A stretch of DNA of 64,000 nt from Octopus sinensis. Taxonomy: Eukaryota. Under the pieces are notes generated by a model, which searched no databases, was not told the DNA's origin, and worked only from the letters and a program-made list of their open reading frames with translations. The stretch lies in the NCBI RefSeq assembly GCF_006345805.1, contig NC_043016.1, positions 11,470,001 through 11,534,000 on the forward strand. The letters are read 5' to 3'. Numbering within the stretch: the stretch's first letter is position 1; every line of letters begins with the position of its first letter. Position numbers and translations under genes: made by a program. Positions 1 to 64,000 of this stretch are shown piece by piece.

Positions 1-49
1 GTAATAATAGTAATAATAATGATAATAATAATAATGATGATGATGATAA

Positions 50-93
<44 letters not shown>

Positions 94-190
94 GTAGTAG
101 TAATAATAATGATAAAGATCTTTTTTAGTTACCTAGAAATTATGTTACAAACTGCCGTTCAAACCGAAAAGATCCAATAATAATAATAAT

Positions 191-226
<36 letters not shown>

Positions 227-763
227 CCTTTCCAGAGGAGGCATAAGGCCTGAAATTTGTGGGGTGGGAGTGAGTCGATTCCATCGACTCCAGTGTTTCA
301 CTGGTACTTAATTTATCGATCCCGAAAGGATGAAAGGCAAAGATGACTTCGGCGGAAATAATCCTTTCTATAATAGGCACAAGGCCTGAAATTTGGAGGC
401 GGGGGGGGGGATTGTTGATTACATTGACTCCAGTACTCGACTGGTACTTATTTTATCGATCCCGAGAAGATGAAAGTCAAAGTCGACCTCGGTGAATAAT
501 AAATTTAATACGAACCACTAACAATATCGAACATTTGATTGCTGGAATGTCTTTTTAGCTTGTAGGAGAGGATTCACGTCAACGAGTCATGTCCAGCTAG
601 ACTGCTAACCGTATAATATCGTCCATAGAAGAAGGGATACTACAATGTGTTATACCACAGAAACCTCATGGCAGAGACTCCTTCCCACGCATTCCAGAAG
701 ACCATTATTAAAATCCTCCCTCAGTTCCTATCAATAAAAACCCGTAGCGCATTTCAGAATAAA

Positions 764-1154
764 TCTTTATATATAAAAGTCAAGTTGTGTGTCTGTCTCC
801 TACGATTTAGATTCCAACTACTCCCACATTTTGCGTGCAGTTTAACCAAAACCGAGTATCTTATAGTCGTGATTCATATCGAGCCTTTCTGGTATTAGCG
901 CGCGTCTACGATGAGTCTACGATTAAAAAAAAAATTACCATCATTTTTTTCCATTTTAATGCATTTTTCGCTATTATATAAGGGAAGTAACTCTCTAAAA
1001 ATGTCTACGATGAGTCAATGATTTAAAAAAAATTTACTATCATTTTTTCCCCATTTTTAATGCATTTTTTGCTACTTTTTGGCTATGACTCTCTAAAAAT
1101 GCTCATATAGTTATTTCCCTTACAAACCCGAGCAACGCCGGGCGATACTGCTAG
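764..1154 (+). mobile_element. Non-autonomous Helitron
   Basis: 5' TC, 3' hairpin cccgagcaacgccggg then CTAG, inserted between A and T. Near-identical copy at 42629-43001. Confidence 0.85.
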
Positions 1155-1459
1155 TATCACAAGTTCTTTACGTTTTGAGGTCGACTTTCAATTTCTTCCT
1201 TCGGTGAGGTTCGTAAAAAAAGTACATTATTAGTCAAATGCTAGAGTCTCTATTTGATCAACTAACTCCACACAGCCCACAGCATTTCTAACCTTTTGTC
1301 TAAGTAAGAAATTGTTATTATTACATAACGATTTGGATTCGCAAAGATTCCCTTGAAACTATAAACAAAACACATGTTTTCCGTTGAAATTCCACCTGCG
1401 CTTTCTTTGCTTATTTTCATACTTCCGGGTTCGATGTATCAATATACTAGGAGTTCTCT

Positions 1460-1683
1460 CTTTACTCTTTTACTTGTTTCAGTCATTTGACTGCGGCCAT
1501 GCTGGAGCACCGCCTTTAGTCGAGCAAAAATCGACCCCAGGACTTATTCTTTGTAAGCCTAGTGCTTATTCTATCGGTCTCTTTTTGTCGAACCGCTAAG
1601 TGACGGGCACGTAAACACACCAGCATCGGTTGTCAAGCAATGCTAGGGGTACAAACACAGACACACAAACAATATATCACACA

Positions 1684-1753
<70 letters not shown>

Positions 1754-1957
1754 ATATATATATCATATATATATACATATATATATATACGACGGCTTCT
1801 TTCAGTTTCCGCCTACCAAATCCACTAACAAGGCTTTGGTCGGCCCGAAGGCTATAGTAGAAGACACTTGCCCAAGGTGCCACGCAGTAGGACTGAACCC
1901 TGAACCAAGCGGTTGGTAAACAAGCTACTTACCACACAGCCTTTTTTTTTTTGCCTA
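1460..1957 (-). mobile_element. tRNA-derived SINE family A with central (TA)n/(CA)n
   Basis: Head with A/B-box-like tggctgtgtggt...ggttcagtcc, accttgggcaagt core and (gagtaaaa) tail. Related copies or fragments at about 2987-3312, 6947-7410, 11970-12284, 13590-13735, 21425-21880, 22765-23450, 33237-33747, 41865-42257, 50880-51060, 58248-58580. Confidence 0.85.
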
Positions 1958-1959
1958 TG

Positions 1960-2059
1960 NNNNNNNNNNNNNNNNNNNNNNNNNNNNNNNNNNNNNNNNN
2001 NNNNNNNNNNNNNNNNNNNNNNNNNNNNNNNNNNNNNNNNNNNNNNNNNNNNNNNNNNN
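1960..2059. other. Assembly gap (100 N)
   Basis: Run of N. Confidence 1.
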
Positions 2060-5000
2060 TGATTCCATTGTTTAACAGTTGGTAATATCCTGTACCCATA
2101 TATGCACAAACACACACACAACCCACACATATTATATACGTATATGTGTATACGTATTTGTGTGTCTGTATATGTATGCGCTCCGCTTACACACTTCTAC
2201 CTATGCGTGTGTGTCTACACACACTCACACAACATATATAGAGAGAGAGAGGGAGACGGAGCAGGTAGTGTTTACTGATAGTAAAGCTGAGACAAGCTAA
2301 ATAAAAAGCGAAGTGTACAGTTACAAAGAGCTTGTGTCTTCTTATGACTATTGTTGCTTGACTTCACTCGAAACATTGACAATCGGAGGCGACTGGCTTT
2401 GTTTGTTTGTTTTTTTTCCCCTCTTTTCTTTTTCTATTCTCTTGTTGATCATCTCCCGCCGAAAGGATAAACTAGAAGTTTCACACCATATCGTGTGGAT
2501 CTTATGTTACAATATTCAATTTCTCGACGGTTAAGTATATATTTGTTGCTGTTTAGTCCTGATCCAACAAGACGTATGCTTAAAAGGCATTCCATCCACG
2601 ACTGCCCCACTGAATTTTCAGATACAGTATTATATCTAGGACTAGGGACTAAATTATATCTAAGACAGGGGTTCCCAACTACCGGGCCGTGAAGTCATTT
2701 GGTACAGGGCCGCACAGAATGAATAAATTTTTAATAATTCTTTTTCTTCCTCCCCCACTCTTTTTTCTCTTTGGAATAATGGATCTCGAATCTCAACACA
2801 TAAAGCTATAAATAATAGAAAGTAAATATAGGATAAATAATGGCCATCCATTGAATTTTTCTATTCAAACGGGTTTTTCTACCTAATAGAACTTTATGTG
2901 TGCTTCAAGATCCACTATTCTATAAAAAGAATTATTTCACGTTCTCTCGAAAGTTTACTAAATATCTATGATGTCATCAATATATACTCTTTTACTTGTT
3001 TCAGTCATTTGACTGCGGCCATGCTGGAGCACCGCCTTTAATCGAGCAAATCGACCCCGGGACTTATTCTTTGTAAGCCCAGTACTTATTCTATCGGTCT
3101 CTTTTTGCCGAACCGCTATGTGACGGGGACGTAAACACACCAGCATCGGTTGTCAAGCGATGTTGGAGGGACAAACACAGACACACAAACATATACACAC
3201 ACATACATATATAAATATATACATATATACCACAGGCTTCTTTCAGTTTCCGTCTACCAAATCCACTCACAAGGTATTGGTCGGCCCGAGGCTATAGCAG
3301 AAGACACTCGCCCATTATATATATTGTTTCCGGTGTAAATTAATATTACTAAGAAATATTACCGGTCCCTGGCACGTTAGGGGAAGAAAAAACTGCCGAT
3401 ACGTCACATCAGGTAGTTTGAGAAACACTGATCTATCTGAAGATTTTTCATTATATACTTATTATGTGTCATAATTGAATCATATACTATACACCAATCT
3501 CCTGGTCCGTGGTGGAATTTTCTTGCATAAAACCAGTGCACATTGCGGAAAAAGTTGGAGACATCTAAGGTGTCTTTTGATATTTAGAGGGAGAGTTGCT
3601 GCTATTTCTAGGAGGTCTCTATCTCGAATATATATCACTAATATACATGTCTTATTCAAGCCAACGCTGAAACCTATATACGGTCACTCGATATGCTAGA
3701 ACTAGTAATCATATCTTCAAGACTCTCACACTATCATCATCTAAAAATCGATAGACACGATTTAAAGTCCCGGTAGCACTTGTCCGAATAAAATACCCGG
3801 TGGTCATAACTGGAACGTATTTGAACATGAAGTGTTAGATCTGGCTTAGAGCAAAAGACTCCAAAAATCTGTTAAAATACTGGTTTCAACTTTCCCTCCA
3901 CTGAGCCAGCAAGTAAATTACATCGACTCCAGTACTCTACTGGTACTTATTTTATCGACCCTGAAAGGAGGAAAGGCCAAGTCGACCTCGCCGAATTTGA
4001 ACTTAAAATGTAAAGACAGATGAAATGCCATTAAACAACTTTTTCTCATTTTTATCCGGCGCAATAGCGATTCTACTAACTCGCCGTCGCGAAAGCTAAT
4101 AAAATATTTATTTCTTTATTGCCCACACGGGGCTAAACAGGGACAGACAAAAGGATTAAGTCGATTACATCGACACTAGTGCGTAACTGGTACTTTTTTA
4201 ATCGACCCCGAAAGGATGAAAGGCAAAGTCGACCTCGACCGAATTTGAACTCAGAACGTAACGGCAGACGAAATACCTATTTCTTTACTACCCACAAGGG
4301 GCTAAACACAGAGTGGACGTCGATTACATCGACTCCTCGATTACATCGACTCCAGTGTGTAACTGGTACTTATTTAATCGACCCCGAAAGGATGAAAGTC
4401 AACCTCGGCGGAATTTGAACTCAGAGCGTAACGGCAGACAAATACGGCAAACGTCTCTGCCAGTACGCCGCCCTAAAGCTAATCAAATATTAGCGTTGTT
4501 ATAAGCTGTCGTCTTCTTTTTTTAATCAGGACTCACGCCATTAGCCACATAGAATAATCTCTAATTCGAGCCTGCTCTAAACTACAAAGAATGTAATCCC
4601 AAAAGATCCACCCACCACACGCGATAGACTGGCGGCAGCACGGGCACGAAAGCTACGTTGTTATCCTCATTCCGTAAATGGTGGCTTTTAAGGGGTGGAG
4701 AGCTGAACCATCCTAGGGTACAGAGGATTCGCAATCTAGACTAGGGTCTGAAAGTTTACCACACAATAGTGGGTTACACCATGGTTCCTCCACTTTGTGG
4801 CAGAAGTAGGAAGAAAGTGGTGAAAGAGTACAGCGGGGTTCACCCACCCCCCTGCCGGAACCACATGGAGCTTAGGTGTTTTTGCTCAATAAACACTCAC
4901 AATGCCCGGTCTGGGAATCGAAACCGCGTTCTTACGACCGCGAGTCCGCTACCTTAACCACTGGGCCATTGATTGCGCCTCCACTAAGCTGTCGTTAGCA

Positions 5001-6589
5001 CGCCGGACAAAACGTTTTGGTTTTTCTTCCGTCTTTATGTTCTGAGTTCGAATTTCACCGAGGTCGAATTTTTATTTTCATCTGCTCGGGGTCGGTAAAA
5101 TAAGTACCAATCGAACATTGGGAGTCAATGTAATTGATTATTCGCAATCCCAAAAGAAGGAATGATTCAATGCTGATCCTTAGTGAGGTGGGGGGTATTT
5201 CTCATGTTATGACGTATTGTGTTGATTTAGCCTTTTTATCTTCGCTTTCGTTCGTTTGTTTTCAATGAGTGGGGAAAGTCTTGAATCCACTTCTCTATCT
5301 AAAACACTAAGTAAATATACTTTTAACTTATTCACGACTTTCGTGTGGTTTCCTTTAAGACTTCAGCAAAGTGTAGTATGTTTCTATTATTTATTTTGTC
5401 TGTCAGTTCCTCAATTAATTTCAGTAACTGTATTGCGGTTGACCTTCAGATAAAAAGGAAAGAAAAAATAGTTTTTGGTAATGTAAAAATTCATTCAGGA
5501 TTTTATGTAAAATCAATGTTAGACTCGTTAGTCTGTCTGTATTCGCTCCACTTTCTTATCTTATATATAGCACTAACGCTCCCTCCCCCTCTCTCTCCCT
5601 CTCTCTCTCTCTCTTTCCTCACATGTCTAGCAATTGTCTTCTCTCTCGTCATTGTTGACACAGAATCGTTAAGGGTTTCGCTGCCGTGTATTTAAGAAAT
5701 CTGGGGTTTAGATTAGCGGTTGCCAATAATTTTTGGCCACGGACCCCGTTGATTCCTAATTTATTCCACTCGATCCTTTATAGCCTTTGCTTAAAAGCAT
5801 CTAATTACCTTTTTATAGTTAAATATCATTAGCAATAGTATTTAGAAAAAAAAAAAATATTAAAACGTATCAGCAATTTATTGCAATTAAATTTTAACAA
5901 AATTATATTTAGACCCCCCCAAGAGCCATATGCACCCCGGTTGAGAACCACTGATGTAGATCATCAACTTCTGCTAATTTGTTTGCCTTTAGGCAGTTTT
6001 CTAATTTTTGTTTCTCAAATACTATTTCTGTTCGGTTTCGTCCTCATTAACTCAAGCAATTGTTTGCACCTTCCTTGCTCCATGCTTTTCACTGGAAGTG
6101 TGTACGTTGCCGTATTTGTTTGTCATCCTCTACTTGAATATAAATAATTCTGACCCACCCTTTAGTGTTCAGATTACTCTGTTAAATATAATACTTTTTC
6201 ACTCAAATTGTTTTGAATTAATCATGCATTATCTTATAGATTTGAGGTTTCAATGACGTGATTGTTTATATTTAGAATGACATTGTAGGTTAGGTGTGAG
6301 AGGCTAGATATTGCCAGTTTCAATATAAAACATGTAGAATATATTGGGCCAGATATGGCCGGTTTAAACACTAAAGGGTTAATTCTTGATTTAGCTTTTA
6401 TAAATTACAATGATTCTTTTGGATTTTTCCTTTGCTTTCTGTAACCCTTTTCCTCTCTCCTCTGTATCCCATGCGATACGCAGGAGACATTTCCCTAGCA
6501 TCCATGCATCATATATGATACTCATATTCCCAATTTTTTTCCTACTGCTAGAGTAATAATAGGGTCTTATGAAAGGAAAGCTCTATAGT

Positions 6590-6820
6590 ATTTTTACTAC
6601 CCACAAGGGACTAAACACAGAGAGGACAAACAAGGACAGACAAACGGATTAAGTCGATTATTTCGACCCCAGTGCGTACCTGGTGCTTATTTAATCGACC
6701 CCGAAAGGATGAAAGGCAAAGTCGACCTCGGCGGAATTTCAACTCAGAACGTAGCGGCAGACGAAATACTGCTAAGCATTTTGCCCGGCGTGCTAACGTT
6801 TCTGCCAGCTCACCGCCTTA
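6590..6820 (-). mobile_element. tRNA-derived SINE family B (Meta-domain-like core)
   Basis: Minus strand ggcggtgagctggcagaaacgttag...gttgaaattcc...gcctttcatcctttcggggtcgattaaataag. Copies at about 225-495, 3925-4475, 4985-5150, 10950-11560, 12410-12830, 29375-29500, 32015-32230, 42260-42370, 47063-47270, 53710-53990. Confidence 0.8.
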
Positions 6821-8299
6821 CGAAAGGAAAGCTTTATGTTACTTAGAATGTATGAAATGCGGGCGAACTACAGGTCTGAAAACAAGAATAGACATTTAAG
6901 ACAAACTTTGGCAGATACTTTGTCCAGGTGAAGGGTTATCTTCTTATCTCTTTTACCTGTCTCAGTCATTAGATTGCGATCATGCTGGGGCACCGCTTTG
7001 AAGGGTTTCAGTTGAACAAATCGACCCCGGTAGTTTTTTTGTAAGCTTCGTGCTTATCCTATCAGTTCTTTAAGCGGCTTTGTTACGGGAACTCAAACAA
7101 ACCAACACCAGTTATCAAGTAGTGGGGGAAATAAACAAACAAACACACACACATATAGTCTGGTGAATCGGATGTAGGGTAAGCGCTTTATAAGTGCGAA
7201 ACCAACAGTCACTCTCTGACCGGCCATAACAATTGACAATTTATATAATTGACGGGTTTCCATACAGTTTCCTTTACCAAATCCATTCACAAGGTATTGG
7301 TCGGCCCGAGGCTATTGTAGAAGACACTTGCCCCAGGTGCCACGCAATGGGATTGAACCCGAAAACACGTGGTGGGAAAGCAAACTTATTAGCACGCACC
7401 CACACCTGCGTATCATATTGTATTATCTTTCTTTGTTTCGTGGGAGCGACGTAAGAACTTCGATTAAACAAACAAACAATAGATTGGTTAGATATTTAAC
7501 CAATTGGCTAACGAAAATAAAAAAAGAGGTGATATTGAACCGGTGCTGGTGTTGTTATTATTATTGGTATAATGACCCTCCCTAGGCATAAGATTTGTTT
7601 CAACACACGAATTCACATCAAGAACCTTGTGAACGAAATGCAAAAACGTAGTTCTAAGATCTACTTGGATTCTTAATCTCTCCCATTACCAAGTTTCTTA
7701 TACGTCACGCTGCTGACTTCTGCGACTTACCCTGATCAGCCATAGACGCTGCAATCTCACATTGCAACGTTTACAGGAATATTTGAGGTGGGATGGGGAA
7801 ATTAAAAAAAAAAAAAAAAACAAATCAGTGCGGTATCCCAAATAACCCATCTTTCCTCTCTACCCAAGGACAAATGATACTTTAAATATTGATTGGATTG
7901 ATTGAAAAGTGAATCAAAAATATCTTTTACCTTTGATTACATCGATTTCTCTTGCACCAGGGTTAACGCAAGCCCCCTCCACAATGGTAGAGTTTCACCT
8001 ACTTCTTTCGTTGGAACTTGTCCAAACTGAAGTTCTCTATTTCTTAAAATCTCTCTAGCCAATCTATGATTATTAAAAAGAAAATTTCATTCTTTTTCTT
8101 GTTTCAATTATTTGACTGCGGCCATACTGGAACACCGCCTTTATATATATGGCTGCTTTTTCTAGCATGTAAAAATTACCTGTTAAAGGGTAATTTTCTT
8201 TTGTGCTTAAATGTTCACTATTTTAAAATACGAATATGTTGTCTATTGACTATTTATACATGCTAGGCCACTGGTGATGATATTTCTAAAGAATATTCG

Positions 8300-8342
<43 letters not shown>

Positions 8343-8542
8343 TGTTGTGTCTGGGGAGAGTCATTTTCTTTTGTGCCTTATAATATAGGAAATAAAAATA
8401 AGAAATAAGTGGAAATTTTACCGGTGAGTGTGTTACATTATAAGGTACAAAAAGAAAATGACTCTCCCCAGACACAACAGAATATGCTTCAACACACGAA
8501 CTCATATTAAGAATCTTGCAAACCAAATCCAAAAACGAAATA

Positions 8543-8585
<43 letters not shown>

Positions 8586-8642
8586 ATGTATGTATGTATG
8601 TATGTATGTATGTATGTATGTGTGTATGTGTGTGTGTGTGTG

Positions 8643-8676
<34 letters not shown>

Positions 8677-9027
8677 TGTATGTATGTATGTATGTATGTA
8701 TGCATGCATGCATGCGTGTGTGTATATATGTATGTGTGTATGTATGTAATCAGCCGAAATTGCGAGGATGATCCGGTTCTTGACTGAAGATTAGGGGCTT
8801 CGAATGACCCGTCCGTTTTTTGTGTCGTCTATTTGAATGTTTTGCGTTCTTGTCCCATTTTGTATTTTTATGTGCCCCAGCATGACCACGGCCTTCGGGC
8901 TAAAACATTTTAAAGGATTTTAAGGATATGTATGATGTGTGTGTGTATGTGTGTATTTATTTATTTATTTATTTATTTGTTTATTTCTGTCGGTGATTTT
9001 TCGCAAATTTTGCTGATGTATTTTCAG

Positions 9028-9054
9028 ATGAAACTGAATCCAAAGAAACTAGTG
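9028..9054 (+). CDS. Candidate 27-nt microexon
   Basis: gctgatgtattttcag|ATGAAACTGAATCCAAAGAAACTAGTG|gtaggc; frame-preserving. Confidence 0.2.
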
Positions 9055-10248
9055 GTAGGCTGCATTGGTATATTTTCTCTTCGTAGTTTGGCAATCACCT
9101 GCTAGAATTTCTTCATTTTTATTAAGAATATTTATTAGTAACGTTAAGAGGTTGCAATTATTTATTTGATCTGCTCAAAAATCTGCCAATTTCTGAAATT
9201 TTTGGCATACGTATAGAACAATTGAAAAGTCGCGTGACTTTAATGGTTAAGACTATTCGGCTCGTGATCGTAAGTTTGTGAGTTCATTCCCAGCGACGCG
9301 TTGTGTCCTTGAGCAAGACATTTCTATTATTTGATTTTGCTCCAGTCAATTGAATAATGCCTGCACTTCAAAGAGCCTGTCTTGTCTCTATTCTGTGTCA
9401 CAATGAATCTTCCCGAGAACTACGCTAAGGGTACACAGTGTCTGTGGAGTACTCAGCCACTTGCATATTAATTTCACAACTACACACACACACTCTCTCT
9501 CTCTCTCTCTCTCCCCTTCTCTCGCTTTCTTATTCTTTCACTAACTCTCTTGTCGGAATTTCATACTGACCATCAATCAATCAACGAAGCATGCATGTTT
9601 AGTGTTTATAAATTAATTTCACGCACGCTTGCACACACGCGTTGTATGTGCAAGCATGGGTGCTTATAAAGGAATGTGAAAATGAAGTTTAGAGGCTGGG
9701 CACCCCACCACCACCGCCTCCACGCACACATCTCGAAAGTAAATAGACGTCCTTCGTTACATCGTCTTATTTGTGCAGACACTACTCCTTACAACGGTTA
9801 AATCATTAAGAAAAAGAAAAAAAAAACAAGCGCGAAAGGCATGTCTACTAAATACGAGATTAAGTAGTTAAATGCATCAAATGGCGTGTTTAAATTGTTT
9901 CTTCGTGGGAGTGCTGAAAAGTTCCTCGCTTCAGGGATGTTGCAAAAGACCTGATTGGAGGCCCATCCTTCGAGTTCTTTTACAGTGCTTAGAAAAACTG
10001 CAGGACCGCTGCAATAAATGCGTGAATCTGAGAAGGGGAATATGTTGAATAAAATCATAATTAACTGATCCTCTTGTATTTACTAGAAACACAAACGAAC
10101 CATTTGAAACGACGATGCCACCATCGTGAGTGCAATACTCTCTCTCTATATATATATACCGGAGTAAACACATAAATGTGAAACAAGGTGGAAAAAAGAG
10201 TACCCAAATACCGGTGGTAGAGTAATATGCTTTATTTGCTAGCAAAAA

Positions 10249-10286
10249 CTGTCCGACGAACGGGAACGTGAAACTCAGAGTAACAG
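10249..10286 (+). ncRNA. Type I HHR motif with CCGACGA core (same family as 16475)
   Basis: ctgt-CCGACGA-acg ggaa cgt-GAAAC-tcaga-GTA-acag. Host element 10158-10320 resembles 16165-16545. Confidence 0.65.
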
Positions 10287-10339
10287 GTTTTGTTGAATTT
10301 TCTGCTGCTTTTAAATAAAGTATGTATATATATATATAT

Positions 10340-10565
10340 GATGGCTGCCCCCTCCTTATCGAGTATGGCCATTGCACGAAGCTTAACTGTTACTGGTGCT
10401 GTGATCGAATGTGACTTTTTAGCCCAGCTAAAGATCTACAGTCTTGTAAAGAATTGGCAGCTAAAACCTTTACTGGTAATAGCCGGCTGTAGTTGTAACT
10501 GGGATTCATGTACCTTTGCATGTCGTTTAAGTCCTCCTGCCAAATTACACTCTCTTCCACATGCC
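10340..10565 (-). mobile_element. RTE-like LINE 3' end with C-terminal zinc-finger remnants
   Basis: Minus strand reads CGRECNLAGGLKRHAKVH...FSCQF then, after a frameshift, CRSLAGLKSHIRSQHQ*; short tail follows. Confidence 0.6.
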
Positions 10566-10623
10566 TACATACATACAAGGTTAACCTATATATATATATA
10601 TACATACATGCATACAAGATTGG

Positions 10624-10662
<39 letters not shown>

Positions 10663-10763
10663 CATGCATACAAGATTGGCCTATATATATATATATATAT
10701 ATATACATGCATACAAGATTGGCCTATAATATATATATATATATATTAATAATATATATATAT

Positions 10764-10796
<33 letters not shown>

Positions 10797-13024
10797 GTAC
10801 AGGGTTGGTCAAAAGTCACCTGACATTAAATCAAAACCATCTAAATATGAAACATTTTCCCATTCGAGTCTTAAAGTAGTTCTCGGAGATTCTGCGTGAC
10901 ACAGAACGTGAAAGGCTGGTCCTTTGAAATACAGGCACAACTCATTTTAAAGACTTTGCCTTTCAACCTTTCGGAGGTCGATAAATTAAGTACCAATGAA
11001 ATACTGGGATCGATGTAATCGATTATCTACTCCTCCCTCCGCCCCACCACCACCAAATTCCAGGCCTTGTGCCTTTAGTAGAAAGGAATATTATTATTAT
11101 TGTGGAGCAGCAGGTTAAGGCACCGGCAGATGGCCTGCGGTATTTGTTTCGGCACTTTACGTTCTGTGTTCAATTCAAGCCGAGGTCGACTTTGCTTTTC
11201 ATCATTTCGGGGTCGATAAATTAAGTACCAGTTGCGTACTAGGGTCGATGTAATCGACATACCTTCTCCCCTAAAATTTCAGGCCTTGTGCCTATAGTAG
11301 AAAGGACTATTATCATTATTGTGGAGCAGCAGATTAAGGTGCCGGCGTATAAGATGGCTTGCGGTATTTGTTCCGGCACTTTACGGTCTCAGTTCAAATC
11401 ACGCCGAAGTAAAACTTTGCCTTTCATCCCAACTCTCACTTCGCCCCGGGGTGAGGTGGCGGTGCGGATGTCGATAAAACCAAGGTACCAGTCAAGTGCT
11501 GGAGCCGATATAAATTAACTTAACCCCAACCCTTGTACCTAAATCAGAAGCAATTACTATTGTTGTTGTTGAGGCTTTGATGAGGACTTAATAACACACC
11601 CATCAACTTCTTCAAGTGCCACTTGAGGAGAATGGTGAAGGTGACGAGGGGTGGCGCTGTCACCCTCGTAACAAAGTTTCAAGAAAGTTTTGGTAAGAAT
11701 GAGAAAGTTAGCGTGACGAAATGGGGGCCTGCGCCAAATATGTGACGGCAAAGAACTGCGAGAAGGCAAGTCGCCTTCAATCTATCAAAGTAACTTCGAG
11801 GTTGTGCGGTGGTGGTGGTGGTGGTGGTGTTAGGGAATCGGATTATGTATTCCCGTCCCCTTCCCTATCCCTATCCCTTTGAAGGGATCCTTTCTTGTTC
11901 TTTTGTTGTTTTTGTTTCTATGTTCCTATTTTTTTCATTTGCGTCGATCTTGCAAAGGTGTACATCTCTCTCTTTTACTTGTTTCAATCATTTGACTGCG
12001 GCCATGCTGGAGCACCGCCTTTAGTGACGGGGACGTAAACACACCAGCATCGGTTGTCAAGCAATGCTAGGGGGGCAAACACAGACACACAAACACACAT
12101 ATATATATATATACATATATACGACGGGCTTCTTTCAGTTTCCGTCTACCAAATCCACTCACAAGGCTTTGGTCAGCCCGAGGCTATAGTAGAAGACACT
12201 TGCCCAAGGAGCCACGCAGTAGTACTGAACCCGGAACCATGTGGCTGGTAAGCAAGCTACTTACCACACAGCCACTCCTGCGCCACATCATTCATCATTC
12301 TGCTACATTTGGTTCTTGCTTCCCAGTGTTTTTCATCATTGTACTGTCCCCCCCCCGATGTTTTGGGGGCCCTGTATCCCAATAAAAGAATGAATTATTA
12401 TTGATTTCAAATATTGGCACATTGCCAGCAACTTCGTTGGGATGAGGGTTAAGTCGATTACATTGACCACCAGCACTCAACTGGTACTTAATTTATCGAA
12501 CCCCGAAAGGATGAAAGGCAAAGTCGACCTCGGCGGAATTTGAACTCAATCCATCTTTGCAGACAAAATGCTGCCGGGCACTTTGCTTTGTGTACTAACA
12601 ATTCTGCAAGTTCACTATATTATTATTATTATTGCTAAACTTTGGCTGGCGGACTCGTTAGCGCACCAGACAAAACGCTTAGCGGCATTTCCGTCTATAT
12701 TCTCTGAGATCAAATTCCGTCGAAGAAGACTTTGCCTTTCTTCCTTTCGAAATAAAACCCCAGTTGAGCACTGGTTTCGATGTAGTCGATTAGTCTCCTC
12801 TTGCGAAATTTCAGACCTTCTGTACACAACAGAAATAATGACTTTTTACCTGTTTTTTTCCCCCAAAATAATAGAGATACATAATAGATATACATTCACA
12901 ACACCTATAATCATGTAGTATTTTATATGGATGTATGAATGTATCTGTGTGTGTGTGTGGATGGGTGAGTGTATATGTATGTAGGTAGGCAGTTAAGTAT
13001 ATATGTATGTTTAGATGTGTCTCA

Positions 13025-13068
<44 letters not shown>

Positions 13069-13154
13069 ATCCAAACATGAAAGCACAAAAAAAAAACACA
13101 ACAACGCGAGGACGTGGAACAAATATAGTATTATTGGACGCTCAGGATAGGAGG

Positions 13155-13189
13155 GTTTAACGTTTCGAGTGGAGCTCTTCGTCGGAAAC
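13155..13189 (-). ncRNA. Minimal HHR-like motif, CCGACGA core
   Basis: Reverse complement reads gttt-CCGACGA-a-gagc tcc actc-GAAAC-GTT-aaac. A degenerate second unit lies near 13370-13400 in the same element (13065-13562). Confidence 0.55.
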
Positions 13190-14443
13190 ATAGGAGAAGG
13201 AAAGATCCAGAAAAGGGAAGACAGAGGGGAAAAAATCGCCAACGGTACACACGCGGTCACATTTTGAATGACCGGAAGGAAGTTCAAATATACAGAAAGC
13301 AAAACACGAAGAAAGGTTAGGGAACAATGCGCAGGTGTATTAATCTGACGCTCGGGAAGAATGGAAAAGTTTTGACGTTTGCTAGCTCTACAACGAAAGT
13401 CTTTCTGATTAAGCGCAAATTCTCCAGCTACTTTGCCACTCTTGTCCAATCAGCTCTTGGTGTTGTCCATCCCCTGCGTCCATTGCGAGTGCCTTGATCT
13501 ACTGCCCGCTACACTTCTTTCCTTGATGTTTTCCAGATCTCCGTTTCTTCGGGGGCACGCTATATTTATATACACACACACACATAGAGGTTTGGGCGTG
13601 GCTGTGTGGCAAGAAGCTTGCTTCCCAACCACATGGTTCCGTGTTCAGTCCTACTGCATGGCACCATGGGCATGTGTCTTCTACTATAGCCTCATGAGTG
13701 GATTTGTTAGACGGAAACTGGAAGAAGGCCGTCGCACAAATATAGAAATAGTTTGTGCGACGAAAGCAGGGTTGAGAAAGCTCTGGTCTACGTCCACATA
13801 ATACTGTCTATCTTTCTCCTTCGTTTTTTTTTAAAGACTTGTAGACGTGTAAGATTTGATGGAGATTTTAGCTGCAATGTTCGTAAACATGTCGAGTGAC
13901 TTCCCCAGAAGTTTCCTCGTATAGCAACAGCGTATGTTGTATGCAATAATGTACGACTGGATCCGTGAAAACGTTAAATTACGTTACGCGGGAAGTTAGT
14001 ATAGCAACGACTACCAAATTAAATCGTACGAATGGATTTTTTTCCTTTTTCTATTTATGTAGTTTACCATTGTTCAATGTCGTAGCCACATCAAGTGATG
14101 ATCTTTAGAGGGAGAGAGAGAGAGTTTACGAATCTGCTGGCATCCTGGAAAAGCTGCGTGACACCGATGTTCTTCGTCACGCGCGTAGATGCATGCGCAT
14201 GCGTACATAACGCATTCTTCCAGTTACAAAGACTGCTTTACATTTATGTTGAGTCGCATAATTTATTGCTTCTGTTGAATCAACATATGTGTGTGTGTAG
14301 TTCAAGAACACAACGCACTACCCGATCCAGAAATCGATACCCCGATCTCGTGGTCGCGAGTGCAAGATCATGCTTATATGCTTATGTTTACATCAATATA
14401 CGTATGCAAAAGAGAAAACGGTAATATTTACGCTGCCTTTTAC

Positions 14444-14481
<38 letters not shown>

Positions 14482-14981
14482 TATATAGGCCATTATATAA
14501 CACATATTTGCCCAACCTGCCGCGTAGTGGGACTGAACCCGGAACCATGTAGTTAGGAAGCAAACTTATTACACATCCACACGCCCTGCGCCTATGAATG
14601 CCAGGAATATTCTTCTGTTCTCTCTTTCTCTCTCAAAATTTCAAGTGTTTGGCTGAAATATAAGAAAACAGAAATTAAAGAAGCAAATGGTTGGGGTTTT
14701 TTTGTTGTGTTGCTGCAAAATATTATTGACCATGACTTAAAAGATCACCTGTCAAAATAATTTGTCTTCAAAGGGAAAAAAAAAAAGATTTTTTTGAAAT
14801 ATTACGTCTCTTGAACAACGATGGTTCAAATACCCAGACTATAGTGTAGCTGAATATTCATAATATTATTTTGTCCTAAAACTTATTTATTAATATATTA
14901 AAGCCTATTAAAAATGAAAATATATTATCCTTCAAATAATAAAAGGCGGTTTCTTTACCGAAGTACTCCTATTTTGTTTAG

Positions 14982-15028
14982 ATTCAGTGCGATGACACGA
15001 CTCAGTAAAAAGTGTAGGAATCGAAAGG
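14982..15028 (+). CDS. Candidate 47-nt exon, unknown gene
   Basis: tattttgtttag|...AAGG|gtaagt (consensus donor). ATG at 14992 gives MTRLSKKCRNRK and ends in phase 1. Confidence 0.25.
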
Positions 15029-15582
15029 GTAAGTGACTCTAGGCTTTAGCCTTCGAAACTTCCGGTTTGCCAAAAAAGATAAAAAGCACCTGTAAAGGTA
15101 CGCCGGTTTATTAAACAATTACGTCTGCAGCTGTACGGCCAACTATGCCTAAAAAGAAGAAAGCTATATAACTTCAGGTTTTCGCAAGAAAAAAAGAATT
15201 AAAGCGATAGTCTGCAGGATAATAATTATCTATGTGAACAGGATTGCTGCTCCCGTACCTGTTATGATATCCCAAGCTTTAGAACTCTTCGCTAGGTCAC
15301 TCATTTTAAAATCTGATGAAGTTGCCCGAATGTTATAAACCTGCCCGTCGAAGTATAGTATTTTTCAACGTAACGGTAAATAAATACTTTTTCTTAAAAC
15401 TTCATGCATTGTTCATCTTTCACATCCTACAGTATGTCCAATTATAACAACAAATTTTTATCGTTACAACTGCTGACTCCGACACTTCATATTATTGAGT
15501 ACCTAATCAAATCTTACCCGTTACAATTGGTAAACTATACTAATTAAAACCATAACCGTTACGTCTGCTTTCGTGTTTTCAG

Positions 15583-15648
15583 CATCCTTACACACACACA
15601 ACGCCCGAGGAGTACATCCAAAAGATGCCTCTCCTTTATTCAACTTTG
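15583..15648 (+). CDS. Candidate 66-nt phase 1-1 exon, unknown gene
   Basis: ctttcgtgttttcag|...|gtaact; open frame (A)SLHTHNARGVHPKDASPLFNF in non-repetitive sequence. Confidence 0.25.
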
Positions 15649-16095
15649 GTAACTGTAGGTTTGACCAGGAGGACGACGAAACAACACCTTCGTTCTGGGT
15701 CATTTAAGCCTATATTGGTGGAGGTAAAGAATACGTACACCACCCGTTTTCGGCGTTACAAAAACCCTAATTCCTAACCACCGGGTATGCGTATTCTTTA
15801 CTTTCGCCCCTGTATTATAACTAATGAAATATTTTGCGTAATATAAGAGAAACGAGTTAAAAATTGTTTGGTATGTGTCATAGTGCCATTTTTTTAAAAT
15901 GTTATGTGCTCGCCCCCACTAACTTAACTTTGTGGAAGCGCGTGGCTTAGTGGTTAAGATGCTGGACACCTGATCGTAAGATTGTGGTTTCGGTTCCTAG
16001 ACCAGACAGTTAGATTTCTTTAAAGCAAAATACTTCATTTCACCTTGCCTCAGTCCACTCAGCTGGCAAAAACGGCGTCCCATCCAGGCGGGGAA

Positions 16096-16165
<70 letters not shown>

Positions 16166-16474
16166 CAGAGTAAGCACATAAATGCGAAATAAGGTGGAAA
16201 AAATAGTACTCGAATACCAGAGGTAGAGTAATATGCTTTATTAAAAAGCGGCTAAAATACCACATTCCCGTTTGTCGAGCAAGCTATTTTTGACTTAAGA
16301 TTTTCTTCGATTTTTATAATACTACGATCTTAAACCGCAATTTGTTATTTCATGCAAACGGTTATTGAAAAGACCATTAGTCGAAAGGACCAATGAAACA
16401 AAACTATTTTCATATGTGCATCTATCAAAATAATTGTATTTCTGCATATCACCTTATCTTGCTCCATTCTAAAC

Positions 16475-16520
16475 AAAACTGTCTGACAAACGAGAACGTG
16501 AAACTCTGAGTAACAGTTTT
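16475..16520 (+). ncRNA. Type I HHR motif with G8A change
   Basis: aaaactgt-CTGACAA-acg agaa cgt-GAAAC-tctga-GTA-acagtttt; 8-bp stem I. Confidence 0.65.
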
Positions 16521-16672
16521 TGTGATATTTTTGCTGCTTTTTAATAGTGTGTGTGTGTGTGTAATATTTATATAACGGGAAGCTTTATGAAAATAAACAA
16601 AAGACAAAGGCAGGTGGAATACAAACGAACAATTGTATTAGTATAGCGCTCAGGAATATAAATAAAACAGGT

Positions 16673-16708
16673 CTTTTACGTTTCGAGCCTACGCTCTTCA
16701 ACAGGAAG
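16673..16708 (-). ncRNA. Minimal HHR-like motif, CTGTTGA core
   Basis: Reverse complement reads cttc-CTGTTGA-a-gagc gtag gctc-GAAAC-GTA-aaag. Host element about 16575-16768. Confidence 0.55.
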
Positions 16709-16763
16709 ATACACAGAAAAGAAACACGGAGAGAAAAAAAATGCGTGCAGAAGCTAGCGAATC

Positions 16764-16799
<36 letters not shown>

Positions 16800-17837
16800 G
16801 CATACGCCGTGGAAACCAGAAAACCGGCCCTTATGAGTCTATGTGACTAACTTTAGAACCTGGCTATGCTTCTCTGGTTTGGAAGTTGGAATTTGTCGTT
16901 TGCGAAATTGTTTCACACCGGATGCTCTTTTCAGCACTAACTTGTTTTGCTTGTTGACAGGAGAAACTGACAAACGATGGTGTCTTCTCGCTGTTCTTTC
17001 GTACAAGCAATCGCAGTTTGCAGAGACGAGCAAGCAAACACACAAGCACGCACGACAGTTATCTTCAGTTTCCGTCTACCAAATCTTTGGTTTTGCGCCA
17101 AAGCAATCGCAGGTGACACTTGTCGAAAGCATCAGTTGTCAAGCAATAGTCGAGGGGTGGGGACTAACATATACATACATGTAAATATATATATATCATC
17201 ATCCTCTTCATCCTTTAACGTCCACTTTCCATGCTGGCATGGGTTGGACGGTTTGACTGGCAAAGTCGGGAGGCTGCACCAGGCTCCAATCTGATCTGGC
17301 ATGGTTTCTACAGCTGGATGCTTTTCCTAACGCCAACCACCCTGAGTGTGTAGTGGGACAAACCAAGACCCACAGCCATACTGACAACTTCAAATTCTTT
17401 CCTGCTGGGTTGCAGATGCTTTGCTGGTGAGGTTAGACAAGATCGAAACATGGCATTACTTTTAACATTTAGCTTTGAAGAAAAACTATTCAACAGATGA
17501 ATTGTTTTTATTTTTGAAATTTTCATATTTGAATATATTATTGAAGATATCTCCCTTCAGGGAGTTTATGACTGCTAATTACTTGAACAATCTGTTAAAT
17601 GCAGTTTTACAATACACTGTAATATATAACTCTGCTGTATTTTGTAATTCTTAATACAGAGCACTTCTCTGAAATATTTTTCTCTTCAGCCATACAGTAT
17701 GACTGAGTGTGTGTGTGTGTATTACGTGCATTTAGAGTAAAGTGTCAGAAACTATACGCATGCACGTTCGACCTCGTGTGTACCATTGGCGATTTTTTCC
17801 CTCTGTCTTCCCTTCTCTGGATCTTTCCTTCTCCTAT

Positions 17838-17872
17838 GTTTCCGACGAAGAGCTCCGCTCGAAACGTTAAAC
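17838..17872 (+). ncRNA. Minimal HHR-like motif, CCGACGA core
   Basis: gttt-CCGACGA-a-gagc tcc gctc-GAAAC-GTT-aaac. Host element about 17773-17962. Confidence 0.55.
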
Positions 17873-17962
17873 CCTCCTTCTTTCCTGAGCGTCCAATAAT
17901 ACTTTATTTGTTCCACGTCCTCGCGTTGTTGTTCTTTTTTTTTGTGCTTTCTTGTTTGGATT

Positions 17963-18975
17963 CAGCCATGCTACATGGCAGTGAAACATGGGCCGTGACT
18001 GCTGAGGATATGCGTAAGCTCGCTAGAAATGAAGCCAGTATGCTCCGATGGATGTGTAATGCCGGTACTCACACTCGGCAGAGTGTAAGTACCTTGAGAG
18101 AAACTGGACCTAAGAAGCATCAGTTGTGGTGTGCAAGAGAGACGTTTGCGCTGGTATGGTCATGTGGCGAGAATGGATGAAGATAGTTGTGTGAAAAGTG
18201 CCACCCCTAGCGGTGAGGGAACCTGTGGAAGAGGCAGACCCAGGAAAACCTGGGACGAGGTGGTGAAGCACAACCTTCGAACTTTAGGTCTCATGAGGAA
18301 ATGACTAGAGACCGAGACCTCTGGAAGTTGCTGTGCGCGAGAAGACCGGCAGGACAAGTGAGTCCACAACCCGTGGCCTTCTACATGGGATGGAGCCAGC
18401 CTACGTATGCATACCTTCCCTTCTTGGGACACAAAACTCTACTTGTGAAGACGTGTTGAGGCAAGTGAGGATCAGAATCGAAATCGATCAATGGAAATTG
18501 CGGATGTGCTACCAGTGCCGGTGGCATGTCGAAACTCTGCTTGTGAAGACCCATTGAGGCAAGTGAGGATCAGAATCGAAATCGATCAATGGAAATCGAT
18601 CAATGGAAATTGCAGATGTGTTACCAGTGCCGGTGGCATGTAAGAGAACTTTCCGTTTCGCGACCGTTGCCGGCACTGCCCCGTTTCGTGTCCGTTGCCA
18701 GCCTCGCTGGCCCTCGTGCCGGTGGCACATAAAAAGACACATCCGTTCGTGGCCGTTTGCCAGCTCTGTCTGGCACCAGTGCGGGTGGCACGTAAAAAGC
18801 ACCCACTACACTCACGGAGTGGTTGGCGTTAGGAAGGGCATCCAGCCGTAGAAACACTGCCAGATTTGACTGGGCCTGATGAAGCCTTCTGGCTTCACAG
18901 ACCCCAGTAGAACCGTCCAACCCATGCTAGCATGGAAAACGGACGCTAAATGATGATGATGATGATGATGATGAT
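17963..18975 (+). mobile_element. RTE-clade LINE 3' end with long repetitive 3' UTR
   Basis: AMLHGSETWAVTAEDMRKLARNEASMLRWMC...RRLRWYGHVARM...GRGRPRKTW (frameshifted); ends in (GAT)n. Confidence 0.85.
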
Positions 18976-19513
18976 ATAAACATGCATACACACACACAAA
19001 CACATGTTAAGTATGCGTGCGTGTGTATTTGTATGTGTATATATATAAATGTTATTCACGAATGTGTCTGTCTCCTTGTAATTTATGCATTTGTCTTTTC
19101 TATAATTTATTTACGTATGTGTATGACTATGCTGGTTCCTAGGTTGCTTCAAAAGTAAATAGTCACACCTCGTTGCTATGCTTACTGACAAATGAGTAGT
19201 TATTGTGAAATCTGGTTGTCATAATCATCATCATCATCATCATTGCCGCTGTTTAATTGTTGTGTTGTCAGACAAAGGAAGACGTATGTGCAACTAGAAA
19301 TTGTCTTCTGAGATAAAAAAAAAAAAAAAAACCAATAGAGCTATAGTACTTCTGCTTATTTTTCTGTGATTGTTATCGTTTATGATGTAACGATACATAT
19401 CTGTCTAGCTCTCTATCTATCTATATCTATCTCTCCCCGCTCATTCTATCTATGTATATTTCACAGGTATAGAAATAGATAGATTGATATGTGTGTGTAC
19501 ACGTACATGATTA

Positions 19514-19739
19514 CACACGAAGGGGTGCTGGAAAGTTGCTCCTTTTAGGTGAAAGAAGATACAGGAGGGTCAGTTAATTATGATTTTATTTAAAATAGTC
19601 TCCTCTTAGATTCACACACTTACTGCAGCCGTCTTTCATTTTTTTCCTAAGCTCTGTAAAAAGAACTTGGAAAGTTGAGCCTCCAACCAGACCTTTCACA
19701 ACACCCTTAAAACCACGAACTTTTCAGCACCTCCTCATA
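19514..19739 (-). mobile_element. Mariner-derived MITE
   Basis: TIRs ggggtgctggaaagtt / aacttttcagcacctc. Opposite-orientation relative at about 9905-10085 encodes KLQDRCNKCVNLR..EYVE*. Confidence 0.65.
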
Positions 19740-19796
19740 CATATATATATATTGATAGACTCTGTGTCTGTGTGTGTCTACATATAGATGTATATG

Positions 19797-20168
19797 TGGA
19801 GGGGCAATGGCTTAGTGGTTCGGGCAGCAGACTCGTGATCCTAGGACCGCGGTTTCGATTCCCAGATCGGGCGTTGTGAGTGTTTATTGAGCGAAAATAC
19901 CTAAAGTTCCACGAGGCTCCGGCAAGGGGTGGTGGCGAACCTTGCTGTACACTTTCACCACAACTTTCTCTTACTCTTTCTTCTTGTTTCTGTTGTACCT
20001 GTATTTTTAAAGGGCCAGCCTTGTCACGCTGAATCACTCCGAGGACTACGTTAAGAGTACACGTGTCTGTGGAGTGCTCAGCCACTTGCACATTAATTTC
20101 ATGAGCAGGTTGTTCTGTTGATCAAATCAGCTGGAACCTTCGTCGTGGTAACCGACGGAGTGCCACGA
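19797..20168 (+). mobile_element. tRNA-derived SINE family C
   Basis: tggcttagtggtt...ggtttcgattccc head. Related pieces at 4800-4985 (-), 9230-9480, 14270-14370 (-), 15935-16070. Confidence 0.7.
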
Positions 20169-20734
20169 TAGATGTATATACATGTGTGTGCGATGTTTTA
20201 AGTAGTTGGAATTCATTGGCTTACTACATTAATTATATTAGCGCCAACTTTACCATTAAAATTCTATTTCCAGATTTTCGTGATTTCAATTTTTTATCGA
20301 TTACTTCAAGTGTCTCTCTTTTTGTGTTTTGGTCAAAGAACAGTCATCTGCACAAGCCATCAGGAATTGTTTGCAAGATTTTGTAGAACACTTCTGTTAT
20401 AAATCCAATTCTAATCTAGGATATTGTAAACGAACATTAAATTGATATTGTTCTACATATGCACGACAATACCAATTAACATTGTCCTACATGTGCATCT
20501 GGTAGTGGGCTACATGTTTGGGGAGTTCCAGTGTTTTGAGGAATGTAAAACCACCTCTTAGCCATTGTTGTTTCTAAGTCTACTCTGACCCAGAGAAGTA
20601 GTACCTACCAGGGTCCCAGCCATGGGCTTAAGTAGCATGTAACCACTTGAGCCAGGGTATATTGAATTCATAGGGTGCAGTGTAGTATATTTGGATGTGA
20701 ATTAATTTTACTTTTCTGGCAAAGGAATTTTATT

Positions 20735-21410
20735 GTATCACCAGATGCTGAGCAGATGAACTGACAACAAACAATCAACAATCAGTCAACCAGTCCAGTT
20801 AACAAACAACTGTTATCAAGGCATGCAGAGCTGAGATATTTCAGTTAGTGTATGACCAATGTGACTAGTTCATTTAGTGTTGAGCTAATGCTACCATCTG
20901 TAGCTGTGGGTCATGCGCAGATGAAATATTTCAATTAGAAAAAGACCAATGTAGCTAAAACCTAAGTCAGATGTTCAAATCAATGGTGAATATCACTAAA
21001 TGCTGAGCAAATGAACAGACAAGAAACTGTCAATGGCTAGTATCAACCAGTCCAGTTAACAAACAACTGTTATCAAAGCATGCAGGGGTGAGATATTTCA
21101 GTTAGTGTATGACCAATGTGACTAAAACCTAAGTCAGATGTTTGAGTCAATGGTGAATGTCACTAGATGCTGAGCAGATGAATGGACAAGAAACCGTCAA
21201 TGGTCACAATCAACCAGTTTAGTTACAGAACTACTGCTATTAACTGTAGTTGTGGCATTCAGCGATGAGATATTTCAGTTAGTGTACGACCAATGTGACT
21301 AAAACCCAGGCCAGATGTTTGAGTCAATGGTGAATGTCACTAGATGCTGAGCAGATGAATGGACAACAAACTATCAATGGCCAGGATCAATCACTTCGGT
21401 TAGTGAGCTA
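20735..21410. repeat. Complex tandem repeat, about 170-255-bp units
   Basis: atgctgagca(g/a)atgaa recurs near 20744, 21000, 21166 and 21344; ga(g/a)atatttca(g/a)ttag...gaccaatgt recurs four times. Confidence 0.85.
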
Positions 21411-21633
21411 AAGCCTGAGTATGTATTCTTTTACTCTTCTACACATTTAGTCATTTGACTGCGGCCATGCTGAAGCATCACCTTAAATGATTTTAGTCAA
21501 AGAAATCAACACCAGGATTGTGTTTGTAAGCCTAGTACTTATTCTATCGGCCTCTTATCCTGAACCATTAAGTTACAAGGATGTGAACATGCTAACATCA
21601 GTTGTCAAGAAGGCTGCACCAGGCTCCCATCTG

Positions 21634-21671
<38 letters not shown>

Positions 21672-23857
21672 CTGTATGCATGTATTTGTGTGTGTCCCCT
21701 ACCACCACCACCTATCACTTCATGCCAATGTTGGTGTGTTTATGTCCCCGTAACTTAGAGGTTTGGCAAAAGGGACCGATAGAATAGGTAGGTACTAGAC
21801 TTACAAATAATTAGTAGTCCTGCAGTGCTCCAGCATGGCCGCAGTCAAATGACTGAAAGAAGTAATAGAATCAAAGAATAACCGTGCAGTTATTTATTTT
21901 GCTCTTTTACATGTTTTGTGTAGTGTCGCTTAAACGGTACCCAGTACACTTTGTGAAATGGTTAGCATTAGGAAAGACATCCAGCTGTAGAAACCATTGG
22001 AGCCAGGTGCAGCTCACCAGCCTGCTAGGTTCTGTTAAACCATTCAACCCATGCCAGCATGTAAAATAGATTGATGATGATGATGGTTTTACATATTTCA
22101 ATCATTGGACTGCAGCCATGCTGGAGCATTGTCTTTCCATCAACCAAATTCACTGACAAGACCCTGGGCTGTAATAGAAAAAAAAAACTTCCCCAAGGTG
22201 TCATTCATTAGGATTGAACCTAGAACCATATGGTTGCCAAGCAATCTTCTTAACCACATTATCGTCTGTTCTTTTATTCTTCTCTCTACACAATTTGATT
22301 TTTGATTTTTTCCTTCTTTTATTTTTATTGTTGTTTTTATATTTCTTTTCATGTGGTAGGAGAGTAAATGTCTTTAAATTCCAATAAAGTGAGGAAAGAA
22401 TTTGGTAGGGAGAATGTTTTTTTTTCCCCCCCACAAAGATACTCCTATTTGGAAGGACATACCCCAATTTTGACATGAAGAAAAAAAAAACCAAATTTAC
22501 TAAGGGAGGGAGAAGCAGGGAACCCAACAAATACAGAACTCAGGTCTCACAAGATACCAGCATTTCCACATACTTTGCCAAAATGTTTTGTTTGATTTAT
22601 ACATACAGATCATGTTGATCTTTTATGCTTTACATTTATTTATTTATTATTTTTTTTTAGTTCTACAGTATTTGAAACATTGTAAGCTTAAAACATAGAC
22701 AATTCCCATCACACACACACCTCTGGAGTTAAAATTGGGTCATGAAAAAAGGAAATGCATTCTTTTATTCTTTTTTCGTTTCAGTCATTTGACTGCGGCC
22801 ATGCTGGGGCACCACCTTTAGTCAAACAAATCAACCCCAGGACTTATTCTTTGTGAGCCCAGTACTTATTCTATCAGTTTCTTTTGCTAATTTTCTGAGT
22901 TATGAGGATGTAAACACACCAACGTTAGTTGTCAAGCAAACGTCCACTTTCCATGCTGGCATGGGTTGGATAGTTTGACGGAGGACTGGCAAAGCCGGGC
23001 GGCTGCACCAAGCTACAATCTGATCTGGCAAGGTTTCTACAGCTGGATGCTTTTCCTAACACCAACCACTCCAGGAGTGTAGTGAGTGCTTTTTACATGC
23101 CACCGGCACGAGAGGCTGTCAGGTGGTACTGGCATTGACCACGCTGGCATTGACCACTGGCACAGGAACCAATCCGGAAGGACTGGCATCGACCATGCTT
23201 GAATGGTGCGCTATGGTCTCACTTGGCTTGCCGGGTCTTCTCAAGTACAGCATATCTCTAATATATATATATTTATTCATATATATATACATATGGACTT
23301 ATTTCAGTTTCTGTCTACGAAATCCACTCACAAGGCTTTGGTTGGTCTGGGGCCACAGTAGAAGACAGTTACCCAAGGGGCCATGCAGTGGGACTGAACC
23401 TGGAACCATGTGGTTGGTAAACAAGCTACTTACCATACAGCCATCCTACACATGGCAAATTTTGATTACTTAGCTTTGAGGAAGAGGAAAAGTAGCTTGC
23501 TTAACACCAAGAAATATGATAATCTATAAGCATGGATTATTCTCAAATCAAGCTTATCACCCATAATCATTTATCGTCATCGTAATCATTTTAATACTAA
23601 TTTTTTCTTGTATGGGTCAGAGTTTTTATTTATTCTTTTTTGAGGTGGGTGGGGCAGATTTTCTACGGTTGGATGCTGTCGTCAAACCCACACCTGTTTC
23701 CAAGTGAGATAATATTATTCCTCATGGCTAGACACCACTTGTACGACGGTGACACCCGTTTACAACTATCTCAATACACGGACACACGTATATAACCATT
23801 CATTACACACACTCTCACTCACTCATACACACACACACACACACACACACACTCACT

Positions 23858-23897
<40 letters not shown>

Positions 23898-24191
23898 TAG
23901 GGGCATTAGGTACAATGCTTATCTGTCAGCATGGGTACGCTGCGCAGTTGCTCGGATACCCCACGGATCTGAGGACCGATTGCTATTTTATGTATACTCT
24001 GGCTTGCTGTCAGTAAATAAATGTAGGGATCCCATTGCATTTCTTTGTCCGAAGTATGGTGGGGGGGCGAGATGGAGAAGCGGGTATATTACGGTTAAAA
24101 CTACCCTGTCTGCGTGTTCATGTCACCTGCTCGAAATAGTAACCAAAACAACCTTTAATCACACCACACTCTTAAACCATTTTTATTGCGG

Positions 24192-24590
24192 AAAGCTTGC
24201 TTACCAACCACATGGTTCCGGGTTCAGTCCCACTGCGTGGCACCTTGGGCATGTGTCTTCTACTATAATCTCGGGCCGACCAAAGCCTTGTGAGTGGATT
24301 TGGTAGACGGAAACTGAAAGAAGCCCGTCGTATATAATATATATAATATATATAATATATATGTATATGTGTGTGTATATGTTTGTGTGTCTGTGTTTGT
24401 CCCCCCCCCCAACATCGCTTGACAACCGATGCTGGTGAGTTTACGTCCCCGTAACTTAGCGGAGACCGATAGAATAAGTACTAGGTTTACAAAGAGTAAG
24501 TCCTGGGGGTCCATTTTGCTCGACTAAAGGCGGTGCTCCAGCATGGCCACAGTCAAATGACTTAAAACAAGTAAAAGAGTAAAAAGAGAA
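24192..24590 (+). mobile_element. SINE family A
   Basis: Same head, core and tail. Other + copies at about 34930-35340, 36690-37235, 38260-38470, 41690-41850, 44378-44770. Confidence 0.85.
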
Positions 24591-25289
24591 TAGAGCGCAT
24601 CCCACTCGAAATTTCATTACCCTTAACTGCAGAAAGTGGCTTAAATGCCAATCTATCTTTTGTTAAGGAATGTCATGTCTGACACTAGTCAAGTTTATTG
24701 AGGTAACGTCGCTTGCAGAAAATATTAATTCTATTTTTTTTTTTTTTTTTTGGTAGCTATTCAACATCATAACTGGGTTAACCATGAAATTTAATTTCGT
24801 TGTAGTGAAATAAATAGGTAAAAAAAAAAAAAAAAAAAGGGGTACTTTATATAATGTAGTTTTTAATATTCTTAATGTCTTGAATAAAGACGATAGGGTG
24901 TCGGTCGGGACGAAGCGCATTCTGTCTTTTGTCTGTGCGACGAAGGTCGACATGGGATTAAACAAACTCTAAAAACACGCACGATTCATTTACCTTACTT
25001 TTTTTTATTCACAACTCATTTATGAATATTAATCGTAAACACACACACACACAAGTGCATGCCAACAGTTCGTTCGTAATTCCTTCAGACAGATGCTTCT
25101 CGCAAGCAAGCTTACATGCAAATTGCACGATGCAACAACATATGCGAATGCCCGTTGCACGTACGGAAGCGCGCGCACACACAGACACGCATAGAGAGAG
25201 AGAGAGAGGCCAGCTCCGAACAATATAGTAATGCAATGGTAAATGCACCAAGCTAACACCACACACACATATATATATATATATTATAT

Positions 25290-25323
<34 letters not shown>

Positions 25324-25336
25324 GCCAGAAATAGCC

Positions 25337-25399
25337 AGATAACCGAAGAGATGGTGTTGTGGATTCCCACTTCGGCATCTGAAACTCAGAGTTTTATCT
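25337..25399 (+). ncRNA. Type I HHR motif with CCGAAGA core
   Basis: agataa-CCGAAGA-gatg...catc-t-GAAAC-tcaga-GTT-ttatct, inside a ~180-bp island (25322-25500) between (TA)n tracts. Confidence 0.6.
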
Positions 25400-25499
25400 T
25401 GACTATCGATCGAGTAATGTAACATATAATTGTATAGATAAATTTCCTCTATTTACATAATATTGAGGTCTCTTCTTTCTTTTGTTATCTTACCGTTTT

Positions 25500-25584
<85 letters not shown>

Positions 25585-25738
25585 TGTGTGTGTGTGCACA
25601 TACACACGCTGAGAGAAAGAGAGAGAGAGAAGAACGTGAACCCTGAACTTTGTATTTCTTTATCTAAAATGATTACAAGAGCCGAAACCTAAATGGTAAT
25701 GGTAAAATTGTCGCTCCGAGAGCGCATCCAATCATACC

Positions 25739-25782
<44 letters not shown>

Positions 25783-26436
25783 TAGTCTATATTAATCTCT
25801 GAACGAGTTATAAACAGTAGGAGACACCACACACGTATTTACACATACATACATGCAAGTTTACGAAGATAACATCCTTCCATTCTTATGTACGGTCGTC
25901 GCGAGTACTGATCCACACACGAATGTAATACAAATGTGGGGGAGAGAGAGTAGCATCCAATAAAGATATACCTAGCAAGGAAAAGAGTCAAACCCACGTT
26001 ATTACACACACACACACACACACACATACACACTAACATATACACACGCACATACATACACACAAAACAAACATACTCACATATGCGCGGGTGCGAGTAT
26101 CCATGTGGGCGGCGTGATGCACGTGACTATGTTTGTGTGTGTGGGTGTGTACATAAAACTGTGTATGTATGTATGTGTGTGTGTGTGCCCCGCACCGCTT
26201 TGCTAGTAAAGGATTTGTGGGATTCACAATGCAGTATAAGCGATTCCGGTTTCATTTTTACTTATTTGGTATGTGTTATTACGGCGACTTTCTTCTAAGT
26301 AACCAGCCCTACTCCACCGATAGTGTTTCCATTTGCTACAACAGTTGATGCTCGCGAGGTAAGGGATACCTCACTACTATGTAAAACTACTACTTTATAC
26401 ACCTAATACACACACGACCTACATACACACCATAAT

Positions 26437-26468
<32 letters not shown>

Positions 26469-26952
26469 ATGCACGCGCATACAGAATATAGGTAGAGATA
26501 AATAAAGACACAGAGAGAGAGAGAGATGGATGGATGGACAGTGTTGTAAGTAGATAAGGTCAATAGAGAAAAGAGAAAGACAGGCATAGATTTAGTGATG
26601 AATAGAAAGATGTATGTATATATATAAGTGAAGATTGGATGATAGATAGGTAGATAGATAGACAGACAGAACAACATTGATCACCTCCTGTCGAACAAAT
26701 CTATGATCGAATACTTTGTATGTATGATCGAGTACTTTCCAGCCACGGCCATCCCATTTATTTGTTTGTGTATGGCACTAGATTATTTAACGTTTCTCTT
26801 GTTTTTTGTTATTCTATTTATTTATTTATTTATTTGAAACGGTGTAGTGTATTTGAAGAGTATTTGGCGGTTGTTTCTAGCAGGATCAAGAGACTACTTG
26901 GTGACTCCCCGCCGGTGTTGGCTCCGTTTGAATATACATTAACCGGGAAGAT

Positions 26953-26985
<33 letters not shown>

Positions 26986-28077
26986 CTAGACAGACAGACA
27001 CTCAGTTAGACAGAGACAGAGATAATGGATAGAGAAAGTAGAAAGACAGGCAACAGGAGATGTATATGTAGATAAATGTGTTAATGTCTATAAAATATAT
27101 ACATATGTATGTTTATGTGTATGCTTTGCATATGTGTGTGCGTAACGAATACGAGAGAAAAGAGATCGACTGATCGATTGATTGATTGTGTGATTGACTT
27201 TACATTGAAATTGAAGTTAATTTAGTTGTGACGATAGTAAATTTTTTTTCTTTCTTTTTAAACATATTGCTTACATCATCAGAATCAAAGTTGTCATATG
27301 AACACTATCAATCAGTATTAACTGATATCTACCTCTCTCTCTCTCTCTCTCTCTCGCCCTGCGAGTTCGATATTGATTTTTTTTTATTGCTGTCACTTTT
27401 GTTATTTGTGTGGTGTGTGTGTGTGTGTGTTTCTGTGATATAATATAAATCTGTTTATAATATTTATTATTGAAAAAACTTTCTACGTGTTGTTGTTTCA
27501 GAGTATAATCCAAATTCCAGAAATGCAAATTACTGCATATTTATGAACTTGTATATAGACACACACACATACATACATACACTCTCTCATACATACAAAT
27601 GCATTTAGTTATATACACAATATTGTGTGTGTGTGTGCACGCATGTTGTCATAAGAATTTATATACTGCAGATATGGGTTCGAGTCCTATGGGCAAACCT
27701 TCTACTTTTTTCCATTCAAAGGGGTTTTCAGCCCAATGTTTACATGCTTATTATTTATAGCTCTATCATCTACTTCGAGATCCATTGTTCCAAAATAGAA
27801 TATTAAAAAAAAAAATTTATACACACATATAAATTATATGGAATTCCTTCGATATTGGTACACGACGTCATTCACCCACACAACTTGCTCTCATGACATG
27901 GATAAAGAAGGTGAATGACGTCTTCTCATACCGACGCTCTGGAGACCAATACCGAAAGATCTCGCTTATATGATGTTCTACAATTTATAGGTGTGTGCGT
28001 GTTCGTATACGACTTAATAGTATGTTTATATACCTTGTGTGTAGTGTATGCGTATATATGCGTGCATCTCTGTTGTA

Positions 28078-28425
28078 TGTGTGTGCATATATTTGTGTGT
28101 ATATATACGTGTATTTATGCTTGTTTTCATGTCTATATAATTAGTGTGTGTGTGCATACATTTGTGTGTATATATGTGTATTTATGCTTGTTTTCATGTT
28201 TATATAATTAGTGTGTGTGCATATATTTGTGTGTGTATATACGTGTATTTATGCTTGTTTTCATGTCTATATAATTAGTGTGTGTGTACATATATTTGTG
28301 TGTGTATATACGTGTATTTATGCTTGTTTTCATGTCTATATAATTAGTGTGTGTGTACATATATTTGCGTGTATATATACGTGTATTTGTGCTTGTTTTC
28401 GTGTTTATATAATTAGTGTGTGTGT
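28078..28425. repeat. About 68-bp tandem repeat x5
   Basis: gtgtatttatgcttgttttcatgtctatataattagtgtgtg units. Confidence 0.85.
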
Positions 28426-28912
28426 TAGACGTTGTGCGTGCATGCATCACAATACGTATGTAGTGTGTATGTATGCATATGTATTGTACGTGTGTGTATA
28501 GTTATGCTTGTGTGTACGTGTTTATCTAATTTGTGTAGTATTTGTATATGTGTGTGAGTGAGTGAGAGTACGTGTGTGTACGCGCGTGCGCGGGTATATT
28601 TGTGTTTCATCAGTGAATGCTCGAAAACTATGTCAGCAATCGACTCGAGCCAACGAAACGGGAGGGAGGGTCTCGAATTATTCGGTCGGTTTGCTCTATC
28701 TAGTAAAAAAATAGCAGCTAAAACCCCTTCAAATTACGCCCTTACCTACCTTTGAAAAAAAAAAGTATAAAAGGGAATTTCATTAATAAAGTGACGAGAT
28801 GGTTATGGTTAGAACGGCCTTGATCATACGGCTGACCTGGGGCTAACAGCAATAATCGACTTCTTACTGTGAAGGATTAGTGATGAAATTAATACATACA
28901 TACATACACACA

Positions 28913-29337
28913 TACATATATACACACATACATACACACATACATACACACATACATACATACACACATACATACATACACACATACATACATACACACA
29001 CACATATATACACACACACATACATACATACATACATACATACATACATACATACATACATACATACATACATACATACATACATACATACATACATACA
29101 TACATACATACATACACACATACATACACACACACATACACACACACATACATACATACACACATACATACACACATACATACACACATACATACACACA
29201 TACATACACACATACATACACACATACATACACACATACATACACACATACATACACACATACATACACACATACATACACACATACATACACACATACA
29301 TACACACATACATACATACATACATACATACATACAT
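28913..29337. repeat. (TACA)/(CA) compound microsatellite
   Basis: Read directly. Similar tracts at 1-224, 8305-8340, 8546-8747, 25503-25600, 46696-46900. Confidence 0.95.
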
Positions 29338-31160
29338 AGACATAGAATGTAAGTGTATGTGTGATTTTTTTTTCTACTCTAGGCACAAGGCCCGAAATTG
29401 TGGGGGATGGGACCAGTCGATTAGATCGACCCCAGTATGCAACTGGTACTTGATTTTAACAACTCCAAAAGGATGAAAGGCAAAGTCGACCTCGGCTGAT
29501 GTATGTGTGAATACATGTATATGAAATGTATGAGTGTTTTTATATATTTGTGTTTACGTTTGTATTGTGTGTGTGTGTTTATAATTTTCTGTTAATTACT
29601 AATGGCTAATTATGAAAGTAAATTAGTTTCTATGTTCTGTTCAAATGACATATTTTCGTATAACTATTTAAGAATACAAGAAAAACCCACGTAATAATAT
29701 GTGTCTATTTGTGCTTGAGAGAGAGAGAGAAAAGAGAGAACGACAGAATAATAGAGAAAAGAGAGACAGAATAAGAAGAGAGAGAGAAAGAATTAGATAA
29801 AGAGAGAGAGTAAGCAAGTAAAGATTGTCTATATATTTGCTACAATAATTCTTCACTCCGACTGCAAAATAAAACAGCAACTACATTTAAGAAATACAAC
29901 AAATAAATGCATTGATGATGGTGAAGTCTATAAAGATGGTAAATTAATTGGAGCACCTTATATTCGTTGAAATATTTTGCCTTTGCCTTTTTTCTTTTAT
30001 ATTTTACTATATGAAACAACAAATCTCATTCCACCACTTCACCCTAAAAAAAAACAAACCATTTAATGATAAATAACAAAGGGGAAAACAAGACAATGAT
30101 CCATTGCCGTTACATTTTAAAATATAGAGAGAGAGTATTGTTTAATCGTTGTTGCATATTCTATGAGATTAATGTCTTATGTGCCACTTTCATCTATCTA
30201 ATTCCATTCTGCAAACCATTTTCCACTAATAAAAATCATTCCGTTTATATTTATGCAAAATGTCATAATTTCTTCTTCTGTTACGCATTAATCTCTTCAT
30301 TCATTTCTTTCTTTTTCTACGTTTTTTTTTGCGGGGTTTTTTTTTTTGCCTCGGAAATGTTATTGATATATTTTTTTGTTTGTTATTTTTTTTGTTTTGT
30401 TTTGTTTTTGCTTTATTTTGTCGTTTGTTTATTTACTTTTTATGTGGACTTTCTATTCTTTCCAAAACAGTTGTGTGGTGAAATGCGTGTGCGTAAACAT
30501 ACATTTTTTTTGTGTGAGTATATATCTATATAAATCTCACACATATGTATGTATAATCTATAGATAATGTATGTGTATGTATATTATAAATGCATGTATT
30601 TCAGGTCAAACCAACATGTGCAACCTTTAATCGAGACATTTTTTTCTCTCTCCGTTGCTCCCTCCCACCCTCTCTGTTTTCTGTGATTATTAGAAGAGCG
30701 TAGGCTCGAAACGTCGAAAACTTCCATTTATCTTGAGCGTCAAACTAATACATCATTTTTGTTGCTCCCTCACATGTCTCTCTTGTTTTTTGTACAATTT
30801 TGCACCATATATATATATATATATATTTGTGTGTGCGCGCCTGCGTATGTGCTTATGTATATGTATGCATGAATGTACATATGTTTGTATGTGTGTATAA
30901 TGTAACGTAATGTGGAGGATATAAATATTTTTGTTTAAATTGAAACTGAATTTGTCTCGCGACTCGAGTTTCACAGCAGTGCATTTGATTATATATTTAT
31001 ATATATATATGCATTTATATATGTTTATATGTAAGTCTATATATGCATGCATTTATAAGTCTTACATATATACATGCATTTATGTATGTATATATTGTAA
31101 GTCGTCTAAGAGTTCATAAGTTGGAAAAAAATACGGTCATATATTTGTCAGTAGAGTGGA

Positions 31161-31412
31161 TATATTAAAGTTTACAGTATTATATACACATTACAGCCAA
31201 TCTTACCAATTGGTTTCACACCAAAGGGTTTAATGGAGTGTTATAGAATGAAGTATGGCAACTATCATACTTCATTCCATAACGCCTACCTCTGAAGAGT
31301 GCAGGATTACATAAGTGGACTGTTACTGAACACTCCATTGCTCCCCTGATGCGAAACTAATTGGTAAGATCAGCCATAATGGATATATAATATTGTACAC
31401 TTCAATTAATAT
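31161..31412 (+). mobile_element. Foldback element carrying HHR (Penelope-like inverted pLTR remnant)
   Basis: Left arm (31161-~31260) is a diverged, internally deleted reverse complement of the right arm. Central hairpin gtgttatagaatgaagtatg/catacttcattccataacgc. Confidence 0.55.
31288..31370 (+). ncRNA. Type I hammerhead ribozyme, partly decayed
   Basis: acct-CTGAAGA-gtgcagg...cctgatgc-GAAAC-taattg-GTA-agat. The inverted copy near 31201-31228 preserves the palindrome ACCAATTGGT. Confidence 0.65.
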
Positions 31413-32231
31413 ATATATATACATACACACAATGTATATATGTACATGTACATCTTCCTATATGTATATGTATGTGTATATATACATATCAAAGTCACAC
31501 ATATGATACAGACTAAACTAGATATTATCAGTAAATAAAAAAAAAATATTCCCTCTGATTTTTGAAAATCTATAAACATTATCCAAGCAAGATAACTCGA
31601 TCAACATCAGGTTCTTTGTTTTTGGTTTTTGGTTTTTTTTTTCCTTTTTGTAAGGATGTGGGGTGGAATAAAAACTACAATTTGGAGTGCATTTATTTCA
31701 TCAAAAAGAAAAAAAAACATAAACCAAGCACATTTCCATCTTCCAAGATTTCATCAGTAAAGCATATTCATTACCTCAGCTGGCAACACAAAGAAGTGAT
31801 GAAATATATTTTTGTATGTGTTCTTCAAATTTTTTTGCTCACTTATATAAAACACCACACACACACACACGCGCGCGCAAAGATGTATGTGTCCTTTTTT
31901 TTTTATTATAATCGTCAATTCTTTTGCTCATTTAAGCAGTAGAGTGAATTAATGAAGACATTGCTGGCGTTGATGGGGCTCCTAGTTAGTTTGGCACAAG
32001 CTGTTCTTATCCAGGTACTATAGGCACAAGGCCTGAAATTTGGGGGAGAAGGAAGTGTTGATTACATCAACCTCAGTGCATAACTGGTACTTATTTCACC
32101 GACACCCCACCCCCTCAGGATGAAAGGCAAATTCTACCTTGGTAGAATTTGAACTCAGAACATAAAGACAGACAAAATGTCGGTAAGCATTTTGCCTGGC
32201 ATGCTAACAATTCTGCCAACTCACTGTCTTA

Positions 32232-32812
32232 ATAATAATAATAATTATTATTATTATTATTATTATTATTATTGAGTGAGAGAGAGCAGTGCATGCCATC
32301 AAAGTGACACTGGGGTAAAATATACGAAGCCCAGTATACCCATCATGACTACCCGTTTGATAAGGGTACACTAGGCATGCATCACAACCATGTGTGCACA
32401 ATATGGTGATCTCATATCAAGATAAACAGCACATGACCTTGCAGGTGAGGCCCAGTTAGAATTTTCTTCTGGTCGAGTAACCCATCCCACTCAAAAGGTC
32501 CCTGAATAAGGGTTGTTTAAGGATGTTGAACAAAACACCCATGTTTCCAGAGGTGAATTATCCAAACTCCAAAGAATCCCTCTCAACACATGGCTATGGT
32601 GCTCCCCCACCACTTCTGCTTGTGATCAGAGATGCACATATCATCAGCCACTAAGGGACATGCTCAACTGGATATGGTCAAACAAATGACAAGCAAATCT
32701 GTGGTATTGAGTAGAATATTTGCTGTAGCCCATCTTTTATACCAAGACAAAACAATGTACATGATAACGCTTCCAATCAGTTAAGATCAGAAGCCATGAG
32801 AGCCACTGCCTG
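32232..32812 (-). mobile_element. Probable LINE 3' UTR fragment with (AAT)n tail
   Basis: GC-richer 540-bp island ending, on the minus strand, in ...ctctctcactc(AAT)n; no ORF recognised. Confidence 0.45.
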
Positions 32813-33513
32813 AAGTAACATGTATTCTTTTGTCTACAAATCGTGTTGTTTAGCTCCAGGTCAATCCTGACTGAGACCTATGGTCAAGGGACATTCCATG
32901 ACGTATTTCTTACTGTGCAGTTCAGTATATTTTTCCCCTCTTCCAGTTAGTATTATTATTATTATTATTAACAGGCATGACTCTATGCCAAAAAGTTTAC
33001 TTCCCAACCATATAGTCATGGTTTGGTCATGCCGTTGTCAGGTCCATGTCGTAGAATTGTTATGCCTGTTGTTGTTAGTCCTGCATTTTATTGTTGTTAT
33101 GTTACTGTAACAATGCTAGGTTTGTGTTGCAGAATTGTTGTGCCTGTTTATGGTCTTGTTAGGTCTGTATCTATGTGGTTGTGTAATTATACATGTTGTG
33201 TTGTCAGGGCTGCCATTCTATTGCTAGTTCTATGTTACTCTTTTACTTGTTTCAGTCATTTGACTGCGGCCATGCTGGAAGCACCGCCTTTTTAGTCGAG
33301 CAAATTGACCCCCAGGACATATTTTTTGTAAGCCTAGTACTTATTCTATCGGTCTCTTTAGCCAAACCGCTATGTTGTGGTGACATAAACACACGACTAT
33401 CAGTTGCCAAGCGATGTTGGGGGGACAAACATAGACTCACAAACATACATACACACACATATATATACGTACAAATATGTATGTATATATGCATGTTTTA
33501 TTTATTAATTTGT

Positions 33514-33581
<68 letters not shown>

Positions 33582-35449
33582 ATGACGGGCTTTTTTCAAC
33601 TTCCGTCTACCAAATCCACTCACAAGGCTTTGGTTGGCCCGAGGCTATAGTAGAAGATACTTGCCCAAGGTGCCACGTAGTGGAATTGAACCCGGAACCA
33701 TGTGGTTGGTAAGCAAGCTTCTTACCACACAGCCACTCCTGTGCCTATAAAAATGTAAACACAGGCAAAATACTGCTGAGATTTTCGTTTGGCACACTAA
33801 CGTCTCAGCCAGTTCACCGTTGTTAGGTTTATGTTGTTTACTTGACTTTCCTCCACCCCAATCCAGTTTTGTTCATTAAGGAAAGAAGTCTTTCAATAGA
33901 AATGGTGTGTTGTTGTGTGTTCTTGGAGTAGCATTTAACTGATTCCTGATTAAAACCAAGTAACATGTATTCTTTTGTCTACAAATCATGTTGTTTAGTC
34001 CCAGGTCAGTCTTGACTGAGACCTATGGTCAAGGGACAATCCACGACTTATTTCTTACTGTGCAGTTCAGTATATTTTTCCCCTCTTCCAGTCAGCAGTG
34101 TGTGAACTGAAGGATATTTGGCTGCTATTTCTAGCAGGCTCAAGCTACTTTCAGGTTCATGTCAATAAACCTATAAACTAATCAGATATGGAAGAAATCA
34201 TTATTGATGAAATTGCAAGCTATTGACGTTTAGTAGCGGATATAATGTTGGATTTAAGTAATACAGAAATGAAGTAGATGGTTGCACCATCAACGTAGTA
34301 GTACATGAATGATTGACAGATTATTGATGAAGAGTTGCTGATTTTTGTCATAGAATCAATAAGACTGTATATGGACTGAGAACGGTCATCATCATCATCA
34401 TTATCATCATTATCATTTAATGTCCATTTTCCATACTAGCATCATTTGAATGGTTTGACTGGAGCTGTAGGGCTGGAGGGTTATGTCCAAGCTCTGCTGT
34501 CTGTTTTGGCATGGTTTTTACAGTTGGATGACCTTCCCAATGCCAAATGGGTTAGTTTTCTGAAGGTTTGTTCAAAGCATAAATCCTTTAAGGTATAACT
34601 TACACCATGGGGTTTGGATGTTGGTTCTGCTGTGTGTCAAATACTAAATTACAGATAGATTGTAAAGACTGTGAAGTAAGCCAAAGTGTCCATCAACACT
34701 TGAGGTAAAATGGTTAAATAACTGAACTATTGGACAACCAATTCCTGGTTTACTGATGGTTTATTGTATATTCCTCATTCTACCTACATTGCATGAAATG
34801 TTCCTCGCTGGGAAAGTTACCAAAGCTTCTAGAAAAGTTACCTGCTATTAACTGATATTTTCTTATACAGGAAGAACTTTCGTACCCCTCTCCCTCTCTC
34901 TCTCTTATTTTCTGCTGAAACATTATAAAAGCTTGCTTACCAACCACATGGTTCCGGGTTCAATCCCACTGCATGACACCTTGGGCAAGTGTGTCTTCTA
35001 CTGTAGCCTCATCCAACCAAAACCTTGTGAGTGGATTTGGCAGACGGAAACTGAAAGAAGCCTGCCATGTGTGTGTGTGCACGTGTATGTATATGTTTGT
35101 GTGTGTGCACGCATATGTATGTGTGTGTGTTCATGTCTGTGTTTGTCCTGTCACTGCTTGACAACCGGTGATGGTGATACTTCCCCGTAACTTAGTGGTT
35201 CAGCAAAACGGACTGATTAGAAGAAGTACTGAGCTTAAATAAATAATAAGTCCCGGAGTCAATTTATTTGACTAACACCCTTTAAGGCGGTACTCCAGCA
35301 TGGCCACAGTCAAATGACTGGAACGAGTAAAAGAGTAAGTATTAGCCCTATGGATCCTCTGGAGTTAACGAATGCACAAAATATTTAATGAACTTGATTG
35401 GTTTGATTCAACACACTATACACCCCTGCCCATTCACCACACCCCTTTA

Positions 35450-35497
<48 letters not shown>

Positions 35498-36823
35498 CTT
35501 CACTCCTCACTTACTCTGTCCCCTTCTCCACTTGCTATGTCTATTTGTTACACACTCTCTGCATCACCTTCTCCAAACCCCCCCCCCCCCCGCATGGCAT
35601 TTTTCATTAGACCCCTAACTCTTCCCTCTCCCTAATTCCCTTTATAACACTCTCTTCACCACATCCACTTCACTCCTTTTCTGCAAAAACAAAACCCCTT
35701 CACCAAAATAGGCTTTATCACAGTCCTTTCATCCCCCACTTCTACCACTCATCCCAGCCGCTTTGCCACACATCCACTTTATCCCCTCCCTTTCCCACAG
35801 CCCCTTCCCTACATTTCCTTACCAGAATCACCCCCTCTCTCCTCTGTTACCATAGTCCTTTCATTACACAATCATTTCACCATAATTCCTTCATTGGGAG
35901 CCAATGAGGGGACCTTCTGCATAGTAATAATGACCCACTAGAAATAGCAGCCACGGTCTCCCTCAAATCATGTCCTATTATCTTAAGGAAAGAGTAACCT
36001 TAGATAATGTGATCCCAGGTTCCTTGTCAAAGAAGATTAAGACAAGGGTGGTCATGACTGGAAAGCCTTTGATCCTAGGTTTGTTTGGTCAAGTGTGACT
36101 AGGATTTAAGCAACAAAATCCACAAAAACTCTTGTGATTACACCCTTTCACCATGGTTCTTTGATTGCAATGCCGTTCCTATGAAATTTGGGCCCGTGAC
36201 CTCACTAAATACCCAGTATTGAGTGCAACAAATTTTGTCTTATACTTCTTAACCCTTTCATTGCTGTATTTTTATTGAATTACCTTTGTTTCAGTTAATT
36301 TTGATGATAATAAAAAGTTTAGTAAAATAACTTTGTTGTTATTAAACTGGTGTTTGAGTAACATAATATAAAATTTTGATGTAAAGTTTTAATTTAAATT
36401 AGTTTAAACCTATGCTACCATATTTCTCTTGAAATCCACTACCCTTGTTTCATTTAATTTTGAAGATAATGAAGAATTGTGCAGGAGTGGCTGTGTGATA
36501 AGAAGCTTGCTTCTTAGCATTTAAACCAGCCATATATTTAAACCCTTTAGCATTTAAACTGACCATATCCACCCCAAATATTCTACCTGTTTTATGTTCA
36601 AATTGACCAGATCCGGCCTCTTACATTTAGCCTACAATGTTAGTCTAAAAATGAACAACACTTCAGTGAAATATCAAAGCAACGAGATTATGAATGGCTC
36701 TGTGGTAAGAAGCTTGTTTTCCAGTCACAGCATTCTAGTTTCAGTCTTCTACTATAGCCTCAGGCTAAACAAAGCCTTGTAAGTGGATCTGGTTGACGGA
36801 AACTGAAAGAACCCCATCGTGTA

Positions 36824-37030
36824 CAGTAATCCCTCACCATATCATGATTCACCTATCGCAATTATTATTTATTATTTACGTGGATTCCTCCATGGTGTTG
36901 TTTTGCGTTTATAATAGAATAAATATATACGGATTATAAAAATAATTTTAAAAATATACAATACAGTACTGTTTCTACCTCATGGATTTTCACCTACCAC
37001 AGAGGATTTTGAATAGTCAAGGGATTACTG
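36824..37030. mobile_element. pogo/Tigger-like MITE inserted in a SINE
   Basis: TA|cagtaatccct...agggattactg|TA. Confidence 0.75.
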
Positions 37031-37584
37031 TATCTGTGTCTGTCTGTTTCCCCCCACCATCACTTGGCAACCAATGTTGGTATGCTTATATCCCCGTAAC
37101 TCAGTGGTTCAACAAAAAGAGACCAACAAAATAAGTACCAAGCTCATAAAGAATAAGTCCTGGGGTCGATTTGTTTGATTGAAGGTGGAGCTCCAGTATG
37201 GCCGCAGTCAAATAATTGAAACGCGTCAAAGAGTAAATAAGCATTGCATTTGACAGAGTAATCTGAATGCTAAAAGGATTAAAGCAGAAAATCCGTATCA
37301 TAGAACCAAGGACAGTGTCAGGCAGGTTGACAGCAAAAGGGTTAGACATTGAGGATTTTAGGATAACAGTCATTATTGTTTCATATGGTGTCTTTCACAG
37401 CTGCATCTTTACTTTATGGATCATCACATCGTGGCTATTTTTATGATGATTCAATAATCTTGAAAGGCAAGTTCTGTTATTATTCAGTTATGCTGCATCA
37501 ATAGAAAGAATTATGATTTGGTAGCATCAGCTTAGACTGTTTGGTCATGTTTCTTGATTTTTTCAAGTTGGATCCTGCTTACCA

Positions 37585-38120
37585 AAAGTGGTTGGCATTT
37601 GGAAAGGCATTCCGCTGTAAAAATCATGCCAAAACTGACCTTGCTTGTGCTGGTGACACATAAAAAGCACTCAGTCCACTCTGTAAAGTGGTTGGTGTTA
37701 GGAAGGGCATCCTGCTGTAAAAACCATGCCAAAACTGACCTTGCTTGTGCTGGTGACACATAAAAAGCACTCAGTCCACTCTGTAAAGTGGTTGGTGTTA
37801 GGAAGGGCATCCTGCTGTAAAAATCATGCCAAAACTGACCTTGCTTGTGCTGGTGACACATAAAAAGCACTCAGTCCACTCTGTAAAGTGGTTGGTGTTA
37901 GGAAGGGCATCCTGCTGTAAAAATCATGCCAAAACTGACCTTGATTGTGCTGGTGACATAAAAAAGCACTCAATCCACTCTGCAGAATGGTTGGTGTTAG
38001 GAAGGACATCCAGCTGTAAAAACCAGTCCAAAACAGACACAGAAGTCTAGTCAGCTCCTGTCAAACTGCCCAACCCATGCCAGCAAGAAAAGCAGATGTG
38101 AAATGATGATGATGATGATA
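37585..38120 (+). repeat. 100-bp tandem repeat (about 4 copies) from the RTE-type tail
   Basis: ctgtaaagtggttggtgttaggaagggcatcc recurs at 37681, 37781 and 37881; ends in (GAT)n. Confidence 0.9.
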
Positions 38121-38795
38121 TATATATGTATGTGTCTTGCATTTGTGCTTGTCTCTTCCTCCCACCACTTTGTTTTTTTTTTATTTCATATTTTGCAATT
38201 TCCTGTTTCTCTCTCGTTCTCTCTCTCTCTCTAATTCTTTGTTTCTTATATGTATGTATACATGTTCGTGTTTGTCCCCACCACTGCTTGACAGCCAGTG
38301 TTGCTTTGTTTACATCCTCATGGCTCACTGATTCAGCAAAAAGTGACCAAAAGTGTATGTACTAAGCACAAATAAATAAATATTGGTGGGTGGGGGTTGA
38401 TTTGTTTGACTAAAACCCTTCGGATATTGCCCCAGCATGGCCACAGTCCAATGACTGAAACAACAGCGAGGTAAGCCATAAAAGAAAGACCACCCACACG
38501 CATACACATTCACACCCCACACTCTTTATCTTTTCAACTCTCTTTTTTTTCCAACTGGGGTGTCCGTGTGTCTACTCCACAGCAAGACACTTATACGTAT
38601 GTGCCCCATCTATACCTTGAATCTCTCAACAGGCACAAAGTCACAAGACCTCAACACTACTCCCCGACCTCCTTGTTGAGGGGTTTTGTCTTGCAAGGTA
38701 CTTGGTGATTCTGTCAGTGCTGGTGCCACATAAAAAGCCCTGGTGGTGTTGGTGCCACATAAAAAAGCACTGGTGTTGGTGTCACAAAAAAGCAC

Positions 38796-39846
38796 TGGTG
38801 CCACATAAAAAGCAATGGTACTGGTACCACATAAAAAGCAATGGTACTGGTGCCACATAAAAAGCAATGGTACTGGTGCCACATAAAAAGCAATGGTACT
38901 GGTACCACATAAAAAGCAATGGTACTGGTGCCACATAAAAAGCAATGGTACTGGTACCACATAAAAAGCAATGGTACTGGTGCCACATAAAAAGCAATGG
39001 TACTGGTACCACATAAAAAGCAATGGTACTGGTACCACATAAAAAGCAATGGTACTGGTGCCACATAAAAAGCAATGGTACTGGTGCCACATAAAAAGCA
39101 ATGGTACTGGTGCCACATAAAAAGCAATGGTACTGGTACCACATAAAAAGCAATGGTACTGGTGCCACATAAAAAGCAATGGTACTGGTACCACATAAAA
39201 AGCAATGGTACTGGTGCCACATAAAAAGCAATGGTACTGGTGCCACATAAAAAGCAATGGTACTGGTGCCACATAAAAAGCAATGGTACTGGTACCACAT
39301 AAAAAGCAATGGTACTGGTGCCACATAAAAAGCAATGGTACTGGTACCACATAAAAAGCAATGGTACTGGTGCCACATAAAAAGCAATGGTACTGGTACC
39401 ACATAAAAAGCAATGGTACTGGTGCCACATAAAAAGCAATGGTACTGGTGCCACATAAAAGCAATGGTACTGGTGCCACATAAAAAGCAATGGTACTGGT
39501 GCCACATAAAAAGCAATGGTACTGGTACCACATAAAAAGCAATGGTACTGGTACCACATAAAAAGCAATGGTACTGGTGCCATAAAAAGCAATGGTACTG
39601 GTGCCACATAAAAAGCAATGGTACTGGTACCACATAAAAAGCAATGGTACTGGTGCCACATAAAACAATGGTACTGGTGCCACATAAAAAGCAATGGTAC
39701 TGGTGCCACATAAAAAGCAATGGTACTGGTGCCACATAAAAAGCAATGGTACTGGTACCACATAAAAAGCAATGGTACTGGTACCACATAAAAAGCAATG
39801 GTACTGGTGCCACATAAAAAGCAATGGTACTGGTACCACATAAAAA
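38796..39846. repeat. 26-bp minisatellite, about 40 copies
   Basis: Unit tggt(g/a)ccacataaaaagcaatggtac. Degenerate units flank it and lead into an RTE-type tail at 40050-40228. Confidence 0.95.
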
Positions 39847-41008
39847 GTACTGGTATTGGTGCCATGTATAAAAAGAAATGCACTGGTGCTGGTTCCACAT
39901 TAAAAACTGCTGGTGCCATGTAAAAACACTGGTGGCGTTGGTTCTGCATTAAAAAAAAACACTGGTTCTAGTGCCATGTGAAAAGCACTAGTGCTGGTGT
40001 CACGTTAAAAGTACTGATATTGGTGCTGCTGGTGCCATGGAAAAAGCACCCAGTCCACTCTTTAAAGTGGTTGGTGTTAGGAAGGGCATCCAGCCATAGA
40101 AACCATTCCGGAACAAACAATGGAACTCGATGCAACTCCTGGCCTTGCCAGTTCCTAACAAACTGTCCAACCCATGCCAGCATGGAAAACAGACGTTACA
40201 TCATGTTAATGATGATGATGATGATGATATACATACTCACATACAAACACTGTTTTTATAATACTGCTTGTTTTATTTATTTTTTTTCTTTTGTTATTGG
40301 ATTAATGTAGAATATCAAACAAAATTAATGGAAAACAAGCGATATGGCATATTCTGTATATATTTGCTGTCGTCTCTCCATTATCAACACCAGAGGAGAT
40401 CATTTATCGCATTTTCAAATTTGTAATTGATTGCTCTTGTTTTAAATAAATAATATGGAAAACAGGAAAAATTATAAACCCTGTTAAAATATTTATATGC
40501 CAAAAGATATGCGTATTGCATGGTTTAATAATTCTAAATGTCAAACTTCCCTTTTGAAATATGTGTGTACGCATGTGTTTGTGTATGCGTGTGTGTATGC
40601 GTGTGTTTAAAAATATCGAATTTATTTTGCTAAATATTATTTCAAAGATAAGTTGTTTTATGTAAAAATACACGTGTGTGTGTGTATATATATATATATA
40701 TTGTTACATGTACATATTTGTGTGTGTGTATATGTATAAATTAGGCAATCCTTTGATTCCTTGGCAATGTATGGGTACATATGATTAACATATATTTTAC
40801 ACTCACACACACATATTTATATATACATTGATATACACACTTGCACACACACATATATATGTATATTAGATATGTGTGCATGTAGATAGATAGATAGACA
40901 GACAGATATGTTTTAATTAAATACTGTTTCAGTTGCATACACTGAATTTTTATTCAGCCCTAGGGGCTTTCCGCAATACCAGTGAATATATTTTTCAGTT
41001 TCATATAT

Positions 41009-41390
41009 CATCATCATCATTGTTCGACCGTGGTCAAGACAATGGAATTTACTATGTTACGCCAGACTTCACGGTCCATCATAGCATTACGGAGGTCCTG
41101 TTGCTGGATGCCTGTATCCCTGGAGATTACATCAGGATAGGAGAGTGTGCGCCCTCTGGTATTGCGAGTAGATGGCTTCCAGAGGAGAAGAGTAGAAATT
41201 ACTTCTTTTTCAGCTCTACAACAATGTCCAGCAAACTGGACTCTTCTACCTTTCACAAGAGATGACACAGGTGGTAATTTCCCATATATTTGCATTTTGG
41301 TTGGATGGCGCTTCCACGAGAGATTTTGAGCTCTCATAAGGAGGCGAGTGTAGGTTCCATCCAACCGCCTTTCAAGCTTCTTTGATAACA
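41009..41390 (-). mobile_element. RTE-clade LINE, 5'-truncated, with 12-bp TSD
   Basis: Open ORF ...RLDGTYTRLLMRAQN..GRRVQFAGHCCR..MMDREVWR..; (TGA)n tail; agtttcatatat at 40997-41008 and 41391-41402. Confidence 0.85.
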
Positions 41391-42074
41391 AGTTTCATAT
41401 ATACTGGGGAGAACACATTTCATCTGGACATGTGATTTGTAAGTATATGTCATTGCTGAGATCAAAAGTGGTTGAAACATATCTGGTGTTCTTGAGAACC
41501 CCAGCTGGAACCATGTCTGTCATGCTCTATTCTGTAACATTTTTTAACACAGCATGTCTATGAATGAATTTTCTCTCAGCAAAAGCCACAGCATCATCCT
41601 TTTCAAGGTATATATACATAAAGTCTGATACACAGATGGCTAATTCAATTTAATGATTTTCCAATTGCATACATTAAGTGTGTGTGCATATAGGTGCAGG
41701 GTTGGATGTGTGGTAAGAAGTGTGTGTTGTGTCCCAACCATGTGGTTCTGGGTTCAGTTCCACTGCATGGTACTTGAGGTGTTTTCTACTATTTCTCTCA
41801 ACTGACCAAAGCCTTGTGGGTGGATTTACTAAACAAAAACTGAAAGAAGCTTGTTATATTCTTTCATTCTTACACTTGTTTCAGTCATTTGACTGCAGCC
41901 ATGATGGAGCACCGCCTTTAGTTGAAAAAACCGACCCCAGGACTTATTCTTTGCAAGCCTAGTACTTATTCTGTAGGTCTCTTGCCAAACCACTAACTTA
42001 TGGGGGCGTAAACACACCATCATCGCTTGGCACGCTATGGTGGGGGTACAAACAAAGACACAAATAACAAATAT

Positions 42075-42110
<36 letters not shown>

Positions 42111-42628
42111 GACGGGCTTCTTTCAGTTTCTGTCTACCAGATCCACTCACAAGGCTTTGGCTGGCCTGAGGCTATAGTAGAAGACACTTGCCCAAGGTGC
42201 CACACAGTGGGACTGAATCTGGAACCATGTAGTTTGTAAGCAAGCTACTTACCACAAAACCTGAAATTTTTGAGGAGAAGCCAGTCAGTTAGATCGACTC
42301 TAGTATGCAACTGGTACTTAATTTATCAACTCCAAAAGGATGAAAGGCAAAGTCAACCATGGCGAAATTTAATATACAAAAAATAACCCTTTCATTACTG
42401 TATTTAGTTTGAGATGCTCTGTTTTTCTCTCAATTGTTTTAAATATAACAAAGAATTTAGTAAAATGACTTAGTTATCATGGGAAGTTAGTGTTAGGAAC
42501 ATAAACTGTGACTAAGGTTTGTTGGAAAATTTTAATTCAGAACTTTTGAAAACAAAACATTTGTACTACAGAGTCAGTGCCAGTTTTAGCCAGTTTGGTA
42601 ACAAAAGGGTACAAAAGAACTATATATA

Positions 42629-43001
42629 TCTTTATATATAAAAGTGAAGTTGTGTGAGTGTCTGTCTCCTAAGATTTAGATTCCTATCTACTCCCACATT
42701 TTGCGGTGCAGTTTAACCAAGTATCTTATAGTCGTGATTCATATCGAGCCTTTCTGGGTATTAGCGCGCGTCTACGATTTAAAAAATAATTTACCATCAT
42801 TTTTTTCCATTTTAATGCATTTTTTCGCTATTAAATAAGGGAAGTAACTCTCTAAAAATGTCTACGATGAGTCAGCAATTTAAAAAAAAATTTACCATCA
42901 CTTTTTTCCCATTTTTTTGCTATTTTTGGCTATAACTCTCTAAAAATGCATATATAGTTATTTCCCTTACAAACCCGAGCAACGCCGGGCGATACTGCTA
43001 G
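42629..43001 (+). mobile_element. Non-autonomous Helitron (second copy)
   Basis: A|TC...cccgagcaacgccgggcgatactgCTAG|T; same family as 764-1154. Confidence 0.85.
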
Positions 43002-43248
43002 TTTACGTATAAAAAGCTTACACAGAATAGAAATGACAGAAATACTTTTCTGTGTAAGATCTTTTTATATATACTTTTATATATATTTCTTTTGTATTCA
43101 ATATTTTTTGTATACTAACTTGCATATACATACATTTATTTACTCCTCTACCCACTCCAGTTTAAAGCTCTTGAGCACTGTTAGATGCATTCTATATGGG
43201 GAATATCGGATTCTCCTCTATGAACTATATATATATATATATATATAT

Positions 43249-44280
43249 ATCATCATCATCATCGTTTAACGTCCGTTCTCCATGCTAGCATGGGTTGGAC
43301 GGTTCGACCGGGGATCTGGGAAGCCATAAGGCTGCACCAGGCTCCAGTCTTATCTGGCAATGTTTCTACAGCTGGATGCCCTTCCTAACGCCAACCACTC
43401 CGTGAGTGTAGTGGGTGCTTTTTACGTGCCACCTGCACAGGTGCCAGGCGAGGCTGGCAACGGCCACGGTCGGATTGGTGTATTTTATGTGCCACCAGCA
43501 CGGAACCAGTCGAGGCGGTGCTGGCATCGGCCACGATTCGGATAGTGCTTTTTATGTACCACCAGACCAGGGATCCTGGCTGGTTCAATGCGGTTTCGAT
43601 TTCGCTTGCCCCAACATGTCTTCGCAAGTAGAGGGGGTTGGCATGGGTGCCTGTCGTCGGATGAGGTTCTATATCGACTTCGCTTGCCTCAACAGGTCTT
43701 TGTGTCCAAGGGAGGAAAGGCATTCATAAGTGGGCTGGGCTCACTTGTCCTGCCTGGTCTTCTCATATATATATATATGGACTACCTCAGTCCATCTAAA
43801 TGTATATATTTGTCGTTACCTGTCATAAAAAGCCTTTTTTTTATTTGCAATGTGCATTTTCGTTGATTTTTCATATTTTACCCTTACATCGAAATCGGAA
43901 TCGAAATTGAACCAATCCTATGACTGGCACCCGGCAGATGCCAGGACCCCTGGACTGGTGGTACGTAAAAAGCACTATCCGAATCGTGGCCGAAGCCAGC
44001 GCCGCCTCGACTGGCTTCCGTGCCGGTGGCACGTAAAATGCACCAATCCGACCGTGGCCATTGCCAGCCTCGCCTGGCACCTGTGCGGGTGGCACGTAAA
44101 AAGCACCCACTACACTCACGGAGTGTTTGGCGTTAGGAAGAGCATCCAGCTGTAGAAACATTGCCAGATCAGACTGGAGCCTGGTGCAGCCTTCTGGCTT
44201 CCCAGATCCCAGTTGAACCGTCCAACCCATGCTAGCATGGAGAACGGATGTTAAACGATGATGATGATGATGATGATGAT
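43249..44280. repeat. Two RTE 3' ends in inverted orientation
   Basis: 43261-43580 is a close reverse complement of 43940-44260. Other RTE tails at about 17196-17357, 22938-23250, 53403-53532, 55670-55982, 59005-59260. Confidence 0.85.
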
Positions 44281-44323
44281 TTCTATGTGTATTTTATATT
44301 TTCTTTTTGTAACATATTTCTAT

Positions 44324-44378
<55 letters not shown>

Positions 44379-44768
44379 GGCATTGGAGTGGCTGTGTGGT
44401 AAGTAGCTTGCTTACAAACGACATGGTTTCGGGTTCAGTCCCACTGCATGGCACCTTGGGCAAGTGTCTTCTACTATAGCAGCGGGCCAAACAAAGCCTT
44501 GTGAGTGGATTTGGTAGATGGAAATGGAAAGAAGCCCATCGTATATATATGTGTGTGTGCGTGTGTGTGTGTATGTTTGTCCCCCCCCCCCCCCATCGAT
44601 TGACAACCGATGGTGGTGTGTTTACGCTCCTGTATCTTAGTGGTTCGGCAAAAGAGACTGATAGAATAAGCACTAGGCTTACAAAGAATAATTCCTGCAG
44701 CCAATTTGCTTGACCTAAAGGTGGTCTCCAGCATCGCCACAGTCAGATGACTGAAACAAGTAAAAGAG

Positions 44769-44813
<45 letters not shown>

Positions 44814-44928
44814 ATATACACATATATATATATATACAATATTACACATATATATATATACACATATACACATATATATATATACACATATACACATATA
44901 CACATACATACATACATACATACATACA

Positions 44929-45176
44929 TAGGGTTGGTGCATGATTATGCGGCTTTTTTTCAACTAATTTTATTCAACGAAAACAATAACATGTAACAAA
45001 GACATCTTTAAATGATTATTCCGGAGCATATTCACCATCTACTTCAATTACTGCTTCCCATTTGCTTGGCAGATGGTCAGACCATCATTTAGAGATGACT
45101 TTGTTAAATATTGCTATTGTTTTTGTCGAATAAAATTTTTTGAAAAAAACCCACAATAATTATGCACCAACACAAA
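44929..45176 (-). mobile_element. Mariner-derived MITE
   Basis: TIRs gttggtgcatgattat / ataattatgcaccaac; minus strand encodes LPSKWEAVIEVDGEY, a mariner C-terminus. Confidence 0.7.
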
Positions 45177-45354
45177 ATATACACATACACACACACACAC
45201 ACAGAAAGAGAGATTAAATCTGCTATTGTTCCTGGAAGTTGCTTTTTTATATGTTCTATGGGCTGCTTGAAGCTTACTAACTTCCTACACCTGGCTCCTT
45301 GGTTCTTACTTTTACATATCATTATACATACATACATATATATATATATTCGCC

Positions 45355-45545
45355 ATGATAGATTGCTAGCCACTACACATTCTTTATTTTCTCTCTTTGT
45401 TTCTTTCTGTGTTCCTTTCTGTGGAAGAGCGTAGGCTCGAAAGATTAAATACTTTTTCACTTCCCAAGCATCAAACTAATACATCTGTTTGTTGTCTACA
45501 CCACCTGTCTTCGTCTTTTGATTTTTTTTCGTGAATTCTCCCTAT
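45355..45545 (+). mobile_element. Decayed copy of the CTGTNGA HHR-bearing element
   Basis: CTGTGGA-a-gagc gtag gctc-GAAA at 45419-45442 (stem III damaged). Flanks resemble 46050-46215 and 57450-57640; a further decayed copy is at about 30670-30805. Confidence 0.55.
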
Positions 45546-45551
45546 ATATAT

Positions 45552-45838
45552 ATTGGGCAAGGACGATGTACTGTAATAGCTTGGGTTTTAAGGGCCCACA
45601 ACTGTTTAACTCTCTGCCGAAGCATCTGAGGAGCCTCCATGGAGTGAATGTAGACGTTTTCAAATGTGAACTTGACCTCTGGCTTGAGCCAATATCTAAG
45701 CAAGAAACTCAAAAGAGGTCAGTAACATTGAATTCCATCCTTTACCAAAAAGCCACTCCAACAAAGGTAGAAAGATGATCACAATGGCAGTGCTCCAGCA
45801 TGGCCACAGTCAATTGGACTGAAACATATAAAAGAATA
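45552..45838 (+). mobile_element. CR1/L2-like LINE 3' end
   Basis: NSLGFKGPQLFNSLPKHLR...VDVFKCELDLWL; tail ggcagtgctccagcatggccacagtc...actgaaac is shared with SINE family A. Confidence 0.75.
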
Positions 45839-46087
45839 TACATATATACATACACACTCACACACACACAGGTGATGTTAAATAGGAAACTTTAAAATGT
45901 AGTATTCAAACCCTGTTTTGGGTATATCCCTCCTTTGTAGTGTACCTTGAGGGCATGTTCACCACTTACAGCTACCAGGCATCATACACGGTACTGCACT
46001 TTAGTCACAGTATCATGTATGACGTCCAGTACCTGTATGTGTGTGTGTGTATTTTTTTTCTCTTCTCTCCTTGATTTTTCTGTGTCC

Positions 46088-46123
46088 CTTTCTGTCGAAG
46101 AGCATAGGCTCGAAACGTAAAAG
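46088..46123 (+). ncRNA. Minimal HHR-like motif, CTGTCGA core
   Basis: cttt-CTGTCGA-a-gagc atag gctc-GAAAC-GTA-aaag. Stem III reduced to the ACGT palindrome. Confidence 0.6.
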
Positions 46124-46289
46124 ACTTTTTCTATTCCTGAGCGCTATACTAATACATCTGTTTGTTTGTACACCACCTGCCTTCGTCTTTTGTTTATTTT
46201 CGTAAACTTCCCTTTATACACACCACACACCACACACACACACACCACACACACACACACAACACACACACACACCACACACACACACA

Positions 46290-46322
<33 letters not shown>

Positions 46323-46692
46323 GGCACACCTCAACTTATATTGGTTATAGGTTCAAAGATAGCAACTGAATTTGGACAAAACCATAGCCTAACATAAAGA
46401 CAGTTTTAAAATCTTTATTAGCTTATATTTGTTTTAATGAATGGCTTGTGCATATTTTCACAAGTATTTTATTTGATTTAATTTGATTTACTGCTTTAGT
46501 ATTGGTTTTCAAGTGGGGTTTTTGTTTTGTTTTGCTTAATATCTGATTTTTTTCTTAAAATAACTTTGCTGTGAGCAACATAAAATTAGATAAATCAATC
46601 GAAGTTGAGGTTTATTTCTTTAAAAGAAAAGCAACATAAAGTTGAAAAAAAAAAGTGTAGCCCAAAATGGCGTATGGTGAGGTATATCTGTG

Positions 46693-46742
<50 letters not shown>

Positions 46743-47285
46743 GAAATGTGTGTATGTGTATATGCATATATGTGTATGCGTGTATGGATATATGTGTATG
46801 CGTGTATGGATATGTGTATGCGTGTATGGATATGTGTATGCGTGTATGGATATGTGTATGTGTGTATGTATGTATGTGTACATGTGCATATGTATGTAAA
46901 TATGTGTATGAATGAATACATCTGGTTCACAAGACAGGAGGTTTGTGTTTATTAATTGTAAACATATTCCTACACATTATAATCAACAGCTTGTCAGAAT
47001 GCATTTATAAACTTAGCAGAAGTTACTAAACAAAATTTGTTTAATAATAATAATAATAATAATCCTTTCTACTATAGGCACAAGGCCTGAAATTTAGTGG
47101 GAGGGGACCAGTCTATTACATTGACCCCCGTGTTTCACTGCTACTTATTTTATCAACTCCAAAAGGATGAAAGATAAAGTCGACCTGAGCAGAATTTGAA
47201 CTTAGAACATAAAGACAGACAAATGCTGGTGGGCATTTTGCCCAACCTGCTAACAATTCTGCCAAGTTTGCCATAATAATAATAA

Positions 47286-47997
47286 TAACAATATCATCAT
47301 GAAAGAAAGAGAAAAGGTTGATAAATATGAAAACCTGAGAATTGAGATTGCTAAGATGTGGCAGCCACGAGAGTCAGACATAAAGGTTATTCCTATTGTC
47401 ATCAGAGCATTGGGTTCAATCTCAAAAAAACATCTGAAAATTTTAGAAATACCCTACAATCTAGGTGTATTACAAAAGTCGGCATTACTTGGAACGCACA
47501 CATCTCTATATATATAAACGGCAAAATGTCTGTGTGTGAGTGTGTCCTTTATACAAATCCACAATTTTTCAGTTAGAGGGCTCGCAATTTCTATGGTCAT
47601 TCAAAACTTTCCAAGGGTGGTCGTACACATCTTTACATTTCCCCAATCAACCCGCAAAGCCATTAAAAAATCAATAGAAGTGACTTTTTTCTGAATTTTC
47701 TATCCAAAATGCCCAAAACTTGATACGCCAATTGAATGCCAGCTAGCTGTATGTAATTGGTCGGAGATTTGGACAGTACTCGCGTGTATGTGTGCACGCA
47801 CGCAGCTGTATATGCATGCACTAGCACTCTGACCCAGCAACACCAGGTCATAGTGCTAGTATTGGATAAAGTACTGTCTGAGGTCCTTGTTGTGACTTGA
47901 CAAATAGTACAAACCCCTGGTAGACACAATATCTTCAATCAAGAACCTCACAATATTGTATACTGTGTGACATCTATAATAATAATAATAGTAATAG
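47286..47997 (+). mobile_element. R4/Dong-like LINE 3' end (restriction-like endonuclease C-terminus)
   Basis: KEREKVDKYENLRIEIAKMW...VIPIVIRALGSI...QKSALLGT, resuming after the Helitron as ..HILDKVLS; (TAA)n tail and (TAA)n upstream. Confidence 0.8.
47503..47859 (+). mobile_element. Non-autonomous Helitron nested in a LINE
   Basis: A|TCTCTATATATATAAA...gacccagcaacaccaggtcatagtgCTAG|T; interrupts the LINE reading frame. Confidence 0.75.
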
Positions 47998-47999
47998 TT

Positions 48000-48383
48000 T
48001 ATTCTTTTATTAGCCACAAGGGCTCACATACAAAACATTAAATAACATACAACATAAAAGACAAAAACAAGATGATACAATGGGTTTTCGAATGCATACA
48101 ATGTAATAACAATAAAAATTGAAATTAAAACTCCCAGTAGGGAAGGTGCTTTAATGTCCATGGAAAAACCCATAAAAACCATAGGTGCCTGAACAATGGG
48201 GCAAGAGCCCTTCTCCTTTGATTTCACTTTTACAGGTGCACACTCAGAACTGGTCCTTTCACACTGGCCATTCTTCCAACATTCACCCATCTTTCAACAA
48301 ACTTGCTACAAGGCAACACTTCTCTCTCTGCCTACAACTTCCTATTCAAGTGAAATTTGAAAAAGTTAATGAGGGCCTGGCCA
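48000..48383 (-). mobile_element. L1/Tx1-like LINE 3' end, decayed
   Basis: Minus strand GQALINFFKFHLNRKL*AEREVLPCSKFVERWVNVGRMA; tail gagcccttgtggctaataaaagaata. Confidence 0.5.
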
Positions 48384-48384
48384 A

Positions 48385-49050
48385 AGAGGAAATTTAGTGA
48401 GAGGGGCTGGTCGATAACATTAACCCCAATGCTCAGTGCTAGGCTAGTAATTATTTCATTGACTCCAAACAGGTGAAAGACAAAGTTTACTTCAGCAGAA
48501 TTTGAACTCAGAACTTAAAGTCCGATGAAATGGTGCCTAGCATTTTGTCCAATATGCAAATGATTCTGCTGATTCACTGACTTAATAATGGTTTCAAATT
48601 TTGGCACAAGGCCAGCAATTTCAGGAAATTGGGTAAGTTGATTACATCAACCCCCTGCATTTAACTGATGCTTATTTTATCAAACCCGAAAGGATGAAAG
48701 GCAAAGTCAACCTCATCAGAATTTTGAACTCAGACCATAAAGATGGATAAAATGCTGCTTAACGTTTTACCCGGTGTGCTAATGGTTCTGCCAGCTCATA
48801 ACCAGAAGAACGATGATGATGATAATGATAATAATAATCCTTTCTACAAAAGGCACAAGGCCTGGAATTTGTGGGGAGGGGATTAGTCATTTACATCAAC
48901 CCAAATGTTTCACTGGTAATTAATTTAACAACCCTGAAAGGATGAAAGCAAAGTCGACCTCAGCAGGATTTGAACTCAGAATGTAGTGGCAAGCAAAATA
49001 CTGCTAAGCATTTCATCCAGTACACTAATGATTCTGCCAGCTCACCACCT
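48385..49050 (-). mobile_element. Three head-to-tail SINE family B copies
   Basis: Three successive gatgaaag(g)caaagt..gaactcaga units separated by (AAT)/(GAT) tails. Confidence 0.75.
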
Positions 49051-49191
49051 TAATAATAGTAATAATAATAATAAGACACACCAGGAAAAAATGACTAAGC
49101 AACTGTGTGTATGAATGCAAACAAATGGAGTGAACAAGGCTTGTCAACCAAATAGTATGGTGTCAGAACTCAAAGCACTTCACTTCTTTTG

Positions 49192-49250
49192 AGCTCTGAT
49201 GAAGCATTCAATGAGTGCATTGTATCTTCTAGCAGAAACAGCTGTAAGCT
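49192..49250 (+). ncRNA. Type I hammerhead ribozyme (weak stem II)
   Basis: agct-CTGATGA-agc...gca-GAAAC-agct-GTA-agct. Same ACAGCTGT stem III as 52027. Confidence 0.65.
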
Positions 49251-50101
49251 AATGAAGTTGATTGCATAATTTCTTATTGTCTTGACATCTATTTAATTTC
49301 TTATATGTATATACATGTATACATATGTCTGTGTGTGTGTGTGTGTGCATGTATATTTGGTCAATTAAACTAATGCCCCCACGTCTTGGCTGCTACTTGG
49401 TCTTATTGAGTTCAGAGGAATTAAAGCCAAAGTTTACCTTGTTAGAGTTTAAACTCAGAATGTAAAGTGCCAGTGGTACTGCAAAGCATTTTCCTAGGAT
49501 TTTGCAATCATTCTGTTTTTTTTTTTCTTTTTTTTTCTTCTAACATGGGTATAGGGTTTGAAATTAGTGTGTATGAGATCATTATTAGGGTTAGTCAGTT
49601 ATACATCCAAACTCCAGCAGTTGATTTGGGAGAAAAAGAAACAGGAAGAAAAGGTGCGGTGGTGGTGGTGGCGGCAATGGCAGGTTGCAAGATGATTTGA
49701 AATTTGAAGGCATTAGTGTCAAGTCTTTCCTGTGTGGTTGGGTTTTTTGTTGTTGTTGTTGTTGTTTTTTGTTGCTGTTTTCTTTTTCTGTTCTTGCAAA
49801 CACTGACAACATCTGATGATATTTATTTTGATCGCTTATAAATATTTGTGAAATCTTACATAAAATAGAACAGATGCTCAAATAATTTTTTAAAAAAACA
49901 ACAACAAATAAACAAAAATAAATATATAAGCTAATGTAACATTTTCTTTCTCTTCCTTTTTTTTTTAATTTTATGTTTTTTTTTGTTTTACTAAATGAAA
50001 TTATCCTGATTAATCAAATTTCAAAACTTATTCAAGCATCCATTAAGATGTGAATTTGTTATGAATATAACATTTCTACTTAACAAAGGAAATATAATAA
50101 T

Positions 50102-50144
<43 letters not shown>

Positions 50145-51240
50145 GTGATATTAGTAATAGTAGTAGTATTAGTAGTAGCAGTAGTCATAGTAAGATTAAA
50201 TAAAAACGACAACACAAAAACAGATCATAATACATACCCAAGGCATACAGAGACGTGTTTGGTAGTGCACTGAAAGCACGCAATATAAATAAGACAATTG
50301 AATAATAATAATTATAACGACCACAATAATAATTATAACAACGATGATGATGATGATTAATGTTGTGGCAAGTGTATAAAAGAGCATACAAATCCACCTG
50401 GTGCTTTGTTTCGTTTTTATCGTACTTATCACAAATCAGTAGAGAAAAATATTTTGTAATGGAATTTGTGGAGAAAGATATCCAATGGAGCTTACAATAC
50501 AAAGTTAAATCTGTCTTCGAATCATGCACAGACGTGTTTGACTCACTCACCATGCATGAGTGGTTTATTATATATATATATATATATATATACATATGAT
50601 ATGATATAAATTAATGAAATTAACCATTTTTTAAAGTAGATTTTCCTATTGATTACACTATTTACAAGCAGAAATCACTGTTGCTACTTATATCCACGTT
50701 GTATGCGTTAAATCAACTCGATTATCATTGTTAATTCCAGTCTTGGAATGAATACCTGGAGAAAATCTAAGGAACATTGCTACATCATCTCTTCTTTGAT
50801 GACCTACTCGACCAGTTCCGTACTTTAACCCTTCAGCATTCAGATTATTCTGTAAAATGTAGTTTCTTATTTATTCTTCTATTCATTCTGGTCAACCCCA
50901 GGACTTACTCTTTGTAAGCCTATTACTCATTCTATTGGTCTCTTTCGCCAAATCATTGAGTTTCACCAAATCATTATGGGGGACATAAACACACCAACAG
51001 CAGTTGTCAAGCAATGGTGGGGGGGGGGACAAAGACAAACACACACACATACATACATACATAAATGTTCTAAAATCTTCATAGCCTTGGTTTTTTTTTA
51101 TCTCATTTTTAAAAAAGAATTTTTATATATACACACGCTAATATATGACCTACGTTGGACTCCTTATTTGCGTAATCACCAGACCTGGAGCTTAACTATA
51201 GTCTATCAATAGCACTTACTCAGCATTACCTCTCATAACC

Positions 51241-51272
<32 letters not shown>

Positions 51273-52026
51273 CATATATCTATGGGTGTGTGCGCGTATG
51301 TATATCAATATACACTTCTTTCTTTCTCTGATACAATAAACACCTCCATCTATTTTTAGAAACTTGACCATTATATCTTATTCTTCCTTTTTGAGGTTTA
51401 ATACTTTCTTTAATAACCACCACCACCCCCTGTACCATTTTCTGTACCCATCTTAGTGCTTTTCAAACATATCACCCCACCCCCACTCCTCACACATATT
51501 CATTCCTTTACATTCTTATCTCTTCCTATCCCTCCCCTACTCCTCTCCCATCCCCCCTCGTAATATCTTGACCACCAACTAACACCCCTTGTTTTCATTT
51601 TTTTTCCTTTTCTCTTCCTCTTTCTCTTTCTTTCACCTATTCCTTTTGACCATTTTAACATACACAACTTTTCTCTCCTCTCTATCTACTTAATACTACT
51701 ACTACTACTACATTCTCAAACTTTCACTCACACTGCAAGACTCCTTTGAATGAACAGTGCATGGAATCTATATTCCCACAATTTCCATTTGTAGTGACAA
51801 AATATGAACTCCTATTGGAATTTACATACCATGGACAAGAAGTATTTCTACCACTTCTGCCCACCACTTTCCTTGGATAATGGAACTGCAACTATAATAT
51901 CCTACATATATTTTAATTTTTACTTTTATTCTCTTATTTCCCTTTATATTTCTTATTTTTCACCCTTTTCCAAAATAACTCCTTATACTGAATTTTACTA
52001 TTCCCTCTATTTAACCACCTCACATC

Positions 52027-52074
52027 GTCTCTGATGAAGGAATATCCCTAATTTTCCAGAAACAGCTGTAAGAT
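52027..52074 (+). ncRNA. Type I hammerhead ribozyme, canonical core, palindromic stem III
   Basis: gtct-CTGATGA-a-ggaa...ttcc-a-GAAAC-agct-GTA-agat. Stem III ACAGCTGT is self-complementary. Confidence 0.8.
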
Positions 52075-52131
52075 TTTCTCTTTATAAATGTCTTGAAAAT
52101 TCCACACAGCCTTGGCTTTGTTGTCTCATTT

Positions 52132-52197
<66 letters not shown>

Positions 52198-55094
52198 CAT
52201 ACATATACATACTTTAGTTGGGAGAGAAAAAAGTACCCATAAACATTTACAGGACCTCTGAGAATAGTGGGAGGGAGGAATGGAGGAGGGAGAAGGTGTC
52301 TTCAAACCAAGAAACCTGGTCCCCAAATGCTTGCAAACTGTGGACCTCCCCCCCCCTAGAAACACCCTAAATGCCAGAAAGGCATCTGATTGTAGAAATC
52401 ATGCCAAAATGTTGTTTGTACAAATGAGATATGGTCCTACAAATGTGTTATGTAATATATATATTATTTTCACATCCATTTTTCCATGCTAGCATGAGTC
52501 AGATGTGCTACTGAAGTATCGTTTTTACAGATAGGTGCCTTTCCTGCTGCTAACCCATACCTGCTTTTCAAGTAAGAGATGTGTGTGTTTGTGTTAATAA
52601 CAAACGAAAAGTATTCATCACCATAAAGTAATTTAATTTAATTTGATTGGCTCATATAACTACTGAGAGTTTCTCTTTGCAAAAACAAAACTAAGTGAAG
52701 AAGTGCACGTCTTTCAGACAAGGAAATTTCCAGTATAGATTTCAAGTAATCAAACACACACACACACACATTTGCATACATACAGATATATAGATATACA
52801 TATATTTATATAAGTTACCCCTTTCATGTACCATAATTGATCCATACGGTCGGTGCCAAACTCTTGTTTTCTTAGCATCAATTAGATCATTGGCAAACTT
52901 CCTCTGGTTAAAGATATGTGTCTACCACAAATAATTTACACAGAAAAGCCTGCTGCCTCTCGTTTCCTCATTGATACATAAAGAAAGAGGTATAATAAGA
53001 AATAATACCAATAAAAAAACTTCTCTTCCCATATAAGATAAATGAAGTAAAATTCCAATAGCATATTTAAACTAGCAGCTTATAAACATACTGTCCAGCT
53101 TTGTATCCACTCATGCCATTCTCTTTCTAAATACATAACCCATTCTTCTGAAACACCCTTAACCTTCTTGATACCAACTTGTCTGATACCACCTCCGGTT
53201 CTATGTTCAAACTTCCTGTTTTTTAAAGGGATTTAATTTTAAAATTTCCATCAGAATTGCATCTTAATTTATGTTCCAAACACCAGCTTCATAAATACAA
53301 AGTTATTCTAAATGATTCATTATTTTCAAAATCAATTGAAACTAGCACAGTATTTCAGTAAAAATATAGTTACAAAAGGGTTAAATTCTTCCATCCAACC
53401 TTCATCATCATCATTGTTTAACGTCCATTTTCCATTCTAGCATGGGTTGGACGGTTCGACCAGGGTCTGGGAATCCAGGAGGCTGCACCAGGCTCCAGTC
53501 TGATCTGGTAGTGTTTCTACAGCTGGATGCCATTTGAATTTATATTCCAAACACCAATTCAATAAATGACAGTTAGTTCAATAAATTCTTCAGTATTCTG
53601 AAAATTAATTGAAATAAAGGCTTATTTCAATAGAAATATGATAAAAGGATTATTATCCAGATTTTTTTACATCATTCTTCTACTAAACTTCAGCAGTTTG
53701 ACTTTTAATTTATTTAATCAACCCTGAAAGGGTGAAGATCAAACTTGACCTCAACAAGATTTGAACTTTTTTTTTTACTGATGGCCAAACAAATCTGCAA
53801 ACACACAGCTTTAAATAATGGATTCAAATGTTGGTACAAGGTCATCAGTTTTTTGTTGTTGTTTTTTAAGGGAATTAGTAAGTCAGAACCAGTAATACCA
53901 GTACTTGACTGGTACTTCATTTTGTGAACCTTGAAAGAAAGGAAGGCTGAATTAACCTTCACTAGATTTGAATCCAGAACAAACACCACAAGTCATTGTA
54001 CCTGACACCCTGATGACTATACCCATTCACCAACTGTGTGTCATGGCAAATCATTTTAGAACCTCTTCCACAATCTTTTCAGCTGAGATTTTACTGGTAC
54101 TTGGTTGCTTAACCCTTTGGTTACCATATATATACCTGTTGACATACACTGCCTTTCTTTCAACTAATGTCAAAAACAACAAAGGATTTAGTAAAATAAC
54201 TGTTTTTATTAAGCTGGTGTTTGGAACATAAATTAACCCTTTTGTTACCATATTGCTGTATGGGGGAATCTGTACATCCCCATGATTGCCTAAGTGAACT
54301 CTACTAGTTAGTATAAATGAGCATGTGCAGAACAGTCTGGGAAGAGTGTCATATGTGCAGTCATAGTGTATAGGTTGTAGGGGCATTTGAATAGAGATAT
54401 CATGGCATGCTTGTTGAAAATACACTGATGTTACCCAAGAGAAAAGCAAAGGCTGATACAGCTTGGAACCTGTGATGTTGCAACTCATTTCTACAGTTGA
54501 GTGAACTGGAGCAATGTGGAATAAAGTGTCTTGCTCAAGAACACAATACATAGCCCGGTCTGAGAATCAAACTCACTACCTCATGATTGTGAGCCCCATG
54601 CTCTAACCACTGAGCCATGTGCCTTTTGAGAAGATTAAACAAGTTCCCTTGTTGGCTCATTAACCAAGATTTTGCTATTTCTAGCAAGTAGAGTGATGAC
54701 GGAGCAGCACCACTTGCGATTTTGTCGATCGGGTTACTTAGGAAGCTGCAATATATATAGCATGGCAGGTGGCACCGTATTCAATAGCTGCAAATGTAGA
54801 AGAAGAAAAAAACAAAACAAAGGAAGAAAGAAATGAACTATGGTGAACTTTTACTTAAGCTTCAAGTTAATTAATCAAATTAACAAGAGATTAGAAATAA
54901 TCGAGGTGAAATAAGTGCAAGTCATATTGTATGCAATTCATATTTGAGAAAGAAAACTGTGTGTGTGTGTGTGTGTATCTCAGATACACATTCATATATG
55001 TTCTGTGTTCTTATATGACATTAAATACATGCAACATTATATTTATATATATATATATATATATGCGGGAAAGAAGCAACAAGAATGGATAGGT

Positions 55095-55185
55095 TTTTAG
55101 TACAATCGTTTCATACAAGGACAGGCTTTATTAAAAGTTGTAAAAATTACAGCATATAAACGTGTCCCGTACTCATCAGCTAAAA
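55095..55185 (-). ncRNA. Type I hammerhead ribozyme, inverted copy of 55383-55473
   Basis: Exact reverse complement of the + strand motif (tcatcag at 55173-79), in the left arm of the foldback. Confidence 0.85.
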
Positions 55186-55382
55186 TACATGTGAGTTCTC
55201 TAGACATCCTAGTGGTTGAGGCTATACTCATGAAGTAATGTAGATAATTAATAAGACTGTACATCATCTTTAAAGAACTGTAATGAACTTTGGAAATCTG
55301 TTTATGTTTATGTTACTTAATTATCTACATTACTTCATGAGTATAGCCTCAACCACTAGGATGTCTAGAGAACTCACATGTA

Positions 55383-55473
55383 TTTTAGCTGATGAGTACG
55401 GGACACGTTTATATGCTGTAATTTTTACAACTTTTAATAAAGCCTGTCCTTGTATGAAACGATTGTACTAAAA
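55383..55473 (+). ncRNA. Type I hammerhead ribozyme, canonical core
   Basis: ttttag-CTGATGA(55389-95)-stem II gtacgggaca...tgtccttgtat-GAAAC(55456-60)-gatt-GTA(55465-67)-ctaaaa. Stem I is a 6-bp ttttag/ctaaaa helix. Confidence 0.85.
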
Positions 55474-55626
55474 ACCTATCCATTCTTGTTGCTTCTTTCC
55501 CGCTTATAATCACCCCACATTACTGTATTGTTAAAACAGTATAGTTTTTTTTGGTGCATCTAAGTTAGGTACCATATTCAAGTAAATTCATTTAAATTAA
55601 CTTGAATCTTTATTGCTTTATATATA

Positions 55627-55671
<45 letters not shown>

Positions 55672-56034
55672 CATCATCATTAGCGTCCGTTCTCCATGCT
55701 AGCATGGCTTGGACGGTTCAACTGGGGTCTGTGAAGCTGGAAGGCTTCATCAGGCCCAGTCAGATCTGGCAGTATTTCTACGGCTGGATGCCCTTCCTAA
55801 CGCCAACCACTCCGTGAGTGTAGTGGGTGCTTTTTACGTGCCACCCGCACAGGTGTCAGACAGAGCTGGCAAACGCCCATGAACGGATGGTGCTTTTACG
55901 TGTCACCGGCACGGGGGCCAGGCGAGGCTGGCAACGGACACGAACGGATGGTGCTTTTACGTGCCACCAACACGGGGGCCAATGTTGCATGTATTTAATA
56001 TCATCTGAGTAATAATATATGCTCTGTGTGTGTA

Positions 56035-56073
<39 letters not shown>

Positions 56074-56218
56074 GGGTGCATCTTTCAGTTTTGGTCTCTC
56101 GAATCCCATGGCTATTGTAAAGTACAGTGGTCCGAGATTCCACAGAGTAGGATTAAAACTGGAACCATAGTGTATGTGTTTAAATGGTGAAAGATGACTT
56201 CATAAATATAACAATATA

Positions 56219-57213
56219 CAGGGTGTCCCCCAAAAATTGATATCATTTCGTAGAACAGCTAATTCTCACTTAAATTTTAACAAAATGTGTAAAAGCTTAA
56301 CCCTTTCGCTACCGTATTTCTTTTGAGATGCTCTGCGTTTCTTTCAATTGATTTTAAATATTACAAAGAATTTAGTAAAATAACTTAGTTGTCATTAAGT
56401 TAGTGTTAAGAACATAAATTGTGACTAAGATTTGGTGGAAGATTTTAATTCAAAACTTATGAAAACAAAACATTTGTACTACAGACCAAGAGGTGGTTTC
56501 AGCCAGGTTGGTAACGAAAGGGTTAAGAATTGTTTCTCTATTATATATTTTAACCCTTTTGTCACCATATTTCTGCTGAGATGCTCTCTGTTTCTTTCAA
56601 TTAATTTTCAATATAACAAAGAATTTAGTAAAATAACTTAGTTATCATTAAGCTAGTTTTAGGAACATAAATTGTGACTAATGTTTGGTGGAAGATTTTA
56701 ATTCAGAACTTTTGAAAAGAAGACATTTATGCTACAGAGCCAGAGCCAGTTTCAAGCAGGTTGGTAACGAAAGGGTTAAGTTAGGATAGGGCATGCCAGT
56801 GATAATAACAATGTGCTGTTGGAATGGCCACCACATTCACCTGACTTGACACCTTGTGATTTTTTTTTTATCAATGGGGCAATGTGAAAAGATTGTTCTA
56901 TATCCCCCATCTTCCCAGAAGCCTAGAGGAACTCAAGCAGAGAATCACTGAGGTGCTGGAGAATGTTACGCAAGCCATGCTACAGCAAATTTAGCAGAGG
57001 CTGGACTACTGACATGATGTGTGCAAGTTTGTGACATTGGTTATAAAGTCTACGTTCCTCTGAATCTCTTGTTTGAATTTTGAGAAATAAGTCTGTTGTT
57101 GTTCAACATGAAACCTTTTTAATTTCATTTGCCTCAGATGTAGTAACTCAGATATTCACATTTTAAATGATATTTTAAATGATGTCAACTTTTTGGTGGG
57201 TGCAGGACACCCA

Positions 57214-57214
<1 letters not shown>
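56219..57214 (+). mobile_element. Deleted Tc1/mariner element with transposase remnant
   Basis: TA|cagggtgtcc...ggacacccag|TA termini. 56820-57030 encodes WPPHSPDLTPCDFF..GNVK..LEELKQRITE with disablements. Confidence 0.8.
56297..56779 (+). mobile_element. Tandem pair of TTAA|CCC...GGG|TTAA MITEs (piggyBac-like ends)
   Basis: Two ~230-bp units with ttaacccttt/aaagggttaa ends, inserted in the Tc1 element. Related copies at about 6155-6382, 36250-36690, 42385-42612, 53160-53385, 60160-60985. Confidence 0.65.
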
Positions 57215-57250
<36 letters not shown>

Positions 57251-57546
57251 TAGGTGAATGAATTATCCCATGTTTATCGTCAGCATGGAAAATTCGTTTA
57301 ACCGAAACCTGGGTAGCAAATTCACGTCAGAAAACACGGTTGAAGCGACCTGTCAAGGGTAGAAACTCCAGGTTCATGTGTAGAAATTTGTGTGTTGTAT
57401 ATGAATAAATGAAAGAATCGAGTCGAATGAAGATGTTAACAAAAAAACGGGAAGGTTTACGAAAATAAACAAAAGACGAAGGCAGGTGGAGTACAAACAA
57501 ACAGTTGTATTAGTATTGTGCGCTCAGGAATAGAAATAAAACAAGT

Positions 57547-57582
57547 CTTTTACGTTTCGAGCCTACGCTCTTCGACAGAAAG
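57547..57582 (-). ncRNA. Minimal HHR-like motif, CTGTCGA core
   Basis: Reverse complement reads cttt-CTGTCGA-a-gagc gtag gctc-GAAAC-GTA-aaag. Host element about 57450-57640. Confidence 0.6.
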
Positions 57583-58860
57583 GTACACAGAAAAGAAACA
57601 AGGAGAGAAAAAAATTGCGTGTAGGGGCTAACGATCCAACACATATATATATATGTAAAATGTTTTATGGTTTTATGTTTATATAAGTTATCCACTTTAC
57701 TGTGTATAGTAAATCATTTCCTCTTATATTGGTTATGCAACACTGGAGTTTACAAATAGCATTATAAATGTTCTTTAATGGTAATCCAGACCCAAGAAAC
57801 CATGTATTATAATACATGGTGCTACATGGTGACTTATAATACATGGACTTTTATGGCATGTAGAAAAGGGGTTGGTTTGGAAGGGAAGATATGTGGGGAT
57901 GCCTACTGTGTAAAAAAGACTCAATAGCCAAATAGATGCTAGCATACTGTGTATGTTATCTAAGATATTTATTTATATATATGTAATTCAGTATTGTAAT
58001 TCAGCTGGCTTTACAAATGAGTAGGTTAATTTGCATATTTGGTGCAAGTTTGTCAACTATTAAAATTTCTCTTTATATATGTGAAAATTAATACTGCAAA
58101 ATCCCAAGAAATTTAATTTGATTGAAATTCATTTGATATGTAATGCAGTGGGAAATACAGCTGGCTTTACTAGTGAGCAGGCTAATTTGCATATTTGGTG
58201 CAAGTTTGTCGCTGCTCAAATTTCTTTTATCTTTTATTTTTTTTTCATCTTTTACTTGTTTCAGCCATTAGACTGTGGCCATGCTGGGGCACCGCCTTGA
58301 AGAATTTTTAGCTGAATAAATCAACCTCAGTACTTGTATTGCTTTTAAGCCTGATACTTATTTTATTGGTCTCTATTGCCAAACCACTAAGTGATAGAGA
58401 TGTAAATGCACCAACACTGGTTGTCAAGCAATGGTGGGGCACTAACACACACACACATAAATATATATGATGAGCTTCTTTCAGTTTCTGTCTACCAAAT
58501 CTACTCACAAGTGTTTGGTTGGCCCGAGGCTATAGTAGAAGACATTTGTCCAAGATTCCATGCAATGTGACTGAACCCAGAATTATATATATATATATAT
58601 ATATATATTTTACAGGTTTCTTTCAGTTTCTGTTTACAAAATCCATTCACAAGGTTTTGGGTGGCTCAAGGTTATAGTAGAAAGCACTTACTGAAGGTAC
58701 CATACAGTGGTACATGATTGGAAAGCAAGATTTTGACCACACTGCTACATCTGACTCATAGAATCGATATTGGTAGAGGTTGGGGTAAGGTTATCTTTTT
58801 GTACTAGTTTCCATTAATTTCTCATTAGAATATATCAGTCTATATATATATATATATAAA

Positions 58861-58936
58861 TGGATGAGAAGATTGCACTTACACCGTTTATTCCTTTGGA
58901 ATAAAACCAATGTTGTCTTCGAAACATATGTCGAAA
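58861..58936 (+). ncRNA. 5'-truncated HHR remnant
   Basis: (TA)n|TGGATGA-gaaga...tcttc-GAAAC-atat-GTC. Palindromic stem III ACATATGT; 5' strand of stem I missing. Confidence 0.45.
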
Positions 58937-60599
58937 GTAAAAGAATTTGAATAGCATCTGCGTTCAACTCCATTTATTTACTTATATATATATATATATC
59001 GTTGTCATCATCATTTAATGTCTGTTGTCTTTGCTGGCATGGGTTGAATGGTTTGACCAGAGCTGGTAAACTGGGGAACTACACCAGATCCCAGTTTGAT
59101 TTGGCATGGACACATTTTCCAAATGCCAACCATTTACAGACTATGCTTGGTGCTTTAACATGATGCCACACGGGCGCTTATATGTGGTACAGCCACAATT
59201 GCTTTTTATGTGGCACTTTACAGGACAATCCTCACCACCAGGGGGACTGGTCTTAACTATGTAGTACTGTTATTGGTGATTATTTTACAGCACCAAACCT
59301 AATTAATTAATTATTCCTTGAGTTCCATAATGGTAGATTATGTATGTGTGTGTGTGTGTGTGCGTGTGCAATTATGGAAATCAAGGAATAATTAATTAGG
59401 TTTGATGCCATAAAATATTCACCAATAACAGTACTACATAGTATAATAGAAAAATAATAATCCCATCTGATCAATATAGAAGATTGAATCGTAATTCCAG
59501 TGTTTAAGACAACAACTAATAGTGTTGATACATCATTCACTTCTTGTTTTTCCTCCTCTCATCCCCACCGTTTTAAAAGCTACAGTTTTAATACAAAAAT
59601 CTGCATTTGTACAATTAAAAAGCCAATAAAATGCCAACAAAAAAAAATGTCACTAAACAAAATAACTAAATATAAAAAAGACAAAAGAAAATTGTGTCAG
59701 ATATTATCATGACATCCAATAATAAAAATAATGGAAAAGAATTTTTCTAGGTTCACCGTTTCCTTCTGGATGTATTAAAATCAGCAGACTCTTTACATTA
59801 AATTGCAAATATACAGACTGAATATCTAATAAGCAGCGGCTGACTTTGGATGAAATGTGTCTTTTTCTAGAAGCTCTTGTTCGTTGAGATTGAGTCACGC
59901 AACTCTAAGATTACATCAATAAAATGGATAAGTTTCAACATTTATCCTCTCAGACGCTGGATAAATTACACATATAATGCCTTCGTAATCGCACAAAAAA
60001 ATATATACACGTACACACACTTACTCATTGTGAAGCCTTAAACTATGGAAGTACTGACAAAGAGAATGGATAGGTTGAAGAATTTTGCTATACATGTGAA
60101 GACCGAATCTTCATTGAAACTACACAGTATTGATAATGCTTTTTTACATTCATTTTTTACAACCCTTTTGGTACCATAATTCTGCTGAAATACACTGCTT
60201 TTGTTTCATTTAATTTAAAAAATGATGAAGAATTTCATAAAATAACTTATTAAACTTCTGTGTGGAACATAGATTAACCGATTAGCATTCAGCTTATTCT
60301 GTCAAATGTAATGCTTATTTAATTACATTGTTTTTAATTAATCACACATTATCTTGTACCTATGGGATTTTAATGAGGTAACTTTTAATTCTTAGAATGA
60401 CATTATAGGGTAGGTATGAACACTAGCATAGCTAGAGTTAGTGCTACCCAGGGCGGCCCTTTCGTTTGCTGCCCCCGGACCCCACAAAAAACACATATTG
60501 CCTACATCAATAGCCTACAACAGGATGAAAAGTGTTGCCCGGGGTGGACTGCCCCTACCCCACCAGCAACACCAGTGGGTGTGAGACTCCCACATCAGT

Positions 60600-60915
60600 T
60601 ATGAATGACCATAGGATTGCACCTAGAAAGTTCCCCTCCAAGGCACATGTTTAGGCAAAGTTGTTTATGCAAGACCAGCAGTTGCCCATACATGCCAGCA
60701 TCCTCCTCCACACCACTGATGTTATCCAAGGGTAAGGCAAAGGGGCCGATACAGCTTGGCACCAGTGACGTCACATTTCTACAGCTGAAGTGAACTGGAG
60801 CATCATGAAATAAAGTGTCTTGCTCAAGAACACAACACATGGTCCAGTCCAAGAATCGAACTCATTACCCCACTGTTGTGAGCCAGATACTCTAACCACT
60901 GAGCCCTGCCCCTTC
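60600..60915 (-). mobile_element. tRNA-derived SINE family D
   Basis: Minus-strand head gctcagtggttagag...gagttcgattc, then gtgttcttgagcaagacacttt core; second copy at about 54415-54625. Confidence 0.7.
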
Positions 60916-61142
60916 CCAGTCTAAGCATAAAACAGGTGGGATATTTTGGTCAGATATGGCCAGTTTAAATGATGAAGGGTTAACATGGAATTTGGTGGAA
61001 GATTTTAATTTAAATCACTTTTCAAACATGGTCAATTTCAGGTGTGTCGGAATCAAAATAATTAAATTAATAAAAAGTAAAGGCATCCATAGTAATCAAA
61101 TGTGTGTTAGATTCCCAGAGAGAAGAAGGTCAGTATTTAAAG

Positions 61143-61424
61143 CAGTGGTTCCCAAAGTGGGGGGTACTGCCCCCACCACACCCCCTGGGGCAGTGGAAAT
61201 ATCCAGAGGGGCATTGAAGTAAAATGGAATGATAATGGGGTGACCAAAACAGGGCAATGGATTAAAATAAATAAATAAAATAAAGTGTTAATTAGGCTAA
61301 GTTTTATTTGTGAAATACTCTTGCTTTGAGTTTGGTCTGTCTGAGATGGTGAATAGAGGGAGGCAGTAAGAATGTGCCCTTAGAGCCAAGGGTGTGGCAG
61401 CCTGAAAAGGTTTGGGAACCACTG
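61143..61424. mobile_element. hAT (Charlie-like) MITE
   Basis: TIR cagtggttcccaaa / tttgggaaccactg; 8-bp TSD atttaaag / atctaaag. Older relatives at about 2666-3430 and 5713-5953. Confidence 0.8.
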
Positions 61425-61502
61425 ATCTAAAGCTAATCAAGGAACACTACAAATCTAGGGTCCCTCTAATTAGCATTTTTGATACAAATTTAACAAAACC
61501 CT

Positions 61503-62024
61503 TTAACCCTTTTGACACCAGCCTACCTGAAACCACCTCTGGCTCTGTAGTACAAATGTCTTGTTTTTATAAGTTTTGAATTAAAATCTTCCACCAAACC
61601 TTAGTCACAATTTATGTTCCTAACACTAGGTTAATGATTATTAAGTTATTTTACTAAATTCTTTGTTATATTTAAAATGAATTAAAAGAAACACAGAACA
61701 TCTCAACAGAAATATGGTAACAAAAGGGTCAAAATATATAATAGAGAAACAATTCTTAACCCTTTTGATATCAACCCAGCTGAAACCAGTTCTGGCTCTG
61801 TAATACAAATGTCTTGTTTTCATAAGTTTTGAATTAAAATCTTCCACCAAACCTTAGTCACAATTTATGTTCCTAACACTAGCTTAATGATAACTAAGTT
61901 ATTTTACTAAATTCTTTGTTATATTTGAAGTAATTGAAAGAAACACAGAGCATCTCAAAATAAATATAGGAACAAAAGGGTTAAAATATATAATAGAGAA
62001 ACAATTCTTAACCCTTTCGCTACC
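61503..62024 (-). mobile_element. Inverted tandem array of the same TTAA-flanked MITE
   Basis: Two full units plus the start of a third, with the same ~23-25-bp spacer (aatatataatagagaaacaattc) as at 56527-56549. Confidence 0.65.
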
Positions 62025-62169
62025 ATAACAAAACCCTTTAACAAACTCTAAGCCAGTGTTTCCCCTTACATTGGGGTTTGTACAAATTGCCAGTGTTTAG
62101 TAAAATTATTGTATTTTCTAGTATACAATTCAACATAGTATATAGTGTAAACATTAAAACATTGCCACA

Positions 62170-62319
62170 TAGGCGCAGGAGTGGCTGTGTGGTAAGTAAC
62201 ATGCTTACCAACCACATGGTTCCGGGTTCAATCTTGGGCAAGTGTCTTCTGCTATAGCCCCGGGACGACCAATGCCTTGTGAGTGGATTTGGTAGACGGA
62301 AACTGAAAGAAGCATGTTG

Positions 62320-62366
<47 letters not shown>

Positions 62367-62580
62367 ATACGTTTGTGTGTCTGTTTGTCCCCCTGGCATT
62401 GCTTGACAACCAATGCTGGTGTGTTTACGTCCCCGTTACTTAGCGGTTCAGCAAAAGAGACTGATACAATAAGTACTGGGCTTACAAAGAATAAGTTCCG
62501 GGGTCGAGTTGCTCGACTAAAGGCAGTGCTCCAGCATGGCCGCAGTCAAATGACTGAAACAAGTAAAAGAGTAAAGAGTA
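62170..62580 (+). mobile_element. SINE family A (near full length)
   Basis: aggcgcaggagtggctgtgtgg...gactgaaacaagtaaaagagtaaagag; another copy at 63108-63482. Confidence 0.85.
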
Positions 62581-63616
62581 TATGGATGACAAAATCTATT
62601 TCGTTTTTCTCCTTAATAAAATGGGAGTGGGAGGGGAAGAAACATTTTTCACAGTTAATTTCAGTGGGGAGTGGTTTAAGAACTCTTCTTGCAACTGTTG
62701 CTGCTTACCATTTTCTCAACCATAAACACAGACACACTCTCAAACCAACCAGTTTTCAATCTTGTTCTCCACAGAACATCAAATACCCCATCCATCCCGC
62801 TGGAACATGAAATTCCATCTTCCACCCACATTTGTATACCCAGCTTCTTTTTTCTTCCTTTGCATCCACTGAGTTACAGATGTTTCAAGTGACTATCAGT
62901 GTCACCCATCTCATAAGTCACCCCCATCTCCCTGTGTGAAGTACATGGCCATGGCCACCACTCCTTCCTTCATGACTAACCCTGAAATAAAGTGTTTACC
63001 AGTCTATCATTTAAAATACAGGCAGAAGCATTTCTGCTCTAATTATCATATATTGAATACACACACACACACACATGTATGTGTGTATGTATATATATAT
63101 ATATATATGCGTAGGAGTGGCTGTGTGGTAAGTAGCTTGTTTACCAACCACATGTTTCCGGGTTCAGTCCCACTGCGTGGCACCTTGGGCAAGTGTCTTC
63201 TACTATAGCCTCGGGCCGACCAAAGCCTTGTGAGTGGATTTGGTAGACGTATATATGTATATATATATGTGCGTGTGTGTGTCTGTGTTTTACCCCCCAA
63301 CATCTCTTGACAACCGATGCTGGTGTGTTTACGTCTCCGTAACTTAGCGGCTCAGCAAAAAGTGACCGATAGAATAAGTACAAGGCTTACAAAGAATAAG
63401 ACCTGGGGTTGATTTGCTCGACTAAAAAAAAAAGGCGGTGCTCCAGCATGGCCGCAGTCAAATGACTGAAACAAAAAGAATAAAAAAATATGTATATATA
63501 TGTGTGTGTGTGTGTGTGTGTATTTTTTATATATATAATGGAATAATACTACTATGAAGCATTGTGTAGGATATACTGTCAATTTTACTGTTTGTGTATA
63601 TATATATATACATATA

Positions 63617-64000
63617 AAAACACCATCCGAGCGTGGCCGTTCGCCAGCCGTCGTCTGGCACCTGTGTCGGTGGCACATAAAAAACACCATCCGAGCGTGG
63701 CCGTCTGCCAGCCTCGTCTGGCACCTGTGTCGGTGGCACATAAAAAACACCATCCGAGCGTGGCCGTCTGCCAGCCTCGTCTGGCACCTGTGTCGGTGGC
63801 ACATAAAAAACACCATCCGAGCGTGGCCGTTTGTCAGCCTCGTCTGGCACTGTGTCGGTGGCACATAAAATCACCCACTACACTCTCGGAGTGGTTGGCG
63901 TTAGGAAGGGCATCCAGCTGTAGAAACACTGCCAGATCTGACTGGCCTGGTGCAGCCTTCGGGCTCCCCAGACCCCAGTTGAACCGTCCCACCCATGCTA
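63617..64000 (+). repeat. RTE 3' UTR with 63-bp tandem repeat (x4), runs off the window
   Basis: cctgtgtcggtggcacataaaaaacaccatccgagcg recurs at 63661, 63724 and 63787, followed by the RTE tail. Confidence 0.9.

What the first reader, a model, noticed from the sequence alone, without database searches (positions are those of the whole stretch)
16673..57582. Family-wide non-canonical hammerhead core: CUGUNGA (A6U)
Seen: four copies of one element read CTGTCGA (46092; 57572-78 minus), CTGTTGA (16698-704 minus) and CTGTGGA (45419) at the CUGANGA position. They retain stem II gagc/gctc and GAAA; three also keep CGTA and the aaag strand of stem I. U at position 6 is shared, so it is the family consensus rather than decay. 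Stem III is only ACGT with no loop, so folding would need a dimer. Established: A6 is nearly invariant in natural HHRs. Inference: either an active natural core variant or an element that kept spreading with an attenuated ribozyme.
Basis: partly seen in the sequence, partly recalled or inferred. Interest (0 to 1): 0.75.

Follow-up and report, generated by a model that had tools for sequence, protein, structure and literature searches.

The report
Variant hammerhead in Penelope-type mini-retroelements
A short retroelement present in about 20,000 copies carries, about 100 bases from its tail, the small dimer-type hammerhead ribozyme motif typical of Penelope-like jumping genes, but with U in place of the near-invariant A at core position 6; this change likely cripples self-cutting, which would mean these elements can spread without it.

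Summary
Four window copies read CUGUNGA, then A, GAGC/GCUC, GAAAC and GU(A). Genome-wide, 19,405 exact cores exist and only 255 (1.3%) have A6.

The element ("family A") is non-coding and up to about 700 bp. It has variable 5' truncation and a fixed 3' end, usually abutting (TA)n. The motif lies on the sense strand, 97 nt from the 3' end.

The motif matches the published minimal hammerhead of Penelope-like elements (PLEs) in four features:
- no helix III, with a palindromic ACGU;
- a G10.1-C11.1 pair;
- a 4-bp helix I.

The genome holds abundant RT + GIY-YIG PLEs. The main PLE family ends in (TA)n and has its own U3-A8 minimal hammerhead about 65 nt from its end.

A ~235-nt sister family (B) carries the same motif with A6. 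It reads canonical CUGACGA in 1,553 exact copies and CCGACGA (U4C) in most of the others. Helix I covaries between the families (C:G versus G:C).

U6 is therefore a derived, family-wide variant of a real PLE-type hammerhead. I could not test whether it cleaves. Published mutant data and the lack of element ends at the GUA site favour an attenuated ribozyme.

Verdict: a new variant of a known kind, of moderate interest.

The parts
46052..46215 (+). Family A copy. It is 5'-truncated and lies between (TG)n and (CA)n runs. The hammerhead-like motif spans 46088-46123: helix I 5' strand CUUU 46088-46091; core CUGUCGA 46092-46098 (U6 = 46095); extra A 46099; helix II GAGC/GCUC 46100-46103 / 46108-46111; GAAA 46112-46115; CG 46116-46117; U16.1 46118; A17 46119; AAAG 46120-46123.
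45350..45543 (+). Family A copy of a diverged subfamily. Its core is CUGUGGA at 45419-45425, with helix II and GAAA intact. The stem III / cleavage-site segment has decayed (GATTAAAT instead of CGTAAAAG).
57446..57639 (-). Family A copy with core CUGUCGA at 57572-57578 on the minus strand. The exact core pattern spans 57555-57578. CGUA and AAAG are intact.
16574..16767 (-). Family A copy with core CUGUUGA at 16698-16704 on the minus strand. The exact core pattern spans 16681-16704. (TA)n lies at its 5' side and (CA)n beyond its 3' end.
30668..30779 (+). Diverged family-A-like copy. GAAGAGCGTAGGCTCGAAACGT is intact at 30692 onward, but the CUGU part of the core is replaced (TATTAGA).
17765..17964 (+). 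Sister family B copy (C4 type). Helix I GUUU 17838-17841; core CCGACGA 17842-17848 (A6 = 17845); extra A 17849; GAGC/GCUC 17850-17853 / 17857-17860; GAAAC 17861-17865; G 17866; U 17867; U17 17868; AAAC 17869-17872.
13065..13262 (-). Sister family B copy (C4 type), followed by (TA)n. Core CCGACGA is at 13185-13179. Helix II is broken by a G-to-A change (ACTC at 13170-13167).
13297..13394 (-). Decayed family-A-like copy. Its 3' end lies a few bases from the 5' end of the family B copy.

Best explanation
The four copies belong to a non-coding retroelement family with at least 19,405 copies, and their CUGUNGA...GAAAC-GU-A block is a minimal, dimer-type hammerhead of the Penelope-like-element kind in which A6 has become U. 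This change likely leaves the ribozyme crippled, and the family would then have kept amplifying without efficient self-cleavage. Shown directly: sense-strand orientation, from variable 5' truncation and a fixed 3' end next to (TA)n; the motif's place 97 nt from the 3' end; the features it shares with published PLE minimal hammerheads; a sister family with the canonical core; abundant RT + GIY-YIG PLEs whose main family has a minimal hammerhead at a similar place and the same (TA)n ends. Inferred: the element is copied by a PLE reverse transcriptase; A6 is ancestral and U6 derived; U6 greatly lowers cleavage; the block stays conserved because the folded RNA, and not only catalysis, matters to the element, for example in template recognition.
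For: Motif architecture matches features that Cervera & De la Pena 2014 list as emerging beyond their search descriptor. These are a nucleotide between 9 and 10.1 (the extra A), the G10.1-C11.1 pair, palindromic 15.2-16.2 with no helix III (ACGU) and a short helix I. Sister family B has the same block with A6: 6,564 exact matches, of which 1,553 are the fully canonical TTTCTGACGAAGAGCTCCGCTCGAAACGTTAAA. In the first 100 rows, A6 occurs in 99, C4 in 71 and U4 in 29. Helix I covaries between families at pair 2.4:1.4 (CG 12, GC 6, GU 4, UG 1, unpaired 2 of 25 rows). The hammerhead block is the best-conserved stretch between the A and B majority sequences. The same holds among the 15 more diverged copies found with a whole-element profile: 71.7% identity in the block, against 42.0% upstream and 62.7% and 53.6% downstream. 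N7, free in hammerheads, is the most variable core position (T 48, A 23, C 15, G 14 of 100). Element anatomy: fixed 3' end, variable 5' ends, a 10-bp target duplication in one copy, full length about 650-700 bp with no ORF. (TA)n follows the 3' end directly in 15 of 17 A copies and 14 of 20 B copies with a recognisable end. PLEs: PF01541 gives 5,029 candidates and 147 matches, with open frames up to 883 aa. L066 has RVT_1 plus a C-terminal GIY-YIG. The main PLE family ends in (TA)n in 4 of 4 loci read and carries UUGAUAA-GGUUC...GAACC-GAAAC-AUGU-A near its end. That motif is a 0-mismatch descriptor hit in 3 of 20 PLE loci. Literature: PLE hammerhead mutants do not affect insertion in vitro, and RT starts about 85-92 nt 3' of the cut site. 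A natural A6C variant has low activity.
Against: I saw no paper that tests A6U. No PLE carrying this exact motif or tail was found: 20 + 8 PLE loci contain only unrelated insertions or no motif. PLE dependence therefore rests on architecture, on (TA)n ends and on a weak similarity of 3' termini (TTTTC..AAACTT). Helix II never varies between A and B, so covariation support comes from one helix I pair, which is probably one evolutionary event. Helix II has 4 bp, whereas the published PLE motifs tend to 6-8 bp. U6 is kept across all family-A subfamilies while the rest of the element diverges. That could equally mean U6 is functional. The ViennaRNA dimer minimum-energy fold is an extended duplex (-18.8 kcal/mol), not the hammerhead-type dimer (-11.9).
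Confidence: 0.6

Rival explanations
1. The U6 core is an active natural hammerhead variant. The A6U minimal hammerhead still self-cleaves as a dimer in vivo, perhaps with host factors or a different metal ion, and is kept by selection.
For: U6 is fixed in every family-A subfamily seen (15 of 15 readable copies in the sample taken without reference to the core; 98 of 100 rows), while neighbouring N7 and the flanks vary. The rest of the core, helix II, GAAAC and helix I stay intact. Natural variants at position 6 (A6C, active with Mn2+) and position 4 (U4C, viable in a viroid) are documented. Canonical PLE minimal hammerheads themselves cleave poorly in vitro, so low in-vitro rates need not mean no function.
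Against: Changes at position 6 gave low activity in the published mutational analysis as quoted by Perreault et al.. A6C lowered the Mg2+ rate by more than 10,000-fold relative to Mn2+ in one ribozyme. A minimal hammerhead lacks the tertiary contacts thought to buffer core variants. Element 5' ends show no peak at the cut site: about 5 of 26 truncated loci fall within +1..+4, similar to positions further 3'. Cleavage is dispensable for PLE insertion in vitro.
Confidence: 0.18
2. The block is not hammerhead-related in function. It is a conserved stem-loop, such as a recognition hairpin for the reverse transcriptase, and its likeness to a hammerhead in family A is incidental or purely ancestral.
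For: One-mismatch descriptor hits do occur by chance: 3 non-family hits in 664 kb scanned on both strands. Helix II never varies, so the fold is not proven. The predicted monomer fold is one long imperfect hairpin in which U4-G5-U6 pair with A15.1-C15.2-G16.2. Two of three related lineages carry a core change (U6, C4), as expected if catalysis is not what is conserved.
Against: The coincidence would have to cover the extra base after A9, G10.1-C11.1, the ACGU palindrome, an H at position 17, a helix I that covaries, a place about 100 nt from the end of a (TA)n-targeting retroelement, and a sister family with a perfect CUGACGA core in 1,553 exact copies. The genome's main PLE has a bona fide minimal hammerhead at a similar place.
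Confidence: 0.12
3. The element is a tRNA-derived SINE read on the opposite strand, and GTTTCGAGCC is its polymerase III B box.
For: The reverse complement GTTTCGAGCC resembles the B-box consensus as I recall it (no call supports this). tRNA-derived octopus SINEs are described in the literature (passages).
Against: Truncation is at the end that would be the 3' end of such a SINE, while the other end is fixed. ARAGORN finds no tRNA in the window. Rfam finds none at gathering score in the window, nor at E up to 10 in 45300-46300. The putative T arm does not pair when read by eye.
Confidence: 0.02

Closest known systems
Minimal hammerheads (min-HHR) in the pseudo-LTRs of metazoan Penelope-like elements (Cervera & De la Pena 2014, PMC4209133; Results, Discussion and Methods read)
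   Same: Type I topology; no helix III, with palindromic 15.2-16.2, so a dimer is required; an unpaired nucleotide between 9 and 10.1; a G10.1-C11.1 pair; a helix I of 4-5 bp; thousands of mostly solitary copies on truncated elements; a U3-A8 core variant present in the same genome's autonomous PLE.
   Different: Position 6 is U in the whole family. Helix II has 4 bp rather than the 6-8 bp common in those motifs. The carrier is a non-coding element of 700 bp or less. No RT-encoding PLE with this same motif was found.
Natural hammerhead core variants: A6C of the phage Bcep176 hammerhead, the U4C viroid variant and U3-A8 covariation (Perreault et al. 2011, PMC3088659; Naghdi et al. 2020, PMC7151607; passages read)
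   Same: A naturally occurring change at an otherwise conserved core position (6 here; 4 in sister family B). The U3-A8 covariant is also present in this genome.
   Different: Those are single loci with tertiary contacts, and they were tested biochemically. Here the change is A6U, in a minimal motif, fixed in about 19,000 copies and untested. My searches of the held library for A6U with 'hammerhead ribozyme' (3 papers hold both terms, 2 listed; judged by title and abstract start only) showed no report of a natural A6U hammerhead.
Non-autonomous hammerhead-bearing retroelements: animal non-LTR retrozymes (Cervera & De la Pena 2020, listing only; Li et al. 2026 preprint, abstract read) and the Sm-alpha SINE-like elements of Schistosoma (review passages)
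   Same: Short non-coding retroelements carrying a type I hammerhead. They are proposed to derive from, or be mobilised by, PLEs.
   Different: Retrozymes are typically tandem arrays with canonical cores and abundant circular RNAs. Here copies are mostly dispersed, 5'-truncated and flanked by (TA)n. The close pairs examined are 98%-identical local duplications. No RNA data are available.
Poseidon PLE of Anolis carolinensis (Frangieh et al. 2024, PMC11167929; passages read)
   Same: A hammerhead lies about 85-120 nt upstream of the point where reverse transcription starts. Catalytically dead hammerhead mutants still insert in vitro. No RNA-seq reads end at the cut site.
   Different: That element is autonomous, and its hammerhead overlaps the start of the ORF and has a canonical core.

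Membership tests
PLE-type minimal hammerhead (min-HHR) | Catalytic boxes C3-U4-G5-A6-N7-G8-A9 ... G12-A13-A14 ... A15.1/U16.1-H17 | tested here: not met
   10 of the 11 fixed core positions are present, but position 6 is U family-wide. The sister family meets the feature in 1,553 exact copies.
PLE-type minimal hammerhead (min-HHR) | Extra nucleotide between A9 and G10.1 | tested here: met
   An A (U or G in two single copies) lies between A9 and GAGC in 25 of 25 aligned A and B copies.
PLE-type minimal hammerhead (min-HHR) | G10.1-C11.1 closing pair of helix II | tested here: met
   GC in 25 of 25 rows.
PLE-type minimal hammerhead (min-HHR) | No helix III; palindromic 15.2-16.2, so helix III can form only between two copies | tested here: met
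   GAAA-CG-U: ACGU is invariant in 25 of 25 rows. The main PLE has ACAUGU.
PLE-type minimal hammerhead (min-HHR) | Helices supported by covariation among consensus families | tested here: inconclusive
   Helix I has one pair with changes on both sides (CG/GC/GU). Helix II never varies. This is probably a single evolutionary event.
PLE-type minimal hammerhead (min-HHR) | Lies in the terminal repeat or 3' part of an RT + GIY-YIG Penelope-like element | tested here: inconclusive
   PLEs are abundant, and the main family has its own min-HHR near a (TA)n-flanked 3' end. No PLE with the family-A motif was found in 28 PLE loci.
PLE-type minimal hammerhead (min-HHR) | Self-cleavage at H17 as a dimer | not testable with these tools
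Rfam hammerhead families | Covariance-model score at or above the gathering threshold | tested here: not met
   No hammerhead match in the window at gathering score, nor at E up to 10 around two copies. The same models also miss the canonical family-B copies and the PLE motif at E up to 10. They do not see hammerheads that lack helix III, so this result says little.
Non-LTR retrozymes | Head-to-tail tandem units, each with a hammerhead, giving circular RNAs | tested here: inconclusive
   Most copies are solitary. Of 6 close pairs fetched, 5 are 98%-identical local duplications and 1 is two independent copies. Circular RNA is not testable.
tRNA-derived SINE | tRNA-like 5' head with A and B boxes on the sense strand | tested here: not met
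   ARAGORN finds 0 genes and Rfam 0. The sense strand, set by the truncation pattern, is the opposite one.

The most novel reading that the evidence does not exclude
CUGUNGA (A6U), and the sister family's CCGANGA (U4C), are catalytically competent natural hammerhead cores that work in dimeric PLE-type ribozymes. This genome would then hold a three-state natural series (canonical, U4C, A6U) of active ribozymes. The consensus used to search genomes for hammerheads would be too strict at positions 4 and 6.
Probability: 0.15. Interest if true: 0.75.

Novelty: new variant of a known kind. Interest (0 to 1): 0.45.

Why it matters
Minimal hammerheads on Penelope-like elements are known, but their role is unsettled. 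They cleave poorly in vitro, and one PLE inserts in vitro without them. This genome offers a natural comparison between related short elements with the same motif in three states:
- canonical, in at least 1,553 copies;
- U4C, in most of the other ~5,000 exact family-B matches (71 of the first 100 listed rows);
- A6U, in at least 19,000 copies.

If U6 and C4 are dead, their success shows that ribozyme catalysis is dispensable for large-scale amplification. The conserved block would then serve another purpose, such as RNA folding or template recognition. If they are active, the hammerhead consensus is wider than assumed. Either result follows from a simple kinetic comparison, and it bears on how hammerheads are searched for in genomes.

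Tried and rejected
1. Rfam: no hammerhead match in the window at gathering score, nor at E up to 10 in 45300-46300. The same is true of canonical family-B and PLE motifs, so Rfam is uninformative for this class. All of its hits were microsatellite-driven microRNA look-alikes.

2. tRNA-SINE reading on the opposite strand: rejected.

Whether RNA ends map to GUA|A stays open.

4. Autonomous partner:
- A majority sequence of family A blasted against 20 PLE loci gave only unrelated insertions in the wrong orientation or place.
- Eight more loci from other PLE families gave no descriptor hit at 1 mismatch or fewer, and no similarity.

5. 5'-end test for in-vivo cleavage, counting copies whose 5' end abuts (TA)n:
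- Family A, positions -16..+14: 26 distinct loci in the first 100 rows. About 5 fall at +1..+4, about 6 upstream and about 12 further downstream.
- Family B, positions -12..+5: 37 loci, about 23-25 at +1..+4. This looked like a peak.
- Family B, wider window -5..+25: 6 of 40 loci at +1..+5 and 33 spread over +6..+25.
- So neither family has a peak at the cut site. There is only a drop in 5' ends inside the motif. My first reading of a difference between A and B was an artefact of window choice.

6. Thermodynamics: the hammerhead-type dimer is not the minimum-energy dimer. This is uninformative.

7. Pairwise block identities among 8 copies (82% in the block against 59% and 67% in the flanks) are biased, because those copies were picked by part of the block. 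One search is the less biased figure.

8. Close same-strand pairs as PLE-like tandems: 5 of 6 fetched pairs are recent local duplications. This is not evidence for tandem insertion.

9. Lunse, Weinberg & Breaker (RNA Biol; dated 2016 in the reference list), on PLE hammerhead variants cleaving as dimers, is not held. It may already list core variants such as U6.

10. Supplements of Cervera & De la Pena 2014 were not opened. They may show molluscan motifs.

Full report
**Observation.** All four match CTGTNGAAGAGCNTAGGCTCGAAA without mismatch, and a fifth, degenerate copy lies at 30688-30711. 100 shuffles of the window gave 0 matches. Three of the four keep CGTA and AAAG. The window is G000:C20:11470001-11534000, in a genome of 2.72 Gb and 13,516 contigs. 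From size and repeat content I take it to be cephalopod-like; this is inference from memory and was not tested.

**U6 is the family consensus.**
- CTGNNGAAGAGCRTAGGCTCGAAA has 19,405 exact matches genome-wide and 0 for the reversed control.
- In the first 100 rows, position 6 is T in 98, C in 2 and A in 0.
- In the same rows, position 7 is T 48, A 23, C 15 and G 14.
- The A6 form has 255 matches (1.3%), spread over different subfamilies.
- I also took a 664-kb sample without reference to the core (the window plus three 200-kb blocks). A whole-element profile found 24 copies there.
- In that sample, 15 of 15 family-A copies where position 6 can be read have T. Three more family-A-like copies lack or have lost the position. 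The remaining six belong to a sister family.

**The element.**
- Copies share a fixed 3' end (...TTTTCGTAAACTTTCCCTT) and have variable 5' ends. One copy has a 10-bp target-site duplication.
- Longer copies extend about 530 nt upstream of the motif, through a unique region into CA-rich tandem repeats of about 66-82 bp. No ORF is present.
- The strand bearing the hammerhead-like motif is therefore the sense strand of a 5'-truncating retroelement. This rejects a tRNA-SINE reading on the other strand.
- Position 17 lies 97 nt from the 3' end.
- (TA)n follows the end directly in 15 of 17 copies with a recognisable end. Seven further copies had no recognisable end.

**Match to a known kind.** Cervera & De la Pena 2014 defined minimal hammerheads in Penelope-like elements (PLEs). 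These have no helix III and so need a dimer. Helix I is short, and an unpaired nucleotide sits at the 5' end of stem II. The authors stress three features that were not in their descriptor: the nucleotide between 9 and 10.1, the G10.1-C11.1 pair, and palindromic 15.2-16.2. Family A shows all three, namely the extra A, GAGC/GCUC and ACGU, plus a 4-bp helix I (CUUU/AAAG). It deviates by U6 and by a 4-bp helix II.

**Chance level.** A descriptor scan of the 664-kb sample on both strands gave 0 canonical hits and 12 one-mismatch hits. Nine of those are this element or its sister, and 3 look like chance. A single near-miss is therefore not rare, and the case rests on the added features below.

**Penelope-like elements in this genome.**
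- The GIY-YIG family gives 5,029 candidates and 147 matches among the 150 scored, many in open frames of 600-883 aa.
- One such frame has RVT_1 followed by GIY-YIG.
- The main PLE family ends in (TA)n in the 4 loci read. About 65 nt before its end it carries UUGAUAA-GGUUC...GAACC-GAAAC-AUGU-A.
- This is the documented U3-A8 covariant core with A6 and a palindromic ACAUGU. It is a 0-mismatch hit in 3 of 20 PLE loci.
- Its terminus (GTTTTCAAACTTC...) weakly resembles that of family A.
- No PLE with the family-A motif itself was found in 28 loci.

**Sister family B.**
- The profile search also found a family of about 235 nt, flanked by (TA)n, with the same block but loop UCC. Two copies lie in the window.
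- Its block has 6,564 exact matches. In the first 100 rows, position 6 is A in 99. Position 4 is C in 71 and U in 29.
- The fully canonical TTTCTGACGAAGAGCTCCGCTCGAAACGTTAAA has 1,553 exact matches.
- U4 is too frequent to be CpG decay of C4. The neighbouring CpG (C7) is T in only 3 of 100 rows, and U4 travels with other diagnostic bases.
- Between A and B, helix I pair 2.4:1.4 switches from C:G to G:C or G:U, while helix II never varies.
- The block is the best-conserved part between the two families.
- The same holds among the 15 more diverged profile hits: 71.7% identity in the block, against 42.0% upstream and 62.7% and 53.6% downstream.

Taken together, the motif descends from a canonical PLE-type hammerhead. 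By parsimony, U6 (family A) and C4 (most of family B) are derived states.

**Does U6 cleave?** This could not be tested. Rfam models miss even the canonical copies.

Published work as I read it:
- Core changes are rarely tolerated.
- A natural A6C variant has kobs below 0.1 per minute and prefers Mn2+.
- A U4C viroid variant is weak in vitro but viable in vivo.
- PLE minimal hammerheads cleave poorly even when canonical.
- Hammerhead-dead mutants of an Anolis PLE insert normally in vitro. Reverse transcription there starts about 85-92 nt 3' of the cut site, and no RNA-seq reads end at the cut site.

A genomic proxy gave no peak at the cut site in either family, only fewer 5' ends inside the motif. 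The proxy was the position of 5' ends of truncated copies that abut (TA)n. Element boundaries therefore do not map to GUA.

**Verdict.** This is a PLE-type minimal hammerhead on a short non-coding retroelement, with a family-wide A6U change. The most likely reading (0.6) is an attenuated or dead ribozyme. Its folded block stays conserved for another reason while the family amplified to about 20,000 copies. An active U6 core (about 0.18) is not excluded. The kind is known. Notes from this scan report the same kind in other genomes. The U6 family, with its canonical and U4C sisters, is a new variant. My literature searches found no report of it (for A6U; for octopus with hammerhead; for cephalopod with hammerhead; judged by listings). 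An octopus repeat annotation that I read in passages lists many unclassified SINEs and active Penelope families but has no occurrence of the word 'ribozyme'.

Noticed in passing
L047 (G000:C6:103268869-103272055), motif at L047:1362-1406 (-): A chimeric copy. It is family A from its 5' part up to GAAACGTAAAA, then continues with the family B 3' region. The switch lies at the hammerhead block, as template switching or recombination at the shared motif would give.
   Followed up: no
genome-wide pattern rows: 5' ends of truncated copies that abut (TA)n are spread evenly over the region 3' of the motif, including the cut site. They are several-fold rarer inside the hammerhead block, in both families. 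Possible causes are reverse transcriptase passing the structure in an all-or-none way, or junction microhomology. The cause is not resolved.
   Followed up: partly
L169, L170, L172, L173, L174: Close same-strand pairs of elements are 97.7-98.5% identical local duplications. The units measure 200-1,549 bp and include the element plus its (TA)n. This suggests microsatellite-mediated duplication or tandem insertion.
   Followed up: partly
window 46084-46128 and 17833-17877: The predicted monomer fold is one long imperfect hairpin. In family A, U4-G5-U6 pair with A15.1-C15.2-G16.2. In family B, G5-A6-C7-G8 pair with C15.2-G16.2-U16.1-U17. U6 thus lengthens an alternative, non-catalytic helix.
   Followed up: no
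L066:1791-2470 and family A 5' part (L041): The main PLE's 3' untranslated region and family A share a layout: C/A-rich tandem repeats, then unique sequence, then the hammerhead, then a short tail and (TA)n. No sequence similarity was detected between them.
   Followed up: partly
window 13263-13300 (-): A family B copy starts a few bases after the 3' end of an older, decayed family-A-like copy. This is consistent with insertion at the tails of earlier copies.
   Followed up: no
window (place not located): The window holds 100 N (count).
   Followed up: no
L140, L146, L075; window 45323-45866: (TA)n, (CA)n and (CATA)n microsatellites give many sub-threshold Rfam microRNA matches (mir-297, mir-3149, mir-1277 and others). 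These are artefacts of simple repeats.
   Followed up: yes

Follow-up and report, generated by a model that had tools for sequence, protein, structure and literature searches.

Layout of the insertion at the locus

The window analysed in this study is a 64,000-nucleotide (64 kb) stretch of the Octopus sinensis genome (contig NC_043016.1, positions 11,470,001 to 11,534,000), and positions are counted from its first letter. It holds a 554-bp insert (55065-55618) inside a (TA)n tract, which borders the insert at about 55037-55064 on the left, as read by eye, and at 55619-55671 on the right, in agreement with the earlier note on this DNA. Alignment of the two arms of the insert confirmed the reading in that note that 55065-55251 is the exact reverse complement of 55317-55503, with 187/187 bases matching and a spacer of 65 bases between the arms. 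The match stretched to 192 nt at 99% when the TA tract was included. A chance origin of such a palindrome is excluded, and the two-armed feature is not rare in the genome. The single N gap in the window, of 100 bases, falls outside 53500-57500.

Arm alignment and comparison with family copies showed that the right arm (55317-55503, plus strand) is the 3' UTR or pseudo-LTR of a Penelope-like element (PLE) as far as a fixed site, designated A. The left arm (55065-55251, minus strand) is an inverted, 5'-truncated piece of the element's terminal region, and its outer end is site A as well. The spacer (55252-55316, plus strand) is not foreign DNA; in the family copies it is element 3' UTR sequence, and here it belongs to the longer, right arm only. 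The right arm also continues for 115 bases (55504-55618, plus strand) without a counterpart in the left arm, and this tail lies between site A and a second fixed end, designated B. The two pieces meet head to head at 55251/55252 with 1 base of microhomology. The insert consists of the last 367 bases of the element and an inverted 187-base piece, and it has no ORF. Elsewhere in the window, a 26-bp unit is repeated 42 times with 95% identity in a tandem array at 38794-39889, which is related by eye to a dispersed repeat at 55826-55981 and 63610-63870.

It had been proposed in the earlier note that each arm carries a canonical hammerhead. Scanning the 64 kb on both strands with a hammerhead descriptor gave two matches, one in each arm. 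The type I hammerhead of the pseudo-LTR occupies 55383-55473 on the plus strand (core 55389-55395, GAAA 55456-55459, predicted cut after 55467), and its mirror copy occupies 55095-55185 on the minus strand (core start 55179, predicted cut after 55101). The two motifs, the 6-bp stem I and the long stem II were as proposed, but the motif is not fully canonical. Helix III has 2 bp only, with a self-complementary loop, and pair 10.1-11.1 is G-U. The helix III octamer (55459-55466, plus strand) could pair with itself in an 8-bp duplex with two G-U pairs (-5.8 kcal/mol), and it is a perfect palindrome in most relatives. An Rfam search of the 64 kb gave no family at the gathering score, and all 24 matches at E<=10 were chance matches of the hairpin type, with no hammerhead among them.

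We then compared 12 hammerhead sequences of the element family and its relatives. All had the same core, 89% of the cells were paired, and 7 of the 20 pairs changed on both sides. The covariation was 0.32 compared to 0.22 in shuffled and at most 0.12 in slid controls. Sequences that are related to each other can outscore shuffled ones, and more weight is therefore given to the slid controls and to the types of pair. PLE hammerheads are described as type I ribozymes with an unstable palindromic helix III, which depend on dimers and cleave weakly in vitro (PMC4209133). These results suggest that the octopus motif is a PLE hammerhead of this dimer type, with a palindromic helix III.

The element family and its predicted leader

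The sequence at 55252-55620 is a repeat with 1393 candidate copies, and among the 40 of these that were scored, 40/40 were full-length at 98-100% identity. This agrees with the recent insertion proposed in the earlier note. A 19-mer of the hammerhead had 1,068 exact matches in the genome, and the reversed control had 0. In other copies, the sequence leads upstream through 1.5 kb of UTR to an ORF. Tandem copies continue downstream to where the same ORF begins, and their period is about 4.6 kb.

The RT ORF sits in other copies and is absent from the window. For a model of the RT from copy L085 (pLDDT 89.9), the top 7 Foldseek matches in the PDB were telomerases (E 5e-9 to 6e-8). The model of the C-terminal EN had T4 EndoII and I-TevI, which are GIY-YIG nucleases, as its top matches (prob 0.99, but with weak E values of 0.013-0.04), and alignment showed a GIY-YIG motif with the invariant Y, Y, G, R and H. 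RT and EN share one frame in copies L089 and L156. The family copies and the fold matches of RT and EN support the proposal that the locus is a Penelope-like insertion which is truncated at its 5' end and includes an inverted terminal piece.

The Hydra clade of PLEs is defined by RWK, a change of DKG to DKT, CxCX5C, CxxC, CxH and the lack of CCHH in the core (PMC8557442). In translations and alignment, the element protein has RWK, DKT in place of DKG, a CxCX5C linker, CxxC and CxH near the C-terminus, and no CCHH within the GIY-YIG core. Published Hydra proteins agree with it by eye, and these motifs are the basis for its placement in the clade. The (TA)n target and a hammerhead with a canonical core are present as in the Hydra clade, and the family shows both the partial-tandem pseudo-LTR and the inverted 5'-truncated copy. 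The 4.6-kb unit is outside the <3 kb given for the clade, due to Asn-rich inserts and the long UTR; that size is a general description and not diagnostic (PMC8557442). Judged by its sequence, the insert is the 3' end of a young 4.6-kb Hydra-clade element together with an inverted 5'-truncated piece.

Among 39 homologues of the element protein, only two were named, both annotated in Octopus sinensis, with 86% and 68% identity over part of the query. A Pfam search of the element's proteins gave 0 informative matches. A sequence search of the PDB with one element protein gave no match, and a profile search gave one weak match to a retron RT (E 0.002). No source copy was identified because none of the 12 full-length copies has an unbroken ORF, and the assembly may contain indel errors. 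The ORF of L085:3561-5531 and L089:3026-5116 has two long Asn-rich inserts, before and after the thumb region, which are missing from the non-octopus homologues; similar inserts have been described in rotifer Penelope (PMC3846280).

Other RT sequences were also observed. Related Hydra-type families at L146:1998-5369, L148:2088-4613, L150:4093-6972 and L151:2049-4928 have long open frames of 842-1,124 aa and young direct or inverted repeats, and several Hydra-type families seem to have been active recently. On the minus strand, L031:1105-2331 holds a distinct frame of 409 aa that is RT-like, has a DKSG motif and probably belongs to another PLE clade. Public databases label pieces of the RT of the clade as ankyrin protein and as kinase (P0013, P0019), which is likely to reflect mis-annotation or gene-model fusion.

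The region between the ribozyme and the start codon was then folded for full elements. It spans 215 nt between the cut and the AUG and gave z -6.1, a value that 0/200 shuffles reached. A consensus fold of 8 sequences predicted a 12-bp helix between 55480-55491 (plus strand) and the start-codon region, together with a second long-range helix that encloses site B and has its 5' strand at 55562-55573 (plus strand). Both sites A and B were unpaired in this fold. In 11 sequences, 96% of the leader cells pair, and support from covariation is modest because both sides change in only 4 of the 51 pairs and most pairs show no variation. Both end sites are predicted to be part of a conserved folded domain, which pairs with the start codon. 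The window copy has lost the 3' partners of both helices.

Fixed ends and the origin of the two arms

The census comprised every insertion marked by the exact 19-mer on chromosome C1 (70 matches, 47 insertions). This sample was ascertained on the exact hammerhead 19-mer, and other loci were chosen by likeness to the window. The 47 insertions consisted of 31 inverted two-arm, 13 single and 3 direct tandem insertions. Outer ends sit at one of two fixed positions, with site A at 55503 and site B at 55618. In the two-armed insertions that have one end of each kind, the A end lies 36 nt and the B end about 151-158 nt behind the predicted ribozyme cut. When both outer ends of a two-armed C1 insertion were at fixed sites, one was A and the other B in 28 of 29 cases, with 1 A+A and 0 B+B (P=6e-8 vs 50%). 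The lone A+A case, L126, has an internal tandem, and 2 inverted cases were not classifiable. Among full-length copies with a fixed-end inverted arm, B-ended copies carry an inverted A arm and A-ended copies an inverted B arm. The inverted arm's outer end is as fixed and as regularly joined to TA as the other end, and in the element a short TA-rich stretch follows both site A and site B.

The inner ends are variable. In 25 simple two-arm C1 cases, the A arm reaches further in 8, the B arm reaches further in 8, and the starts lie within 20 nt of each other in 9, compared to 0.9 expected by permutation; 6 of these are within 2 nt. The inverted overlap between arms ranges from none to 1,914 nt, and the arms share no sequence in 2 C1 cases, L097 and L098. 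Inner junctions differ among copies, with overlaps mostly of 0-6 nt, and four have short inserted duplications. The whole hammerhead is present in both arms in 20/25 simple cases, and 0/90 segments start or end within 6 nt of the ribozyme cut. A non-LTR retrozyme or MITE-like unit was rejected because the inner junctions differ between copies, with no short unit of fixed length and no array. By extrapolation from C1, there are roughly 300 similar loci among about 700 insertions.

The arms of one insertion differ by 0.5%, compared to 1.7% to other arms (59 comparisons). Among the inverted pairs on C1, 5/26 had no substitution between arms, and 2/26 also had no gap. In the wider set, which is enriched for window-like copies and counts some loci more than once, 28/59 comparisons had no substitution. 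The homogenisation that had been offered as the alternative to a recent insertion is therefore not needed to account for perfect arms. Close relatives retain sites A and B, at distances of 35-49 and 154-158 nt to the first long run of TA. In more distant families, the few copies seen had tails of about 70-95 nt.

Several other features of these copies were observed. A G precedes the TA run, where the element has T, in 22/33 A ends of C1 insertions (L097-L140, L093), and the window copy is without this G. L040:3005-6953 has a 1,975-bp tandem duplication that holds a whole zero-spacer inverted insertion twice, which is either a real duplication or an assembly repeat. L141:190-1990 (G000:C19:19263500 onward) is a retrozyme-like tandem array with a 568-bp period and a hammerhead-like core in each of the four units seen.

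The window copy is a 554-bp, doubly 5'-truncated insertion of a young Hydra-clade PLE into (TA)n, and we consider it probable that its symmetry comes from two target-primed cDNAs joined head to head. In this mechanism, the two cut target strands would each prime one cDNA on the element RNA, and the TA-rich bases after sites A and B could anneal to the nicked (TA)n end. One cDNA would start at site A and the other at site B, which lies 115 bases beyond it, and repair-type joining would then connect both short products head to head. We infer that one uncleaved RNA served for both arms. The two hammerheads would be passengers, with the pseudo-LTR ribozyme, 36 bases upstream of site A, copied twice. 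A previous report on the anole PLE PAc described in vitro two internal RT starts that bound a tail, extension of both strands, a predicted dimer and a ribozyme cleavage that was dispensable (PMC11167929). The rule of one A and one B end in the octopus family fits twin priming from two internal RT starts. The window copy itself is most likely a dead-on-arrival by-product.

The same element and the same by-product status would also be compatible with an inverted arm made by self-priming, in which one nucleic acid strand folds back on itself. Palindromes at inverted junctions were read in this way in rotifer Penelope (PMC3846280). The excess of equal starts is in its favour, as is the closeness of the two arms of an insertion to each other, with a private shared variant in 5/59 comparisons. 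However, a fold-back of one cDNA supplies no tail if it was primed at A, and it cannot give an A arm longer than the B arm, so it explains the equal-start class and neither the A-longer insertions nor those with non-overlapping arms. Self-priming also does not account for the fixed, TA-joined outer end of the inverted arm, and equal starts are also expected if both cDNAs run off one broken RNA. We regard self-priming as unlikely. An assembly or library fold-back artefact is extremely improbable, although the arms are perfectly identical, the junction 55251/55252 is unbridged in the contigs shown and the assembly may carry indel errors. The asymmetry is typical of the family, as only one arm has the tail and both ends coincide with the fixed family sites within TA tracts. 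Mirror symmetry does not extend into the flanks, the spacer is an uninterrupted part of the element, and the same rule is obeyed by 28 other C1 insertions with different junctions. Contigs of four sequencing runs carry the family, and no listed piece or joint, with TA tracts skipped, bridges 55251/55252 or the empty site. For 54985-55700, 0 reads came from two raw-read runs with the same species label (1.9 Gb each), for which a filter effect, a wrong label or absence are alike possible.

It had further been suggested that the long hairpin competes with ribozyme folding and that the locus could act as either a dsRNA (ADAR/Dicer) substrate or a self-cleaving RNA, depending on the transcription start. 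Folding prediction agreed with the competition, since the best fold of an RNA through both arms was -341 kcal/mol and that with the hammerhead enforced was -204 kcal/mol. The 187-bp duplex is thus predicted to block the ribozyme in a read-through RNA. The hammerhead would be clear of the antisense arm only for transcription starts at 55186-55382, and stem I of the monomer then still had P<=0.03. The mirror hammerhead cannot be the dimer partner because it is antisense on the same RNA. Since the hairpin wins, stem I is improbable and the locus has no same-sense partner, self-cleavage by the window locus alone appears unlikely.

The second part of that suggestion, a locus that switches between the two roles with the transcription start, found no support, and we consider a working host regulatory RNA of this kind very unlikely. 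The stability of the duplex would suit such a role, and so would the exceptionally high hyper-editing of octopus, with Penelope reported as the heavily edited LINE-like family in lizard (PMC5625713). The family is also covered by contigs of one run that was guessed to be RNA and may be DNA. Some EN+ PLEs carry a spliceosomal intron, and one of these contigs is gap-free over 55378-55606 across the predicted cut site; it is not locus-specific. No expression or editing specific to the locus was found in the runs examined. However, the few permissive starts leave stem I improbable, the dimer-type motif requires a partner that the locus lacks, and the locus is one of the roughly 300 alike extrapolated from C1. 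Rare variants in 173 arms showed no A>G excess that could be a fossil of A-to-I editing (10 on 14,389 A vs 15 T>C on 18,526 T). The window ORFs gave no sign of a host exon, since 0/148 of them (of 195 listed; 15.7-64 kb) matched Pfam, which is a weak test. If the locus is transcribed, incidental editing is plausible and would not be a function. Target-primed synthesis of two cDNAs remains our preferred origin of the arms.

Comparison with known systems

The layout of the insertion is already in print, and the end rule, the long tail and the structured leader are new at the level of the family. The origin of the tandem and inverted structures of PLEs has been named as an open question (PMC8557442). 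The locus itself matters little, as hundreds of broken copies share its published layout. The family could be useful for the study of PLE transposition, with hundreds of near-identical young insertions, well-separated ends, a near-strict rule of one end of each kind and a defined RNA domain that is open to mutation. Its perfect dsRNA in an octopus-type genome can also be counted and compared with editing data. We see about an even chance that the family is a natural record of PLE twin priming. A conserved folded leader of about 200 nt, which follows the hammerhead and is closed by the 12-bp helix with the AUG buried in it, would then present two single-stranded U-rich/UAUA sites 115 nt apart, and a dimeric RT-EN would prime one target strand on each to give one A and one B end. 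Hundreds of long perfect hairpins would thereby have been seeded into a heavily A-to-I-editing genome. In our literature search, which did not extend to Repbase and subscription papers, neither this family nor a 115-nt tail nor an AUG-pairing leader was found described.

In LINE-1 twin priming, an inverted 5' piece arises from a second priming event, with joining at microhomology. As a rule, L1 inversions have no duplicated sequence, and their second start is variable. In the octopus family, the second start is fixed and the arms usually overlap, which gives rise to the palindrome.

Hydra-1_Obim of Octopus bimaculoides and Penelope-13_HM have RWK, DKT, CxCX5C, CxxC, CxH, a C-terminal GIY-YIG and a (TA)n target in common with the family (PMC8557442). 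As described for the Hydra clade, a hammerhead with a palindromic helix III lies near the 3' end, and Penelope-13_HM is listed with a 5'-truncated inverted copy and a hammerhead on both strands (PMC8557442). The family is distinct from Hydra-1_Obim in the sequence of the hammerhead and in size. It differs from the Hydra clade as described there in its 4.6-kb length, compared to <3 kb, in the Asn-rich inserts, in the 1.5-kb 3' UTR and in a much longer stem II (PMC8557442).

The family also shares with the general PLE insertion unit the pseudo-LTR, the head-to-head inverted 5'-truncated copy, the one-end tail, the microhomology junctions and the Asn-rich ORF inserts (PMC8557442, PMC3846280). Compared to that unit, the arms in the window are so short that only the ribozyme region remains. 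The tail is present at one end in 28/29 C1 insertions, and its 115 nt is three times the 30-40 bp given for PLEs (PMC8557442). The rule of one A and one B end, which is counted here (28/29), was stated qualitatively for PLEs (PMC8557442, PMC3846280).

Minimal PLE hammerheads (Cervera and De la Pena 2014, PMC4209133) are likewise type I and dimer-dependent, with an unstable palindromic helix III. The window motif, which is a candidate ribozyme, has a stem I of 6 bp, a much longer stem II and a G-U at 10.1-11.1. Dual min-HHRs about 100-700 bp apart on opposite strands were reported in Schistosoma (PMC4209133).

The anole Poseidon element PAc (Frangieh et al. 2024, PMC11167929) resembles the family in its two RT starts bounding a tail, AT-rich target, extension of both strands and use of uncleaved RNA. 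Fig. S2 of that report may bear on the one-of-each rule. PAc belongs to another clade, and its RT starts lie 111-118 bp inside the ORF (PMC11167929), whereas the starts in the octopus family are 115 nt apart, both upstream of the ORF, in a leader that is predicted to be structured and to pair with the AUG.
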